A stretch of DNA of 64,000 bases from contig NC_086381.1 of NCBI RefSeq assembly GCF_036588685.1, positions 62,744,001 through 62,808,000 on the forward strand, given 5' to 3'. Shown here in pieces: positions 1 to 64,000 of the stretch. The DNA is from Mytilus trossulus (taxonomy: Eukaryota). Below the pieces are notes generated by a model, which made no database searches, had not been told where the DNA came from, and saw nothing but the letters and a program-made list of their open reading frames with translations. The translations under genes and the position numbers were made by a program. Positions within the stretch are counted from its first letter, which is position 1. Each line of letters begins with the position of its first letter.

Positions 1-116
1 TTACCTTCAGCTCCGGGTAACTTCTTCGGATAACCAAGCAACCATTCGGTGTTTCATTGATTCGCCGTTGGCAAAACCATATATGCATGTGGAAATGAAA
101 CCAATAGACGTTACGT
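1..116 (+). CDS. Gene A (IgSF receptor, 5' part outside window): 3' end of Ig C2-domain exon
   Basis: Frame 2 reads YLQLRVTSSDNQATIRCFIDSPLAKPYMHVEMKPIDVT, followed by phase-1 donor GTAAGT at 117. Collinear with the end of gene B exon 3 (TLKIHVTDEDNQAIIRCSLNSTLAQPSVYTDTKPLEVQ|gtaagt). Confidence 0.85.
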
Positions 117-1078
117 GTAAGTATATATGATTTGAAATTAAAAGTAATAGAATGTATAAGAAAACGTTATAAAAAGGCATTTACTTGTCGGTTGAAGGCA
201 ATCAGATGTACACTATCATCACTTTTGACAAGGTTAGTTTTGAAACTGTTTTTTAAACCAAATTTAATCTTAACAGATGATAGATACATTTGCATTAGTA
301 ACCCCAAAAGTTACCTACGACTATATACACCCATGTATTAAATGAGTAACGGAAAGGACCGTTTAAACTTAATTTAAAGCCAGAACAGAAACACGGACCT
401 ATTTAGGGTAGTATTTTTTTGGGCGAATCATTATCTAAGTGTGGCATCGACCCAGTGGTTGTTTAATCTTACCAAAAACTATAGAATGTGTATAAAAAAA
501 GTAACTACAAATCTTGCTTCAATTTGATCACTTAAAACTAAAGCCAGTTGCAACAAAAAAATTATCCGACCTTCTTTATAGATAGTGAACTTCCAAATAT
601 TATGTAGTCATAGTTTAGCCTGTGTTAAGAGTATATACCTCCCATCATAAATCATGTAATAAGGTGTTGATGCGAACATAGAAACAAGTTAGTTAAATTT
701 TCAAGTGGTATAGGTGAACTAATACCTTCGGATAGTTTACGAGGCAATCACGAGAATCATAAGTTAATTAACTTTTAAAGAATATCTGTTAAACAGATGA
801 CGACATATGGCGTTGTCAGTTTGTTTAAGTTTCATAAGTTTGATTACATCTTTTATATCTTCTAACTTATTATAAAATATTAAGTTTGCCATGGCGTTTT
901 TAGTTTTCTGCCACTTACAGACTTATCAGATTGAATATCGTCTTAGTATTTCCCACCTCTCATTTAAAAATCTGTCTTAATATATATTAAATTAAATGAT
1001 TTGAATATACTGCTTAATGTCTTGTATATGAGTAATGATAATATTTACCAATCAATCTATCTCAATTTTATTTGACAG

Positions 1079-1168
1079 CTTTTAGTAAAGATATGACCAC
1101 GTATCCTACCACAAGCAGTTATTTTACGGGTTCCGAGGGAGCAACAGAATCACACAGTGGATACATTT
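1079..1168 (+). CDS. Gene A Ser/Thr-rich stalk exon
   Basis: Acceptor tttgacAG, 90 nt, phase 1-1: SFSKDMTTYPTTSSYFTGSEGATESHSGYI; donor GTAATG. Ends SGYI versus SGNI in gene B exon 4. Confidence 0.75.
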
Positions 1169-1380
1169 GTAATGTTTTACTATGTTTTGTTGCCAGTTTC
1201 TTCTGAGAATTTCAATTAAAAGAGTTGAGAAAGTAGAAACTACTACTACTAAATGTGTAATAAAATTAGAACACATTTTAATATGCATTTTTCTGCGTTT
1301 GGCTTAATCATGTAATCAATATTGTTATAGAATATCGACAGTTTGATTCAAATTTAAATCTTATATAAACTGATGTTTTA

Positions 1381-1987
1381 GGGCATACGATACAGTTTTG
1401 ATCCTGTATATACAAGTTCATGAAAATTTGCATGTAGGATATTTTTTACCTGATTAAATCAAATATGTAATAAAAAATATACCTTCATGTGCTACTTGAG
1501 GTCGAAATTTTGTATATTTGCTCGAAATTCAGATTTGTGGCCGTAATTTCTTTTTCGAAAGAAAGACATAACTTTTTTGTTATAAAAGATAAACACAAAT
1601 TGTTTTTTGTTAAATAATCGGTAATTTCTGTATTTTATAAATATCTCATAAACAAAATAATTTTTTATTCAGAAATAACTCATATTTATCAAATATTCAT
1701 GAATTGAGGAAAAAACGTCATTTTTTACTGCATGTTTATCAAATTTAAAAAAAATCCTCTATTTACAGTTTTATAAAATTTGGGTCACATAATCTCCCGG
1801 CAAAATGAAACAAAATGCCGTTTTGAAAAATAGCGGTCCATGAACTCGTTTTCAAATTAAATCAGTTTGAATGATAAAAATCAGTCGAAAAATGCATCTT
1901 TTCCCGATATGTCACCGTTTGACGTCGCGAAAATAACAAATTACGTTAGCAACGTCATTACCTTCCCTGTAACTGTATCGTATGCCC
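1381..1987. mobile_element. PIF/Harbinger-type MITE (607 bp)
   Basis: Perfect 17-bp TIRs GGGCATACGATACAGTT / AACTGTATCGTATGCCC with TTA on both flanks (3-bp TSD); no ORF. Confidence 0.8.
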
Positions 1988-2770
1988 TTAAACACTTAAA
2001 ATCTATTAATCTTGACAAAATAAATTTCTTACACATGATTCTAAATAAAACATAACAAGTGTTGCATATTTGTAACTTCTTTGCATATATTGCATTTGCC
2101 TAAAAAAGTACATAATTAGTTTCAAATTGCCGACAGTGAAAATATGGTGTCGTCAAAATCATTTAATCCCCCTCCTCCCAAAAAATCAATAACATAAAAT
2201 TGAAATGATGCTATGAAAATGGTTCCTTTCTGTTCTTTGTTCAAATATTTACAATTAGAAAAAGCTTTAGCATGTATAGAAAAACTTCAAATTTTATAGA
2301 TTGTATTTACATGTCCTTTCGATGCATTGCTTAATCAATCAACTTTTTAAAATAATTTCTTAACTAATAAATGGAAATTTTAGTAAGATTTGCTATAAAT
2401 CATGCCAGATCCGAGGTTCTGAATACTGAGATGATGATACACACGTGGACCGATAGTACACAGCAGCGGTATCAACCCAATGTGTTTTATTTATTCATGA
2501 TGAATTAATCATGCAGATGTCCTTATAGTATGCACACGTTAGTTCTACTAGTTTTGAATTTTCAAATATATTTTTAATTCAAGCATCATTAAACAGACGT
2601 TGGTTATCGAAATAATCATCTGCTGCACTTAAAGTGTTACCGTTGATGAGAATACACATTTGTTCACACACTATCTACTACAATTAGTGGTATGATGACT
2701 TTTTTGTATCTTTATCATAACAATATATCTTGTTTTGTTAATTCATACTTGTTATCTTATCTTTTTGCAG

Positions 2771-2852
2771 ATTTTGGTATTGTTATTGGTTTGTTGGCTT
2801 TGGTTTTATTGGTTGCATACGGAATTTATCTGTTTAAAAGAAAGCATAACGA
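2771..2852 (+). CDS. Gene A transmembrane exon
   Basis: Acceptor ctttttgcAG; YFGIVIGLLALVLLVAYGIYLFKRKHN (hydrophobic run plus basic stop-transfer); phase 1 to 2; donor GTTAGT. Same phases as the gene B TM exon. Confidence 0.8.
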
Positions 2853-4486
2853 GTTAGTACATTTAATTATATGTAGATACATGTATAAGCGACCTTAAGT
2901 TGAAGACAATCTAATTAAGCTTTGCTTATAAGTATTCGCCAAATCCTTTTTACTTTCTGTTCTGAAAACTATTACTTCAGCCTATGAAATTTCATTTTTC
3001 AATTGTTAAAGGTTTCAATTAAACCGTGACAAAACAAGATAAACTAAATAAATCTTAAGAACAGAAAGTAGAAGGAGTGTTTTCATGCAGATCCCTGCAG
3101 ACAAAGGTTTGAATCACAGGATTTGCATTTTTAATCAGATCGAGTGGACGAATACCTGAGTGAAGCCCAATAAATTGTAGAAAATAACCATATTTTCAGG
3201 TCTTACATTACTGTTAGTTTTCTTGAAGCTGTAATCTTTTCAGGAAATATTTTTTGGAAAACAAATAATACGATTCACTTTGTATTGTTTGATTTGCAAC
3301 ATATTTCTCTTCTTGAAATCAAACAATAAATAGAAATTAATTATAACTAATATCGAAAATAAAACCCAACAACAATTGTATTAACATTTAAATTCACTAA
3401 TTTGGTTTAAAGATATTGTCATATATAGTGACAAAATATGAAATGATGTTAAACAACTATTTTAATCTATTTTAAATGAATATATAATTCAATTTTGAAC
3501 TGTCCCTCAGAGAGAAATATAGTCATACAAGATGACACCAATCACCGTCATATTTTGCAAATGTAACTTTCAATTAGTACCTTGAATCACATGGTAATTT
3601 TAAATACTTAATTACATGTTGTTAAAAAATATATACAAAACCTCTCGCAGACAGTCTCTTCATCAGGAATCATTCATTCCATCTAGTATCAAACTATGTA
3701 ATTCGCTCGATTTAAGTATTAGAAATGAACTTTCTTTAAATATGTTTGAATTAAAAACAGAACATAAACCTAACGCAATGTGTTAATGTGGTTATTTATA
3801 CGAAAATGCTCAACATTATTTCCTCTCGTTTAAAAATTATACAGTTCAAAGGAATAACTTAATTATTGATTTTAGAAAAGAAAATATACTTATCGACTTT
3901 GAAAATTTAATGTTCGGCAATGTTATGTTTAATATGAACATAAACACGCTAATTTTTACCAAAGTGCAGAATTATATTAAACAGACCAATCGCTTTTGAT
4001 AGTTTATAAACATTATGATTAAATATTTATCAGTAATAATGTAAATACTTTTTGTAGACTTCGAATGAAATTTTTCATTTTTTCCAAAGAAATGGATCAT
4101 CAATTTGGTTTTATTATAAATTCCTACCATTTGACAACAACAATTTAATTTAATTGTTTAAACAAACAATTATAACTTTCCTTTTGAGTGAATATTTATT
4201 CCAAGATTAAAACAACCTATAAGTTGGTCTATCATAAATAATTTACGGTCAACTCGACTTTAAGGAATCGATGAACCATGTCGTTTGAATTCTTGTTAAT
4301 TTCATGTCTTCATAATAATATTGTTTATGATGTTATTATTATGTATTTTATTTTTTTCGGTTATTTATCATTTGTATTTTGAATGTAATGGAGAATACTT
4401 TTTTAGTTGCAAAACTTGTGTCTCATCCTAATGTCAATGTTTTTGGACAATAAAATATGTTTACGCTAAATGCTTTTTATTTTCAG

Positions 4487-4678
4487 AGAACCAACGAACA
4501 ACAATTTGTGCATCGTAGGCCCACCCACACAACAGACAGGTCACTGTGAAATCATTGCGATGACTAATGATATTGACAAAGAGACATCAAAAGGTGCTGC
4601 CGTAACTATTGACGACCCAAGATTGCCTACCAGTGAAAATCTGGCAAGATAAGAACATAAAGACAATCAAACTCCGAC
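4487..4678 (+). CDS. Gene A first cytoplasmic exon, in-frame TAA at 4650-4652
   Basis: Acceptor tttattttcAG; phase-2 join is in frame (EEPTNNNLCIVG...ENLAR*EHKDNQTPT). Ends at AC|GTATGTATT, the same donor context as gene B exon 6. Confidence 0.7.
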
Positions 4679-5214
4679 GTATGTATTTGAACTTGATGTT
4701 GTACTATGTATTACCCACTGTGCAAGGGCTGTTTAGCCAGTGAAGGTCGTTAAAAACTTCCATATATATATATATACTATGTGTTTTTGTTCAATGACAT
4801 ATTACAATAACAATGTGTTGTGCTCCTGGAAAAGTACAATAGTCAAAACAGTTTATTTGTAACGTACTTGTGACCTAATCTATTTGTAGATCAATCGAAA
4901 TTAAGTGGGACAAGGATTTTTTTTTAATTTAAGGTTGAGTCAAAATAGATGTCGGACGGATTGTTATTTGCCAGCTTACCATCGGCAATAATTATTTCAA
5001 TAATCAATCTACCAACCATATTTATATACAAAAGATTTTTACCTGATGATTTAAATCTGTGAATTATCCGTTGTTTTGAAATTTTATTTAAATAGATATT
5101 TGATATACCGACTACGTTAAGAATTCTTGAAATGTTAAATAGAGCACAACCAAGACAACGTTGAATACATTGTTCCATTTGGTAAATAGATCTTTAGAAA
5201 TTTGATCAACACTA

Positions 5215-5475
5215 TGGGTGCCACATGTGGAACAGGATCTGCTTTTTCTTCCGAAGCATCGTAGACCACCCAAGGTTTTAAGTGGTGTTCATGATGCTCA
5301 GTATTTAGTTTGCAATGTTGTGTTTTGTGTACCATTGTTTGTATGTTTGTATGTTTGTATGTCTGTATGTCTGTTTGTCTCTGTCTCTTTTAGCTATGGT
5401 GTTGTCACTTTATTCTAGACTCGATGTTTGAGTATGAATGTTCCACTAGCACTGGTATCTTTTTTCTCTTTTTTA
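5215..5475 (-). repeat. Dispersed short repeat family (related copies ~17710-17950, ~26920-27145, ~42940-43150)
   Basis: Shared motifs GAGGGACxAAAGATACC...AAACTGACAACGxCATGGCTAAA...GATCTCAGGTGCTCC.GAAGGGTAAGCAG across copies. Confidence 0.7.
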
Positions 5476-6055
5476 CCCCTGATCTTTACAATTTCGACAT
5501 TCCCATTCAACACAGAACCATTTCTGCCAAAAAATGTTTTCTGTCGAAATATTGAAATCAAACTGACTTAATTCATGAAGATGACTATGATGTTATAAAA
5601 TATTTAACCAAGCAGAATAGCAATTACAGCATAGCATACTGCATGTACTGACACAAGGGTAATTTGGAAAAAAAAACATAGATTTTATTGATTTTATGCC
5701 ACGATGCTACTATGTACGCTTCTGCTTGCGTTGATAATTTCCATGGGTTGAGGATAACCGTGATAATCGATTTCTTGGTTTTGTAAAGTATGCATACTGC
5801 AAATTTCTGTGTCATTTGATCTTTTGTGGGGAGTTGTCTCTTTGGCAATCATACTACAGCTTCTATTTTATATTTTCAATAGAAAAGCTGTAATTCGTTG
5901 ATAATAATTTTCCGGTATTAAACGTCCGTGCTTTTAAAACGTTGTTTAGTATCAGCATCCCTGAAAAAAAAATTAAATTGCATCAATATAAAATCTGAAA
6001 ACGTACTTTCCTGTCATGCATTTAAGTCTAATTATTAACATATTATACTAAATAG

Positions 6056-6420
6056 ATATAGGAAGATGTGGTGGGAGTGCCAATGAGACAACTCTCCATC
6101 AAAAGGTTAAAGTACGGCCTTCAACACGGAGCCTTGGCTCACACCGAACAACAAGCTATAAAGAGCCCCAAAATTACTAGTGTAAAACCATTCAAACGGG
6201 AAAACCAACGGTCTAATCTATATAAACAAAACGAGAAACGAGAAACACGTATATATTACATAAACAAACAACAACTACTGTACATCAGATTCTTGACTTA
6301 GGACAGGTGCATACATTTGCAGCGGGATTAAACGTTTTAATGGATCCAAACCTTCTCCCTTATTCTGAAACAATAGCATAATATCACAACATAGAAAAAC
6401 ACACGATAAAACATTTCTGA
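6056..6420 (+). repeat. Dispersed repeat (long copy; homolog at ~43620-44075 and many short copies)
   Basis: GGAAGATGTG..GCCAATGAGACAACTCTCCATC head, also seen at ~5790, 9130, 20310, 24203, 37270, 42065, 45570 and 58320. Confidence 0.8.
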
Positions 6421-6454
6421 ATAAATCGACGTTTTCATTGATTACATTTGGCAG

Positions 6455-6620
6455 CAATACATCTCCTGTAACTACCGTAAGTGTAAATGCCCAGTTGAAA
6501 AAAGGTAGAAAAACTCAGATTCCAAACGAAGACAACAAAGACCAGAGCGGAGAAATAACAAACACGAAAAATCACAGTATAGAACAGAACATGATGGCAG
6601 AGAAAGAATCTAGCTTGTAA
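6455..6620 (+). pseudogene. Gene A vestigial last cytoplasmic exon (downstream of the premature stop)
   Basis: Acceptor ggcAG, phase 2. NTSPVTTVSVNAQLKKGRKTQI... aligns with gene B last exon NSPFQH*EYAQVNETDKTQH. Confidence 0.6.
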
Positions 6621-6898
6621 GTCTGATTTAATTTTCGGGAAAATTGATTTTATAACACAGATATACATTGTACCAATGCAAAAATCCAAATATATTCTTC
6701 AATCAGCATTTTCTTTAGGCTTTTGTGACAAAAAAAACCCATAAACGTTACAGAAAAATGATGAAATAATAATTCGAATAGTCTAAACCGTCAAAAAGAA
6801 CATTAGACATAACTATTTATAAAACAATTTTCCTGCAACGGTCTGAGGGAAATTTACAACTGGTATAAGCTTTAAGTAGAATAACTTTTATAACGATA

Positions 6899-7090
6899 TA
6901 CTGTACATTCAGAAATTATTGCTGGCATTTATTTTTGTGATTTTGTCATTTTAGACTTTAATGCGATTTTAATTTTTACGATATATATATATTTAGAAAA
7001 AAATCCTGTTTAATTCATATAAAATATATCAATTTGTGCATTTTTTCAAAATAATAAAAAAAAACTCGCAATAATTTCTTAATTTCCATT
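6899..7090. mobile_element. Small TACTGT...ACAGTA-type MITE (degenerate right end; related copy ~30870-31075)
   Basis: TACTGTACATTCAGAAATTATTGC versus GCAATAATTTCTTAATTTCCA form imperfect TIRs. Confidence 0.5.
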
Positions 7091-10000
7091 ATTTATGCTA
7101 ATTTTAATCCTACTGTTTGTACTAGAGTAAACAAAAAATCGAGGTGAAGAACAAAAAACTACATACGGTATATAATGAAGAGTAAGCGACAAAGGGTTAT
7201 GTAATAAAGAAAGGCAACAGTAGTATACCGCTGTTCGAAATTCATAAATTAACTGAGAAAAAAACCAAATCCGTGTTACAAGCTAAAACTGAGGGAAACA
7301 CATCAGATATAAGAGAAGAACTACGACACAACAGAAACACAACATTAAATAGTTACACACATAGACTCGAACGAACTATAACATGTATAATAATAACAGT
7401 TGAAGGAAATCAAGTTAAATATTTAAATTTCTGTTTTAATGAAGAGATACTCGTGCAATTGAATGCAATAGGAATAATTCAAGTGCAACAATTCTTAAAA
7501 CATTCCAAGATTTTCTCATCAAATCAAAACTACTGGAATTTTAACCTTTACCGTTTTTCAATGTCTGAGTGTGAGTTTTCTTATTTATCTGACTTGAAAT
7601 AAAACAAATTGACTTTAATGATGACGTCACAATGTACAATTCAAAGTATGGCCAAACTCACATCAGAGCAAAATTAACTGAAACTGCATCAACTGTGAAA
7701 GAAGTGAGAACAAGATTTCCTTTTTACATGGAAAGTTTTAGAGCAAGGTGTTTAAGTGAACGTATCACCATTCTTTTGATGTTTGTCTTTTTGATTGGTG
7801 CCGAGCGTATTTGCTTAATTTTCGCAAAACAACTATCTATCGCGTTAAAATCCACAGAAATACATAATGGAAATTGGGAAAACATAATTTTATTTACTCT
7901 GAAAAGTCTATTAATTTTGTAGGTAACAGGAAAGTGAAGATATGCAGAACAATATTAAAAACCAAAGATTCATAAACAGGGCTTTTGAAGATTGAATGTG
8001 CTCATCCACAAAAAAGAATACTTGATGTCGCGTTTTGCATTTTAAAGCCCTTTTCAACTTCGCAATTTTTAAATTAAATGTGTGTAATTAAATTGGTAAA
8101 AATTAAGTGTTACTTTTTGAAATCGGAAAAGCCGCGAAAATAAATCGTCCGCAAAAATAGGGAGGTGTACAGTATTCAGTTCTCTGCTGGCTTCCAAATG
8201 ATGGTAAATGAACTAACATAGCTCAAATATTAGTTTTGATGCTTATTCCAAAACATTATTCTTAAGGGATCGAGTTAAACTTTTTATTTACCCCCGTCCC
8301 CCATATACTGTATTGGATCAAAGGTAAATATTTATACAAATGATTTTTTCATTATCAGAAGATTTGCCAGACATAGAGAATTATGATTTTAATAAGTGAT
8401 TTCAGTACTTTTTTTATTAAATATTTAAATTTGGTTAAACGTTGAGTAAAAAAATAGTCACGACCTTATTCAAATAAACATGTTATAGTATGTCTGCTTT
8501 TTAGTTCAACATGCGTTGCTATGAAGTCAATTTGAATTTGACGAGAAAACGAGATGACACACATCGGGAAATAAAAATGAATTGATTTATTTTAAAGTAA
8601 AATAACAATACGGGATTTATCAGTTTTCCCTTTTTTATCCTTCTTAACCCTTTATCATTTCAAAAATTCGATTGATGTTTATTTATATTTATATTTTTTA
8701 TTATTTAAATGTATTTGATTTGAAAAGTTGGTTTGTGAACATGTACATTTTTGAAAAGTGATGTTGTATATGCTTCGATGCACATTTTTATAACTTTGTA
8801 TAGTCTTATTTGATTTCTTTCTTTGTCAAGTTATCTAATTATTCAACATGCTATTATTATGTTTTAATTTTATTAATAATTTTCATGTTTATATGATTTG
8901 TTTTTACTATAAGTAAAATTGTCACAATTTACATTTTGTTTTTTCATTCCTTATACGTTGCACCTGACAATGCCAAAAAGGATTCTTGGTGCATTTAGAC
9001 AAATACATGTTGAGCCTCCGGTTGTTGTTTTGTAACATAAAATCATGCAAATCAAGAGTCTCGTGTCTAAAAAAGAAATATGTGTTTGATTCGATGAATA
9101 TAGATTGCTTTATGTCCAATTAAAATTAAAGGTTAATGTCGTCAAGTGGTCTTTTGTGGAAAGTTACCTTATTGGCAATCATACCACATCTTCTTTTTTT
9201 ATATAAAAAGAGAGACCATACATAATTTGGGTAACTGAAAAAAACTATAAGTCGAAGACAAACTCATGACCTCCCCCTCTCTTCCCCCTAAACAATACCC
9301 CAAAAGTAGATCAGCCACTATATCAAAATGTTAGAAGTGTGCAACCCATTAACCTTAAAACCCATGCTGAACCAAGGTCATCATACAGAGACAATAGGTC
9401 CATTCTACTAATATTTAGATAATTGGTACATTGACCCATTTCCCAATAGTTGAACTTTTGTATGCAAAACTTTTAAATATTTGTGTTATTAAAAATCAAC
9501 ATAATTGAAGAAAAAAAAAAAAAAAAATGTGATACGATCTAACAATATTGACATATAATAACTATTTACAATTCAGGATGTAAATATGTAAGTGTTTTCC
9601 GGGTTTAACACATAGCTAAAATTATTATATCATTTGACAGTATGGGTCGTCTAATTGCAACATCACTAAGGATGAAGGTTTTTATTCGATTAGCGCTCTG
9701 TACGACACATCTTAAATGAAGTTATGAAAAGCAGACAAATTCTATTTTAACCATCACGTTTCATTTGTTTTCTTATTAATCTATACATACATTAATCTAT
9801 ACATTCCCCATTTCCATTCTCAATTTTATTATAGATAGTTACAACGAAAATAAAACTTGAAATACTTATTATTGTATTTTGCTAATATTACGTGACTAAA
9901 TGGCATTCAACATGTACTTTCGTAAACGATTATCTCATTTGGCAATACATACATGTACCCTGAGCTCATTCAACATGAAATGTATTCAGTGAAATCTAAT

Positions 10001-11364
10001 ATTATACGGTAAATTATTTTTAGCAGAAATATCTATTTACACAATATGTTATATACATAGTACATATATATATATATATATCGGAAACTCATTCTTAATA
10101 GATAACATTTATATGATTACATTTCATGTCAAACTTCCTGTAATGCTGTCTTATGACATTTTTCCATTTTCTTTCAAGCACGTGTGTTTAATTGGAAAAT
10201 TCATGTCACGTTTCTATGAATACGTATTCCACAGATTCCTTAATCATGTTAAACTCATTATATCATGAAGTAAATGACTTTTTGTGTTTTAAATTTTAAA
10301 GACAGAGATATAAAATAGTAGAAAAGTGATATAAGCGTTACAAAAAAAATACGCAATTTCCATATACATGATAGAAATAGTCTTTAAAAGCGCACACTTT
10401 ATAAGGTAAAAGACATTCCTCTTATATCTATATGAGAAAAATACTTTTAAGTACCCATACTTTCAGGCTATAGTTATGAAATTAATCACTCAACTATAAT
10501 AGGGATATTTTTACTTTTATGAAATTATCTTAAATCAAGTATCATTTCTCCGTCGTTCAATAGCTCTGATTTATTATTGACGTTTGTATATATTGTTGAT
10601 CCTTCTTGTTTTAACTACTACGTCAATCGTTGTACGCTGACTTCGGATTTTAAAAATATTGTAGGCCTTGAATATCAATAAAACAGATAAATTATCTTAC
10701 TGGCACACTTTATAGTACAATCAGTTCCATTAAAGATGTTTATTTTTATTAAATTAGTGAGTTTCAAAATGGTGGTCTATAAATGGTGGGATATCTCGCT
10801 GCATTGAAGACCTGTTGATGACTTTCTGCTGTCGTTTGTCATCTGTTATATGGTCGGGTTGTTGTCTCTTTGACACATTCTCTATTTCCATTCTCAATTT
10901 TATAAAATTTGCATGTCACAATTAGACATGCATTCATGTGATCTTTGCATGTTTTTACGTAGAACATAATAATGGTCAAATAATTAAACATTAGAAAAGA
11001 TTAGCTCTTAATGTAAGTATAACTTATTTATATCATAACATTTACTTAATAATTTCAAATAATGAAATGCACGCTTAAACGTTCCTCAAAGAAGTTAGAT
11101 CAAGTAGCGTGCTTCTGACGAATTAGATGTATTGAATATTATTCAAATAAGAATATAAAAATGTCTGTTTTTCTAGGTATGCTTGGTGCGCTGGATTTCG
11201 ACGCTATATTGTTATATTTTTTGATATTCCCCAAACAAACCCTCCAAAACTCAACAAAATAATAACAAGATAAAAATGCTACTGATTTTCTTATATCATC
11301 TAGCACTTATCATAAAGGCGACGTATTTGAAAATCATAAGCCTGATACATATGATAACCATTTA

Positions 11365-11540
11365 CAACCACTGGGTCGATACCACTACTGGTGGATGCTT
11401 CGTCCCGAGGGTACCATCAACCCAGTTTTCAGCACTTCGGAGTTGGCATAACTATCAAGTATATGGTAATTTTTATTAATTAACTGTTTACCAAAGTATG
11501 AATTATTCAAAATACTAAGTATTTTCGTATTCTGGGCATC
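11365..11540 (+). repeat. Retrozyme-family body fragment without ribozyme
   Basis: CACTGGGTCGATACCACTACTGGTGGATGCTTCGTCCCGAGGGTACCATCAACCCAG matches the 5' part of the 40356-40708 monomer. Confidence 0.6.
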
Positions 11541-12169
11541 TATTCGCTTATGGACAGGCAGCATGTTGGGTTTCTGTCTAATAAACTGTTATCAAATATC
11601 TTGTTTTGTTCTGAAGGATTACAAAACATTTTTCAAGGTTTGATAGACAATAACATTTTCCCCATAGAAGTTTTGTTATGTCGAATTAACCATACATATA
11701 GACCATGTAGTGGCGTTATGACTCTTCATTTGATAACAGTTTCAAGTGACACAAATAAAAATAAAATCACTTATATTTTGCTTGAATCTTTAGGAATACA
11801 AAACTATGGTAACAAAAAAAATCCATTTTTACAGATATCACACAGATATATATACAAACTAATCCAAATATTAGTATAATGTATAAAGTACCCCAGTTAA
11901 CGACAATGAACAGTTAAGATATCATATCATTGATGAAATCAGATTCTGATTTTTTAAAAATTGTTTGTTCTTTTGAAAAAACATTTTAAGAAAAAACATA
12001 TACGCAGTAATCTAAAAATTAACTCGCCATGTTAAAATTAAAATACACGGAAAACCCAAATACATAAGAATACATCTTCAAAGCTATTTATAACGAGTGG
12101 TAAGTTACATGAGTAGTGGAAATCCGTACATATGATAAATTATGTTATCTATTTTTAATTGAAAAGATG

Positions 12170-12177
12170 TATAAATA
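12170..12177 (+). promoter_or_regulatory. Candidate TATA box of gene B
   Basis: TATAAATA about 60 nt upstream of the signal-peptide ATG. The AT-rich background makes this weak. Confidence 0.3.
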
Positions 12178-12228
12178 AAACGTAACATTCATATTTCACT
12201 ATAGTGTTACTTATCAAACCAAGGCAAC

Positions 12229-12292
12229 ATGACCATGCATCTGATCAATTGTTTTGCAACTGTGTGTCTTTTAATAATAAGCGAGATCCATG
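12229..12292 (+). CDS. Gene B (V-C2 IgSF type I receptor) exon 1, signal peptide
   Basis: MTMHLINCFATVCLLIISEIH plus phase-1 donor GTAAGA; joins in frame to DVYSITVR. Confidence 0.75.
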
Positions 12293-13066
12293 GTAAGAGT
12301 TCATTGTTTTTACTTTCTTTCTTATGTATAAGTTTCCTATCTTAGGAACACCCTTAATTGGCATGGGCAATGGAGAATATGTAATGATAAAGATATATAT
12401 AAATTACATTTTTTATTTTCATAGGATCAGTTTATTATGCGGAAAGGTGTTTTCTATTATGCATCTCAAACTTCTAAAGTCGGCACGTATTTTATCACCT
12501 TTTATATTGAAATGTATTGTTCAACCAAACTTTTTAAATATAACATATTCAATTAAGACTCTTCTTTAACACAACAGCATAGAATATTAACTGGTAACAT
12601 ACCGGGCTCAATCAACGGGTACTTCTGGTTGATATATCTACTTGGTTATCTGAAATATGTCTTGTCCTTTGTTTGTTTTTTTTGTGTGCTGTTTTTGGAA
12701 AAAGTGGTATTAACGGGGATTTCTGTCATTGCTTGCTTTACATGTATCTCCAAATTTAGTATCAGTGTGTAATTACAAGAATAGATCCAAGTGAAATTTT
12801 AACAAAGCTAGATTTAAATCCTATTGTTTGAAAGAAAATATATTTTGCTTGATTAAATATGATATGATTTTAAAACTTCTTTTTGAAAGTTCAATATAAC
12901 TGTAATGAACAGCAGTGACGAATCTTGCTTAAAAATTGATTTTTTTTTATCAGATTTGGTTATTTTCAAATTTTTATAACAAAATAAAAATATATACTAT
13001 AGCTTTTCAAAAATTTGATAATTTTTTTGTCAAAATTATTACATGATAAAAAATAAAAAAAGGACA

Positions 13067-14850
13067 TAAAATTGAGAATGGAATTAAGTAATACAAGACT
13101 AACAAAGACCAGAAACTCCTGACTTGGGACAGGCGCAAAAGTGCGGCAGGGTTAAACATGTTTATGAGATCTCAACCCTCCCCCTATACCTCTAGCCAAT
13201 GTAAAAAAGTAAACGCATAACAACACGTACATTTAAAATTCAATTCAAGAGAAGTCCGAGTCTGATGTCAGAAGATGTAATTACAGAAAATAAACAAAAT
13301 GATAATTATACATAAATAACAACAGACTACTAGCAGTTAACTGACTGCCAGCTCCAGACTTCAATTAAACTGATTGAAATATTAAGATTTCATCATATGA
13401 ATATCAGGCACAATCCTTCCCGTTAGGGGTTTAGTATCATACCATCATAACATATATGAGAAGAACATAACCCGTGTCATGCCAACAACTGGTTTTTGAA
13501 TAAATGTGTTTAGTTCCGATGCAGAGACCCTATAAGTGAATCAATATTAACGCAAAAATAGGCAATCTTTAATGACCTGAAAACATTATTTCAACTATAT
13601 CCCTTCTTAATAAGTCTATTTAAAGGTTTTGTTAGTTTCTGCGGTGAATACTGACATTTTTGTGCTTGATAAAGAATATTTCCACAAAAAAACTTGATGT
13701 GAAATACCTAAACGTATAAGAAGTCTGCATGTTGAGCTATATTTACGAATGATGTCCTTAAACCGATGATAAAATTTAGTAAATGTTTTGACTAGTTTGT
13801 GATATCGAAAACCCTGGTGTAATAATTTTTACAATAGGAAATGAAAAATCATCTCTTTTATCATAAAGTTTAGTATTAAGCTTTCCGTTAGTGATATAGA
13901 AATCAAGATCGAGGACAAGCCAGTGGTCATTGTAGTATTAGCTTTTAATTTTATTTAATGTAAGTTCAACAGGATAAATTTCTTCAGTATACATACTGAA
14001 GTCGTCATTATTGAGAGCCAAAATGTCATTCAAATATCTAAAAGTATTATTAAATTTGTTTATCAGATGTTGTTTCGATGGGTCTTTGCTGTTTTTTGTC
14101 ATAAATTATAACTCATAGCAATACAAAAACAGGTCCGCTATACGTGGTGCACAGTAAGTCTCCATTGGAATTCCGATAACCTAACGATATACGGAATCTC
14201 CAAAGAGAACAAAAATGTTATTTAGTAAATATTCAAGGGCATACATAGTATCAAAGCATGTCCAATTGACACAGTTTTTGTGTTTGTTGCTACTAAAAAT
14301 TACATAAAAGAGTTAGAACATATATATTAACATTCTGACTTTTTAAATGCCCATTTAATTAGGTGGGTGATTTTTTTTAATGAGAATGTGAGGCAATGTG
14401 GTATACAGGGTAGAACAATCAAAACTTTGAACAGATTCAAAATCACAAATATAAGCATTCAATTTATCAAGTTCTTCCAACGAGTTCTTGACACTCCAAA
14501 AGTAATTAATTCCACTATTCTCAAAAGCCTTATTTGAACAATTTATTATCAGGTTTTATATTGTACCAAATGTACTGGTAAGAAGAAAAGACAATTTAGT
14601 TGTGGAACAATGGCTTGAAGAAGTAATAAATCTATATTTGTAAGGTGTTTTGTGGAGCTTCGGAAGCCAATACATAGTAGGGACTTTCATTGTATTTGGT
14701 TCTGCTTGTAAAGAGGAAGCTAAAAGTTTATGTTTGCTACATATGTTGTTTTATGAAAATGGAGTCAGTTGGAATGTTGGTGAATTGGTAATTTCTTTTT
14801 TCAGAACCTCAATGTAAAGTTTACGCCAAACAATAATAATATTATATTAT
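13067..14850 (-). mobile_element. Penelope-like retroelement (probably Naiad-type), 5'-truncated and decayed, in gene B intron 1
   Basis: Minus-strand RT remnants ALEYLLNNIFVLFGDSVYR*VIGIPME..CAPRIADLFLYCYE and FRYLNDILALNN, with stops and frameshifts, followed by a long 3' tail. Confidence 0.8.
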
Positions 14851-15060
14851 ACATACCAGAACTGAATATATTTACCCCTAAAATGTAGTCTAACAGAACA
14901 GGTACTGCAATTTGATAAAACACAAAAGTATTTTATCTTCATTTTATTTTCAATTGAATTTTACAATGAAACAAATGCAACTAAAATAAAAACTGCATAT
15001 AATAATAACAATGTAATGGAGTATCTAAATTACAACACTTATTTATGTTTTATTTTTCAG

Positions 15061-15429
15061 ATGTTTATTCTATTACTGTGAGAATAAATCAAAACATATC
15101 TGGAGTAATAGATGAAAGTGGTACACAAATAAAATGCTCATTCACAAGGCATAATGTTATTAAAATATTTGCCATCGAATTTAAAGCTGAAAATGAAACA
15201 GTTGTAACCATTTTACCAGACGATAAACCAAGATTTACAACAAAAGGACAGTATCTGGAAGACAGAGTGACAGTGATGAATATAAGTAAAGATTCTACGG
15301 AGGCTATTTTGACATTTATTTACCTTACCTGCACGGATCAAACTAATTATAGTTGTTCAGTTCTTTATCTTGACCAGAACAGTAAAACAGAAAGAAGAAA
15401 CTCAGGAATGTCAACTCTTTTCGTTAAAG
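15061..15429 (+). CDS. Gene B exon 2, Ig V-set domain
   Basis: Phase 1-1, 369 nt. B-strand Cys (QIKCSF), YLEDRVTV, DQTNYSC (DxxxYxC), STLFVK; acceptor tttttcAG, donor GTAAT. Confidence 0.9.
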
Positions 15430-16167
15430 GTAATAATAATGTAGGCGAATATTAGAAAGCTGACCATTAATATACAAACAATTTGTTTATAGAAAAAGAA
15501 ATTAAAATAAATATTGATCACATCTTGAAAATATCAAATTATAATATTCATATAACCCAAAAATTAGACTACCAGGATATGCTTTCATAATGCTTGTACT
15601 GATTAATTGTCTACGATATACAACATTTATCATAATGATAAGCAAACATAAATCATAGTTGATTAAACTTTAAGATTATCTATGGTAATTTTACATAACT
15701 TACGATTAAGTTGTATTCCTTTTTAAAGATGAAAAAAAATACCAAAAATACGATTTTCTTATCTTTTCATGTTGTGTTTGTTGAACTTGTTTCTTAAAAG
15801 AGTGATAAATTAATGGCAAATGAATTTACAGTTGAATAAACAGAGTAGAGCCATACAAGGGAAAGCCCTACTTAATTTGAAACAATCATTTACGGTACAC
15901 CGTTTTCGGAATTTATGTCATATTGCCTTAAACAGTATATATTTGTTTAGGAGCCAGCTGAAGGACGCCTCCGAGTGCGAGAATTTCTCGCTACATTGCA
16001 GACCTATTGGTATCCTTTTGCTGTTGTTTTTTCTATGGTCGGGTTGTTGTCTCTTTGACACATCCCCATTTCCATTCTCAATTTTGTGCATGTCAGTTAA
16101 CAAATGTATGGTTTATATCGTCTGCCGAGAAAACCAAGCTGACTAATTATAATTATTTATTTTGCAG

Positions 16168-16656
16168 TTCCACCTTCCAAACCTTATGTTATAACTATAG
16201 TTAGTTCACCAAAAGATGTCACAACTACCCCAACAACGTTAGAAAATGCGACTAATCCTCACGTTACTGCTCCACAAAATAGATTTAAAACGACTAATAG
16301 CCAGATCAATTCGAACCAGCACACAACAAATGACGAGCAGTTTAAACATGAACCGTCATTTAACTCCACCATCTTACAGATAGGAGATGAAATAACATTT
16401 ATTTGTAGTGGAAATGTTGGAAATCCACCAGGTGTATTCATCTGGCAAAAATATAGGCATGGCGAAAATCCAACAAATTATACAAATATAACTACAACTA
16501 TCCAGGAGTTATCTGATATTTGCTCCTACAATGGTACAAGTACCTTGAAAATCCATGTAACTGATGAGGACAACCAGGCCATCATTCGATGTAGTTTAAA
16601 TTCAACATTAGCGCAACCAAGTGTGTATACAGATACAAAACCACTGGAGGTTCAGT
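16168..16656 (+). CDS. Gene B exon 3, Ig C2 (CD80/nectin-like) domain with Thr/Asn-rich insert
   Basis: Phase 1-1, 489 nt open: VPPSKP...GDEITFICSGNVGNPPGVFIWQKY...STLKIHVTDEDNQAIIRC...LEVQ; donor GTAAGT. Confidence 0.9.
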
Positions 16657-17221
16657 GTAAGTAGTTGTTCATTTTCTTTTTAATTATAACATTCTGTTTT
16701 TTTAATAAATTGAAATTACAAAAGTGAAACAAAATTGTGAACACTAACTTAGTGTTGTCTAGAAATGTATGATCAGCTGGTATTGTACAGGCGTTCAAAT
16801 AGCATTACTTATTTTATACTTTGACGTTTATATAAGTCATAAAATATATAATTCTTGATTGCAATCCTGTTTCTACTGAACCATATACTACTACTGTAGT
16901 AAATGAATATGTTCACAATGCTCCTTTAAAAAACCCATCCACATGATCAAGATACCTGACATTAATATAAGTTGTCAGCTTTTCCATGTCAAGAGTAGTA
17001 TTCATAAATAAGACCAAAAAATATTCAGCTTGGATAATGTATGTATGTATACTATATGGTCTCCTCTACTGACTGCATAATAGCACTTTTATGATAAGAT
17101 TCAGTTTGTAGGTATAGTACAAGTTGAATTAAACGCATGTTACAGTTCATGCATGATGTATGTTAAGCATTATGTTCTGGTGTTAATCAATGATCGAATA
17201 AAATTTTTCTAATCTTAACAG

Positions 17222-17338
17222 CTCCTGATTATGATACTACAATAGAATTTATACGAACAACGTTAGTTACTACGAGAGACAATACTGTTTCAGATTCAAC
17301 CAATCAACCAGAAGTGGACAGTGCCAGTGGAAACATAG
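17222..17338 (+). CDS. Gene B exon 4, stalk
   Basis: Phase 1-1, 117 nt: SPDYDTTIEFIRTTLVTTRDNTVSDSTNQPEVDSASGNI. Confidence 0.75.
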
Positions 17339-17997
17339 GTAATACCTAGTTCATAATGTCTGTGGTTTAACACTTTTACATTAACATAAAAAAAAATGAT
17401 AAAACTGTAAAAGATGATGGATTTAAAATTCAAAATATTTTTTTTTCTATAATGTCCTGTACCAAGTCATGAAAATGGCTATTTTTATATTATAGTTCGT
17501 TTCTGTGTGTATTACATTTAAAGGTTGTGTTTCTGTTGTGTTGCAGGTTTCCTTTTCTATAAGTTGTGTTTCCCTCAGTTAAAGTTTGTAACCCGGATTT
17601 GTGTTTATCTCTCAATCGATTTATGAGTTTCGAACAGTGGTATACTACTGTTGCTTTTATAATACGTTGAAACCTGTTTAAACGGCCTTTCTCTAGATTT
17701 CAGGAGTACAGAAGGGACAAAAGATACCAGAGGCACATTCAAACTCAGATAGAAAATAAACTGACAACGTCATGGCTAAAAAAGAAAAAGAGAAGAGAAC
17801 TAATACACAAAAAAAACCATAGAAAACTAAAATGAAGAAACACGATTACCTACAATAACTGGGATTGATCTCAGGTTCTGCGGATGGATAACAGATCTTG
17901 CTCCACATGCAACACCGGTCGCGTCTTGCTCATGTTATTTTGAACCCAGTAAATAATCTAATTATAAATATATACTTTTGTTTGTCTCTTTTCGCAG

Positions 17998-18082
17998 TTG
18001 TTCTTAGTGTATGTATTGGTATAGCAGTCTTGCTTTTAGTGATAATTGGAATTTGGTGTTTTTACAAACCAAAGGGAGAAAA
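17998..18082 (+). CDS. Gene B exon 5, transmembrane
   Basis: VVLSVCIGIAVLLLVIIGIWCFYKPKGEK; acceptor ttcgcAG, donor GTAAGT, phase 1 to 2. Confidence 0.85.
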
Positions 18083-19142
18083 GTAAGTTATTTGAAGTTA
18101 TTTTACTAAATTTTCTATATTACGGATTATATTTGAAACTGTTACTGGTTAAGAATAAATCATTTACAGCTGTGCATCTTCGACGAGCATAATTTAACAA
18201 TCTATTTAACAAGTATAAATAGTTTGGTTTGTCGAATACATCACACATTGAATGATTCTAAACAATAAAGATAGAAATGGAAGATGCCATGCTTATTTGC
18301 TTCTGCAACTTTTCATTTTTCGACAACAAGTTTTAAAATGTTGTAGATTGATATTTCCATCAGACTATTGGTACCTCAAAAAGTATTGCTGTGAACCCTA
18401 CTGACCGTTTTGTTTACATTTTCATATTAGGCAGACAAAAACTTTTCAAAGACAAAAAAAGATAAATCACTTGTAAAGTTATTTAAATGTTTGCTTTTCA
18501 AATATCCCTCAAATAAGAATTTTTGATAAATTTGAGGAATTTAACGTTCAAAATGCCATTATCACTGTCAGTAAATTTCCCTATGCCCCATTGTATTGCG
18601 TTTGAATATCCCAATCAAAACGCCAAGCTCATACATGTCAAGCATGTTCTCACAATACGTGCTTGAGCTTTTGATTTCGCCATTTTATAAGGATTTAACT
18701 TCTTCACGGTACTTATATCCAGTCTTACAATCTGTTCCAATAGATTTAGCAGAAATCGGGTTGGTTATCGACTTAAAATATTATATATTTAGTTATCTGC
18801 ATGAATTGGCTGTCCTTTACGTTTGGTTTGTGTCTCCGGCGACGTGCCACACGTGTTTTCAGTCTGAGACCTTTTTATGTCATAACAGTTTTCCGAAGTG
18901 CTTTTTTATCGACTATGTCCTTTAAATGATTTTGACATTTTCACGGAATGTGCGTTCGCATAGTGCATGAATGAGACACTTATCTTCCAATCAGCCAATA
19001 ACCTTTGGGTGTTAATTCTATTCCATCAGTTAATGTGTATAACCTTTATATCCATTATCCTATATGGTTGGTGGGATTTGAAAATCAGAAAAGTACTTGT
19101 ACTTAAAGTAAGTAAATGATCATGAGTTGAATTTTCTTTCAG

Positions 19143-19361
19143 GAAAGCAAGTCGATATCAGGTTACTGAAAAATCTAATATTAGCCAATCAAAACAAACG
19201 ATTTATTTTAAACAAGTTTCTCAGGCAGACAGTTATGAAAAAATCCCGTTGAAAATTGATACTGGAAAAGAGAAAACAACGGTTGACATTGATGACATTA
19301 AAAAGCAGAATATGGTATACATAGTAACACAGAAAAAAGATGATGAAAATAAATTTTCCAC
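19143..19361 (+). CDS. Gene B exon 6, cytoplasmic, Tyr-containing
   Basis: Acceptor tctttcAG; KASRYQV...TIYFKQVSQADSYEKIPL...DDENKFST; donor GTATGT; phase 2-2. Confidence 0.75.
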
Positions 19362-20091
19362 GTATGTATTAGAAACATATTTTATATAAACGAAGCAATT
19401 GATAAGGGCTTTTTTGTAGCTGAGTAATACAAAATGTGGGCATAGTTTCTTTGACTTAACGTTTATTGATATTGATTCAATGTTGAAGGTCTAATAATAA
19501 TTATCTTATTGTTACTGGCTTTTTTTAACATTATGTTTAACTACTTTTATGCAATGTGAGGATATTCTTTGTTTCTAGAACACATGTCCTTAGTGTTGAT
19601 GTGATTGTTGGTACTTACCGTAACGCTTTTAGAAATTATCAAACACTGTGTCAATATATGTATATGTACTACCATGTCCAGTATTTAACAACATAAATTG
19701 TCTATACCAGCTCTTAATCAAGTGTATCAATTTTTTCTAATTTCATCAAATTCTAAAAAAAAAAGCAGCATTGATATTTTAATAAAGACAGCTATAAACA
19801 CCGTTCCTTGCTTAGAACAGGCATACATTTGTTAGATTTTTAACAAGTGTGTACAAAAAACCGATATAAATGGTACAGTCAAGGCACGTCACACAAATAA
19901 CAAACATGTGTTAGCTTCGAACTAACTAGTGAACACGATGTTTCTGCTAAACAGCCTCGTCTTTATTTCCAAAACGCTATTAGTATTTAGAATTAGAATA
20001 ATAACAATCGTTATCGTTAGGAATGGAAAGTTTATGTTTCTGATTGTACCTGATAATATAATAACAATAAAAATATTTGACGTCTATTTAG

Positions 20092-20254
20092 GTTTCGCAG
20101 AAATTCTCCATTCCAACATTAAGAATATGCTCAAGTGAATGAAACAGATAAAACACAGCATATAAATAATACGCAGATCCAAAACAATTATACTCAAAGG
20201 GGAATGCAGTGTCAGGATTCACAAAAAAGGATTAACGACCATTCGGCAAAATAA
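20092..20254 (+). CDS. Gene B exon 7; TAA at 20120-20122 precedes an in-frame EYAQV tail ending at 20254
   Basis: FRRNSPFQH*EYAQVNETDKTQH...HSAK*. The product is 457 aa to the first stop and 501 codons to the second. Confidence 0.6.
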
Positions 20255-21857
20255 ATAAACAAACAAAACCTTAGTGATATAGCATTCAATGTCATTAAAG
20301 AAACAAATGATTAGTTTTCTCTTTTGAATTGTTTTACATTGTTCTATCGGGGCCTTTTATAGCTGACTATGCGGTATGGGCTTTGCTCATTTTTGAAGGC
20401 CGTACGGTGACCTATAGTTGATAAAGTTTGTGTCATTTTGGTCTTTTGTAGATAGTTGTCTCATTGACAATCATACCACATCTTCTTTTTTATAGTAGGT
20501 AATTTTATAGGCATACCTTTATATTTGACATCTTCATCTTTTATTATGACAGATGATTCATACAGAGGCTCTGTGCACAAATGGACCATATGATACCTTT
20601 GACAACCAGTTGGAACTTCTGTTAAACGGCGCCGATGTTGTTGAGTTTTCGACAAACTTTGCGCACACTTCTAACTTAAAGATATTATGTAAATGTGTTG
20701 TGAATCATCTACGTTGTTATAATTGTGTTAAATGTATTAAATTTTTTAACCTTACAACTTGTCTTTTTATCAGGGAAAGTTCAGTTTTAACTATATTCTT
20801 ATTAAAGTAGAATTATGGTGTAATTGGCTATGGTTTAAATTTTGGTAAAATATTTCAGTGCAATTTTACCACCACTAAATGAAATACAAAATGTACCATT
20901 GATACGATGTGTCTGAGCGACATTCTCGCTGTTTGAGACATGAAATGTAATAGACATACGATTTTATCAGTTTCCTGATTGTTATATTCTGTCTGTGTGT
21001 CCATCTGATGATCACGTCGACGTACCCTGTTTTGATCAGTTTCAGGGGTTGTGTGATTCCCTTTTTTTCTATTTTGTTTAGATAAACAAAAAGGTATCAC
21101 TTTATTGATGATTCATATTCGATCATTTGTAATCGACTTTTGTCCCCAAACGAATTGTAATTGTGTTTGAAAAAATATATCAAATTCATTGGAATCAGCA
21201 CATTTACCGGAATATACGTGACAATGGTATTTTGAAATATTCATTTGAAATTTAAACGGACCTAAATAAATTGTATATAAAAAATTCCAATTTCTGTGGA
21301 TGATTTGTGAAAGTTCGGGCTATTTCTATAATATTTTATAACAATAGTTATCGTCAATATGCATCTTCTTAAGACACTTTGACATTAATTAGTTTCAATT
21401 TAAATCATCTCCGGAAAATATCAAATTAATACATATATAGTAATTTTGAAGATTTTAAAACTTAATACGCTCGTGAAACATAATGATTACAAGTATGAAA
21501 TATGACGTTAGTAATCGATAGCTGATAAGATGTGTCATGTATCAAATTGCATAGTCACATGCTTTGACAAACAATAATTTCTTTATCAGCTATTTATAAA
21601 TACAAAGTGTATTTGTATCTTTAACAATATAGTTTTGGCAAATTTACATTACTTTTGTCATAAGCTTAAGTAGTTCGTGACCACAAGTCAATAAAACCAC
21701 ACGTGTGTAATTGAAAATAATTGTAACACTAACCAATAAAGAGACGACTGGAAGACATTTTTATTAATATCAAATATATCTATCAATTATGGACTTTTGA
21801 CGAGGCCAAAATGTTATATATGAACCTGTTCAGATTATATTTACGGAAGACGAAGTC

Positions 21858-23735
21858 AAAAGTAAAATCACAAAAATACTGAACTCAGAGGAAAATCAAT
21901 TAGGAAAGTCCATAATCACATGGCAAAATCAAATAACAAAACGCGTCAAAAACGAATGGACAAGAACTGTCATATTCTTGACTTGGTACAGGCATTTTCA
22001 AATGTAGAAAATGGTGGATTAAACCTGGTTCTATAGCGCTAACCCTCTCATTTTAATAACAGTCTCATCAAATTCCGTTATATTTACATGATGCGTTAAA
22101 TAAACAGTCACAGTTAATAAAATAGTCAAAATATGGGTACATCAGTCATCATCGTATAACAATTTTAAAAGGGGACAATTTAACCGAACCCAAAAACATC
22201 TTCTATCTACGAACACATTAATTGATTTGAGTGTCTGACGTCAGAAAATTTTATACGTCACATAAATTTGTCGTTCAATGTGCATACAAACAGTTTTAAA
22301 ATTTACATAGGCAATGTAAGCATACAGGGTTAAAAAATCAAAAGTATGTAAGAATAAAATACAGAAATAGACCGATATTAAAACTAGTCCAAAAGTTATA
22401 GGTAGAATTTATGAGAATCCAAAAATAGTTAATACCACTACGCGATTAAATGATTTTGACGTTTGTGGTTCAACGTATATAGTAATTCATAATAGAAATA
22501 TATCATAATGTCATATAATAGACCAATATAATACTGACGGGATCTTTTAAATTACAGAGTCACGTAATAAGAAGAAAAGAAATACAAAAAGTCGCATATA
22601 CAAAACAAACCACAAAAAAATGAAAGCCAATACAAACACATTGACGAGATGTATAAGTACCGAGCCACGTCAAACTGATATCACATTAAACCATTCAACA
22701 GTAAAAGTAATATTAATACTAGAACAAAGACAAATGAAAGAACAATAAAACATGTTGTTAAGATGATAAACAACATCAATACGCATAATCTATACATCAA
22801 GACCATCGTGTATTATTTGAGAAGATGATACGGAATATTTATCAACAAGGTCTTGATACCTTCCGATGAACTTTTTTTAGAGAAAGGACGAGACGTTCTT
22901 TGACATATCCCTGGTTCATCAACTTTTTACTCAGACACTGATGACGTTTTACAAAGTCTGAGTAGGAGCTGCAAGCTCTTGAATATCGAATAAGTTGGGA
23001 AATATATATTCCATATGCAGGTGAAGTTGGTATATTGCTACAAAGGTGGGGGGAATTTATAATTTCAAAATTAAAATCGTCTCGTTTGTCATAGATTCTG
23101 GTACTGAGATGACTGTGTAAGTCAAATTCGAGATATAAGTATAAAAATGAGGCGGAGGAAGCTGTGTCTGTTGTTTCTTTGATCTCTAGTTCTGGGGGAT
23201 ATATCAATTGAACCCAATCAGAAAAGTTCGGATTGTTTATGGAAAGAACATCATCAATATATCTGAAAGTGCAATTAAATGATCTGGCTTCTTTGATCCT
23301 CTTGTTTTTTTACAAGTGTCTGGAGGAACTCCGATTCATATGAAAATAAGAAGAGGTCGGCAAGAAGAGTCGCACAGTTTGTTCCGATAGGAATGCCGAC
23401 AATTTGTTGGAAAAGTCTACCTCCAAACTCAACAAATATGTTGTCGATAAGAAACTCCAGCATACTGACAACTTGTTCTTTTGTGTAGCATGTTTTACCT
23501 TTTTGTTTGTCACTATTAACGAAATATGCCTTATGAAGTCCCAAAGTAATAAATTATAGCGTATGCTACCATTTTTATGTTGAAAGGCATTGTGGATAAT
23601 TTTTTGTAGGCCATTTTTTACTTTTACATGGGGAATGGTGGTATACAGGGTTGAAAAATCAAAAGTTTTGATGGAATTAATTTCAGAAAAAGACCGAGAT
23701 TTTAAATTGTCTAGATGTTCTTTAGAACTTCTAAA
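21858..23735 (-). mobile_element. Penelope-like retroelement (probably Naiad-type), 5'-truncated
   Basis: RT motifs KTFDFSTLYTTIPH, FLIDNIFVEFGGRLFQQIVGIPIGTNCATLLADLFL, RYIDDVLSINN, YDKRDDFNF and PAYGIYISQLIRY, with frameshifts; ~1 kb 3' tail. Confidence 0.85.
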
Positions 23736-24975
23736 TTATTCGTTTAATGTATAACCTTCCAACAGCCTTTCTTTCTTTGTATGCTTAGGTTTTATGTTAA
23801 AAGCGACGGCTTTTTTCGGCTGTAGTTTATTTCCTTCCATGCCGGCAAAGGTGTTTGCCATATTAATTTGTACTTGCATCTCGGTGGTCTTTTTGCTCAT
23901 GAATGCGACCTCATCTGCACATGCGCTAGTATTACAGAGAATATTTCCAATTTTACATCCTACATTTGATGTTTCCACCATATTAAGTAGAGGATTGGTG
24001 TAAAGCTGGTATGGGTCCGTACTTATAGGACCATTCCCTGGCGTACTCCTCGTAGTACATTAATTAGCTCGAAAGTTTTGTCATTCCATTTAACTGCACT
24101 TGTTGCAATTGTGTGCATACTCTGAATGAGTGTCTAGTGTTTCTAATCAATCCTGCATGATAGAGCCGCTTCATAAAATGGGAATGTATTACTACATCAA
24201 ATATAAAATAGAAGATGTGTTATGATTGCCAATGAGACAACTATCCACAAAAGACCAAAATGACACAGATATTAACAACTATAGGTCACCGTTCGGCCTT
24301 GCGTCCAGCAGTACACGTTCATATTCTTGATTATTATCTTTGGCTTCAAGGTATATTTCGTCAACCGGTAAAACTGCATTTGCCGGTCCTGAGCAGGCTG
24401 TAAATCTTCGTTGAGTTACACTTTGTGTTGTAAATACTGCTGGGTTGATCCTTACTATTACATTTGTTTCTATCTCTTTGTTTAACACAGGTAATACAGT
24501 GATTCCTCTGTTATTAATTGCTATGTTTTTTCGCCTTTGTTCCTAAACACGGGGGTGAGTAATCCCTTCTTTAGCATGTCTGGCACCTTGCTTTCTTTGA
24601 ATATTATGTTAATGAGGTTCAATAGCAACATTTCCATTTTTTTCCCTGCATGCAATATATGTTCGACAGTGTTTCCATAGATATCAGCTGATTTGCCTTT
24701 ATTAATTGATTCTTATCTTTCACCATCTTTGTAATTAATCCTATTTCATATTCTACTTCCTGGTGATATTGTCTATTCTCTAAGACTGTAGGTTCCTCTG
24801 ACTTTGCTAAGTTTCTAAAGTGCTGCCTGAAGCCTTCCACAACATTTTGTTCACCAGACATACATATGTCTCCTACATGCATGATAGCATTACCCCTGGA
24901 ATTTCTACTGCTTTTTACAAGTTGGTGGAATAGTTTTGTATCCTTTGTTCTTGTTTCCATAATGACCTCATGACG
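23736..24975 (-). mobile_element. Decayed non-LTR (RTE-X/L2-like) LINE RT fragment, interrupted by a short repeat at ~24203-24300
   Basis: KKGLLTPVF, RGITVLPVLNK, GVRQG and GCKIGNILCNTSACADEV (ADD motif) in order on the minus strand. Confidence 0.75.
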
Positions 24976-26609
24976 TTAAAAATATAAATTAGTAATAATT
25001 TCATATTGATCACCAATATACGTATTAATAGATTAATTTATAAAAAAAACAAGAAACGAGAAACAATGTTTTGTTAAATAAACGCAGGATTTGTTATTAA
25101 CCTTTCTATGTTTTTTTTGTACTTATGCAATTATATATAAGAAAGGAAATGTGGGGTGATTCACAGTAAGAAAACTATTCTCAAGAGACCAAATGATGTA
25201 ACCAGCATGTATTTTTTTTTTAAATTCCGTGTCTGTGTATGCTGGTGATTTTTCTGTCGCCGTTCAGTGTTTCTGTTATTCGGTTGCAGTCCTCTTATAG
25301 TTGTTGTGTTTCAAACGATTATAGTCTGTGACCAGGATTTGTTTTCACCTTGTCGATTAATGACTATTGAAAAGCGGTATACTACTGTTGTCTTTATTTA
25401 TTTACAATATCAGGGGAACACATGATTGCAATGCACGATATTATAGTAATACACCAAGACGTAACGTAATCGTGTGTTTTTGGCGCTTTGGATAAAAAAA
25501 AACTCCAGTTTGGTTATGTATAAAACGTTACCAGTATTTATATCTCTATATTTCTATCTACAAATGATATGTGCAATTAATGTTTCAATTTAAACTATTT
25601 TATGTATGCTTGAAAGAGGTGTGCAAGATACAAGAGCGACATTCGAACTCATATATCTAAGATATTGTCGTCACTACTTGATTTTCATGAAAACATGGAG
25701 TCATTGTAGTGTTAATGGTAACTGATATAATTGTTTAAAATGTCAAAGGATTTGTTTTAAAAAAAATCAAAATTTATCCTTTCTAAAATTTTCCTATAAA
25801 CAATTTATTTTTTCTAATCATGTCATTTTAAGTAAAATCGTTAATTTCTTAATGTTCTTATGACATAAATTTTACTGAATTAATGTCTGTCAATGTGACA
25901 ACCGATCAATCCAATTAACATTCCAGACTGTAGTATAATCCCGTTTATTAAGAGTTTTTACCAAATACAAAATAGACCAAGACCAAAATCGATATTAGAT
26001 ATAGATTTCTATCTATTGGTCTCAAAATTTAAACGAAAATTTCAAAATAATCAAAATATATCTATTCAATTTAAGCTATACATATTGGAAATCCTGGAAA
26101 CCTTTAGACCATTTAATCATTGGTATTTTGCCCAAATAAAAAAAATATTTTACACAGAGATAATAAAAATACTCGACTTTTTTCTAAATTTTATGTTCAA
26201 TTATTGCCCATTTATCGCCAAGTCTACTGCAGTATTATTTGTAACGACCATTTTTAATTGAATAATTCAATCAATTGTCTAAAATTGTGCAAAAAAAAGC
26301 GTATTAATAGTCTAGTAACTGCAAAAAATAAATCATCAAAACATATCATACCTCCCCTAGTTCTGGGAAAATATCCAAGAAGTCTTATTGTATAAATTAA
26401 ATCGTTAAACTGCCCAAACAATGTCATTATAAATAATTTCTTTCAATACAGGTGCAGATAGACAAAGAAATTCAAAGACAATTCCGTTCTCTCGAACTTT
26501 ACATCTCTTGCTTATAAATTTCGCCATAACATAACATCATATTAATGTTTACTTTTCTATTTAACTCAAAAAGTATCAATTCGTTTTTTTTAAATCAACA
26601 ATCCAGATT

Positions 26610-26883
26610 TGAGATGAATAATTGTCATAACACAATCACCTGCTTTTTCTTTTTAAATAAAAACAATTATTGTAAATTTTTTATTGTTCATTACTAGAAA
26701 TAGAAGGTTTGTAGAACTTCCTCATTCTTATCTTGATACGTGTGCTAGTTTTTAAAATCAATGAAACAGATGGTTGGTAAAAAACATATTTTTGTACTTC
26801 ACGAAGTAAAGACATTTTGATTGATACAATATACATTAAAGAGTTTTTCATTCATGACGATCGTTTGGATTAGCGTTTTCGTC
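26610..26883 (+). pseudogene. Truncated duplicate of gene C upstream region and exon 1
   Basis: Collinear with 27659-27943; ATG at 26854 gives MTIVWISVFV, then homology ends with no donor site. Confidence 0.7.
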
Positions 26884-27910
26884 AAACACCCGAAGCGAAA
26901 TTATACAACAAGACTCCAAGACAAGAGAGGGTCAAAAGACATAAAAATCATAGTTCGATAATAAACTGACAACGCTATGGATAAAATTGAAATAGACAAA
27001 CAGACAAATGATAGTACACATGACACAACATAGAAAATTGAAGACTAAGCAACGCGAAGACCACCAAAAACTGGGGGTGATTTCAGGTGCTCCTGAAGGG
27101 TAAGCAGAACCTGCCACATAGGTGGCACCTGTTGTGTTGCTCATATTAAAAAATTAAAAATAATCTCGGCGGTCGAAGCTTATAAGACAAAATGAGGTCA
27201 AATTTTTAAATACATTTTCTGATCATCTAAAATAGACTTTCATCGCACCGCCAACGACCTCTATCGTATAATGAATTATTTTCATAAGTAACAAAACAGT
27301 TGCAAACGGTATAACAAGAACTAATAACTCGTCTAAAGCACACGTTAAGCAATGCTAACAAGATAATGATAAAGCATAGTCATTAGATAATATGAACACA
27401 TTGTCTTTGTGCATCATTTTAACATCTTGGTGTTATCTTAGATCTCTGCAAATGGTAGAACAAGAGTTGCGTTGTCTCTGCCAAATTGCGTTTGCATTTT
27501 TCTCACTCAAGAAGAGTAAAATTCTCTGTCAAATCTGAACTGAAAGCCTATCAATAGAGAATGCATTTATATCTCCGTCTACTCAATAAATAAAGTCTTT
27601 TAAATGTATCGTAAAAAAAATAATATAAATCTGTTTTCAAAGTGGAAAATTCACATTCAATGAATATTTGTCAAACACAACCATCTTTTTATTTTTTTCT
27701 ATTTTAAGAAACAATCATTTTAATATTCAATTAAAACACAGAAGGTTCGTTGAACTTCCGCCTTCTTCCTTCTTGACACGTGCGTTGATTTGTAATACAA
27801 TGAAACAGATGGTAGCATGTCACTTGAAAAAAATATGTATATATGTACTTAATGAACAAACCTTTCGATATTTTTTCCTGAAACAACCTACATCAAAAAT
27901 TTATTTCAAC

Positions 27911-27959
27911 ATGACTATTGTTTGGATAAGCGTGTTCCTCGTTTTGCTTTTTCGAAACG
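27911..27959 (+). CDS. Gene C (secreted Cys-rich protein, 198 aa) exon 1, signal peptide
   Basis: MTIVWISVFLVLLFRN plus phase-1 GTAAGT; joins to VFG-LCSQPC. Confidence 0.75.
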
Positions 27960-28558
27960 GTAAGTAATCTGTATCACCCTTCGTTTTTTTTTATTCTGAG
28001 AATTATTAAATAGTGCAATCATGATTTTGTTAGCTATGTATCATTTAGGACAACAGATAATCTTAAACTTATTTATTTTCACGACTTTCGTTGATTGAAA
28101 ATAACGCAAACATAAATCTTCGCTAATATGCTTATATATATTATGATTTTCCATAGAGACAGGGACCAATAAACGGCCCTTTAAAGGTTTTCTTTTGTAA
28201 AATTATTTTCTATTTTCTAATATCAAAATATATAAACATTTTACAATTAAATAGCATAATTGAAAAAATTATAAGTTAAATCATCAGGATTCTATCAAAT
28301 TGCGGCTTGTGTTTGTTTCACTTCCAGAAACACAATAATCGTTCTTTGAATTTTGTTCACCATGAATATAATCCCTACTATGGGAAGTGTGTTACTTGTC
28401 AATTGTTTGCTTACCTTCAAAATTTATTTCTTCATGTTTTATGCCTCTAATAGCAAGTAGGGGATGAAATTACACTGTGGCTAATGAATTTGAAAGTAGA
28501 GTAGTGATTTGTTTTGCTGAAAAAGGTAACAAATCAGCATTTCGGAAGCTGTCCCATA

Positions 28559-28720
28559 GTACTGGGGATTCGTTTGTTTCTTGGGTACCATTTTTTTGGT
28601 GGATTAAGGAAAATTTGCATCTTCGGAGATATTTAAATTCTTGCTATTGCCAAAAACTTTGAACACGATTATATAAAATATTTAATATCGTGGTTAACGA
28701 AAAATAACAAATTTACAGTG
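28559..28720. mobile_element. Degenerate TACTG...ACAGT MITE (family of 46725-46936)
   Basis: Similar termini and internal TTTT(C/G)GTGGATT motif. Confidence 0.4.
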
Positions 28721-31389
28721 GTATGTTACATACACGTTTATTGAAGTAAAGATTAATTAAACCCGTTTCGTTGCTTTTTTTTTTTTTTTTTTTTTTAAAT
28801 ATATCAAATTTAAGCAAACATGTTTAAAAGCAACAGAATTTTCAAAGTATAAGTAGAAAGGAAAATAAAATTCGTTTAAAATGAAAACCGCAAACATAGT
28901 ACTAGTGTGTCACATGTGTGAATGAGATATGAATTTGAAAAATACATTCTCTAATGTTGTGCGCTTTTTATTATTTCCATCTTGTTCAAGTGTGAGAGTA
29001 TATATATATGTTTCGTATCGTACTAAAGAGTTATAAGTTATACGCGAATAACATTAGGTTGTGTAACCTATCCATAAATATTGAAAGTAATTCTGGTATG
29101 TTTTCTCATGTCAATAATTAATTTCATATGTCACAACGGTCTGAGAATAAGAGGAGCGCAAACCCTACTCTTTTTTATGCGGGGATGGCTGTTGTACCCC
29201 TATTTTGACAATTTTACCTTTTCTTATTTGTTCACGCATAGTTGTAAATATAATGGAATTTGATGCGACTGTCATACGAGTGAGAGGTTTAGCGCTATAT
29301 AACCAGGTTCAACCAACCATTTTCTACAAATAAAAACGCCTGCATGTACCAAGTCAGTAATATGACAGTTGTTGTCTTTTCGTTTGATGTGTTTTATCAT
29401 TTAATTTTGCCGTTTTGAATTTCCTCGGAGTTCAGTATTTTTGTGATTTTTCTTTTTATCCTACATTTCTTTACAATAAGCTCGTTATTTCTGAACTCTT
29501 GAGATTTGTTTATCGTTGGATTTTAACCACTTTGTTGTTTAATTTGATAAATTATAATTCTGTTTTTAACAAATTTAAATAACCAAAGTTAATATCCAGC
29601 GATAGTCATGTCTTACTAGTTCTGAAACTATCAAGTTCCAACAGATGTATAACAAAAAGAGCAAATAACCCAAAGAAAAGATGAATATAAAAATAAAGAA
29701 TACAGAAAAATTTTCCACTTCGTTTCGATTATGATATTGACTAATAATAGAAAAAAAGTATTTGTGAACTGCCTTTTTTTAACGCTTGTTCTGTTTTAGT
29801 TAATCTATGAAACAGCTGGTTATGTTATGTTTTATTGTTTTACGTTTTTTAATTATATTCATTGATATATTAAATATGCTGACAAGCATTCCTTATTTTT
29901 GTACATGACTTTTTTTGCACTATTTATTTTTATTTTAAAGAGTAAAAATATTTAAAAAAAAACATAGTTTGTTAATGTTTGACACGGGAAGCTGACTTTT
30001 GACGTCAAACCGTTAAGATACAATATCAATGTTTTGTTTACTCTATTTTTGAAAGAAAATAATGTTTACACAAGCAACAAATTGATTAAGCACTTTAAAG
30101 TTTTAGCGCGTGGAAAACGCTTTGATTTATTTACCATCACAAGTATGCTTAAACGTTGAAATTTTGATAGCCATAGATTCGTAAATAGGATGAAACATCA
30201 CCATGCTTATGACATGAACATACATAAAGAGAATAGAAAAATGCATATAAGGTCAACTCAGGGAATTGGAACATTTCATGCTAAACTTTTTCATTGTTTC
30301 TTCACATGAAATCATGAGAAATGTATATTGCTCAAGACAAATTCTTTTTAATTTAATTTTAACACTAACGATGAACTCGCCCTAGAATCGATTTTAATTA
30401 CATTGGATTGAAATATATTAATTTGATTTATAAAAGTACCTTATCATTATTTATGCTATAGTACATGTAGTAGACGAATATAAAAATATCAATGAAAAAT
30501 GTAAATAAAACATATATTTCTTATTAATAGATTAATACCAACACAGAAGGTTTATTTTTCTACATATTTTATATAGACAAATCTGCTGGTATGTAGAAAT
30601 GAGCGAATAAATACAGCCAGATGATGAAATGCTCCTTGCATTTAGATAATGTTCATCACTTGACATGCCTTCATATGTCATTAGCGAAATTTAAAAAAAC
30701 AAAAATGAACCAAGGCCTGCATTGTTTTACCAAAGTTAAAATAAGACTTTGAAAATGCTAAAATGATCAATAAACAGTAATAAACTGTTCCATACGTTAC
30801 TACAGTTGTAGTACTTTAGTTCTTACACACTGTTATTTACTTATTGCATTATCAGTTTACCACTTGTCGTTCATCGTTCCAAATTATTGCGATGTTTTTA
30901 TTATTACGGGGTAGTAATCGCAATAGTTTAAACTCGTATTTTGAATTTCTTTTAATAATTATAACGATTATATAGAACTTGTTTCACCATCGCAAAAAAA
31001 AGAAACATCGCATTTTAGTCAAAAATGACATTATCACAATAACAAATGTACGTAATAATTTCTGAATTTACAGTACTGTATGCCATCCAATCTGGAGCCT
31101 TTGAGATTAACTCCAGTCTTTGGTAGGGTGAGAACATTATACTGTGGATTCATCATTTATCGTTGGATACACAAATTTACTGTATGATAAAATGCAGACT
31201 TTTGTGAAACCACGATATCAAATATCGCACGAAAATGCAAGTATTCTACATTGCACGAAACTTGGTAACCACGAAGGTAAAAACGAATCCCCTGAATTCA
31301 AACTCAGAGTCAAAATCAAACTACAAATGTCATAGCAAAACAACAAGCAATCAATATTAAGACAAAATTTAAGACTGAGCAACACCAAG

Positions 31390-33727
31390 CACAAGTCTAA
31401 AAGTCTGAAAAGACCAGTTTTAGTCTTAATTTGCATGAAATTTTACTCGACATTCTCCAAAAGTATGACTTGTGTCTAAATTTTTTTTGACAAATTATAA
31501 TTTATATTAAATTTGTATTAAATTTACTCGACATATTTTTGACATTCTGAATATGGTCTTAAAATTTCTTAACAAGTTCTTGACATTTGAATACTGTCTT
31601 GAAATTTCTTGACATATTCTCAACATTCTTTTTTTTTCTCAGTATGGCTTGACATGTTCTGAACATTTTGAATTGTGTCTTAAATTAACTTGACAGTTCT
31701 GAGCTCTACAAATCATGACCAATATTCGTGATATAACTTTAATCTTTATTTCTCTTTTTATGATAAACGCATGTTTTAAGTTACACTTCTTACGCCAAAA
31801 AAAAAATGAAAGTTGAGCATGTAAAATAATTGAAAATTTGGCTATGAAATCTAAAGCATAAAATAAATTAAATGTGTTTTTTTTAATAATTACACATTTT
31901 GTTTCTAAAATTTATTAATTAAATGATTACAACTAGTCATACTGTAGACATATTTCATTCAACATTCATAATATTCAATGTTAATACGGTAAATAATTGT
32001 TGTATACAAATGTGGTTTAAATACTAGTAAATAGCTAACCTTCATTCATTTAACAGAAGAAAAAATGTGTTATGTCATCTGTTGGAATACACATAGACAG
32101 GATGTTCCCTATAAAATTAAGATATTCCACACCCCAGAGTACACGAAACTGTCAAATAGAAATTACTGCAATCAGCAATACAACGTATCAGTTGACTGAC
32201 CATGCCACTACAATTTAAAAAGTTTGTGGAGAGATGAAAATGAAATTCATCATTTTGATAAAAAAAAAAGAAAAGAATTAAAATGGAGTTTCTTCATTAA
32301 AATTATGAAGTTAATTATTTTAACATAAAAGCAAATTGAATACTTTCCAAAGAATAAAAGAAAACTATTATCTACTCCACACAAACACAAAAGATGAATT
32401 ATGGGGTCCAAAGGAGACATATGGTCGCATTTTAAAACTGCCTACAAGACACATTTCAAATTTGACCTGCAGTTTTGTGAATGGCAAAAATCAAAAAGCT
32501 GGTTTCAGTAACTTCGACTTAGATTCCAAGTGAAAATAATTAATTAAATGTTTAATGAAAATAAATCAAAAGTAAACGTCATGAGGGATTATTCAGGGTA
32601 TTCTAACTCAAAAGGATATCTTACTATACAAAATTAATCCTTGATTCTTCAAAGTTTAGTTTACCAATAATAACAAGGAGTATATAATAGCAATAGAATG
32701 TCATAAACAGTGCAGAATAAGTCTGTTCACATTCACAGGGGAAATTTATTCTGTTGAGATAGTGTAGAAACATATTTAAGACTGTCAAGAGTATGTCGAG
32801 AAAAATTCTAACATTATTTAAAATATCAAGAATATGTCAAGACAGGTCGAGACAAATTTAAGACAGTCAATAATTGGTCGAGACTAATCTAGACTCTTAT
32901 CAAGAATGTGTCGAGACATATTCAAACATTATTTAGAATGTCAAGAATCTGTCAAGACATATTCAGACATTATTTAGAATGTCAAGAATCTGTCAAGACA
33001 TATTCAGACATTATTAAGAATGTCAAGAATATGTGAAAACAGATCAAGACAAATCTAAGACAGTCATGAATTGGTCGAGACTAATCCAGACTCTTATCAG
33101 AAATTTTAAGACAATGTTCATACTGTCAAGGCACTTGTCGAGAAAAGCCAAGAACCTTATTGGACAAATTCATATTATGTCAAGAAGTCATAAACAGTGC
33201 AGAATAAGTCTGTTCACATTCACAGGGGAAATTTATTCTGTTGAGATAGTGTAAAGGCATATTTAAGACTGTCAAGAGTATGTCGAGACAAATTCTAACA
33301 TTATTTAAAATATCAAGAATATGTCAAGACAGGTCGAGACAAATTTAAGACAGTCAATAATTGGTCGAGACTAATCTAGACTCTTATCAAGAATGTGTCG
33401 AGACATATTCAAACATTATTTAGAATGTCAAGAATCTGTCAAGACATATTCAGACATTATTAAGAATGTCAAGAATATGTGAAAACAGATCAAGACAAAT
33501 TTAAGACAGTCAAGAATTGGTCGAGACTAATCCAGACTCTTATCAGAAATTTTAAGACAATGTTCATACTGTCAAGGCACTTGTCGAGAAAAGCCAAGAA
33601 CCTTATTGGACAAATTCATATTATGTCAAGAATTTTTTTTTAATTATTCAGACAAATTAAGAATGTCGAGTAAAAATTCATGCAAATTCAGACAAAAAAT
33701 GGTCTTTTCAGACTTTTTGACTTTTGT
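31390..33727. mobile_element. Foldback-like non-autonomous DNA element with long TIRs and internal tandem arrays (gene C intron 1)
   Basis: About 65-bp imperfect TIRs (AAGTCTAAAAGTCTGAAAAGACC...TTTTACTCGACATTCT and its reverse complement at 33660-33723). Inward-facing TCTYGACA / TGTCRAGA subrepeats. TSD not resolved. Confidence 0.7.
32701..33633 (+). repeat. Near-identical tandem duplication (487 + ~446 bp) with 41-bp subunits
   Basis: TCATAAACAGTGCAGAATAAGTCTG begins at 32701 and at 33188; the first copy has one extra 41-bp unit. Confidence 0.9.
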
Positions 33728-34402
33728 ATTGTTATGAACTGTGCGTTAATTCTGCTTCACATTTGGCACGGGTTGCATTGATGAAGAAAGTACAATTTGG
33801 CGATAGCTCTCAATCGCGGATGTGACATGTTAGGAAAAGAGAAGGTAAAAGTGGTTAAATAATCGGACACATTGGTAGTTATCTATGAAATAAGGATTTC
33901 TCACCTTTCAACAAACTCATTTTTTCTTATCTTAGATTTGAACAATAACATTTGGCGATAGGTCATCATTTGAGATATTCGAGGCTTAAATTACATAAAT
34001 CTATTAACTTTTCAAACTAGGTTAAAAAAAGTATGTGGGTTATTCTGTCAAAAACATAAATAGGACTTAATGTTTTATCAACGTATTTAAATCAAGCTGC
34101 CATGTCAGTTTGTAAACTTTTCATTTCATTACGAAATCAGCCAATCAAATGTTCAATATATTATAAAAAATCCAACACTAATGATTGCATCTACCCAACC
34201 CTCCCCTACTTCTGGTTCTATAGCATACATTCCCCCCAAAACATGCATTACCATAACACAACCATAACATTTATTGAGGATTTTTTTAGCAAGCTTTACA
34301 TGCAAATCACGCATAATCAAATTAGTTTTTAAATGATTTAAATATATCATATTTATTTAATATCACATATATTCATATTGGATTCTTTTTCATTTTTATC
34401 AG

Positions 34403-34592
34403 TATTTGGATTGTGTTCGCAACCATGTTACAGACAAAAAACTATTTATGGAAGACTAGGAGATGATGGAAGTCCAGTAGTTCCAGGTCTCGTAAGAGAA
34501 AATAATCGAACCACTAGTGTTTTTACATTGCATGGAAGACTTCTCTTTTACCAGGAATGTTATGCAAGATCTGGACTTTTCACAGTTATAAA
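34403..34592 (+). CDS. Gene C exon 2
   Basis: Acceptor ttttatcAG; VFGLCSQPCYRQKTIYGRLGDDGSPVVPG...FYQECYARSGLFTVIK; phase 1 to 2; donor GTAAAC. Confidence 0.8.
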
Positions 34593-35342
34593 GTAAACAT
34601 ACCCTTCTCATTTCTCTAAAATGTAATACACAAATTATTTGAATTAGTCGTTGGGCAGGAAATGCCTACCCACAATATCACATAAATTCAACAGAGGTGA
34701 TAACCCTGTTGAATTTTGTTTCCATTTTATAACGAATCACTTTTTAACTGCTATTGTACATTATACAGCTTAATGATACTAGTAATTGAATATATGAATA
34801 AAACGTTGCTGTTGCATAATGAACAACGAATATGTTGTTATGCAAGAAGAATGAATTTCAGTTTTTGTCAACATAAGATTATAACTGAAAATATTTGAAT
34901 TGAACGTGATTTGAATTAAATCAGACAATGACAACTAATAGAATATATATTTGGTGACAAACAATGCTGTTATTTTTTTTATATTACAATTACATTGCAT
35001 CGGATGGACATATGAAAGTTAATGCCTCCACAACAATGCTCACGATAGCAAATTTGAAAGTCTAAATCTAGTGCAAGTATTGAACATTTAACTTACCAGG
35101 AAAGACGACGTGTATACCCCAACCCTGATTGTCAATCTTCTTTTTGAAAAGGTCACTTAATCAAAATTGTCCCATTTGTCTATTTTGACATTTGAATTCA
35201 TGACCCAAAAAACTTAGATAACACAACATATTTCAGAAGACATTTAAGTACATAAAACTACAAAGTTGAAATACGTAAAGAATTTTATATACTTTGACTT
35301 TTCTACATGCTATACACTGATTAAATTTGTTTTTATTTAAAG

Positions 35343-35437
35343 ACGGAATAATGGTACACACGATACATACTCATGCGGTAAAACTGTTGTCACAAATGGA
35401 TTTCCAGACGTCATAGCGTCATTTGTCACAGATTTAA
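35343..35437 (+). CDS. Gene C exon 3
   Basis: RNNGTHDTYSCGKTVVTNGFPDVIASFVTDL; phase 2 to 1; donor GTAAGA. Confidence 0.75.
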
Positions 35438-35943
35438 GTAAGATTTTTTTTTCGTTTTCTGAAAAGGTCAATAAGATACAATTGGTAAATTTAAAACTCA
35501 ACATAATGGATACAAATGACGTAATTTCTTCAAACAGCGTTTCAATGTTGAATTGAACCTTAAATCAAACCTGAAAGGGATTTTACTAGACATGTCATAT
35601 GTCCTGTTCCGTGAGTATGAACACGATTATGTTGGTATGTATAGTCATTTAAAATACCAATCTGGATTTAATACGAGCCCCAAACTATGAGGTGTGCTTG
35701 TTATTCGTGTACAATGGTGTAGTCTAGTCTTCATATTATGTGTGTTGTTGGATGTATTTTCCTCGACTTTTGAATTTCGTCATTGGGATATCAAAATTCT
35801 CTCAATTCATGAGTTTTTAATGTCCTGTTTGTATTTTCTTACCCCTTTTTTCTGTTTAAAACAAGCAATTTAATGTATTTGATCCTAAGTTAGGTTTGGT
35901 CATTGAATATAAAGGATATTATTCAGATTTCTGATAATTTCAG

Positions 35944-36018
35944 AGACCTTTGAGAAACCTCCTACGATATGTGATGTATGTGATGGTAATTTCATACCGA
36001 CTATGATTCTTCGAAAAG
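35944..36018 (+). CDS. Gene C exon 4
   Basis: KTFEKPPTICDVCDGNFIPTMILRK; phase 1-1; donor GTAAGC. Confidence 0.8.
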
Positions 36019-36330
36019 GTAAGCAACTCGTTTGAATATGAACTTTTACTTCCATGACACGCTATTATTTGTCTTATACATACTATTAGTCTCACTATAC
36101 ATAATTACATTTGCAAAAAAAAAACAACGTTTCATGTAATGCCATGTTTTGAAAACGTTAGCACCTCTTAATTGGTTTACTATCCAATCTTATACAAAGC
36201 AAACACCTTTTGTGACAAAAGAAGTCGCGTACAGTACGAATAACGTACAGTCAGCATTATATATAACCTATATTTGTCATTTGTCTGCAAATAAATTCAT
36301 CACAGATACAAGGATTAATATTTTATATTT

Positions 36331-36374
36331 ACGTCAGACGCGCGTTTTGTCTACAAAGGACTCATCAGTGACGC
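36331..36374 (-). ncRNA. Type I minimal hammerhead ribozyme (retrozyme family A), G12A variant
   Basis: Minus strand: GCGTCA-CTGATGA-GTCC tttgt AGAC-AAAA-C GCGC G-TC-TGACGT, within repeat ~36295-36440. Confidence 0.75.
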
Positions 36375-36532
36375 TCGAATAAAAAAATGTATAAAAGGAC
36401 AAATAGGATACGAAGTTATAGAGCATTGAGTACCAAGTTTCTGTTTAGAGAGAAGAACAGTTATTGATGATTGACAACAAATAATACAATTTACCATTAC
36501 AAACTATTTATATCAATTCACATTACTTTCAG

Positions 36533-36544
36533 ATGTCCAAGTCG
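36533..36544 (+). CDS. Gene C microexon (12 nt, DVQV)
   Basis: actttcAG|ATGTCCAAGTCG|GTAAGT, phase 1-1. Confidence 0.7.
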
Positions 36545-36821
36545 GTAAGTGTCTTTGTATATTTGATTTTATTTATAAAAAATTAGACACAGAACAGTCA
36601 CATAGCATTTCTGTGTAATAGTTTAAATATGTGAACTATATGATGTTGTTTTACAAATTGAAGGCATCAAACACCTTGTGTAAACATAGTTTTGAGTTAC
36701 TTAATAATAAGTTGACTTTTTAGACTGTGAACCTTTACTTTATAGAGTTTTACCATTTCATTACACTACTTTGTTCTTTATATTTTTGACGTACTTATAT
36801 TTTTAACATTATTTTTTTCAG

Positions 36822-36833
36822 GATGCAAGATTG
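36822..36833 (+). CDS. Gene C microexon (12 nt, GCKI)
   Basis: tttttttcAG|GATGCAAGATTG|GTAAGC, phase 1-1. Confidence 0.7.
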
Positions 36834-37484
36834 GTAAGCATTTAGTTTATTCATATGAACAAAATACGATTTACAATTTATTGTATCTTCATTGCAGCAT
36901 AAATTGACGGCTTTCACATTGAAAAATAGACCAGAACGTGCATCAATAACAACGGCACGCCTGAACATCGTAAAAGGAACGAAAATTATCTTTATATAAC
37001 TCGTAGTTTCATGATTCCGGCATAGAGTATAAAATGTATAAGTATTGTATGGTGTTGTGAAAGTGTTGATCATTTGCACAATACTGGAGGCTTCATACAA
37101 AACGTGCAAAACCAAAAATTAGAGAAGCATTTATTTGTTGTATAACAATTATCAATTAAAAAGTTTAGACTTCTCTACTTAAGGTTTAATCAGATTTTGC
37201 ATCCTGTTAGGCCAATATTCTTACTATTTGTTAAATTTATGTCTGTTATAAATCAAATGAAATAATAGAATGAATTTGGGTTTCCTTTTTAAATGGTTTT
37301 ACACTAGTAATTTTAGGGCCTTTTATATCTTTCTGTTTGGTGTGAGGCACGGCTCTATGATCAAGACCTTACTTTGGCCTACAATAGTTCACCTTTACAA
37401 ATTTGACTTGAATTGGTAGTTTTATCATTGGTAATGATACCAAATCTTCTAATATTTAATTGATGCCCGTATTTTTTGTTTCAG

Positions 37485-37499
37485 TTGAAATTCCTCAGG
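37485..37499 (+). CDS. Gene C microexon (15 nt, VEIPQ)
   Basis: ttgtttcAG|TTGAAATTCCTCAGG|GTAAGT, phase 1-1. Confidence 0.7.
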
Positions 37500-37794
37500 G
37501 TAAGTTTGTTATATTTGTACTTTCTTATATGAATAGTAGTGAACGAACAATTATTATGTGAATGAACGACATACTTTTTTTATAAAAAGCTCGTTATTTT
37601 GAAACAGAGTATCAGACATCTTGAGTAAATGATCAACTACGTTTTTAGGCTTATCAAATAGTTCGTTCGTTGACCTGGTTAATATTCCTCTATGTATACA
37701 TCGCTTAATAAAAACCTTTGCATGAATAGTCGTCAAAAGTAAGGCTTCATGCAATAGATAATAAATAATCAACCATTGTAATATTATTTTTTAG

Positions 37795-37943
37795 ATCCAG
37801 GATGCAATATTCCAGCTGTTTGTCCTGTACAGAAAGCACATCAAGTTCAATGCTCTAGGTGCCTTAAAATTCCAAAAGAAGTTTTGGATGAAGGTCTTTG
37901 CTGTGATTCAAAAACTAAACGCATCTATCGAACGAAAGAATAA
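37795..37943 (+). CDS. Gene C last exon, Cys-rich
   Basis: DPGCNIPAVCPVQKAHQVQCSRCLKIPKEVLDEGLCCDSKTKRIYRTKE*; total CDS 597 nt in frame. Confidence 0.8.
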
Positions 37944-40355
37944 AATAACTCCAACATAAGAATTTGTATTGTTCATTATACCATATGTTTCTTTTGGTTT
38001 ATCTTTGAGTAATGAGTAAAATCATATAACTAAGTGTGTTTTACAATTGGTAAAGGATGTACTGAGGTAAAATCTAAAAACCGATCCAGAATTTAAAATT
38101 GATAATTTATGTAAGAATTGCATTAGTCAAGCATGTTAATCTACAAAATTAGCTACAGGTTATAAGCTCCTTTAAGAGATTATATTTTGTTTTTTTAAAT
38201 GGCGTGAATAGGCGGTCATTCAACTTAAGTTTACAATGCAATTATGTGGGTCTCAAATTAAAAAAAAAAATCAAGGATCTGCTTAAATTTTGGTGAATGG
38301 CCGTCTAAGAGTTATTAGAATCTCAGATGAAATCGGTTATACTTGGAAAATTACCCTACGTCGTAGGAAACAAAACAACAAGTCTAAACATACAACACAA
38401 CAAATTTAAACTTGACCTCTGTGTACTCTTAAGGCAATTTCAATTGAGGGAAGACAACTTTCAAGAAGCAATTTTATTCTGACATTTTTTCGAAAATAGA
38501 TATTTAACATATGTTTAAAGGAAACACATGAACATGACTTGGGACAGGCACATACATAAGTAATATGGCGGGGTTAAACATGTTAGCGGGATCCCAACCC
38601 TCCTCTAAGCTAGGACAGTGGTATAAAAGTACAACATCCCGCTTGATTTTCTCGATTCGTTATACATGTTGAAGACCCATTGGTGGCAATTGGCAGTTAT
38701 CTGCTCTTTGGTCGGGTTGTTGTCAATAGATATCATCTCAATTTCTGTTCTCAATTAAATTGTTCCCTTTTATTAATTGTATACACGTGAATCTTGGAGG
38801 ATTCGGACTTATTAAAATGGCGTGTATTACAACAAAGAGATGTGATGAGATTTCCGTCACTTTTTCCAAAGATGTGATCTTTTATTTATTTCTAGAAATA
38901 GGTTTACTGAACTTCGAATTTTATCATCATTGTGTTTATTTGTATTAAAAACTATATATAACCTAGATAAGCAATGATAAAATAGCTGAATACTTTTTAT
39001 AGCATGGTAAATGTTTGTTTCTGTATGTGTTTGATTTTATAGTGATTAATTAGTTAAAACATAATATTGACTGTTGTACCCCTATTTTGGAAATTTTACC
39101 TATTATGTCTATTTGGTTTGTGTACAAATCAATGTCAACATTGTGGAATTTTATGCGACAGTCATACAAGTGATAGGTTTAACTAGCTATAAAACCAGGT
39201 TTTATCAACCATTGTTTATCTAAAGAAAAATTCTAATCAAGTAAGGACTATTGCAGTTGATGTGTAATCGTTTGATGTGTTTGAGCTTTTGATTTAGTCA
39301 TTTGATGAGATTTTGAATTTTCCGAGGGGAGCAGTACTTTTGTAATTTTACATTTAAGGATTAAAAATTTACATTTGATTTTGGATGTAAAAGCATTTAA
39401 CGATGTTTCGAGGCAGTGCATGCATTTCACATTGTTTATCATGTTATACGAAGTATAATGATCGTCTTAGTAACCTGGCCGGATATCATTTCATAAAGGA
39501 TCTCTTTTGGTTTTCTTTGGTTTAATTATTGAATTTTGAACTGACTGATTTATGATTAATTAATTTGTAATATATGTCATTTCAAAAGAGCACAGTTGAC
39601 AATAAAATATATGCACCTACGTACTCAAACATTGAGGCAATTTAATAGCTGTATCTTTTGCTTATTATTTTTCTATTACAAGAACGTTTCTTTATTTTAC
39701 AAAGTAATTTAAAACCAAGGTTATGTTTATGTCTACCTTTCAAAAATATTATTAACATTTTTACACATATTAAATGTTATATTTGAATTTTATTTCATAC
39801 GATATGTCTGAAGATGGAATATGATCTCATCGAATTCGTAGTTTAATCTTATTCGTATACATTCGTATACGTAGATTTAAATAATATTTATGAAACCTAA
39901 TTTGCATATCAATTTTTCTACATATTTTTCCATTTTTTTTTTGTCATAAGATGCAATGGTCTTCATTGAAATTTATGCTTTGATCTTAAACCATATCTTT
40001 TTTCAATATTCAATATAAGTTTTTACATTTCTTTGTTCAATTTTAATAAATTCTATTCGGTATTAAGTTGGATTAGCATTGGAAAAATATAAATAATAAA
40101 TTATCTTGATATTTATATGAATAAATAATCAAGCATCGCTCCACAATCTCGGTTAATTTGTCTAGATATTTTTGAGATGTTTAAATATTAAAGCAATGTT
40201 TAAATTCTAAAGTGTTGCCTTCGAACTCAAACAATCGCAGTACAGTATTTAATTCTCTATTTTACCATTATACTTCACACAGTTACAACCCGACCCCAAC
40301 TTAAGAATACATGACGATGTTGATTTTCCACAGTTTAGTATACTGAAATCAGACA

Positions 40356-40708
40356 CACCACTGGGGCTATGCTATGCTGGTGGACGTTTTGTCCCCGAGG
40401 GTATCACCAGCCAAGTAGTCAAGATTTAGGTGTTGAAATGAATATCAATAATGTGGTCATTTTTACAAATTTCCTGTTTACAAAAACTTTGAGTTTTTAT
40501 AAAAACTAAAGATTTTCTTACCTCAGACATAGATTACCTTAGCCGTATTTGGCACAATTTTTTTGGAATTTTGAATCCTCAATGCATTTCACCTTTGTAC
40601 TTGTTTGGCTTTAAATATTTTGTTATGGGCGTCACTGGTGAGTCTTATGTAGACGAAACGCGCGTCTGGCGTCCTAAATTATAATCCTGATAGCTTTGAT
40701 CACTATTC
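40356..40708 (+). mobile_element. Non-LTR retrozyme monomer (~350 bp, family A)
   Basis: Non-coding ~350-bp repeat carrying a type I hammerhead near its 3' end; partial homologs at ~11365, 36295, 42385 and 44640. Confidence 0.75.
40629..40672 (+). ncRNA. Type I minimal hammerhead ribozyme, A6G variant
   Basis: GCGTCA-CTGGTGA-GTCT tatgt AGAC-GAAA-C GCGC G-TC-TGGCGT: stems I and II intact, palindromic stem III. Confidence 0.8.
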
Positions 40709-41341
40709 CTAAATTGTTAAAGTTTCGAAATTTAATGGATTCTGTCTAAATGTGCTCTGTTTGTTTGTGCCCTTTTTTTAACAGCTCTACAACATATTCT
40801 TAAAATAAATGGTTGAATATTTTATAGGTTTTAATTCTCAAAAATATTAATCTGCTCTACATTATAATCAAATTTCAAAATTTCAAACTATGTTATTTCA
40901 TATTTCGATCGAAGCTATTCTCAATTTTTCATTGCAATAAAGAATAAATATTTCAGTGCAAAGTTCATATTTGTTAACCAATGGAAGACAACTAAATCGG
41001 AATGTAAAGCTAGCTTAACATCTCGCTTGTATGACAGTCGTATAATATTTTATTTACTTTGAATAACAATGAAACATGAACGAAGAGGTTTGTAACATTA
41101 TTAATTTGCTTTTGCGTTCAAATTAAATGTTTATTATGACCCTAATTTACAGAAGGTAAAAAATTATCAACTTACACTGTCTGAGTAAATGTCAATATTT
41201 AAAAAGCTGAAAGTTCGATATCTCAAAAAGGACTCCTCATGTCATTGTCACGTAACCTTAGAACTTAACATGTGACCTTAGGTTATATTACCTAATATGT
41301 TAAATTTGTAAATAGTTTTTGAAGTAGTAGGAATTCTTACA

Positions 41342-42390
41342 CCAACTATATTGTCAACATCTGGAAGTACAGGATTTCCAGATGCGGTCGAATTTAAAAC
41401 ACTTCTTCAATGACCGACCTTTTTATTGTGCGGGTGGATATCCACATTGTAAAATCTACACCGGTGGAACACATATTACATATGCTTATCTCTTTTATCT
41501 TCTTAGAAATACTACAGAAAGAGCGTCCTTTCTGGGCAGTTTTTGTCACGCCGATGTTACAACAAATTCTGAATCAAGAAGATATTCAAACTAAAATACG
41601 CTCTGTTATGAGTGGAGGTCAACCTGTTCCATCGACATGTCTTGATGGCTAAGGAAAGACATTCGACAACCTAGCTGTAAGGTATGCTTCTACTGAATTT
41701 GTAGTAGACGCAGGGAAAATATGTACTGCATCCTCACCATTGTCGCAAACATATCTTATTGTTGCATCACTGTCAGGGGTTGACTTAAAAGTAGTTGGTT
41801 GAAATGGTTTGATAGTGAAATCGCCAGCTAGTGGCGGAAGTTATATTCGAAACCCCCAGTTGGATTTGAAGTATACGTAAATAAAAAAAATAAAAAGAAA
41901 AATGTTATCATTCCTTATCGCTGGTATAAAACTGACGATTATGGTAACATGGATGCTGACAATTCCTAAATGGTTTCTGGAAGAATTTGTGAAGTACCGG
42001 TAATTGAAATATCTGGTGCTAAGGTTGTACCGTTTTTTATTGAGGCAGTACTGAAAAAAACATAAAATGGTTTACTTTTTTTTAATTTTAAATTGTTATT
42101 TGGATAGAGAGTTGTCTCATTGGCACTCACACCACATCTTCCTTTATCTATATAAAAACGTCAAGGACGTAGTAGTTTCGCCGATTGAACATGCACTGAC
42201 TTATGATAATGCCCCATGTGCATCAGTACTTACACAGAAAGGGCAAGTGTCACTGAAGATGATCAACGCAAATTAACCAGAGATACAATGAAAATTGATG
42301 AAGATGTTCAGATGCATAACGTCCAAAGTATATCATATTTTTGAAGGAATTACAAACAACCGGTACCGCGAAAATAGACAGAATAAACTC
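41342..42390 (+). pseudogene. Intronless AMP-dependent acyl-CoA synthetase (ANL family) pseudogene
   Basis: Ordered motifs TILSTSGSTGFP, FFNDRPF..GGYP, SGGQPVP, YASTE, WYKT.D.G, ISGAKV.P..IEAVL, VKDVVV and PKYIIFLKELQTTGTAKIDR. Multiple stops, frameshifts and a deletion; repeat inserted at ~42065-42152. Confidence 0.85.
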
Positions 42391-42423
42391 ATCATAAATA
42401 CCAGGATTAAAATGTTATTTTTT

Positions 42424-42467
42424 ACGCCAGACGCGCGTTTCGTCTACAAAAAACTCATCACTGACGC
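42424..42467 (-). ncRNA. Type I minimal hammerhead ribozyme (family A), C3G variant
   Basis: Minus strand: GCGTCA-GTGATGA-GTTT tttgt AGAC-GAAA-C GCGC G-TC-TGGCGT. Confidence 0.75.
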
Positions 42468-45400
42468 TCGAATCAAAATCTTTTTAAAGGTCAAATGAAG
42501 TACGAAGTTGAAGAATACTAAGGACCAAAAATTCTTAAAAGAGATTTTATTTCTTTTTTTTACTATTCCATCCCCCTAATTGAAATGCATAGCGGGTACC
42601 TATTTACAGATATGAGAAATCTTGTGAAATGCAAATATTCTCAAAATGCTTTTTGCCTGAAAACAACTTCGATTTATAAGCCTGTGGCAAGTCAAGAATA
42701 TGACAGTTGTTTGATGTGTTAGAGCTTTAGATTTTGCCTATTGCTAAATGACTTTCCATTTTTTTAAATTTTCCCTTGGTTTTGGTATTTGTGTTGTTTG
42801 TCTTTTTGTTGATATTGATCATGTTGATTGTGTAATTACTAGCAATCTATGCGTTTGGTGTATTTGCAAATATTAACACAAAGCTCAGATTTGCTATATC
42901 CTCTGTGACAAAAACGGTGACTTGATAAATGATCCATAGTACAAGAGGGACGAAAGATACTAGCGGGACAGTCGAGCTCATAAATCGAAAATAAACTTAC
43001 AACGCCTGGCTAAAAATGAAAGAAGACAAACAGACAAACAATAGAACACATGACATAGTGAAAAAAACTAAAAAATAAGCAACACGGACCCCACCAAAAC
43101 CTAGGAGTGATCTCAGGTGCTCCAGAAGGGTAAGCAAATCCTGCTCCTGCCATAGTTAGTTATGTGAACAAAATAGTAAATGACTTACTGTTTATGTTAG
43201 TTTCATCTAGACAAAGTTATCACCTAAACATTTCAAAATAGAAAAGTTAAAAACAGTAAAATGTCAAAATTCTAAACGTTTTGAATTAAAGAAAAATACA
43301 TGAAATTTACGTACAATGAAAAGAATGTTAACACTGATTATCAAAACCTGGCATAGAAGGCGTGGCTACTTTATAACATATATGTTTAATCCCGAGTCAT
43401 TCTATATGAGCTTGTCTCAAGTCAAGAGTCTGTTATTCACGTTTTGTTTTAAAACTAAAAGGTTGGTAGACCTTTAGCTGCATATGATTCGCATTAAGTC
43501 CCAAAACATTTCATCAGAAAAGTTTTAAAAAAAAGAGTCAAATGTCAAATTTTCAAACACTTGAATTGAAGAAAAATCTTGAAATGTACGTCGATGTAAA
43601 AAATGTTATCACAGACTGGATATAGGAAGATGTGCTGTGATTGCCAATGAGACAACTCTCCATCCAAATAACAATTAAAAAAAGTAAACCATTATAAGTC
43701 AATGTACGGCCTTCAACACGGAGCGTTGGCTCACACTAAATAACAAGCTTTAAAGGGCCCCAAAATTACTATTGTAAAACCATTCAAACGGGAAAAACAA
43801 CAGTCTAATCTATAAAAAAAAACGAGAAACGAAAAAAAACCGTATAAATTACATAAACAAACGACAACTACTGTACATCAGATTCCTGACTTAGGACAGT
43901 TGCAAACATTTGCAGCAGGATTAAACGATTTAATGGATCCAAACCTTCTCCTTTTTTCTGAACCAATAGCATAACATCACAACATAGAAAAACACACGAT
44001 AAAATATCAATTTGCCAGGCTTTACTCAATATAAAAATGTAAATTAATACACTATGAACGAATAAATTTGACTGAGCCATTATCACTGTACTAGTATACA
44101 TATTTTTCAAGGGTCAGCTGAAGAACGCCTCTGGGTCCGGGAGTTTCTCATTACATTGATGACTCATTGATGGACTTCGGCTGTTGTCTGCTCTATGGTC
44201 GAGTTGTTGTCGCTTTGACACATTCCCCATTTTCTTTCTCAATGTTATGGTAAAGAAAACGTAGCTACTTTATAACACATGTGTTTAATTCCGTATCATT
44301 ATGTATGTGATTGTCTCACGTCAAGAGCCTGTTTTTTTAATTTTTTATCAACGAAAGAGGTTGGCACACTTCTATTTGCACACGATTTGCATTGTTCTTA
44401 GCCACACTATTTGCAAAATATAAACAGTGAAGACTATATAATAACAAGGTGTCAAAAGTCACTTATTGTTTCAAATTTTTTATAAAAGTCCCTAACTATG
44501 TTACTTTTAGTTTAAATCAGGGATTGAGAATCTTATATTGCATGCATTATACTCAATTTATATTCTGATACATGAAACAATGTGTTATATGTACATTAAA
44601 ATATTTAAAATGTTCAAGTTTATCTTTTTTTATCATTGAAATGTTCATATTTATAAACAAACTGTCAACAAAATTTTGAATTTTAGAACTAAGGCGTTTC
44701 TTACAAAGGAACAAATTACCTAATTTGTATTAAGGCAACACTTTGAGAATTTTTTATTCTCAATGCTTTTCATCTTCGTACTTCATTTTGGCCTTTTTAA
44801 TGTTTTTTTTTAATTCCATCGTCAGTGATTATACTTTTGTAGTCCGTCGCAAATACAAAATATCAATCCTGGTATCAACGATGAGTGTAGTGTGTTACGT
44901 CATTGAATAGAATCCCAGTATAATTTTAAACATACTAAAACCGAAGGAATTTTTTAATGACTTCGATGCTTGTTAGTTTGCTGGTCTGGTTTGTGAAAGA
45001 ATCATTGTTTACGTATTTCAATACATTAATAAGCAATATGATCTAGATTTGGCACAGTCAATTCCAAACCAAGGTTATTCTTTTATCAATATTTCAAGGA
45101 TATCGATGACATTATTTTTTTAAAATTGATTTAAATGTAAAATTGCCATTTTGATCAATGCGATGTCTTAAGATAAAATTTCACATTCATATTGTTTTTA
45201 ATTAATTTAAAATTAGTTCATTTAAACAATATTCGTGACAAAATCATTATGCATGTGATATATACTACATTTCCTTTCCATTAAAGTTATTAAGCATCGT
45301 TTCTCAGTCATGGGAAATTTATTATAGTATTTTTTTCAGATTTTACATGCTCGACAGTTGCCTTAGTCTAACATTTACAGTATAGTCATCAATTTGTTTT

Positions 45401-45672
45401 TCGTTCCTACATTACAATACATACCATTTACGTATTTTTGATCCCAATTTGATAATTCATAATATTGTTAAATTAAATAAATTCTCATTTCTCCAATGGC
45501 ATAAGTTCTCAAAGGTACCAGGATTATAATCAAATTGCTTAAAATTGAAACGAAAAAGGCAGTATTGTGACGACCTACCGGTGTTAATTTATGTGCTATT
45601 TGGTCTCGTGAGAGGAGTTGTCTTATTAGAAAGCATACTGCATATTCTTGAATCTATATTTAATCATTTGAT

Positions 45673-46550
45673 AAACAAGAAGCTGAAATGTCTCGCCTTC
45701 TTTACTAACCATTGATGCTTTGTTGATAGTGTTTTCAACAACAATTACATGAACTAAACATGATCAAAGAAAACGAAGTCAATGTTATTAAAAACAAACG
45801 AGAAATACATATACATCTTACAATCTTTAAATACACTAATACAGTTGACATATTCCTTATGCTTTCTACTAAACAGACTTAACCAAGAAGACTAAACATT
45901 GACCAATAAACCTTGCAAATGAGGTCAAGGTCAGATTATCCATGCAAGGCAGACATTTACAGGTAACAACACTTTCATACAACACATATAGGTGACCGAC
46001 TACTTCTAGTGTAAAATAAACATACGAAAAACATAATCTGAACAGTGAGCAATAAACCGTGAAAATGCAGTCTATGTCCAAGAAAACCTGTCATTGAACA
46101 TGTACACCTGACAATGCCTCTATATACCAAATATACTAGACATATAAATTATTGTATCTGAGATAGAGACATAATAAACAACACTTAACCTTGTTCACTG
46201 ATCCATGATATGAGGTCCAGGTCAAGAGAGAACTATGTGAAAGCTTTGAGGATTTTGCACGGTACACAAATACTAAATATAGTTATCATTTTACTCATGA
46301 TAAGAGAGAAATAAACATTACAAAAACTCTTCTTTTTTCAAGTAGTAAATGAATTATGAAAGTAAGGTCAATGCCAATGGACATGTGATTGACGAAAACT
46401 TCGTAACATAAGACATCTATATACCATGTATGAAGCATCAATGTCTTCCACCTTTTAAAATATAAAGCCTTTAAAAAGTATGCTTACACCACCGCCGGAT
46501 CACTATCCCTATATCAAGCTTTCTGCGACAAAATTCGCTGGATCGATAAT
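45673..46550. mobile_element. Helentron-associated (HINE-like) repeat with internal degenerate tandem units
   Basis: AACAAG start and recurrent GAGGTCAAGGTCA motifs; related sequence at ~58800-59480 and ~63500-63790. Confidence 0.5.
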
Positions 46551-46724
46551 AAACTGAGATACTCATCAAGTGTTTTGCTAAGAAAGCAAGCGTTAACTAT
46601 AATGTTCCGGATACCTTCATGCTTAAAATTTTAAGATGATCGTCTTTGTTGTGATTTTTTTATTTGACACATTTATTGCACAAAACAGTTAAAGAATTTC
46701 AAACAAATACTATATTTTCTATTA

Positions 46725-46936
46725 TACTGTTGATTCATTATTTTTCGTTGTATACCTATTTTCGTGGATTTCGTGGGTAAAGATGAACCACGAAATGTTA
46801 CGTTCAATGAATGACTAATTGTCTAAAGACTTGCATTAAGACTACGGCAAAACCACGAAATTAAATGTCCACGAACATTGAAGTTTATTTTCATCCACGA
46901 AATTGGTGCCCACAAAAATAAACGAGTCCACAGTAC
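46725..46936. mobile_element. TA-flanked MITE (CTGT...ACAG termini)
   Basis: TACTGTTGATTCATTATTTTTCGTTG versus CCCACAAAAATAAACGAGTCCACAGTA; internal inverted CCACGAAA / TTTCGTGG motifs. Confidence 0.6.
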
Positions 46937-47267
46937 TAAGTTAATATTTGTATAAATGTTTTCTATGTTTGATACTCTTTGAATTGACTTCTCTTACTAA
47001 TTGTACGTGTTTGAACCTATTTGGAAAAGTAAAGGTCAGTAAGATAAGTTGTCAATATCAACATGATTAACTCAGGAATTTTATCTTAGAAAAAGCAATA
47101 TTACTGACATGCTTTTTAAAGACATTTTGATTTCGATTTATGAGTTTGACTGTTCCTTTAATATCTTTCGTCAGTCTTCTGTTGTAATGAACGAGGATTC
47201 ATAAACCTTAATCGGACAAGATGAAGAAAAGCTTCAGTACACAATTAAAGTACAATAATGTGCTTTA

Positions 47268-47530
47268 TTACAAACAGCCTAAACATACACTCCGTCCTAT
47301 CAGACATTTTGAGTATACTTTCCAATCTGGACGATGGTATGTGGTCATCACCTGACCCCCTGCAATTAACTGACATTCCTTGATTTTTTTATTGAAGTTG
47401 AAACCAAAACAGGTACCAGAGGTGGAACAAAGTGTGGAACAAAATACACTAGTGATGGCTGTCGTTGTTCTAAGCAAGGTCATGTTGCCATACTGATTTG
47501 ATGTTCCACAAAAATGTCCAGTATACTGAC
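47268..47530 (-). CDS. Gene D last exon, PAN/apple domain
   Basis: Acceptor attttcAG, phase 1: GQYTGHFCG...SVFCSTLCSTSGTCFGFNFNKKIKECQL...DWKVYSKCLIGRSVCLGCL*. Confidence 0.85.
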
Positions 47531-48624
47531 CTGAAAATATAAACGAGTAAGAATTATTAAGAGATAATTGACAATTTTTGTGAAATCATTATATTTACTT
47601 ATATTTCTGATTTCATATATTTTCAATACAAACAGTGCTTCTACAAACATAAATATCGTTACATTATACAATTAGACTGGGTGCCCATAAATCTTTAAAA
47701 ATCACATATTTTCGGAGATAATTGTAGACTGTGAAATCATAAATAGAAATTAGAAAATAGACATTTTAAAAACAGTTAAATTACAAATGAAAAACCAGTT
47801 CAAAACACGAATAATGTTAGATTAAATCAGAAAAGGAACATCAATACCAAGTCCTGTTTATTTAATGTATAAAGATTATTTAAAGATTTTAATTTCAGCT
47901 TAAGATATACATCCCAACACAGATTTATGTATGATATTCAAAATAATTTGTCGCAATTTGGTAAGATGTTCTTTTTGATAGTATGCTTAAGTGTTAGTAT
48001 TCCATTTTAACTGTGTTGTGTTATGTGGTGCAATTCAGGATTGGTAGGTTTGATAGTCACGACAAAAACTCTACCAAAAGTAGTCTAAAACGTATACTTA
48101 ACTCACATTTGAGAAATTCTATTAGATTGTCAGACTCTATATACTCTATCGTAGACAGTGTGTAGATTCAACTTTAAAAATAACAAACGCAATTGATGCA
48201 TATAGTCAAAACTGTCAAATTACCATTGCAGATTGAATGACCGGTATCTACAAAGATGCGACCAGCTGTGAAAACCCACCGCATGGCAGACACAATGATT
48301 GTCCAATTAACAACAGAAAAGAAAAACGTGTACAAAAAATACAGGAAACATAAGGTTACACTGAAATCAAAATATAGGACACTTCATAAACAGCTAAACT
48401 TTGCCTGTACTTTTCAACCTATAATGAATAAAGTCCAAAACTATGGGAACATATGTTCATTTAAACATACTTAACATGCTTAACATATACACACTGTGTC
48501 AATTGTAAATAAATTGAAATTGTTATGTGGTGGCCAAACCGGTTTTGGGGGTGAGCACTACATTTTCCAAAAAAATCTGGAGGACAGCGAGACAAATTTA
48601 AATGATTTATATAAAATTGGTATG

Positions 48625-49985
48625 GACGAATACTGTTACATGTAGTGCAGTACACCATGTACACGGTAATGTTGTTTTGTTATGTTTCAATGGCATATTT
48701 ACCCAATTTCTGTATTGTACCTTAGACAGGGTTTCCCCTGGGTTAATTATTTTTTCGCCACCTCTTTCGCACAACAATATATTTTTCGCCACTGTATTTT
48801 TTTCCGCCAAGTAACAAACATATTTTTCGTTTAAATTTTTTTTTCTACTCCTACCCTAAATAAGATAAGTTTGCCCCATTGTTGTCTATGACTTTTATCT
48901 AAAACTTATCTTAGAGTCTACATTGTAATGATTAAACACTTTACAATTACTTTTTGTTAACTTAAAAGGGGGAAATTCATTATATATTTTAAACAACTTT
49001 TTCTAAAAAAAAAAAGGGTGCCACCAACTTTTTATAATAAATAAGATATCAGTCCCGGAATATAACAAAAACCGTAGAATACCAGAGATGTACAGTTCTT
49101 TAGGAAATTTTCTTCAATCGAAAACAGGTGCTCTTTTGGTCTAAGAAGTGGTTTTCACAACAAAACCAAAGATTTTATCACTTGAAATTGATCCCTCATT
49201 TAAGGTGTAGCCATAACATTGAAGGGTTACTCCCCTCCGAGGGGTTGTTCCTAAACCTTGGCATAGATTTCTTCATAACAACAGTTTTCTTTTCTAAACG
49301 ATCGTAAATAAAAACGTTGAGACGTAAAGCTATGCTTGAAATACGTGGTGTCAATCATATGACTTTAAAATACTCTCTCGAATCAATTATCTATATAAAA
49401 ATCAAATGATAAAGATTTAAATCGGAGATTTTTTCTTGCATTGAAACATTTTACGTAATAACAACTGGACTATCATTAAAAAAGCAGAGGAGAGGTAAAA
49501 AAAATCCCCGAACACTTGCGTCGCAAGTTGATAAATTATTTTTATGACAAGTGACGGACACCATTTGACCATACCATTTTCTCAAACAATACAATCAACA
49601 CTTTTTTTTAATTAATTCTTAGTTGTCGATAACTAAAAAGTGCAATCAGCTGATTATGGATTTTCTATCAAAATCTTAACGAGTTCCAGGTGAATTCCAA
49701 GTATTGTCTGATCAAGTTAAGTCCCAGAAACCCCAAAAAAGTAAATAAACAAGATAGATGAAAATAAATCGTTATTTATATTTCTTTCGCCAAATTCTTT
49801 CGTTAATGACGAATTTAAATCGCCACAATTATTTTTTTTCGCGAATTGCGAATAACCGCCAGCGGAAACCCTGACCTAAGACATAAGTTCACCTAGATAC
49901 ATGAAATTAACTGAAACTCGTAAATTAATACATTTTATGAAAATCCACACTAGCTTGTACTGCATTGCATGTAACAGTATTCGTC
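48625..49985. mobile_element. Small TIR element split by a hAT insertion
   Basis: About 30-bp TIRs GACGAATACTGTTACATGTAGTGCAGTACA / TGTACTGCATTGCATGTAACAGTATTCGTC. Confidence 0.65.
48727..49873. mobile_element. Non-autonomous hAT element (1147 bp)
   Basis: TIRs CAGGGTTTCC(C/G)CTGG; 8-bp TSD ACCTTAGA / ACCTAAGA. Confidence 0.8.
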
Positions 49986-50464
49986 AAATCATAAAAGTAG
50001 TGAACTACTAGGAATATTCAAAACGAGAGTCCCTATTCAAATGGCAAAATCAAATGCTCAAACACATCAAACGAATTCCTGACTTGGAACCGACATTTTC
50101 TTATGTACACAATGGTGGATTAAACTCTGATTTTACAGCAAGCTAGACCTCTCACTTCTATGACAGTCGCATTCAATTCCATAATATTGACAATGATGTG
50201 CGAACAAAACTGATAGACATAATAAGGAAACATGTAAATATTGGGGTACAACAGTCAACATTGTGTTATAATCTTAATCACTATAAAAACAAACAAATAT
50301 GTAATAAAGTAGCACTAAACGCTATAAAGACAAAGCACAAAAATGAAACACAAGAATTAAGAAATTTACTATAGAAAAATAACACAATGACGGGATGTAT
50401 AGTTACAGAGCCACGTCCTCTGTATGAAATAATATATTTTGTTATATTAATATACCTGACTCAC

Positions 50465-50950
50465 CTTTAAATTCTATCCTCCATATCCCAGTTATTCCCC
50501 AACCTGTTCTTATCCCTATTCCAGTTATATTAAATGGGGAAATATCTGTCCAATCAACGACTGAATTATCAGATGAGTCCTTCACTTCAATGTGCCCATC
50601 ACTTGACCATGTCAAGACAAACTCTTTAAAATCTATGCAACTAGTTATTCCAGGGGTTATTTTGACATAACTGTCACCTGGTCCGAACTTCCGTCGAAGG
50701 TATGTATTCTTGCCGTTGTTACTTCCTATCGCTATCTCATAAAAATTAGGAGATTTAAAATTTGCTGAAGATGACATATGAATGAAAACATTACTGCATG
50801 CCTTGATACTAAATCTGAATTCTTGAAATTCGGAATAAAACAGATCATAATCAGATAACTTGGTACAATAGTCATAAACATTCGGAGCATTCCATGCATC
50901 GAAGTTGCCAGCATCCTTTGTTTTTATCCATATTTCATTTAGAACACTAC
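50465..50950 (-). CDS. Gene D exon 2, farnesoic acid O-methyltransferase-like (Methyltransf_FA) domain
   Basis: Phase 1-1, 486 nt open: FRFSIKACSNVFI, FYEIAIGSNNG, SCIDFKEFVLTW, WTDISPFNITGIGIRTGWGITGIW; donor GTGAGT. Confidence 0.88.
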
Positions 50951-52849
50951 CTTAACATGAAAAAATAGGAAATACATTAGAACTGATCATTGATTGACAC
51001 TTCTTTGTGAGTTTGTTTACATTCTCACTGCTTTTTATTATTGATCACCATATTTTTACTTTTAAATTAACCTTAACTGCTCATATGAACCAATATAAAT
51101 GAAAACATTAAACAAAATTTATCATGGGAGTGTAAGCTACTAGCACCTATGTTGACTGTTTTCATCTACGTTTATTTATAACCAAGACAAAAATTTCCAT
51201 TGTAATTTGTTTTACCATATAGTTCCACCAAATTAATTTTGGATCCATATTGAATCATGGCAAATGGGTTTGAACCAACATCCAAACGATAAATGATTAT
51301 GTAATGAAAACATAATCGAATAACTAATGTTTTGTTTTATTTCTCCCAATATTATAAGCAACTAGACAATGGTCCATGCTTACTATTATCATTTTTAGAA
51401 ATGGGTCTTGTAAACTCTTTTTATTACTTATACTTGTTGTAATTTTATATTTGATCTATGAGTTTGACAGTCCCTCTGGTATATTTCGCCCCTCTTTATT
51501 GACTTTATTGTGGACGTCACATCCTTTTCACGTATTTATTTTTTTGGCAAAACACTTGAACTTCATTTGTGTATATATACTGTGAAAGTTTTGTATGCAT
51601 ATATTTATATATACATATGTATGTTACAGGACGTAGATAATGTAAAATGCAGAATAGTGACAAGAAAAAGTTATAGGATTTTCGCTGACAAATGCTCATA
51701 AGTTGTGTATTCATTCAAATTTGGGAGCTGTGACATGACAACGTTATGAAAACGCCGTCTTAACTTAATATGTACATGTAAAGTACGTTGTGACAGCGTT
51801 GAAGACGAGTAGTCAACTATAATAATAACTACTATAGTTATTTTGTAAAATTGAGGATGACAATGAATAATATGTCAAAGACAGCGGCCCGACCAAAGAG
51901 TAGAACACAACTGAAGGTCACGATTGCGTTTTCAACACGACGAAATCCAGCCCCAGAGGTGGGCTTCAGCTGGCCCTCCAATAAAAATGTGTACTTGTTC
52001 AGTGAAAATTGGCATCATACTAAACTCCAAAAATAAAAATGAACGAAAATTAAACATCATATTTAATAAAGGACAGAGGATCATATCGTGGGGCAGGTGC
52101 AAGTATTTGGCGGAGTTTTTCTAAAATCTTTATCCTCCCTATGTACCTCTAGCCAATATAGAAAAAAAAACCACTCATCAATATTCTACAAACTGCTGAG
52201 AGTCTGAAAAGATGTTCCTTGATAAGACTCAACAATAATCTCGACAGTATTTAACTACTCGACTCCGTCTTGACCAGTCTCGACTCAGTCTTAACCTGTC
52301 TAGACCAGTCTTGGCTGTCTCGACAAGTCTTGACTTAGTCTCGACCAGTTTTGACAAGTTTGAATCAGCGAATCTACATCAATTTTATATTGATCTTACA
52401 AATACAAGTTTTTTTTGTAGGTTGGTTGATTGCTGTCAAATTAAAGGATTTAATTAAAAGGTTATGATGAAAGTCTGGTAGTCACCATTAATTATTTCTA
52501 TAACGTCTTCAAATCAAGTTGGATTTAAAAAAAAAAACTCTTCAGCTTGCTGTCAAATTCAAAGATTTAATTGACAGATAAAGAAAGCTTTTTTTTTAGT
52601 TTGACTGATTTGAGATAGATACTTTTAAATTAAACATTTAAATTTGACAGCAATAAACCAAATTAGCAACTAACCTACTGCAGTATTGTGTAAGATCAAT
52701 ATTTAATTGAGATAGATGAACATCGAATGTGATTTAAAAAAGTATTACAAATTTTATCCTAACTGAATACTCCAGCTTTTTTTACCTACGAATAAAATAG
52801 AATTGGAATGAAATAAACCAAACTTCTAAACTACCCTTTCGTTTAAAAA

Positions 52850-53321
52850 AAATAATCCATGGTATCTTTAATCAATGTCGAAGGAACATTATCATGCAAC
52901 GTAAGAGGCTCGGAAGTGCATAATGATCCTTAAAAACGTTTTTTTATCTATGAAACAACGTTCACACGACCTTCAACCAACGTCGTTTTAGGGTCTTGCG
53001 TTTCCTGGGCAGACAGTTGATATTGATAAAAATTGGATGTTGATTCAACCGTTTCATTAGATTGGCATATCTTTGACGCAGACCGTGTGCTTACATTTTT
53101 TATTGTATTTTCTGAGCGATTGCGTTTGCACCCTTCAATCACATGTAGCCTCCCTTGTTGTTATCATACCGTTGGTAGCCTTCGTCTTTTCTTTTAATTG
53201 AATGTGTATTCAGAGAAGACTCAGGTGTTATTCAATTGATTTGAGTTCAAATACTTGAAAAAAATAACCTAAGTTAGCATATCGAAAACCACCCAACGAG
53301 AACAATTACGAGAGACCGCAT
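52850..53321 (-). pseudogene. Pseudogene E1 of an unidentified secreted protein, nested in gene D intron 1
   Basis: Signal-like MRSLVIVLVGWFSIC* followed by a decayed exon homologous to 60330-60682, with frame-conserved residues. Confidence 0.55.
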
Positions 53322-54597
53322 TTTTAAACTAATATCAATGTATAAAAATACCATATTAATCTATTGCAAGCACCATTCTGTTTAAAAGGTATTCTTTAAA
53401 GCAATTCAAATATCAAAGCATATAAAATATTGTTGACCTAATTTATACTTTTTGCAATATTTAGTTTTAAATCAATTGCATGCAATTCAAATTTAATTAT
53501 AATAGAATCGGTTAAAAAGAGAGGATGCTGAAATAGGATATATAGATTTATTATATCGGATGCAGATACAGTTTGGTCCATTATAAGCATTTTATAAACT
53601 AAATGTACATTAACGCCAGGTGCATATATTTCATTTAATTTCATCAATTTAACCTAGTTAAAGTAAACGCGAATTTAAAGTAATCGTGCAAAAAAAAAAC
53701 ATGGCGTAAACGTTCGTTTATGTTATGAAATTATTGGTGTATACTTAATTGAATGTGTACGTTTAAACCTCTTGCACTGTGTTTGTGTAAACATATTAAA
53801 TCAAGATCATGTGTTGTCGTAGGTTTTCTGTAATATAGAGGAATCAGATGATGGCGGTTGGTGGAGTCAGAATGTTTGATTTATATGCAAAAAGAATATG
53901 CACCGAAGTATGTATAAAACAGACGTTACAATTATGTTCTTTGAGTTGTTTTTTTATTTCCTGGTATTCTTTAAATGTATGTGTTACTTTTATATTTAAC
54001 AAAATCAAATGTTTCTAGGACTGAAAAAAATAGAAGCTTGTAGATTGAAGGAGCTAAATGGTTCTGTTGGATTGATTGATACGGGACAGTTATCACTCCC
54101 TAAATTAATTTAAGTATGTAGATGAAATATTTTTGGATTTAAATGCCTGCACCAAGTCAGAAATGTGGCAGTAGTTATCCATTTGTTTGATGTGTTTGAG
54201 TTTTTGATTTTGTCGTTTAGTTAGGGACTTTCCGTTTTTGTATTTTCCTTGGGGGTCAGTATTTTTGTGATTTTGCTATTTAGTTTACAATTAATTTAGC
54301 ATAAATACTTTTTCTTAATCATACTTATTAGCAGTTACGATACCTCTGCTGATGGACTATCAGTCCCCGAGGTTATCTTTAGCTCAGTAGTCAGTACTTC
54401 GAAACTGACATGAAGTAACGAACCTTTCAAAAATTGTCTGTTCATAAATTTTAAATTATTAAGAAACTTAGGTTTCAACTCCCTCAGGCAAAGCTGACTT
54501 CAGTGGAATTTGGCTATTTCATTTAGGTATTTTTGTCAAAAAGCTTTCAACGGTTTCGGTACTTATACATCATCGGATTTCAAATGTTTGGATCAGA

Positions 54598-54639
54598 GCG
54601 TTTCTGATTAAGGTAAATCAATAAAAGCGCTTCGGACGC
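54598..54639 (+). ncRNA. Degenerate type I hammerhead (CUGAUUA, UAAA)
   Basis: GCGTTT-CTGATTA-AGGTAAATCAA-TAAA-A GCGC T-TC-GGACGC. Confidence 0.6.
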
Positions 54640-54951
54640 CTGAAATTATTACACGTGTTATTTTCAATATTTTACATAACTGGGTCTACACCTATGCTGG
54701 TGGACTATAAGTACCCACGGAATCCTCATGCAGCTCAGTAGTAAGTATTTCGGTACTGACATGAGTTAACATTACTTTCTCAAATTGTAAGTTTATAAAT
54801 TTCGATATTATTAAGAAACAATGGTTTTAACTCCCTCAGGCAAAGTTTACATTAGATGAATTTGGATATTTTTTTTTAAGTATTTTTGTCATAAAGCTCA
54901 TCAACAGTTTCGGTAATTATACATCCTTGGATTTCAAATGTTTAGCTTTGA

Positions 54952-54993
54952 GCGTTTCTGATGAAGGTTAATCCAGAAAAGCGCTTCGGACGC
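54952..54993 (+). ncRNA. Type I minimal hammerhead ribozyme with intact core
   Basis: GCGTTT-CTGATGA-A GG ttaat CC A-GAAA-A GCGC T-TC-GGACGC; palindromic AAGCGCTT stem III. Confidence 0.75.
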
Positions 54994-55348
54994 ATAATAT
55001 TATTAAACGTGTTGTTTTCATAAACGAATATATAGTGTTGTTTTCATAAAAGCTACACTACACGACGCGAAACGCTTTTGTAGCATCAATGCTTTATTCT
55101 CAAGAACATGAATTCCTAGATTCTTTTTGATCAACAGTTCAAATGATGTGAAGTGTTTTGAAATGAGGTTCGGCTTACCTTCATTTCAATTGACACAGAT
55201 AGTGTCTGGGCTTTTCTATTTTTCTATTTGTAAAACATTTGGTTTTCTTTTTTTTCTGTATTTTCATTTTTTGAGTCCGTTTATCAAAAATTAGTCGCAT
55301 GTAATTACATTTATTTGTATCGAAATTCTTAAAATTCTTAAAACTTAC

Positions 55349-55409
55349 CTAAGCATATCGTAAAACATCCGAAAAGAAAAATGACTGCAAACCACATTTT
55401 TAAACTCAT
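55349..55409 (-). CDS. Gene D exon 1, signal peptide
   Basis: MSLKMWFAVIFLFGCFTICL plus phase-1 donor GTAAGT; gives an 810-nt CDS (269 aa) with exons 2 and 3. Confidence 0.75.
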
Positions 55410-55776
55410 ATAACTGCTTTTATTTTCCAAATGAAAAAACAACTTTTCTGATTGAAAATTGTTTTTAAAAGCAATTCCAAACTTCAATCAACATGATCAT
55501 ATAGTTGACACAAACTAAATGTGTCGCAATATATGATTTAAAATCATTGGCATGCCCTTAATACTTACAAAAAGAATAAAATCGATTGCATAGATTTAAT
55601 ACGTTTGTTCTCTTATTATAATTGATACATCAATCATCAACACCAGTTTTTATGTTACTACAGTTTTATTTCTTTTCAAATAGATATACTAGTAAATATT
55701 AAATATTCTGAATTATCATATATTTAGTACCAAATACAGCAATATTGTATATCTTATAAAGGTTCTTTTTTCCAGT

Positions 55777-56490
55777 CTGTATCACCTACCCTGTATTGCA
55801 TACCCCGTATCGCATAACGAAATCCGTATCGCATAGCAAAACCCATATCGCATGCCTGGCGCGACGTCGTAAATATAATGACATCAACGTTTGACCTATG
55901 ACGTCGAGTTGCTTAATTTTCTGGCATTGAACAAAAATTAGTTCCCACTTTAAAAATATGTCCTACTATCATTTCAAAAATCAATATCAAATTGACATTT
56001 TTCAAAAAATTAAAACCCAGTAACTTCACGAGTTATATTTATATAATAAAAAGACACAATAAGATGAAGAAAAATTGTATCCGAAGTTGTATTGTTTATT
56101 TAGTGTTAATTTGGGTAAGGTTTGTTCTCATAACATGATGCGTTATCAGTCATTTTGTTACTTGGTATTTTTTTTATGAAAAATATTAATTTTAGTTGAA
56201 CGTATAGGACAATATTGTTAATGGATGCATTTTAATACATAGTCTTAAACATATATTGAGAATGTAACAAGGTTGTTGGGGTCATTACAATGTGGATATT
56301 AAGATGATAAGGAAGTCTTTAACACAAATCAAGCCACCAGCTGGAAAAATACAGGAAATCATAATGTTCTTTTCTTGCTTATATTTTCAGACGTTTAATA
56401 AAAAGGATATCCCGGGAATCTGATTCGGTCCTCGGGACGGACATTGGTCTGTCTTGGTGATACAGCATGCGATACGGGTTTTGCCATGTA
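55777..56490. mobile_element. Probable non-autonomous DNA element with repeated CCGTATCGCAT motifs
   Basis: Left-end tandem CCGTATCGCAT / CTGTATCACC motifs are inverted at the right end (GGTGATACAGCATGCGATACGGGTTTTGCCATG). Confidence 0.5.
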
Positions 56491-59056
56491 TTATTCTAAA
56501 TTTATTGCATGCTAATATCAATACTGTTTTGTCATTTATTTTTATTCGGAATCAGACATCATAAGTATTTGGGTAAATAAAAGAGGGACGAAATATACCA
56601 GCGGGACAGTCAAACTATCAACAACTGACTATGTATGAAATATGTTTAAATTTAATAATTGATACGATCAGATACAAATACAGTTGTGTTGTATTGTGTA
56701 CAGACAACACATTACATTAACCAATCGACGTTCGATCTCTATTAAAGTATCAAGCGTTGTAATAAACCTAAATGTATTGAATATAAAACATACTAAAAAT
56801 CAAATTATTGGTCCGTGTGCATGTTTTAAAGACAATTGAAAATTTGGCGGATATAATTCCTTCTAGATTTACATTAATATATTTTTTCCCTTCAAAACCT
56901 ATGAAAAAATGCACATGCATTGAATAATTTTATTGGCTGTCTACATTCACTAAAATTATTAAATAAAAATTAGGGGATAAATAGAAATATTTGAATTGTT
57001 CCTACAAAGGATAATACTAGACAATTCCAAACATCTGTCAAAATGAAGAGGGAAAAATGAGTCGCGAACATCCTTGGCACTTCGTGTACATATTTCAATG
57101 ATTTACAATAAATGTTTATTTTGATAAGCGTGTTTACTATAAAAATGTTAACGCGCTCAAAATTTCTAATGTCTACCCGAAAAAAAGTGAGTTACTTTGT
57201 GTCCGTTTAGTCAGTAGTTTTCAGGCATTAACTTCAAATTTCGCTCGTTCATATTTTATGTACTCTTGCAAGTAAACAAGTGATTACATTTGATGTTAAA
57301 TATATTTGTCCATTGTAATATAAATAAGCTACATTTCCTCCCTGATAATAAGTCATCCGCGAAAATTTGAACATATCTGCGACAATAATTTCTTCAAATG
57401 TGAATAAAAAAACATCGTTCTGTATTTTAAGGACACAATGTTGATATAGGTATATTTGTATCGACTGTATTTACAATACAGTTGTATTTGGATCCACTGT
57501 ATTTACAATACACTTGAGAATGTTTTTACCAGCTACTAATTCTCATCGGATCATTATTATAACAAAATGCATTTAAGCAGACATTAATTAATCCGGATAA
57601 AATGGGTTCTTGATTTCTAATTTCCCATTCTTTGAATTTATGTCTGATATATTGGAAAATCTTTGTCTAATCAATTTTTTGATTGACAATGACAGTGTTT
57701 GAATTTTCAAACATAATCGTAACATCTAACTGTTTATAAAAGCGCATTTATTTTTATTATGTTCGTCGATATTATAGTATTTTATGCGAAAGTCATACAG
57801 ATCAGAGGTTTAAGTAGCTATAAAACCTAGTTCATTCCACCCTTAACTACATAAGAAAATGCTTTTAACCAAGTCAGGAACATGACAGTTGTTGTTAAAT
57901 CGTTTCATGTGTTTGAGGATTTGATTTGCCAATTATATAAAGAACTTTCATCAGAGATCTGTATTTTGTGTTTTTCCTCTTTACACTAGCTGCATTAAAT
58001 GTGTAGTAATTGATAGTCACGATTCTCTTATGAGCTGTCATTGACTTAGAACTAGCTTTCCATAACTGCGAGTACTCTAAGATCTGTACAATATGTCTTT
58101 ATGTTCAAGTAACAGGAACACGTGTTTTTGTGGGGTGTACTTTTGTATTTCTATTTGAATCCATCTGATGATTTTAACCTTTTACAACTGATTCTTATAG
58201 TTCGTTCTGAAGATATACTGCTACACCACTGTCCCAAGTTAAGGAAAAGTTTTGGATTTCGCTATTTTGTTTAACCTAGCCACTTTATGTATATATGCAA
58301 TTTTCGGGAGCCTATAATTCATTGTGTCATTCGGTCTATAGTGAAGAGTTGTTCCATTAACAATCATGCATAACACGTCTTCTTTTATATATATATATCG
58401 AAATAAAGACCTACTCAGGTATGGTATAATATATCCAGCAAGGAAAATGACTGTCAACTGCATCGATAAACTGAATTTAAATGTTTAAAGTTAACAGTTG
58501 TTTGATAACGAATTTTTTTCACAAGAATTTAATGACTTTCTGATTTTAAATTCACCTTGGAATTCTTCATTTTTATTGTATGTTTTAGAAACGAATTGAC
58601 TTATACAACCTTTATATTGAAATTATTTTTATTATAAAATAAGATGAAAATTTAATCGATAATTTAATTATTCACATTACTTGCGTTATTAACACAAGAT
58701 TTTATGCTGTACTACTCTTCCTTGTGTGATATGTTCACCTTTTAATTAGTCCCTACATTAAAATTACTTGACCTTATTGCTTACAGCTACTTTTAATTAA
58801 AACAGACTTAACTCGGAAAATATAATATTGACCAATGAAACGAGATTAAAGTCAAGTAACCGTACATAACCATCATGTAGACTTAACAATTATCAATTAA
58901 GGTCGGATGAAACCTGTCAATTTTTACCTTTTAATCCTTCCTTCCACAAGTATTTTTGTCCTACTGCTTACAATATCTGATATATGGACCTATAATCATG
59001 CACATTTATCTATGATCATATATTAATGGAATGAAGTCGAGGTCAGGTGAAATAAG

Positions 59057-59365
59057 TATACCCCCGCTTTAAAAAAAGGGGGGGTATACTGTTTTACCTC
59101 TGTCTGTCCTTCCGTCAGTCCGTCAGTCAGTCCGTCCGTCCCATGAATATCTTTCGTCGCATTTTTTCTCAGAAACTACAATACAAGGATTACTGAAATT
59201 TAATTTCAGGATTTATATAAGTCAGCTATACCGTGTGATGTGTTTTCAGATTCATTACTCGACAACTTCCTGTTTACCGAACACTTGCATATTTTTACAC
59301 TATTTATATTATCCACTTGCGCCGGGGGTATCATCAGTGAGCAGTATCTCGCAGTTTCACTTGTT
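59057..59365 (+). mobile_element. DINE-1/HINE-type non-autonomous Helentron
   Basis: 5' TATACCCCC...GGGGGTATA hairpin, (GTCC/GTCA)n microsatellite, 3' subTIR GGGGGTAT, terminal stem-loop then TTGTT. Confidence 0.8.
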
Positions 59366-60329
59366 CTGTCTGAAGGGACATTAAAACCTTGCAAAAAATC
59401 ATACATCAAATATAGTCATCCTATTACTAATAATAAGTGAGTATTTCATATAAAAAAAACGCTTTTCTTTAAGCAGTTGCTGAAGCAGAAAATAAGGCTT
59501 AGGAAACGGACAAACTACATAACATTTCTAAAAGCCTCTGAAATTTAAAGCTTAGTACAAATAGTTTGCCTCGCTACGGCTGCTCAATTATAACCCAGAT
59601 GTCTCTTAGAAGAGACAAACAATACATATTTTGTTTGTAATACTAGTATGGTATGAAACTATTAACCAATTTTCAAAAATAGTATATAAATGCTAGTTTA
59701 TCAGGAAATTGCACGAATTTCAATAATTATTATAAAAAAGAATACCGTATAATCGGCAATAAAAATACGAGACAATTCAACGAGAAATATTACTGACACA
59801 TTTATCATGTTAATAACAAAAAAAAAACCAACTTGAACCAACGACAACCAAATTATTTGTCATAATAATATTATCGTGCAATAGAACAGTTAATAAAGAA
59901 AAAATCGAAAGAATAGAGAGCAAGCTCAATTAATAATTAGAAAACAAAATTAATAAGACAACTAGTGAATAGTGAACAACATTATTTGACTTCAAATTAA
60001 GTGTGCTTGATCATGTTGCTTAGTCTTAAGTGTTCTGTCTTTTCCTTTTCGCATTGTCGTTTGTCTGTTTGTGTTTTCTCTTATCTTTTATACATGATTT
60101 ATCGAAGTTGTCAATTTATTTTCGACTTATGAGTTTAAATACCTACTTAAACGAGAAAAGTACAGTATAAAACTAAGAGTGGACGTGACGTTGTCAATGT
60201 ACACATCCAACGTGATATGATTAATAGCGATACACAGATTGTCATTGTTTTTTTTTTCAAACTCGATGATGATTTAGACAACATCTCATCTCAAGGCTTT
60301 ACCGAAATCGTAGCTGCAAAAAAAAATCA

Positions 60330-60985
60330 TCAATAATCTGTAACTCTAATCAACGTTAAAGGAACGTTATCACACAACGTAATAGACTCGGTAGTGCAGA
60401 ATAATCTTGTGTAACGATGTTGCGATGTTGTCATAACGTTTTTAATGACACGACCTTCAACATCTTCATTGCGTCGTATGTTGCTGACTAGAGAAGAGGG
60501 TATTAAAATATTGCCTTTTAACTTGTCTGTTAATCATTAATGTTTTGGTACATTGATATATCTTTGGCGTAAACCCTTTGCTAACATTTTGATGTGTAGT
60601 TTCTGAGCAACAGCGTTTCCATACGTCACTAACATGTAGCCTCTTTTGCTGTAATCGTACCGTGGCTAGAGTTTGTCTTTGTCTAACCGTCTAGTGGGTC
60701 ATTTTCGCTTATTTCCGCGGAAAGAACAAAATTAACATAATAAATTCCGTCAATTTAAAAGTGCACATGCAAAGGTATAGGTAAAAGTTTTGAACCCGCC
60801 AAAGTCGTAAAAAATAATTTAACAAATACCTTATTCAATAAAAATCACAAAATTTTACACCCGCAAAAATAACCCACTACATGTATACGGTATCCAATTC
60901 ATTTAAGGTCCATTACTTGAAAATAGGAGTCTAAGTTAGCTTATCGAAATAACACCCGACGACGGAAAATCAATAAAAACCGCAT
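60330..60985 (-). pseudogene. Pseudogene E2, paralog of E1
   Basis: Frameshifted signal exon (ATG at 60985). Exon from 60682 reads RYDYSKRGYMLVTYGNAVAQKLHIKMLAKGLRQRYIN...ALPSLLRCVITFL with stops. Confidence 0.55.
60692..60881. mobile_element. Small MITE in E2 intron
   Basis: TAGTGGGTCATTTTCGC versus GCAAAAATAACCCACTA TIRs; absent from paralog E1. Confidence 0.55.
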
Positions 60986-60994
60986 TTTTAAACT

Positions 60995-61440
60995 GGTCTG
61001 AGACCACCATTGTCATTCCTTGATTTTCGTTGTTCACAAATATAGTCCCTAGTGTTGACAGTGGGTTACTTGCCATTAATTTTTATACCCCTTCCAAATT
61101 TATTTCTCCATGTCTAATGCCTCAAATTGCAAGAAGGGGGTGAAATTGCACTGTAAAAATATTTGGGTCAAGAATTTTAAAGGACAGTAGTGATTTGGTC
61201 CAGCTGAATAAGGTTTAAAATTAGAACTTCGGAAGCTGTCAAAAATTTCAAGACGCCCTAAACACAAAATTGTCCAAATTTTCAGTTAGAGGCGATGAAG
61301 TTTAATTTGATTTTGATATGATAAAAAAAGTAGTACAACACACTGCAAAAATTTCTTTGAGAAAACGCAGGTGTTTTTTTTTTAAATTTTCATTTATGTT
61401 CTAAAAGAAATGCACTACGAAATAATTGTGGTCTCGGACC
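60995..61440. mobile_element. MITE with 4-bp TSD (Sola-like), 446 bp
   Basis: TIRs GGTCTGAGACCACCATT / AATTGTGGTCTCGGACC; AACT duplicated on both flanks; single AACT at the paralogous empty site (~53327). Confidence 0.8.
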
Positions 61441-61989
61441 AACTGATAGAAATGTATTAACATGACATTTCATTGGATTGCAAAAACCATTTTGTTTAAA
61501 AGGTATTCTTTAAGGTAATTCAAATAGTGAAGCTTATATTATATTGTTCACACAAATTATATTATTTGAAATGAATAGTTTCAAATCAATTTTTTGCACT
61601 TCATAGTAAAATGGGATAGAACATCAAATAAAAAGAGAGGATGCTGAAATTGGATATATTACTAGTTAACGTGAACAAATATCAATAGAACAAAAAATGT
61701 GTGCTCGTGTAATTAACGGTAAATTTTTGATTATGTAATTATTGGTTTACACCTAGCATGCCTAATAATGCCTATTTGCATTCCAGCTCTGTTTGTGCGT
61801 AAACAATTTCAGAAAGTCTAGACTAGTTGTTGTTTGTAGGTGTTGTCTTTTCCCCTCTGTATCTTAAGTGAATCAAATGCTAGGGGTTGATGGGAATAGA
61901 GTCAGCAGGTATGATTGTAATTGAAACGAATTTTCACCAAAATGACCAATATGTAAGCAGGCCCTACATGTAATTTTCTGCTAGAATGA

Positions 61990-63262
61990 TTGTATGATGC
62001 ATACAGTGTGTTGTTTGTGATTGTCACTTTCAACCTCATCACTCGAAAGCAGCATGCTGTGAAAAGAAAGCCTAGTGTGTAAGTCTTCCCTGCCAGCAAT
62101 AGCCTCTCATGCAGTTAGACCAATGTGGCCAGATATGGAATCCTCATCGAGGCCCCTAGATGCACGGCATGCAGGCCCATCGGTGTGTGGACATGCCCTG
62201 ATGCCTGTAAACCTTACCCCAACTTATGGGTAAATAGCTTCACTGCCTTGTGGATGACCTAGTAAAAGTCAAAGGCTATGGAAGTAAATGCAGACAGAAA
62301 ATCCGGGTAGATGGTGCTCGTAAGCTCAGTAACAGCAGTCGTCTAAGGGAAGGAACATCCTGACAGAAAAACCCGACCCTTCACTTAAGAAGTGCAGCTT
62401 CGGGCTAACCACCCTAATTTGTTAAAAACATTATATTACAATAACAGTCACGAGAAATGTATCTACTAATATGGAGAAGAGCCTCCAAAATAACAGCGGA
62501 GCATGTGACTGTTGGCAGTGAAAGCCGAGAGGTTAATTCCAACAATAATATGGAGACCCTTAACACAGCCAAAAGTAAAACTAGAATTGGGTTCTGGAAT
62601 GTCCGTACAATGTACTCTGCTGGGAAACTTGCAGAAATTACATCTGAAATGCGACGTTACAAACTTCGTATTCTATGCATAAATGAAAGCAGATGGACCG
62701 ACTCTGGTAGAATAACAACAAGAACTGGAGAAATTACACTCCACTCTGGAATAGTTGATGGGCAACATCATGAAGGGGTAGCAATTATTCTGAAGAAAGG
62801 AATGCCGAAATATCTTATAGAATGGAAACCAACAAATAGTAAGCTGTTTATGCATGTTATGGCAAGGTTAAATAAGATGCATTTTATGAACAACTACAAC
62901 AGGAAATAGACAAAACACCCGACATCAAAATCATCATGGGAGATATGAATGTCAGAGTTGGATCTCGTAACACCCACTTTGAAAGAGCTATGGGAAATCA
63001 TGGATGTGGTAATATAAATGAGAATGGTGAAAGACTAGCAGAACTATGTACCACCAACATCTATGTAATAGGAAGGACAAATGTTCTGCATCGAAACATT
63101 CATAAATTGACATGGTGCTCTCATAACCAACGAGACAAGAATCAAATAGATCACATCATGATAAATGTAATGTGGAAGAGATCCCTGTTGAATGTTGAAG
63201 TCAAGAGAAGAGCTGATGTTGGAAGTGATCATCATTTGGTAAAAGCTGACATCAAACTCAAA
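61990..63262 (+). mobile_element. RTE-clade LINE 5' UTR and APE endonuclease, decayed, RT missing
   Basis: RIGFWNVRTM, LCINESRWTDSG, GVAIIL, MGDMNVRVG, NQIDHIMIN and DVGSDHHLV. Confidence 0.88.
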
Positions 63263-63385
63263 CACAGGGCAAATGGAGGCGAGTGCACAAGCACGAGCGT
63301 GGTTCGAACTCACAACCTCAGTGTTGACTAGCTAGTGATAACAGAAGTGACTACTTGGACCACTTGACTAACGAGGCGAGGCCCC
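63262..63385 (-). mobile_element. tRNA-derived SINE head
   Basis: GGGGCC 5' end, box A TAGTCAAGTGG, box B GAGTTCGAACC; no proper cloverleaf. Confidence 0.7.
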
Positions 63386-64000
63386 TTAGACCAAAAACTT
63401 AACATTCATCAGTAACCATGAAAAAAGAACCAGGTAAGACGGAACACAAATATTATATAGTAATCCAATTTCTTACCGTATCTGATAAATAGATAAATAC
63501 TAGAAAAAAAATCATATTGATCAATGAACCAAGAAAATGAGATCAAGTTTAGATGAAACCTAGCCTGCTAGTCAGAAATACATATTTTACAATCATCCCA
63601 TTCAACAAAAAGAGTTGATCCTATACTTATAGTATCTGAGATACAAACACGACCAAGACAGCTTAACTTTGATCACTGATTGATGAGGTAATTTGAACCC
63701 TGTCTAACGGACATGTTTACCTTGCAAGGAACTTATATACCAATTGTAATGATACTTTTGTTCATATCTGTTTATATGGTATGAAGCATTTGGCTAAAAT
63801 GAAAAACGAGACGTTTTAAATTTGGAAATTATCAATTTCTCCCAAACTAGGTAGCAATGTACAAATTTCACCTGTATATGGGATAAACATTCCCCAACTT
63901 GTTCCATTTTTATGAGTATGCAGCTGCTACCCAAACTTTGAAAAACGTCACCAGTGTCTGACCAGAAAGGTGATGAACCGGAGGTCAAAGAACTTCTCGT

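What the first reader, a model, noticed from the sequence alone, without database searches (positions are those of the whole stretch)
1..20254. Tandem pair of V-C2 Ig receptors that have each lost their ITIM by a different route
Seen: genes A and B share exon phases (1,1,2,2), domain order (C2, stalk, TM, two cytoplasmic exons), the donor context AC|GTATGTATT, and an alignable last exon (xYAQV...KTQ versus xNAQL...KTQ). Neither can produce an intact distal ITIM-like motif. Established: vertebrate paired-receptor families (Siglec, CEACAM, LILR, SIRP) evolve by tandem duplication and ITIM loss, and colonial invertebrates use ITIM/ITAM IgSF arrays (Hydractinia Alr). Inference: this may be part of an undescribed bivalve paired or decoy IgSF receptor cluster.
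Basis: partly seen in the sequence, partly recalled or inferred. Interest (0 to 1): 0.78.

Follow-up and report, generated by a model that had tools for sequence, protein, structure and literature searches.

The report
Mussel Ig receptor pair with truncated tails
Two neighbouring mussel genes for cell-surface immunoglobulin-type receptors each carry a stop codon that removes the tail segment where related genes have an inhibitory signalling motif, an ordinary kind of receptor-family evolution whose function here is untested.

Summary
The window is Mytilus trossulus: its 82,295,107-base contig is the one on record for the matching RefSeq proteins.

- **Gene A:** its V exon lies just upstream of the window. 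Its protein is P0088.
- **Gene B:** LOC134683209.
- **Relationship:** the two are old tandem duplicates. V exons are 65% identical and dN/dS is about 0.2.
- **Expression:** spliced contigs support gene B.

Both genes carry a TAA that removes the distal tail.

- **Gene A:** TAA at 4650-4652, where M. galloprovincialis and M. edulis read Q and M. californianus reads H.
- **Gene B:** TAA at 20120-20122, where orthologues read T, K or A just before EYAQV or VYAQV.

Paralogues keep a canonical VEYAQV in the same exon context, so descent from an ITIM is plausible.

- Gene A's Y-to-N change is shared by five species, so it is old.
- No gene B orthologue has a canonical -2 residue.
- Neither transmembrane segment has a charged residue, and the locus has no ITIM-bearing partner, so this is not a classical paired-receptor cluster.
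- The four runs laid showed no joint into B's distal exon among those listed.

The scan already noted ITIM/ITSM Ig receptors elsewhere in this genome. Verdict: new member of a known kind. Function and fixation of the stops are untested.

The parts
1..116 (+). Gene A, 3' end of the C2-set Ig exon (the exon starts upstream of the window); ends in phase 1
   Evidence: sequence. 47% identical to B's C2 end (E 1e-8). 92% identical to M. californianus P0023.
1079..1168 (+). Gene A stalk exon, phase 1 in and out. The annotated protein P0088 skips it.
   Evidence: aligns to the stalk of M. edulis P0069. P0088 reads ..KPIDVTYFGIV...
2771..2852 (+). Gene A transmembrane exon, no charged residue, donor GA|GTTAGT, phase 2
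4487..4678 (+). Gene A cytoplasmic exon 1, with an in-frame TAA at 4650-4652, 26 bases before the donor AC|GTATGTATT
   Evidence: Orthologues read Q (P0097, P0069) or H (P0023) at that codon. P0088 ends ..SENLAR.
6455..6620 (+). Gene A former last coding exon (..TTVSVNAQLKKGRKTQ..), with AAT (N) at 6486-6488 where B has Y. It cannot be reached in frame because of the upstream TAA.
   Evidence: 78% identical to the M. edulis A last exon, E 5e-20.
12229..12292 (+). Gene B signal-peptide exon (MTMHLINCFATVCLLIISEIH..)
   Evidence: The contig loose end in front of the V exon maps to 12271-12291.
15061..15429 (+). Gene B V-set Ig exon
   Evidence: Joint 15429>16168 in 4 of 4 runs. Model pLDDT 95, with best fold matches to VH/VHH domains and CRIg. 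The Pfam V-set match is weak (13.7 bits against a cut-off of 26).
16168..16656 (+). Gene B exon with a Thr/Pro/Asn-rich linker and a C2-set Ig domain
   Evidence: Pfam C2-set_2, 32.5 bits against a cut-off of 21. Joint 16656>17222 in 4 of 4 runs.
17222..17338 (+). Gene B stalk exon
17697..17753 (+). Alternative exon of RefSeq isoform X3 (..SASGNIDFRSTEGTKDTRGTFKLR, no transmembrane segment). It lies in a stretch where very many contigs pile up.
   Evidence: P0089 matched by eye to the sequence. Depth about 9000 in bin 17601-17800.
17998..18082 (+). Gene B transmembrane exon, no charged residue, phase 2 out. Contigs join the stalk to 18001, three bases further in.
   Evidence: joint 17337/8>18000/1 in 4 of 4 runs
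19143..19361 (+). Gene B cytoplasmic exon 1, with a conserved YEKI, donor AC|GTATGTATT
   Evidence: Joint 18082>19143 in 3 of 4 runs. 85% identical to M. galloprovincialis.
20092..20254 (+). Gene B distal exon: T FRRNSPFQH, TAA (20120-20122), EYAQVNETDKTQ.. Y codon at 20126-20128. A second TAA at 20252-20254 falls where orthologues read on.
   Evidence: RefSeq X1 (P0090) ends ..KFSTFRRNSPFQH. 67% identical to M. galloprovincialis X1, which reads ..FQNTEYAQV... No joint into this exon is among those listed for the 4 runs.
20553..20810 (+). Start of gene B's alternative terminal exon (3' end not determined). Joined to cyt1 it gives AC+A, TGA (..KFST stop). Joined to the transmembrane exon it gives AA+A, TGA (..KPKGEKK stop).
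   Evidence: The loose end behind 18082 in run X4 equals 20553-20582. RefSeq X2 (P0084) ends KFST.

Best explanation
These are two real, neighbouring Mytilus trossulus genes. Gene A is the P0088 protein and gene B is LOC134683209.

**What they encode.** Each encodes a type I membrane protein: signal peptide, V-set Ig domain, mucin-like linker, CD80-like C2-set Ig domain, stalk, one transmembrane helix, and a tail built from two exons.

**Family.** They are an old tandem duplication kept across the genus. They belong to a large mussel family (at least 42 C2 exons in this genome) whose ancestral last coding exon carried an ITIM of the VEYAQV type.

**How the motif decayed in this subfamily.**
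- The A lineage replaced the tyrosine by asparagine before the five sampled species split.
- The B lineage kept the tyrosine but let the -2 residue drift to T, K or A.
- The B lineage also made the exon optional through alternative 3' exon choice.

**The reference M. trossulus genome.** Each gene additionally carries one TAA that cuts off the distal exon.
- Gene A: TAA at a Q/H codon in cytoplasmic exon 1.
- Gene B: TAA at the -2 codon of the motif.

Both genes can therefore make only tail-shortened receptors.

**Function.** By inference, these bind whatever the ectodomain binds without recruiting SH2 phosphatases through the distal tyrosine. They would act as non-inhibitory or decoy forms, or signal only through what remains, such as B's conserved YEKI.

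**Shown versus inferred.** Shown: gene structure, splicing of B, the stops, and the orthologue and paralogue states. Inferred: that the motif ever signalled, that its loss matters, and that the stops are fixed in the species.
For: **Species and identity.** The contig length 82,295,107 is that of G000:C9 and of the contig on record for XP_063398436-8 [Mytilus trossulus]. P0084 and P0090 reproduce the window's exons.

**Duplicates.** V exons are 65% identical and C2 45-54%. dN/dS is 0.21 and 0.22, with dS 0.9-1.5.

**Domains.**

**Splicing.** GT..AG joints for V>C2 and C2>stalk appear in 4 of 4 runs and for TM>cyt1 in 3 of 4. The stalk>TM joint also appears in 4 of 4 runs, but its listed ends are GG..TT because of the 3-base offset. 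Contigs of three runs differ from the window at about 1 letter in 100.

**Gene B -2 codon.**

| Source | Reading |
|---|---|
| M. trossulus (window) | stop |
| M. galloprovincialis X1 | T |
| M. coruscus P0019 | T |
| M. edulis X1 | K |
| M. californianus, 2 genes | A |
| M. coruscus P0081, P0085 | A |

All seven orthologues listed keep Y..V.

**Decay of B's distal exon.** It is 67% identical to M. galloprovincialis, against 85-92% for the V, C2 and cyt1 exons. It also has a second early stop. Both fit relaxed constraint after the first stop.

**Gene A.** Q (M. galloprovincialis, M. edulis) or H (M. californianus) stands where M. trossulus has TAA. N occupies the tyrosine position in M. trossulus, M. 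galloprovincialis, M. edulis, M. californianus and M. coruscus P0100.

**ITIM ancestry.**
- P0034: ..NTSPISPQPVEYAQVNE.
- L041 in the C7 family cluster: ..ISTQPVEYAQVNE.
- L027 and L031: AVYAEV and AVYAQV.
- More distant relatives: IEYAEV, VIYSEV, SLYEGV.

**Tail-less isoforms elsewhere.** M. galloprovincialis X2 and M. edulis P0082 end KFST. M. edulis P0093 ends ..KRKGEK.
Against: - Nothing here shows phosphorylation or phosphatase binding.
- No B orthologue has a canonical ITIM -2 residue. YAQV also fits a YxxØ sorting signal.
- The stops are seen in one assembly only. RefSeq models rest on that same assembly. The contigs that cross 20120 are low-depth and unspliced, and their letters at that place were not among the rows shown.
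- The runs are RNA only by the tool's guess.
- Gene A's expression was not tested.
- Homology of the A and B distal exons is significant in only 1 species pair, plus 1 cross-species pair.
- Among 20 paralogue loci the loose motif search was not enriched (14 forward against 11 reverse). Only 2 clear distal exons were found.
- No orthologue DNA could be fetched, so the proposed single-base origins of the stops rest on amino acids alone.
Confidence: 0.72

Rival explanations
1. The two TAA codons are alleles private to the sequenced individual or haplotype, or assembly errors. On this view M. trossulus as a species makes the same full-length tails as its sister species, and the double loss is an accident of one reference genome in a highly polymorphic genus.
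For: Only one assembly was examined, and one search finds a single copy of the exon. Contigs from other individuals differ from the window at many intronic places (tables 3 and 4), which shows high polymorphism. RefSeq models derive from the same assembly and so are not independent.
Against: There are two separate stops in two genes. B's distal exon also shows extra decay: 67% identity and a second early stop. That fits a lesion older than a sequencing error or a very recent allele.
Confidence: 0.2
2. The distal Y-A-Q-V is not an inhibitory motif in this subfamily. It would instead be a YxxØ endocytic or sorting signal, or have no function. Its loss would then change trafficking or nothing, and the ITIM language is only a resemblance.
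For: The -2 residue varies (T, K, A) among B orthologues. The A lineage has lived without the tyrosine in 5 species. Isoforms lacking the exon are annotated in 3 species.
Against: Paralogues have canonical VEYAQV, IEYAEV and VIYSEV. Papers report that oyster Ig receptors with ITIMs signal through SHP/SHIP (PMC11841013 and PMC11999971, passages read).
Confidence: 0.25
3. Both genes are pseudogenes in the course of decay, and the stops are the first lesions.
For: Two premature stops relative to orthologues. A second stop in B's distal exon. The annotated A model skips the stalk exon.
Against: All ectodomain and transmembrane exons are open with intact splice sites. A-against-B dN/dS is about 0.2. 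Spliced B contigs were found in 4 of 4 runs. Both stops lie in or within 26 bases of the last exon junction, so by the usual 50-55 nucleotide rule (general knowledge) they should not trigger nonsense-mediated decay.
Confidence: 0.08

Closest known systems
Oyster ITIM-bearing Ig receptors (CgIgIT, CgIgIT2, CgNCAM1)
   Same: These are bivalve single-pass Ig-superfamily receptors with cytoplasmic ITIMs, reported to damp haemocyte responses through SHP/SHIP (PMC11999971 and PMC11841013, passages read). The wider mussel family here has canonical ITIMs in the equivalent tail position.
   Different: The ectodomains differ: five Ig domains, or three Ig plus FN3, against V + C2-set here. No sequence relationship was tested. 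The two genes in this window cannot encode the motif.
Vertebrate paired or decoy receptor families (SIRP, LILR/KIR, Siglec, CEACAM)
   Same: Tandem duplicates with related ectodomains whose inhibitory tails are lost by point mutation or truncation.
   Different: The tail-less members have no charged transmembrane residue and no ITAM. The locus has no ITIM-positive partner. The ectodomains are only 45-65% identical, and dS near 1 marks an old split.
ITSM receptors (PD-1, SLAM family): TxYxx(V/I)
   Same: B orthologues of M. galloprovincialis and M. coruscus read TEYAQV.
   Different: It is a single motif without the ITIM+ITSM tandem. In this genome the T codon is a stop. M. edulis has K there and M. 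californianus has A.
V + CD80-like C2-set adhesion and co-signalling molecules (nectin/CADM, B7 type)
   Same: The domain order is V-set then C2-set_2. Automatic names of M. coruscus relatives are CADM3 and ALCAM.
   Different: PDB sequence matches are weak only: SYG-2 at E 9e-4 and CD276 at E 0.19. No orthology is shown.
Hydractinia Alr gene family
   Same: An invertebrate cluster of Ig-superfamily genes with ITIM/ITAM-type tails (10.1101/2022.03.04.482883; search listing and start of abstract only).
   Different: A different phylum and domain type. No evidence here bears on allorecognition.

Membership tests
Ig-superfamily type I membrane receptor (V-set + C2-set) | N-terminal V-set Ig fold | tested here: met
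   AlphaFold model of B's V exon: pLDDT 95, pTM 0.88. Foldseek top matches are VHH/VH domains and CRIg, TM 0.7-0.8, E about 1e-7. Pfam V-set alone is below its cut-off.
Ig-superfamily type I membrane receptor (V-set + C2-set) | Second Ig domain of the C2 type | tested here: met
   PF08205 C2-set_2, 32.5 bits against a cut-off of 21
Ig-superfamily type I membrane receptor (V-set + C2-set) | Signal peptide and a single transmembrane helix | tested here: met
   Signal exon 12229-12292. One hydrophobic segment per protein by a Kyte-Doolittle scan.
ITIM-bearing inhibitory receptor | Cytoplasmic (S/I/V/L)xYxx(I/V/L) | tested here: not met
   Gene A has N for Y plus an upstream TAA. Gene B has TAA at -2. 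P0084, P0088 and P0090 show no ITIM. The feature is met in paralogues L041 and P0034.
ITIM-bearing inhibitory receptor | Tyrosine phosphorylation and recruitment of SHP/SHIP | not testable with these tools
   Needs biochemistry
ITSM-bearing receptor | Cytoplasmic TxYxx(V/I) | tested here: not met
   The window has a stop at the T position. The feature is met in M. galloprovincialis X1 and M. coruscus P0019.
Paired activating/inhibitory receptor cluster | The tail-less member has a charged transmembrane residue or an ITAM, to couple to an adaptor | tested here: not met
   Transmembrane segments read FGIVIGLLALVLLVAYGIYLF and VVLSVCIGIAVLLLVIIGIWCFY. No ITAM in P0084, P0088 or P0090.
Paired activating/inhibitory receptor cluster | An ITIM-positive partner with a near-identical ectodomain in the same cluster | tested here: not met
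   Only 2 of the 42 C2-exon matches lie on this contig. A and B are 45-65% identical.
Pseudogene | Disabled reading frame in the body of the gene, or no transcripts | tested here: not met
   Ectodomain exons are open. Spliced B contigs in 4 of 4 runs. Gene A's transcripts were not tested.

The most novel reading that the evidence does not exclude
M. trossulus as a species may have silenced the distal tyrosine exon of both members of a genus-conserved receptor pair, through two independent nonsense mutations that were fixed by selection. That would turn the whole locus into signalling-dead decoys. Possible drivers are a pathogen, or a transmissible cancer lineage that exploits inhibitory self-recognition. 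Mussel transmissible neoplasia is said to have arisen in M. trossulus; this is recalled, not checked here.
Probability: 0.07. Interest if true: 0.7.

Novelty: new member of a known kind. Interest (0 to 1): 0.42.

Why it matters
If the stops are fixed, this is a clean invertebrate example of a familiar vertebrate pattern. An ITIM-type receptor lineage loses its inhibitory tail step by step: tyrosine loss, drift of the -2 residue, optional exon use, then nonsense codons. Sister species preserve each intermediate state.

It also gives a natural comparison for asking whether the VEYAQV-type motif signals in mussel haemocytes. M. galloprovincialis has the motif-plus and motif-minus isoforms of the same receptor, while M. 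trossulus has only the minus forms.

By itself it adds two uncharacterized genes to a large family. The scan has already met ITIM/ITSM Ig receptors elsewhere in this genome.

Tried and rejected
- **Copies within the window.** tblastn with A and B exon peptides found no further family member in 20-64 kb. It found no significant similarity between the A and B tails.
- **Paralogue tails.** Tails in 20 fetched 10-kb loci gave no hit at E<0.05 to either tail.
- **Copies of B's distal exon.** An own-genome search found only the exon itself.
- **Loose tail-motif search.** The search over the 20 loci was no better than the reverse-strand control: 14 against 11. No family-wide count of ITIM retention is claimed.
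- **Degenerate DNA pattern.** It gave 2 hits against 1 for the reversed control. Its value lies in where the second hit falls and what it reads, not in the count.
- **Other searches of the region.** Rfam on 1-22000 found nothing. The repeat search found one 112-nt inverted pair, 7261-7372 and 17495-17606. Pfam on six other open frames found nothing above cut-off.
- **Positive selection.** Site-wise tests need orthologue DNA that I could not fetch.
- **Polymorphism at the stops.** Whether the TAA codons are polymorphic could not be read, because 165 rows of other letters were not shown.
- **Depth.** Contig depth suggests that most B transcripts in three runs skip cytoplasmic exon 1. The tool warns that depth cannot rank parts of a gene, so this stays a hint.
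- **Sources not seen.** Supplementary files of papers were not opened. None of the papers read bears on these genes.

Full report
**What is there**

The window is G000:C9:62744001-62808000, in a 1.30-Gb genome of about 30% G+C. It comes from the Mytilus trossulus assembly. Proteins that reproduce the window's exons are on record from a contig of 82,295,107 bases, which is the length of C9. They are named 'uncharacterized protein LOC134683209 isoforms X1-X3 [Mytilus trossulus]'.

Gene B is that locus. Gene A's product is P0088 (367 aa), which the protein tools list as encoded by the window itself.

**Gene structure**

Both genes run on the + strand. I read the exon borders from the sequence.

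For gene B I checked them against contigs of four public runs laid on 14401-20400.
- V>C2 (15429>16168) and C2>stalk (16656>17222) are GT..AG joints in 4 of 4 runs.
- Stalk>TM appears in 4 of 4 runs, three bases inside the predicted acceptor. Its listed ends are GG..TT.
- TM>cyt1 (18082>19143) is a GT..AG joint in 3 of 4 runs.

The tool only guesses that these runs are RNA. The spliced joints themselves speak for RNA.

A loose end in front of the V exon maps to 12271-12291, the signal exon.

The donor AC|GTATGTATT closes cytoplasmic exon 1 in both genes.

Gene A's V exon lies about 1 kb upstream of the window, at L021:4674-5036. It is 65% identical to B's.

**Domains**

- B's first Ig exon folds as a V-set domain: pLDDT 95, with best matches to VH/VHH domains and CRIg. 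Pfam alone is weak for it.
- The second exon has a Thr/Pro/Asn-rich linker and a CD80-like C2-set domain above Pfam's cut-off.
- No solved structure is close in sequence. The best is SYG-2 at E 9e-4.

**The tails in this genome**

Gene A's cytoplasmic exon 1 has TAA at 4650-4652, 26 bases before its donor. The protein therefore ends ..SENLAR, and the last exon cannot be reached in frame. That last exon (6455-6620) reads ..TTVSVNAQLKKGRKTQ...

Gene B's distal exon (20092-20254) reads T-FRRNSPFQH, then TAA at 20120-20122, then EYAQVNETDKTQ... RefSeq X1 ends at that TAA (P0090).

None of the joints listed for the four runs enters the distal exon. (13 further joints were not shown.)

A contig of run X4 continues from the transmembrane exon into letters identical to 20553-20582. 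This exon starts behind a good acceptor. It puts TGA right after the junction codon, whether joined to the transmembrane exon or to cyt1.

A 1631-letter contig holds cyt1 and then 1278 letters that lie outside 14401-20400. RefSeq X2 ends ..KFST (P0084), which fits cyt1>20553.

The same short forms are annotated elsewhere:
- M. galloprovincialis X2 ends KFST.
- M. edulis P0082 ends KFST.
- M. edulis P0093 ends right after the membrane.

The tyrosine-bearing exon is therefore optional across the species complex.

**Orthologues**

An exhaustive HMMER search with B's V exon gave 66 hits at E up to 0.001. Two word-index searches with the tails of database proteins gave 8 and 5 hits. Together they recovered the A/B subfamily in five Mytilus species.

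Residues around the B motif:

| Source | Reading |
|---|---|
| M. galloprovincialis X1 | ..SPFQN-T-EYAQV |
| M. coruscus P0019 | ..SSSQH-T-EYAQV |
| M. edulis X1 | ..SASQH-K-EYAQV |
| M. californianus, two genes | ..QH-A-VYAQV |
| M. coruscus P0081, P0085 | ..QH-A-VYAQV |

All seven keep Y..V. None has S, I, V or L at -2. T gives an ITSM-type motif. M. trossulus alone has a stop at that codon.

The window's distal exon is 67% identical to M. galloprovincialis, against 85-92% for the V, C2 and cyt1 exons. It also stops again at 20252-20254, where two orthologues read on. This looks like relaxed constraint behind the first stop, and it argues against a simple sequencing error.

A-type proteins compare as follows:
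- M. galloprovincialis and M. edulis read Q where the window has TAA.
- M. californianus reads H there.
- All A-type proteins, in five species counting M. coruscus P0100, have N at the tyrosine position.

The Y-to-N change is therefore old, while the TAA is private to M. trossulus or to this individual.

A CAA>TAA step in gene A and an AAA>TAA step in gene B would each be a single change. That is inferred from amino acids only.

**Is the motif a former ITIM?**

Within the window the two last exons are not significantly alike. Most cross-species pairs are not either (z 0.4-1.3).

The M. californianus A and B tails do align end to end (z 6.4, 0 of 2000 shuffles), with RINAQV opposite AVYAQV.

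Outside the subfamily:
- M. coruscus P0034 reads ..NTSPISPQPVEYAQVNE...
- A locus inside the big family cluster on contig C7 of this same genome reads ..ISTQPVEYAQVNE...
- Two further C7 paralogues read AVYAEVNE and AVYAQVNE.
- More distant relatives carry IEYAEV, VIYSEV and SLYEGV.

Tyrosine is therefore the likely ancestral state and the canonical ITIM the likely ancestral motif.

I could not count motif retention across the family. The loose motif scan was no better than its control (14 against 11).

**Family and age**

At least 42 C2 exons of this type are in the genome, clustered on C7, C8, C6 and C15. Only the two of this pair are on C9.

A against B gives dN/dS of 0.21 (V exon) and 0.22 (C2 exon), with dS of 0.9-1.5. 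That marks an old duplication under purifying selection, with no gross sign of diversifying selection.

In M. galloprovincialis and M. edulis the two genes have consecutive identifiers on one contig, so they are probably neighbours there too. I did not see coordinates.

**Mechanism**

The anatomy and the species comparison are shown. The function is inferred.

The ancestral receptor probably recruited SH2 phosphatases through the phosphorylated distal tyrosine. Oyster ITIM-bearing Ig receptors are reported to do this (passages of PMC11841013 and PMC11999971).

In this pair that link has been dismantled in stages. In the M. trossulus reference only short-tailed forms can be made. They would bind ligand without that inhibitory output.

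B keeps a YEKI in cyt1 that is conserved in most B-type orthologues, so it may still signal or be sorted.

Neither transmembrane helix has a charged residue and no ITAM is present. The classical activating partner of a paired receptor is therefore not what these are.

**Rivals**

- The stops may be private alleles.
- The motif may be only a sorting signal.
- The genes may be dying.

The third is the weakest, given open ectodomain frames, spliced transcripts and stops placed where nonsense-mediated decay is not expected.

**Known or new**

Three searches returned 5, 5 and 6 papers holding all their terms, and none concerns this family by title or abstract: Mytilus + ITIM + immunoglobulin; ITIM + oyster + immunoglobulin superfamily; and Mytilus + immunoglobulin superfamily + inhibitory receptor. 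A looser search (at least 2 of bivalve/ITIM/ITSM) matched 969 papers, and none of the 12 listed concerns it either. No paper names these loci.

The scan itself has already noted ITIM/ITSM Ig receptors elsewhere in this genome. Note s1-823582 says at least 57 such genes; I did not check that figure. Two notes on this same window (s1-821038, s1-821147) state the two stops, and I confirm both.

**Verdict**

A well-observed, real feature. It is an uncharacterized member pair of a known kind of receptor family, with a neat comparative story of tail loss. Function and fixation of the stops are untested.

Noticed in passing
window 15801-16200, 17601-17800 and 20201-20400: Stretches inside gene B's introns and just after the distal exon collect contig depths of thousands to tens of thousands in all four runs. 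Many loose ends and joints link them (for example 16085>20317). They look like copies of abundant, transcribed interspersed repeats. They have no Rfam match.
   Followed up: partly
window 17697-17753: RefSeq isoform X3 of gene B (P0089) leaves the stalk exon for a short exon inside one of those repeat stretches and ends without a transmembrane segment. It may be a soluble form created by an exonised repeat, or an artefact of multi-mapping reads.
   Followed up: no
window 17998-18000: Contigs of all four runs join the stalk exon three bases inside the predicted acceptor of the transmembrane exon. This fits a one-codon (TTG/GTT) length difference between the reference and the sequenced animals.
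   Followed up: no
window 2853-4486 (gene A intron): A-type proteins of M. edulis and M. californianus carry an extra ..RSYAVQR.. between the transmembrane exon and cytoplasmic exon 1, probably from a 24-base micro-exon. M. trossulus and M. galloprovincialis models lack it. I did not look for it in the intron.
   Followed up: no
window 6520-6591: M. edulis isoform X3 of the A-type gene (P0002) ends in another frame of the last exon (FQTKTTKARAEKEQTQ..), through an internal acceptor. The same frame in the window has two stops.
   Followed up: partly
window 7261-7372 and 17495-17606: A 112-nt inverted pair, 78% complementary. One arm lies between the genes and the other in gene B's stalk-TM intron. 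Probably two copies of a dispersed repeat.
   Followed up: no
G000:C15:1360351-1360599 and G000:C6:14900431-14900679: Two C2-exon matches with identical score and span on different contigs. This could be a recent duplication or an uncollapsed haplotig.
   Followed up: no

What the first reader, a model, noticed from the sequence alone, without database searches (positions are those of the whole stretch)
27911..37943. Secreted Cys-rich protein with a cassette of three symmetric microexons, one carrying an odd cysteine
The eight-exon model gives 198 aa with no domain I recognise. Three consecutive 12/12/15-nt exons have strong splice sites, are all phase 1-1 and can be skipped in frame (up to 8 linker variants) between a CxxC segment and a C-terminal Cys-rich module. 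The full form has 13 Cys; skipping the GCKI microexon leaves 12, so splicing could toggle a free thiol or dimerisation. That microexon (cag|GATGCAAGATT) resembles the start of the last exon (ccag|GATGCAATATT), suggesting origin by duplication. The design recalls schistosome micro-exon genes, and such exons are usually missed by annotation.
Basis: partly seen in the sequence, partly recalled or inferred. Interest (0 to 1): 0.75.

Follow-up and report, generated by a model that had tools for sequence, protein, structure and literature searches.

The report
Three-microexon linker in mussel barrel protein
A mussel gene that public annotations get wrong splices three tiny exons (12, 12 and 15 bases) together into its main transcript, where they encode a short cysteine-bearing linker behind a predicted lipocalin-like barrel of a likely secreted protein; related mussel genes likely share this design, but skipping that would switch the extra cysteine on and off was not seen for this gene.

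Summary
The eight-exon model gives 198 aa and 13 Cys, and the three microexons are phase 1-1. Contigs of two probable RNA runs from two studies join exon 4 to the last exon through all three. No skipped form appeared in the rows shown, but contigs drop rare variants. Those contigs carry a stop at 37911, so the usual protein is 188 aa. The gene belongs to a Mytilus family I found no paper on: about 28 clusters at 50% identity, a 12-Cys scaffold and a predicted eight-stranded lipocalin-like barrel (Z up to 8.0, middling), with weak leads to DUF7042-7044. Paralogs about 35% identical carry matching linker blocks, and a linker Cys in 7 orthologue groups; many gene models drop these blocks. The cassette therefore looks old and mostly included rather than hypervariable. 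Microexons are only 7% of the coding sequence, so this is not a schistosome-type micro-exon gene. Skipping has indirect support only, from isoform models of 3 of 6 paralogous genes. A free thiol and dimerisation are untested. Duplication of the Cys microexon from the last exon's start is modestly supported.

The parts
27911..27959 (+). Exon 1, ATG and most of a predicted signal peptide; phase 1 donor
   Evidence: hydropathy; same N-terminus in orthologue models; joint to exon 2 not among rows shown
34403..34592 (+). Exon 2: CxxxC and first strands of the predicted barrel; N-glycosylation sequon at N51
   Evidence: (X1 contig covers it exactly)
35343..35437 (+). Exon 3: barrel strands, invariant C91, sequon at N83
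   Evidence: (joints on both sides)
35944..36018 (+). Exon 4: invariant PxxCxxC and last predicted barrel strand; phase 1-1
36533..36544 (+). Microexon 1, 12 nt, phase 1-1 (DVQV)
   Evidence: table 5c (X3; X4 with one synonymous change)
36822..36833 (+). Microexon 2, 12 nt, phase 1-1 (GCKI), carries C142, the 13th cysteine
   Evidence: table 5c, 65
37485..37499 (+). Microexon 3, 15 nt, phase 1-1 (VEIPQ)
   Evidence: table 5c; also in model VDH98182.1
37795..37943 (+). Last coding exon: six-Cys C-terminal module; second AG at 37799-37800 is a possible tandem acceptor (use not seen)
37911..37913 (+). AAA here, TAA in contigs of X1, X3, X4: stop-loss allele or assembly error adding 10 residues
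   Evidence: table 3, 47, 14, 17
26700..26881 (+). Decayed partial copy of the upstream region and first 27 nt of exon 1

Best explanation
This is a Mytilus gene for a likely secreted, disulfide-rich protein predicted to fold as a small lipocalin-like barrel plus a six-cysteine tail, and its three microexons are spliced in together to build the linker between them, likely as an old and mostly constitutive cassette shared across the gene family. Shown: gene structure, joint inclusion in two runs, the family and its 12-Cys scaffold. Inferred: secretion, the fold, microexon coding of the linker in paralogs, and function. Most likely function: an extracellular binding or carrier protein whose barrel is stapled by six conserved disulfides, with the microexon Cys (C142) available for a link to a second molecule; in two paralog groups an extra barrel Cys makes the count even and would take it up inside the chain. 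Minor skipping probably occurs in some family members, but the linker variation seems to be mainly evolutionary (gain, loss and change of modular exons between paralogs).
For: Inclusion of all three in X3 and X4, two studies. Family: 29 hits at E<=0.001, one a spurious repeat protein; all 15 hits for which a name was seen are Mytilus, 3 have no name, 11 were not looked up. Scaffold Cys conserved. Matching blocks in distant paralogs: DEAK/DCKV/VIMP (P0082, 36% identical), EVST/TCGE/VKLL (P0015), DLKV/ECGI (P0076), GCAI (P0017), DCNV (P0025). Cys in the cassette region in 11 of 36 rows, 7 orthologue groups; 13 mature Cys in 4 of these groups. All 7 sibling models lacking the Cys block in those groups' full-length sets are non-RefSeq predictions. 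Linker deletions between sibling models are 12-45 nt; all 11 pairs allow phase 1, 2 fit only phase 1, 2 are too diverged to tell. Models: pLDDT 74.9 and 77.1, pTM 0.71 and 0.74; lipocalins and lipocalin-like chains fill the top of the structure search, Z up to 8.0, rmsd 3.2, 109 aligned.
Against: Only contigs, which drop rare forms; 15 of 55 joints and 12 of 18 between-letter rows were shown, and this junction was not shown for X1 and X2. No paralog DNA could be read, so their microexons are inferred from protein models. Several acidic-clade groups show no linker Cys in any model (P0037/P0009, P0038/P0012, P0010, P0011, P0014), which may mean loss, skipping or incomplete models. RefSeq isoforms of 3 of 6 multi-isoform paralogs differ in the linker, which argues for some alternative splicing. 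Foldseek found nothing at E<=0.001 and Z of 7-8 is what unrelated models often reach. The folds are of stand-ins (P0006, P0082), not of this spliced protein; disulfide pairs were not visible. No ligand, tissue or function data.
Confidence: 0.6

Rival explanations
1. Regulated cassette: the microexons are alternatively spliced, so isoforms differ in linker length and in having a free thiol, switching monomer against disulfide-linked dimer or partner complex.
For: All three are symmetric and skippable in frame. RefSeq isoforms of paralogs differ in the linker: XP_071130622/623 by 15 nt; LOC127734079 X3 against X4/X5 by 18 nt with a junction residue that only phase 1 explains; XP_071180440/441 carry different 4-residue blocks, one with the Cys. 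Orthologue model VDH98182.1 holds microexon 3 only.
Against: No skipping joint in the rows shown; single contigs in X3 and X4 run through all three. The short orthologue models are predictions from pipelines that commonly miss such exons (my knowledge). LOC127734079 isoforms differ along their whole length and seem to mix tandem copies; XP_071180440/441 are both truncated models. Phase symmetry is also expected of constitutive exons in a gene where 6 of 7 introns are phase 1.
Confidence: 0.22
2. The protein is a one-repeat offshoot of the DUF7042/7043/7044 repeat-barrel proteins; the linker Cys is a relic of the start of the next repeat or of a duplicated last-exon start, tolerated and without a role of its own.
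For: Two atlas queries put DUF7042-7044 clusters first by features (0.85, 0.86) and the top 4 structure rows (TM 0.58-0.62 over 121-125 residues); DUF7044 at E=0.097 in 1 of 44 members; microexon 2 resembles the last exon's start. The ancestry part is compatible with the best explanation.
Against: All these scores are under the tools' bars. A Cys kept in the linker of 7 orthologue groups of about 30-39% identity, and matched by an extra barrel Cys in two of them, is not what a functionless relic predicts.
Confidence: 0.13
3. A schistosome-type micro-exon gene generating antigenic or recognition diversity by combinatorial skipping.
For: Signal peptide, symmetric microexons, multigene family.
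Against: Microexons are 39 nt, 7% of the coding sequence, against up to 75% in MEGs (PMC4015677, passages); a folded conserved domain makes up most of the protein; no splice variants seen.
Confidence: 0.05

Closest known systems
Lipocalins / calycin superfamily (ApoD, RBP4, tick and insect lipocalins, crustacyanin, Blc)
   Same: Small, probably secreted, disulfide-bearing; predicted eight-stranded antiparallel barrel; alignments of the P0082 model run from residue 23 to 155-156, past the cassette, so the cassette likely lies where lipocalins have their post-barrel helix; Arg at the end of the last strand (R135).
   Different: No Pfam lipocalin hit in 44 members; 3-13% identity; the window protein lacks Gly-X-Trp on strand A; extra six-Cys tail; ligand cavity not tested.
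DUF7042/DUF7043/DUF7044 proteins (PF23069-PF23071) of arthropods, molluscs and rotifers
   Same: Top atlas hits by features and by predicted structure; weak DUF7044 match in one member.
   Different: The structure hits are 614-700-aa multi-domain proteins; this family has one barrel and a short tail; all scores under the bars for naming a family.
Schistosoma micro-exon genes (MEGs) and SmVAL6
   Same: Signal peptide and consecutive symmetric microexons; SmVAL6 also has a folded part followed by small exons (PMC4015677, passages).
   Different: Three microexons, 7% of coding sequence; inclusion, not skipping, is what was seen; blocks are conserved between paralogs.
Uncharacterised Mytilus models VDH98182.1, CAC5360329.1, CAC5394921.1 (labelled ADAM22), XP_071123473.1, XP_071123477.1
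   Same: Orthologues or recent copies, 82-96% identical.
   Different: They hold none or one of the microexons, or read into the intron after exon 4; the ADAM22 label has no support (no Pfam hit).

Membership tests
Schistosome-type micro-exon gene (MEG) | Microexons make up most of the coding sequence | tested here: not met
   39 nt, 7%; up to 75% in MEGs
Schistosome-type micro-exon gene (MEG) | Symmetric exons, skippable in frame | tested here: met
Schistosome-type micro-exon gene (MEG) | Signal peptide | tested here: met
   hydrophobic N-terminus and predicted helix 2-18; no dedicated predictor was available
Schistosome-type micro-exon gene (MEG) | Many splice variants by exon skipping | tested here: inconclusive
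   only the all-included form seen, in contigs that drop rare variants
Lipocalin / calycin | Eight-stranded antiparallel barrel | tested here: inconclusive
   8 strands in the P0082 model, 7 listed in the P0006 model; Z 8.0 and 6.9, middling; Foldseek no hit
Lipocalin / calycin | Gly-X-Trp on strand A (PMC3367933, passages) | tested here: not met
   window protein and its orthologues have neither Gly nor Trp there; a Gly-X-Trp occurs in 1 of 44 rows (P0026) and Gly-X-Tyr/Phe in some of the basic clade
Lipocalin / calycin | Arg on strand H | tested here: inconclusive
   R135 ends the predicted last strand; many paralogs have Lys or another residue; its contacts were not visible
Lipocalin / calycin | Match to family profiles | tested here: inconclusive
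   no lipocalin family listed for 44 members; profiles miss remote members
Lipocalin / calycin | Internal cavity that binds a hydrophobic ligand | not testable with these tools
   no coordinates or binding data
DUF7042/7043/7044 | Pfam score above the curated cut-off | tested here: not met
   best 13.3 bits against 27, 1 of 44 members
DUF7042/7043/7044 | Same fold as one repeat | tested here: inconclusive
   TM 0.58-0.62 between predicted models, under the tool's bar

The most novel reading that the evidence does not exclude
A mussel-specific family of secreted lipocalin-like proteins uses an inherited three-microexon cassette as a splicing-controlled redox switch: including the 12-nt Cys exon adds a free thiol that links the protein to itself or to a partner in mucus, byssus or haemolymph, skipping it gives a monomer, and the Cys exon itself was born by duplicating the last exon's acceptor.
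Probability: 0.15. Interest if true: 0.72.

Novelty: new variant of a known kind. Interest (0 to 1): 0.42.

Why it matters
It shows a whole family of mussel proteins whose public models are often wrong at one spot because of hidden microexons, and gives an RNA-supported structure for one member. Microexon clusters in secreted proteins are best known from parasitic flatworms; a conserved cassette in a bivalve that delivers one cysteine is a clean test case for whether microexons tune disulfide chemistry, and for exon birth by acceptor duplication. If inclusion is constant, it remains a useful annotation fix and a new barrel-protein family, not a new mechanism.

Tried and rejected
No whole genome was held, so paralog DNA could not be read. 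No relative in metagenome contigs: 197 pattern matches, none confirmed; the exact microexon 2 pattern gave 0. No run was on record as RNA; all 4 are RNA by guess. Pfam gave nothing for the two exon pieces or four orthologues; PDB sequence searches gave nothing significant; Foldseek nothing at E<=0.001. A two-copy complex prediction of paralog P0082 returned no verdict and is not used. The C-terminal module was not folded alone, so its fold is untested. No second full copy of the gene in the window. The read-through signature in truncated paralog models (14 of 16 have a residue pair fitting a phase 1 donor) is a loose pattern that chance would often give; only its position after 4-residue blocks is suggestive, and it is verified against DNA only for P0003/P0007. 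The tree's linker-Cys label is not clustered (10 changes, shuffled mean 10.8) but this mixes annotation gaps with biology, and 2 of the 13 labelled rows have the Cys before the cassette. P0024 was dropped as a spurious repeat hit; P0013, P0028, P0031, P0032 and P0036 were left out of alignment A2 as fragments or fusions. A UGC motif occurs upstream of microexon 3 only: no case for a shared regulator. Paper searches that found no description of this family: DUF7042; microexon + Mytilus, 2 unrelated listings; DDGLCC; six accessions; subscription journals and supplements were not searched, so mussel proteomics tables may list members. Earlier-findings look-ups by sequence, place and the first word set were blank.

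Full report
Setting. The window is AT-rich animal DNA. The gene's closest relatives are 82-96% identical proteins of Mytilus galloprovincialis, M. edulis and M. coruscus, so it is a Mytilus mussel. No whole genome was held.

Observation. The eight exons translate to 198 aa with 13 Cys; all seven introns are GT-AG, six in phase 1; the microexons at 36533-36544, 36822-36833 and 37485-37499 are phase 1-1 and every combination keeps the frame. Loose splice patterns give 88 candidates in the window, so sequence alone is not proof; a strict pattern tuned on these sites finds only these three, against 0.075 expected. Four public runs, RNA by guess, were laid as contigs. In X3 (study P1) and X4 (study P2) a contig joins 36018 to the last exon with 38 letters between that are the three microexons in order (the last G is shared with the acceptor); X4 has one synonymous change. 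Joints across introns 2 and 3 are seen as well. No joint that skips a microexon is among the rows shown, but only 15 of 55 joints and 12 of 18 between-letter rows were printed, this junction was not shown for X1 and X2, and contigs drop rare variants. The same runs read T at 37911 in all covering contigs (X1, X3, X4), a stop after CCDS; three orthologue models end there too. The common protein is therefore 188 aa, and the last ten residues belong to this allele or to an assembly error.

Annotation. None of five near-full orthologue models holds the cassette: two join exon 4 straight to the last exon, one holds microexon 3 only, two read into the intron after exon 4. For the last two the read-through residues match the window's donor exactly. 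These are predictions, not evidence of skipping.

Family. A search of 1.84 billion representatives gave 29 hits, one spurious. Names were seen for 15, all Mytilus; 3 have none; 11 were not looked up. Members share six Cys in an N-terminal module ending in PxxCxxC and six in a tail starting CNxP. Length variation sits in the linker between them, in blocks. Paralogs 33-39% identical show blocks that match ours in size and pattern, for example DEAK/DCKV/VIMP in P0082 and EVST/TCGE/VKLL in P0015. A Cys lies in the cassette region in 11 of 36 rows, in 7 orthologue groups; the mature count is odd (13) in four groups, even in the P0030 group, which has an extra barrel Cys, and would be even in the P0017/P0081 group. 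The seven full-length sibling models that lack the Cys block in these groups are all non-RefSeq predictions; that RefSeq models lean on RNA evidence is my own knowledge. Deletions between sibling models are 12, 15, 18, 24, 39 or 45 nt; all 11 pairs allow phase 1, two fit only phase 1, two are too diverged to judge. A second, basic clade appears to have 15/18/12-nt blocks, and one unnamed member has a 385-residue linker. All this is inference from protein models; no paralog DNA was read. Against constancy: five acidic groups show no linker Cys, and isoforms of 3 of 6 multi-isoform RefSeq genes differ in the linker, though one locus seems to mix tandem copies and one pair is truncated.

Fold. 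The spliced window protein was not folded; two stand-ins were. P0006 (96% identical, microexon 3 only) gave pLDDT 74.9, pTM 0.71; P0082 (three blocks) gave 77.1 and 0.74 with eight strands and a linker near pLDDT 57. Foldseek found nothing significant. The wide structural search ranked lipocalins and lipocalin-like barrels first for both, Z up to 6.9 and 8.0; the tool warns that such Z values can reflect a common arrangement. For classical lipocalins the aligned range runs to model residue 155-156, beyond the cassette, which suggests that the microexons code the stretch where lipocalins have a helix after the barrel; ranges give end points only. The calycin Gly-X-Trp motif (PMC3367933, passages) is missing in the window protein, so I do not file it as a lipocalin. 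The atlas points twice to DUF7042-7044 proteins, by features (0.85-0.86) and structure (TM 0.58-0.62), all under the bars; Pfam gives one sub-threshold DUF7044 match among 44 members. This is a lead for ancestry.

Origin of microexon 2. With its acceptor it aligns to the last exon's start at 29 of 36 positions with four gap columns, the best of 21 acceptor pairs in the gene (35 against 9-22) and the best self-match of the region (E=0.10 there). Part of this is pyrimidine tract and shared coding. Duplication is plausible, but a family-wide old Cys block and a still visible intron likeness sit uneasily together; later replacement or conversion in this lineage could reconcile them. Unresolved.

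Mechanism. Best reading (0.6): a likely secreted barrel protein that binds a small ligand or a partner, held by six disulfides, whose linker is built from an old cassette that is normally included; C142 is left for an intermolecular bond. The rival of a regulated thiol switch (0.22) is open but unsupported for this gene. A MEG-type diversifier is unlikely: microexons are 7% of the coding sequence against up to 75% (PMC4015677, passages).

Literature. I read passages of PMC4015677 and PMC3367933; all other papers were seen as search listings only. Nine searches found no description of this family or of microexons in mussels; subscription papers and supplements were outside the search.

Verdict. 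Real, RNA-supported, unannotated microexon cassette in an apparently undescribed mussel family; the switch idea is untested. New variant of a known kind, interest 0.42.

Noticed in passing
window 26700-26881 (+): Decayed copy of the gene's upstream region and the first 27 nt of exon 1, about 1 kb before the real start; similarity stops abruptly, next to repeat-like sequence. Sign of a partial tandem duplication.
   Followed up: partly
window 37911-37913: Stop-loss relative to three runs and three orthologue models, adding ten mostly basic residues.
   Followed up: partly
window 20944-21078 (+): Weak match to the family's C-terminal Cys module (E=0.086; best reversed control 1.3; DNA score at the 95th percentile of random pieces). 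Chance or a decayed exon.
   Followed up: partly
family linkers, proteins P0082, P0034, P0022, P0069 and the window gene: The residue before Pro in the last linker block often equals the one in CNxP of the last exon (I/I, M/M, V/V, R/R), hinting at an internal repeat or co-variation; few independent groups.
   Followed up: no
protein P0025 (unnamed, 551 aa): Family member whose linker is expanded to 385 residues with Thr-rich repeats between the Cys block and the last block. P0036 has the barrel fused behind a VWA domain.
   Followed up: no
window 15009-16664 (+): Exons of an immunoglobulin-domain protein (C2-set E=1e-07).
   Followed up: no
window 47268-50951 (-): Exons with a farnesoic acid O-methyltransferase-like domain (E=1.8e-20) and a PAN domain (E=1e-04), probably one gene.
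   Followed up: no
window 31390-33730: Inside intron 1: 41-nt tandem repeats with 250-340-nt duplicated blocks, flanked by inverted copies (31390-31456 and 33660-33726), like a non-autonomous transposon.
   Followed up: no
window 22842-24975 (-) and 62445-63331 (+): Broken retrotransposon-like frames (endonuclease domain E=3e-04 for the second; the first by appearance only).
   Followed up: no
window 35590-35610 (+): A 21-nt TAG..GTGAG candidate in intron 3 with a weak acceptor; contigs join exon 3 to exon 4 without it.
   Followed up: partly
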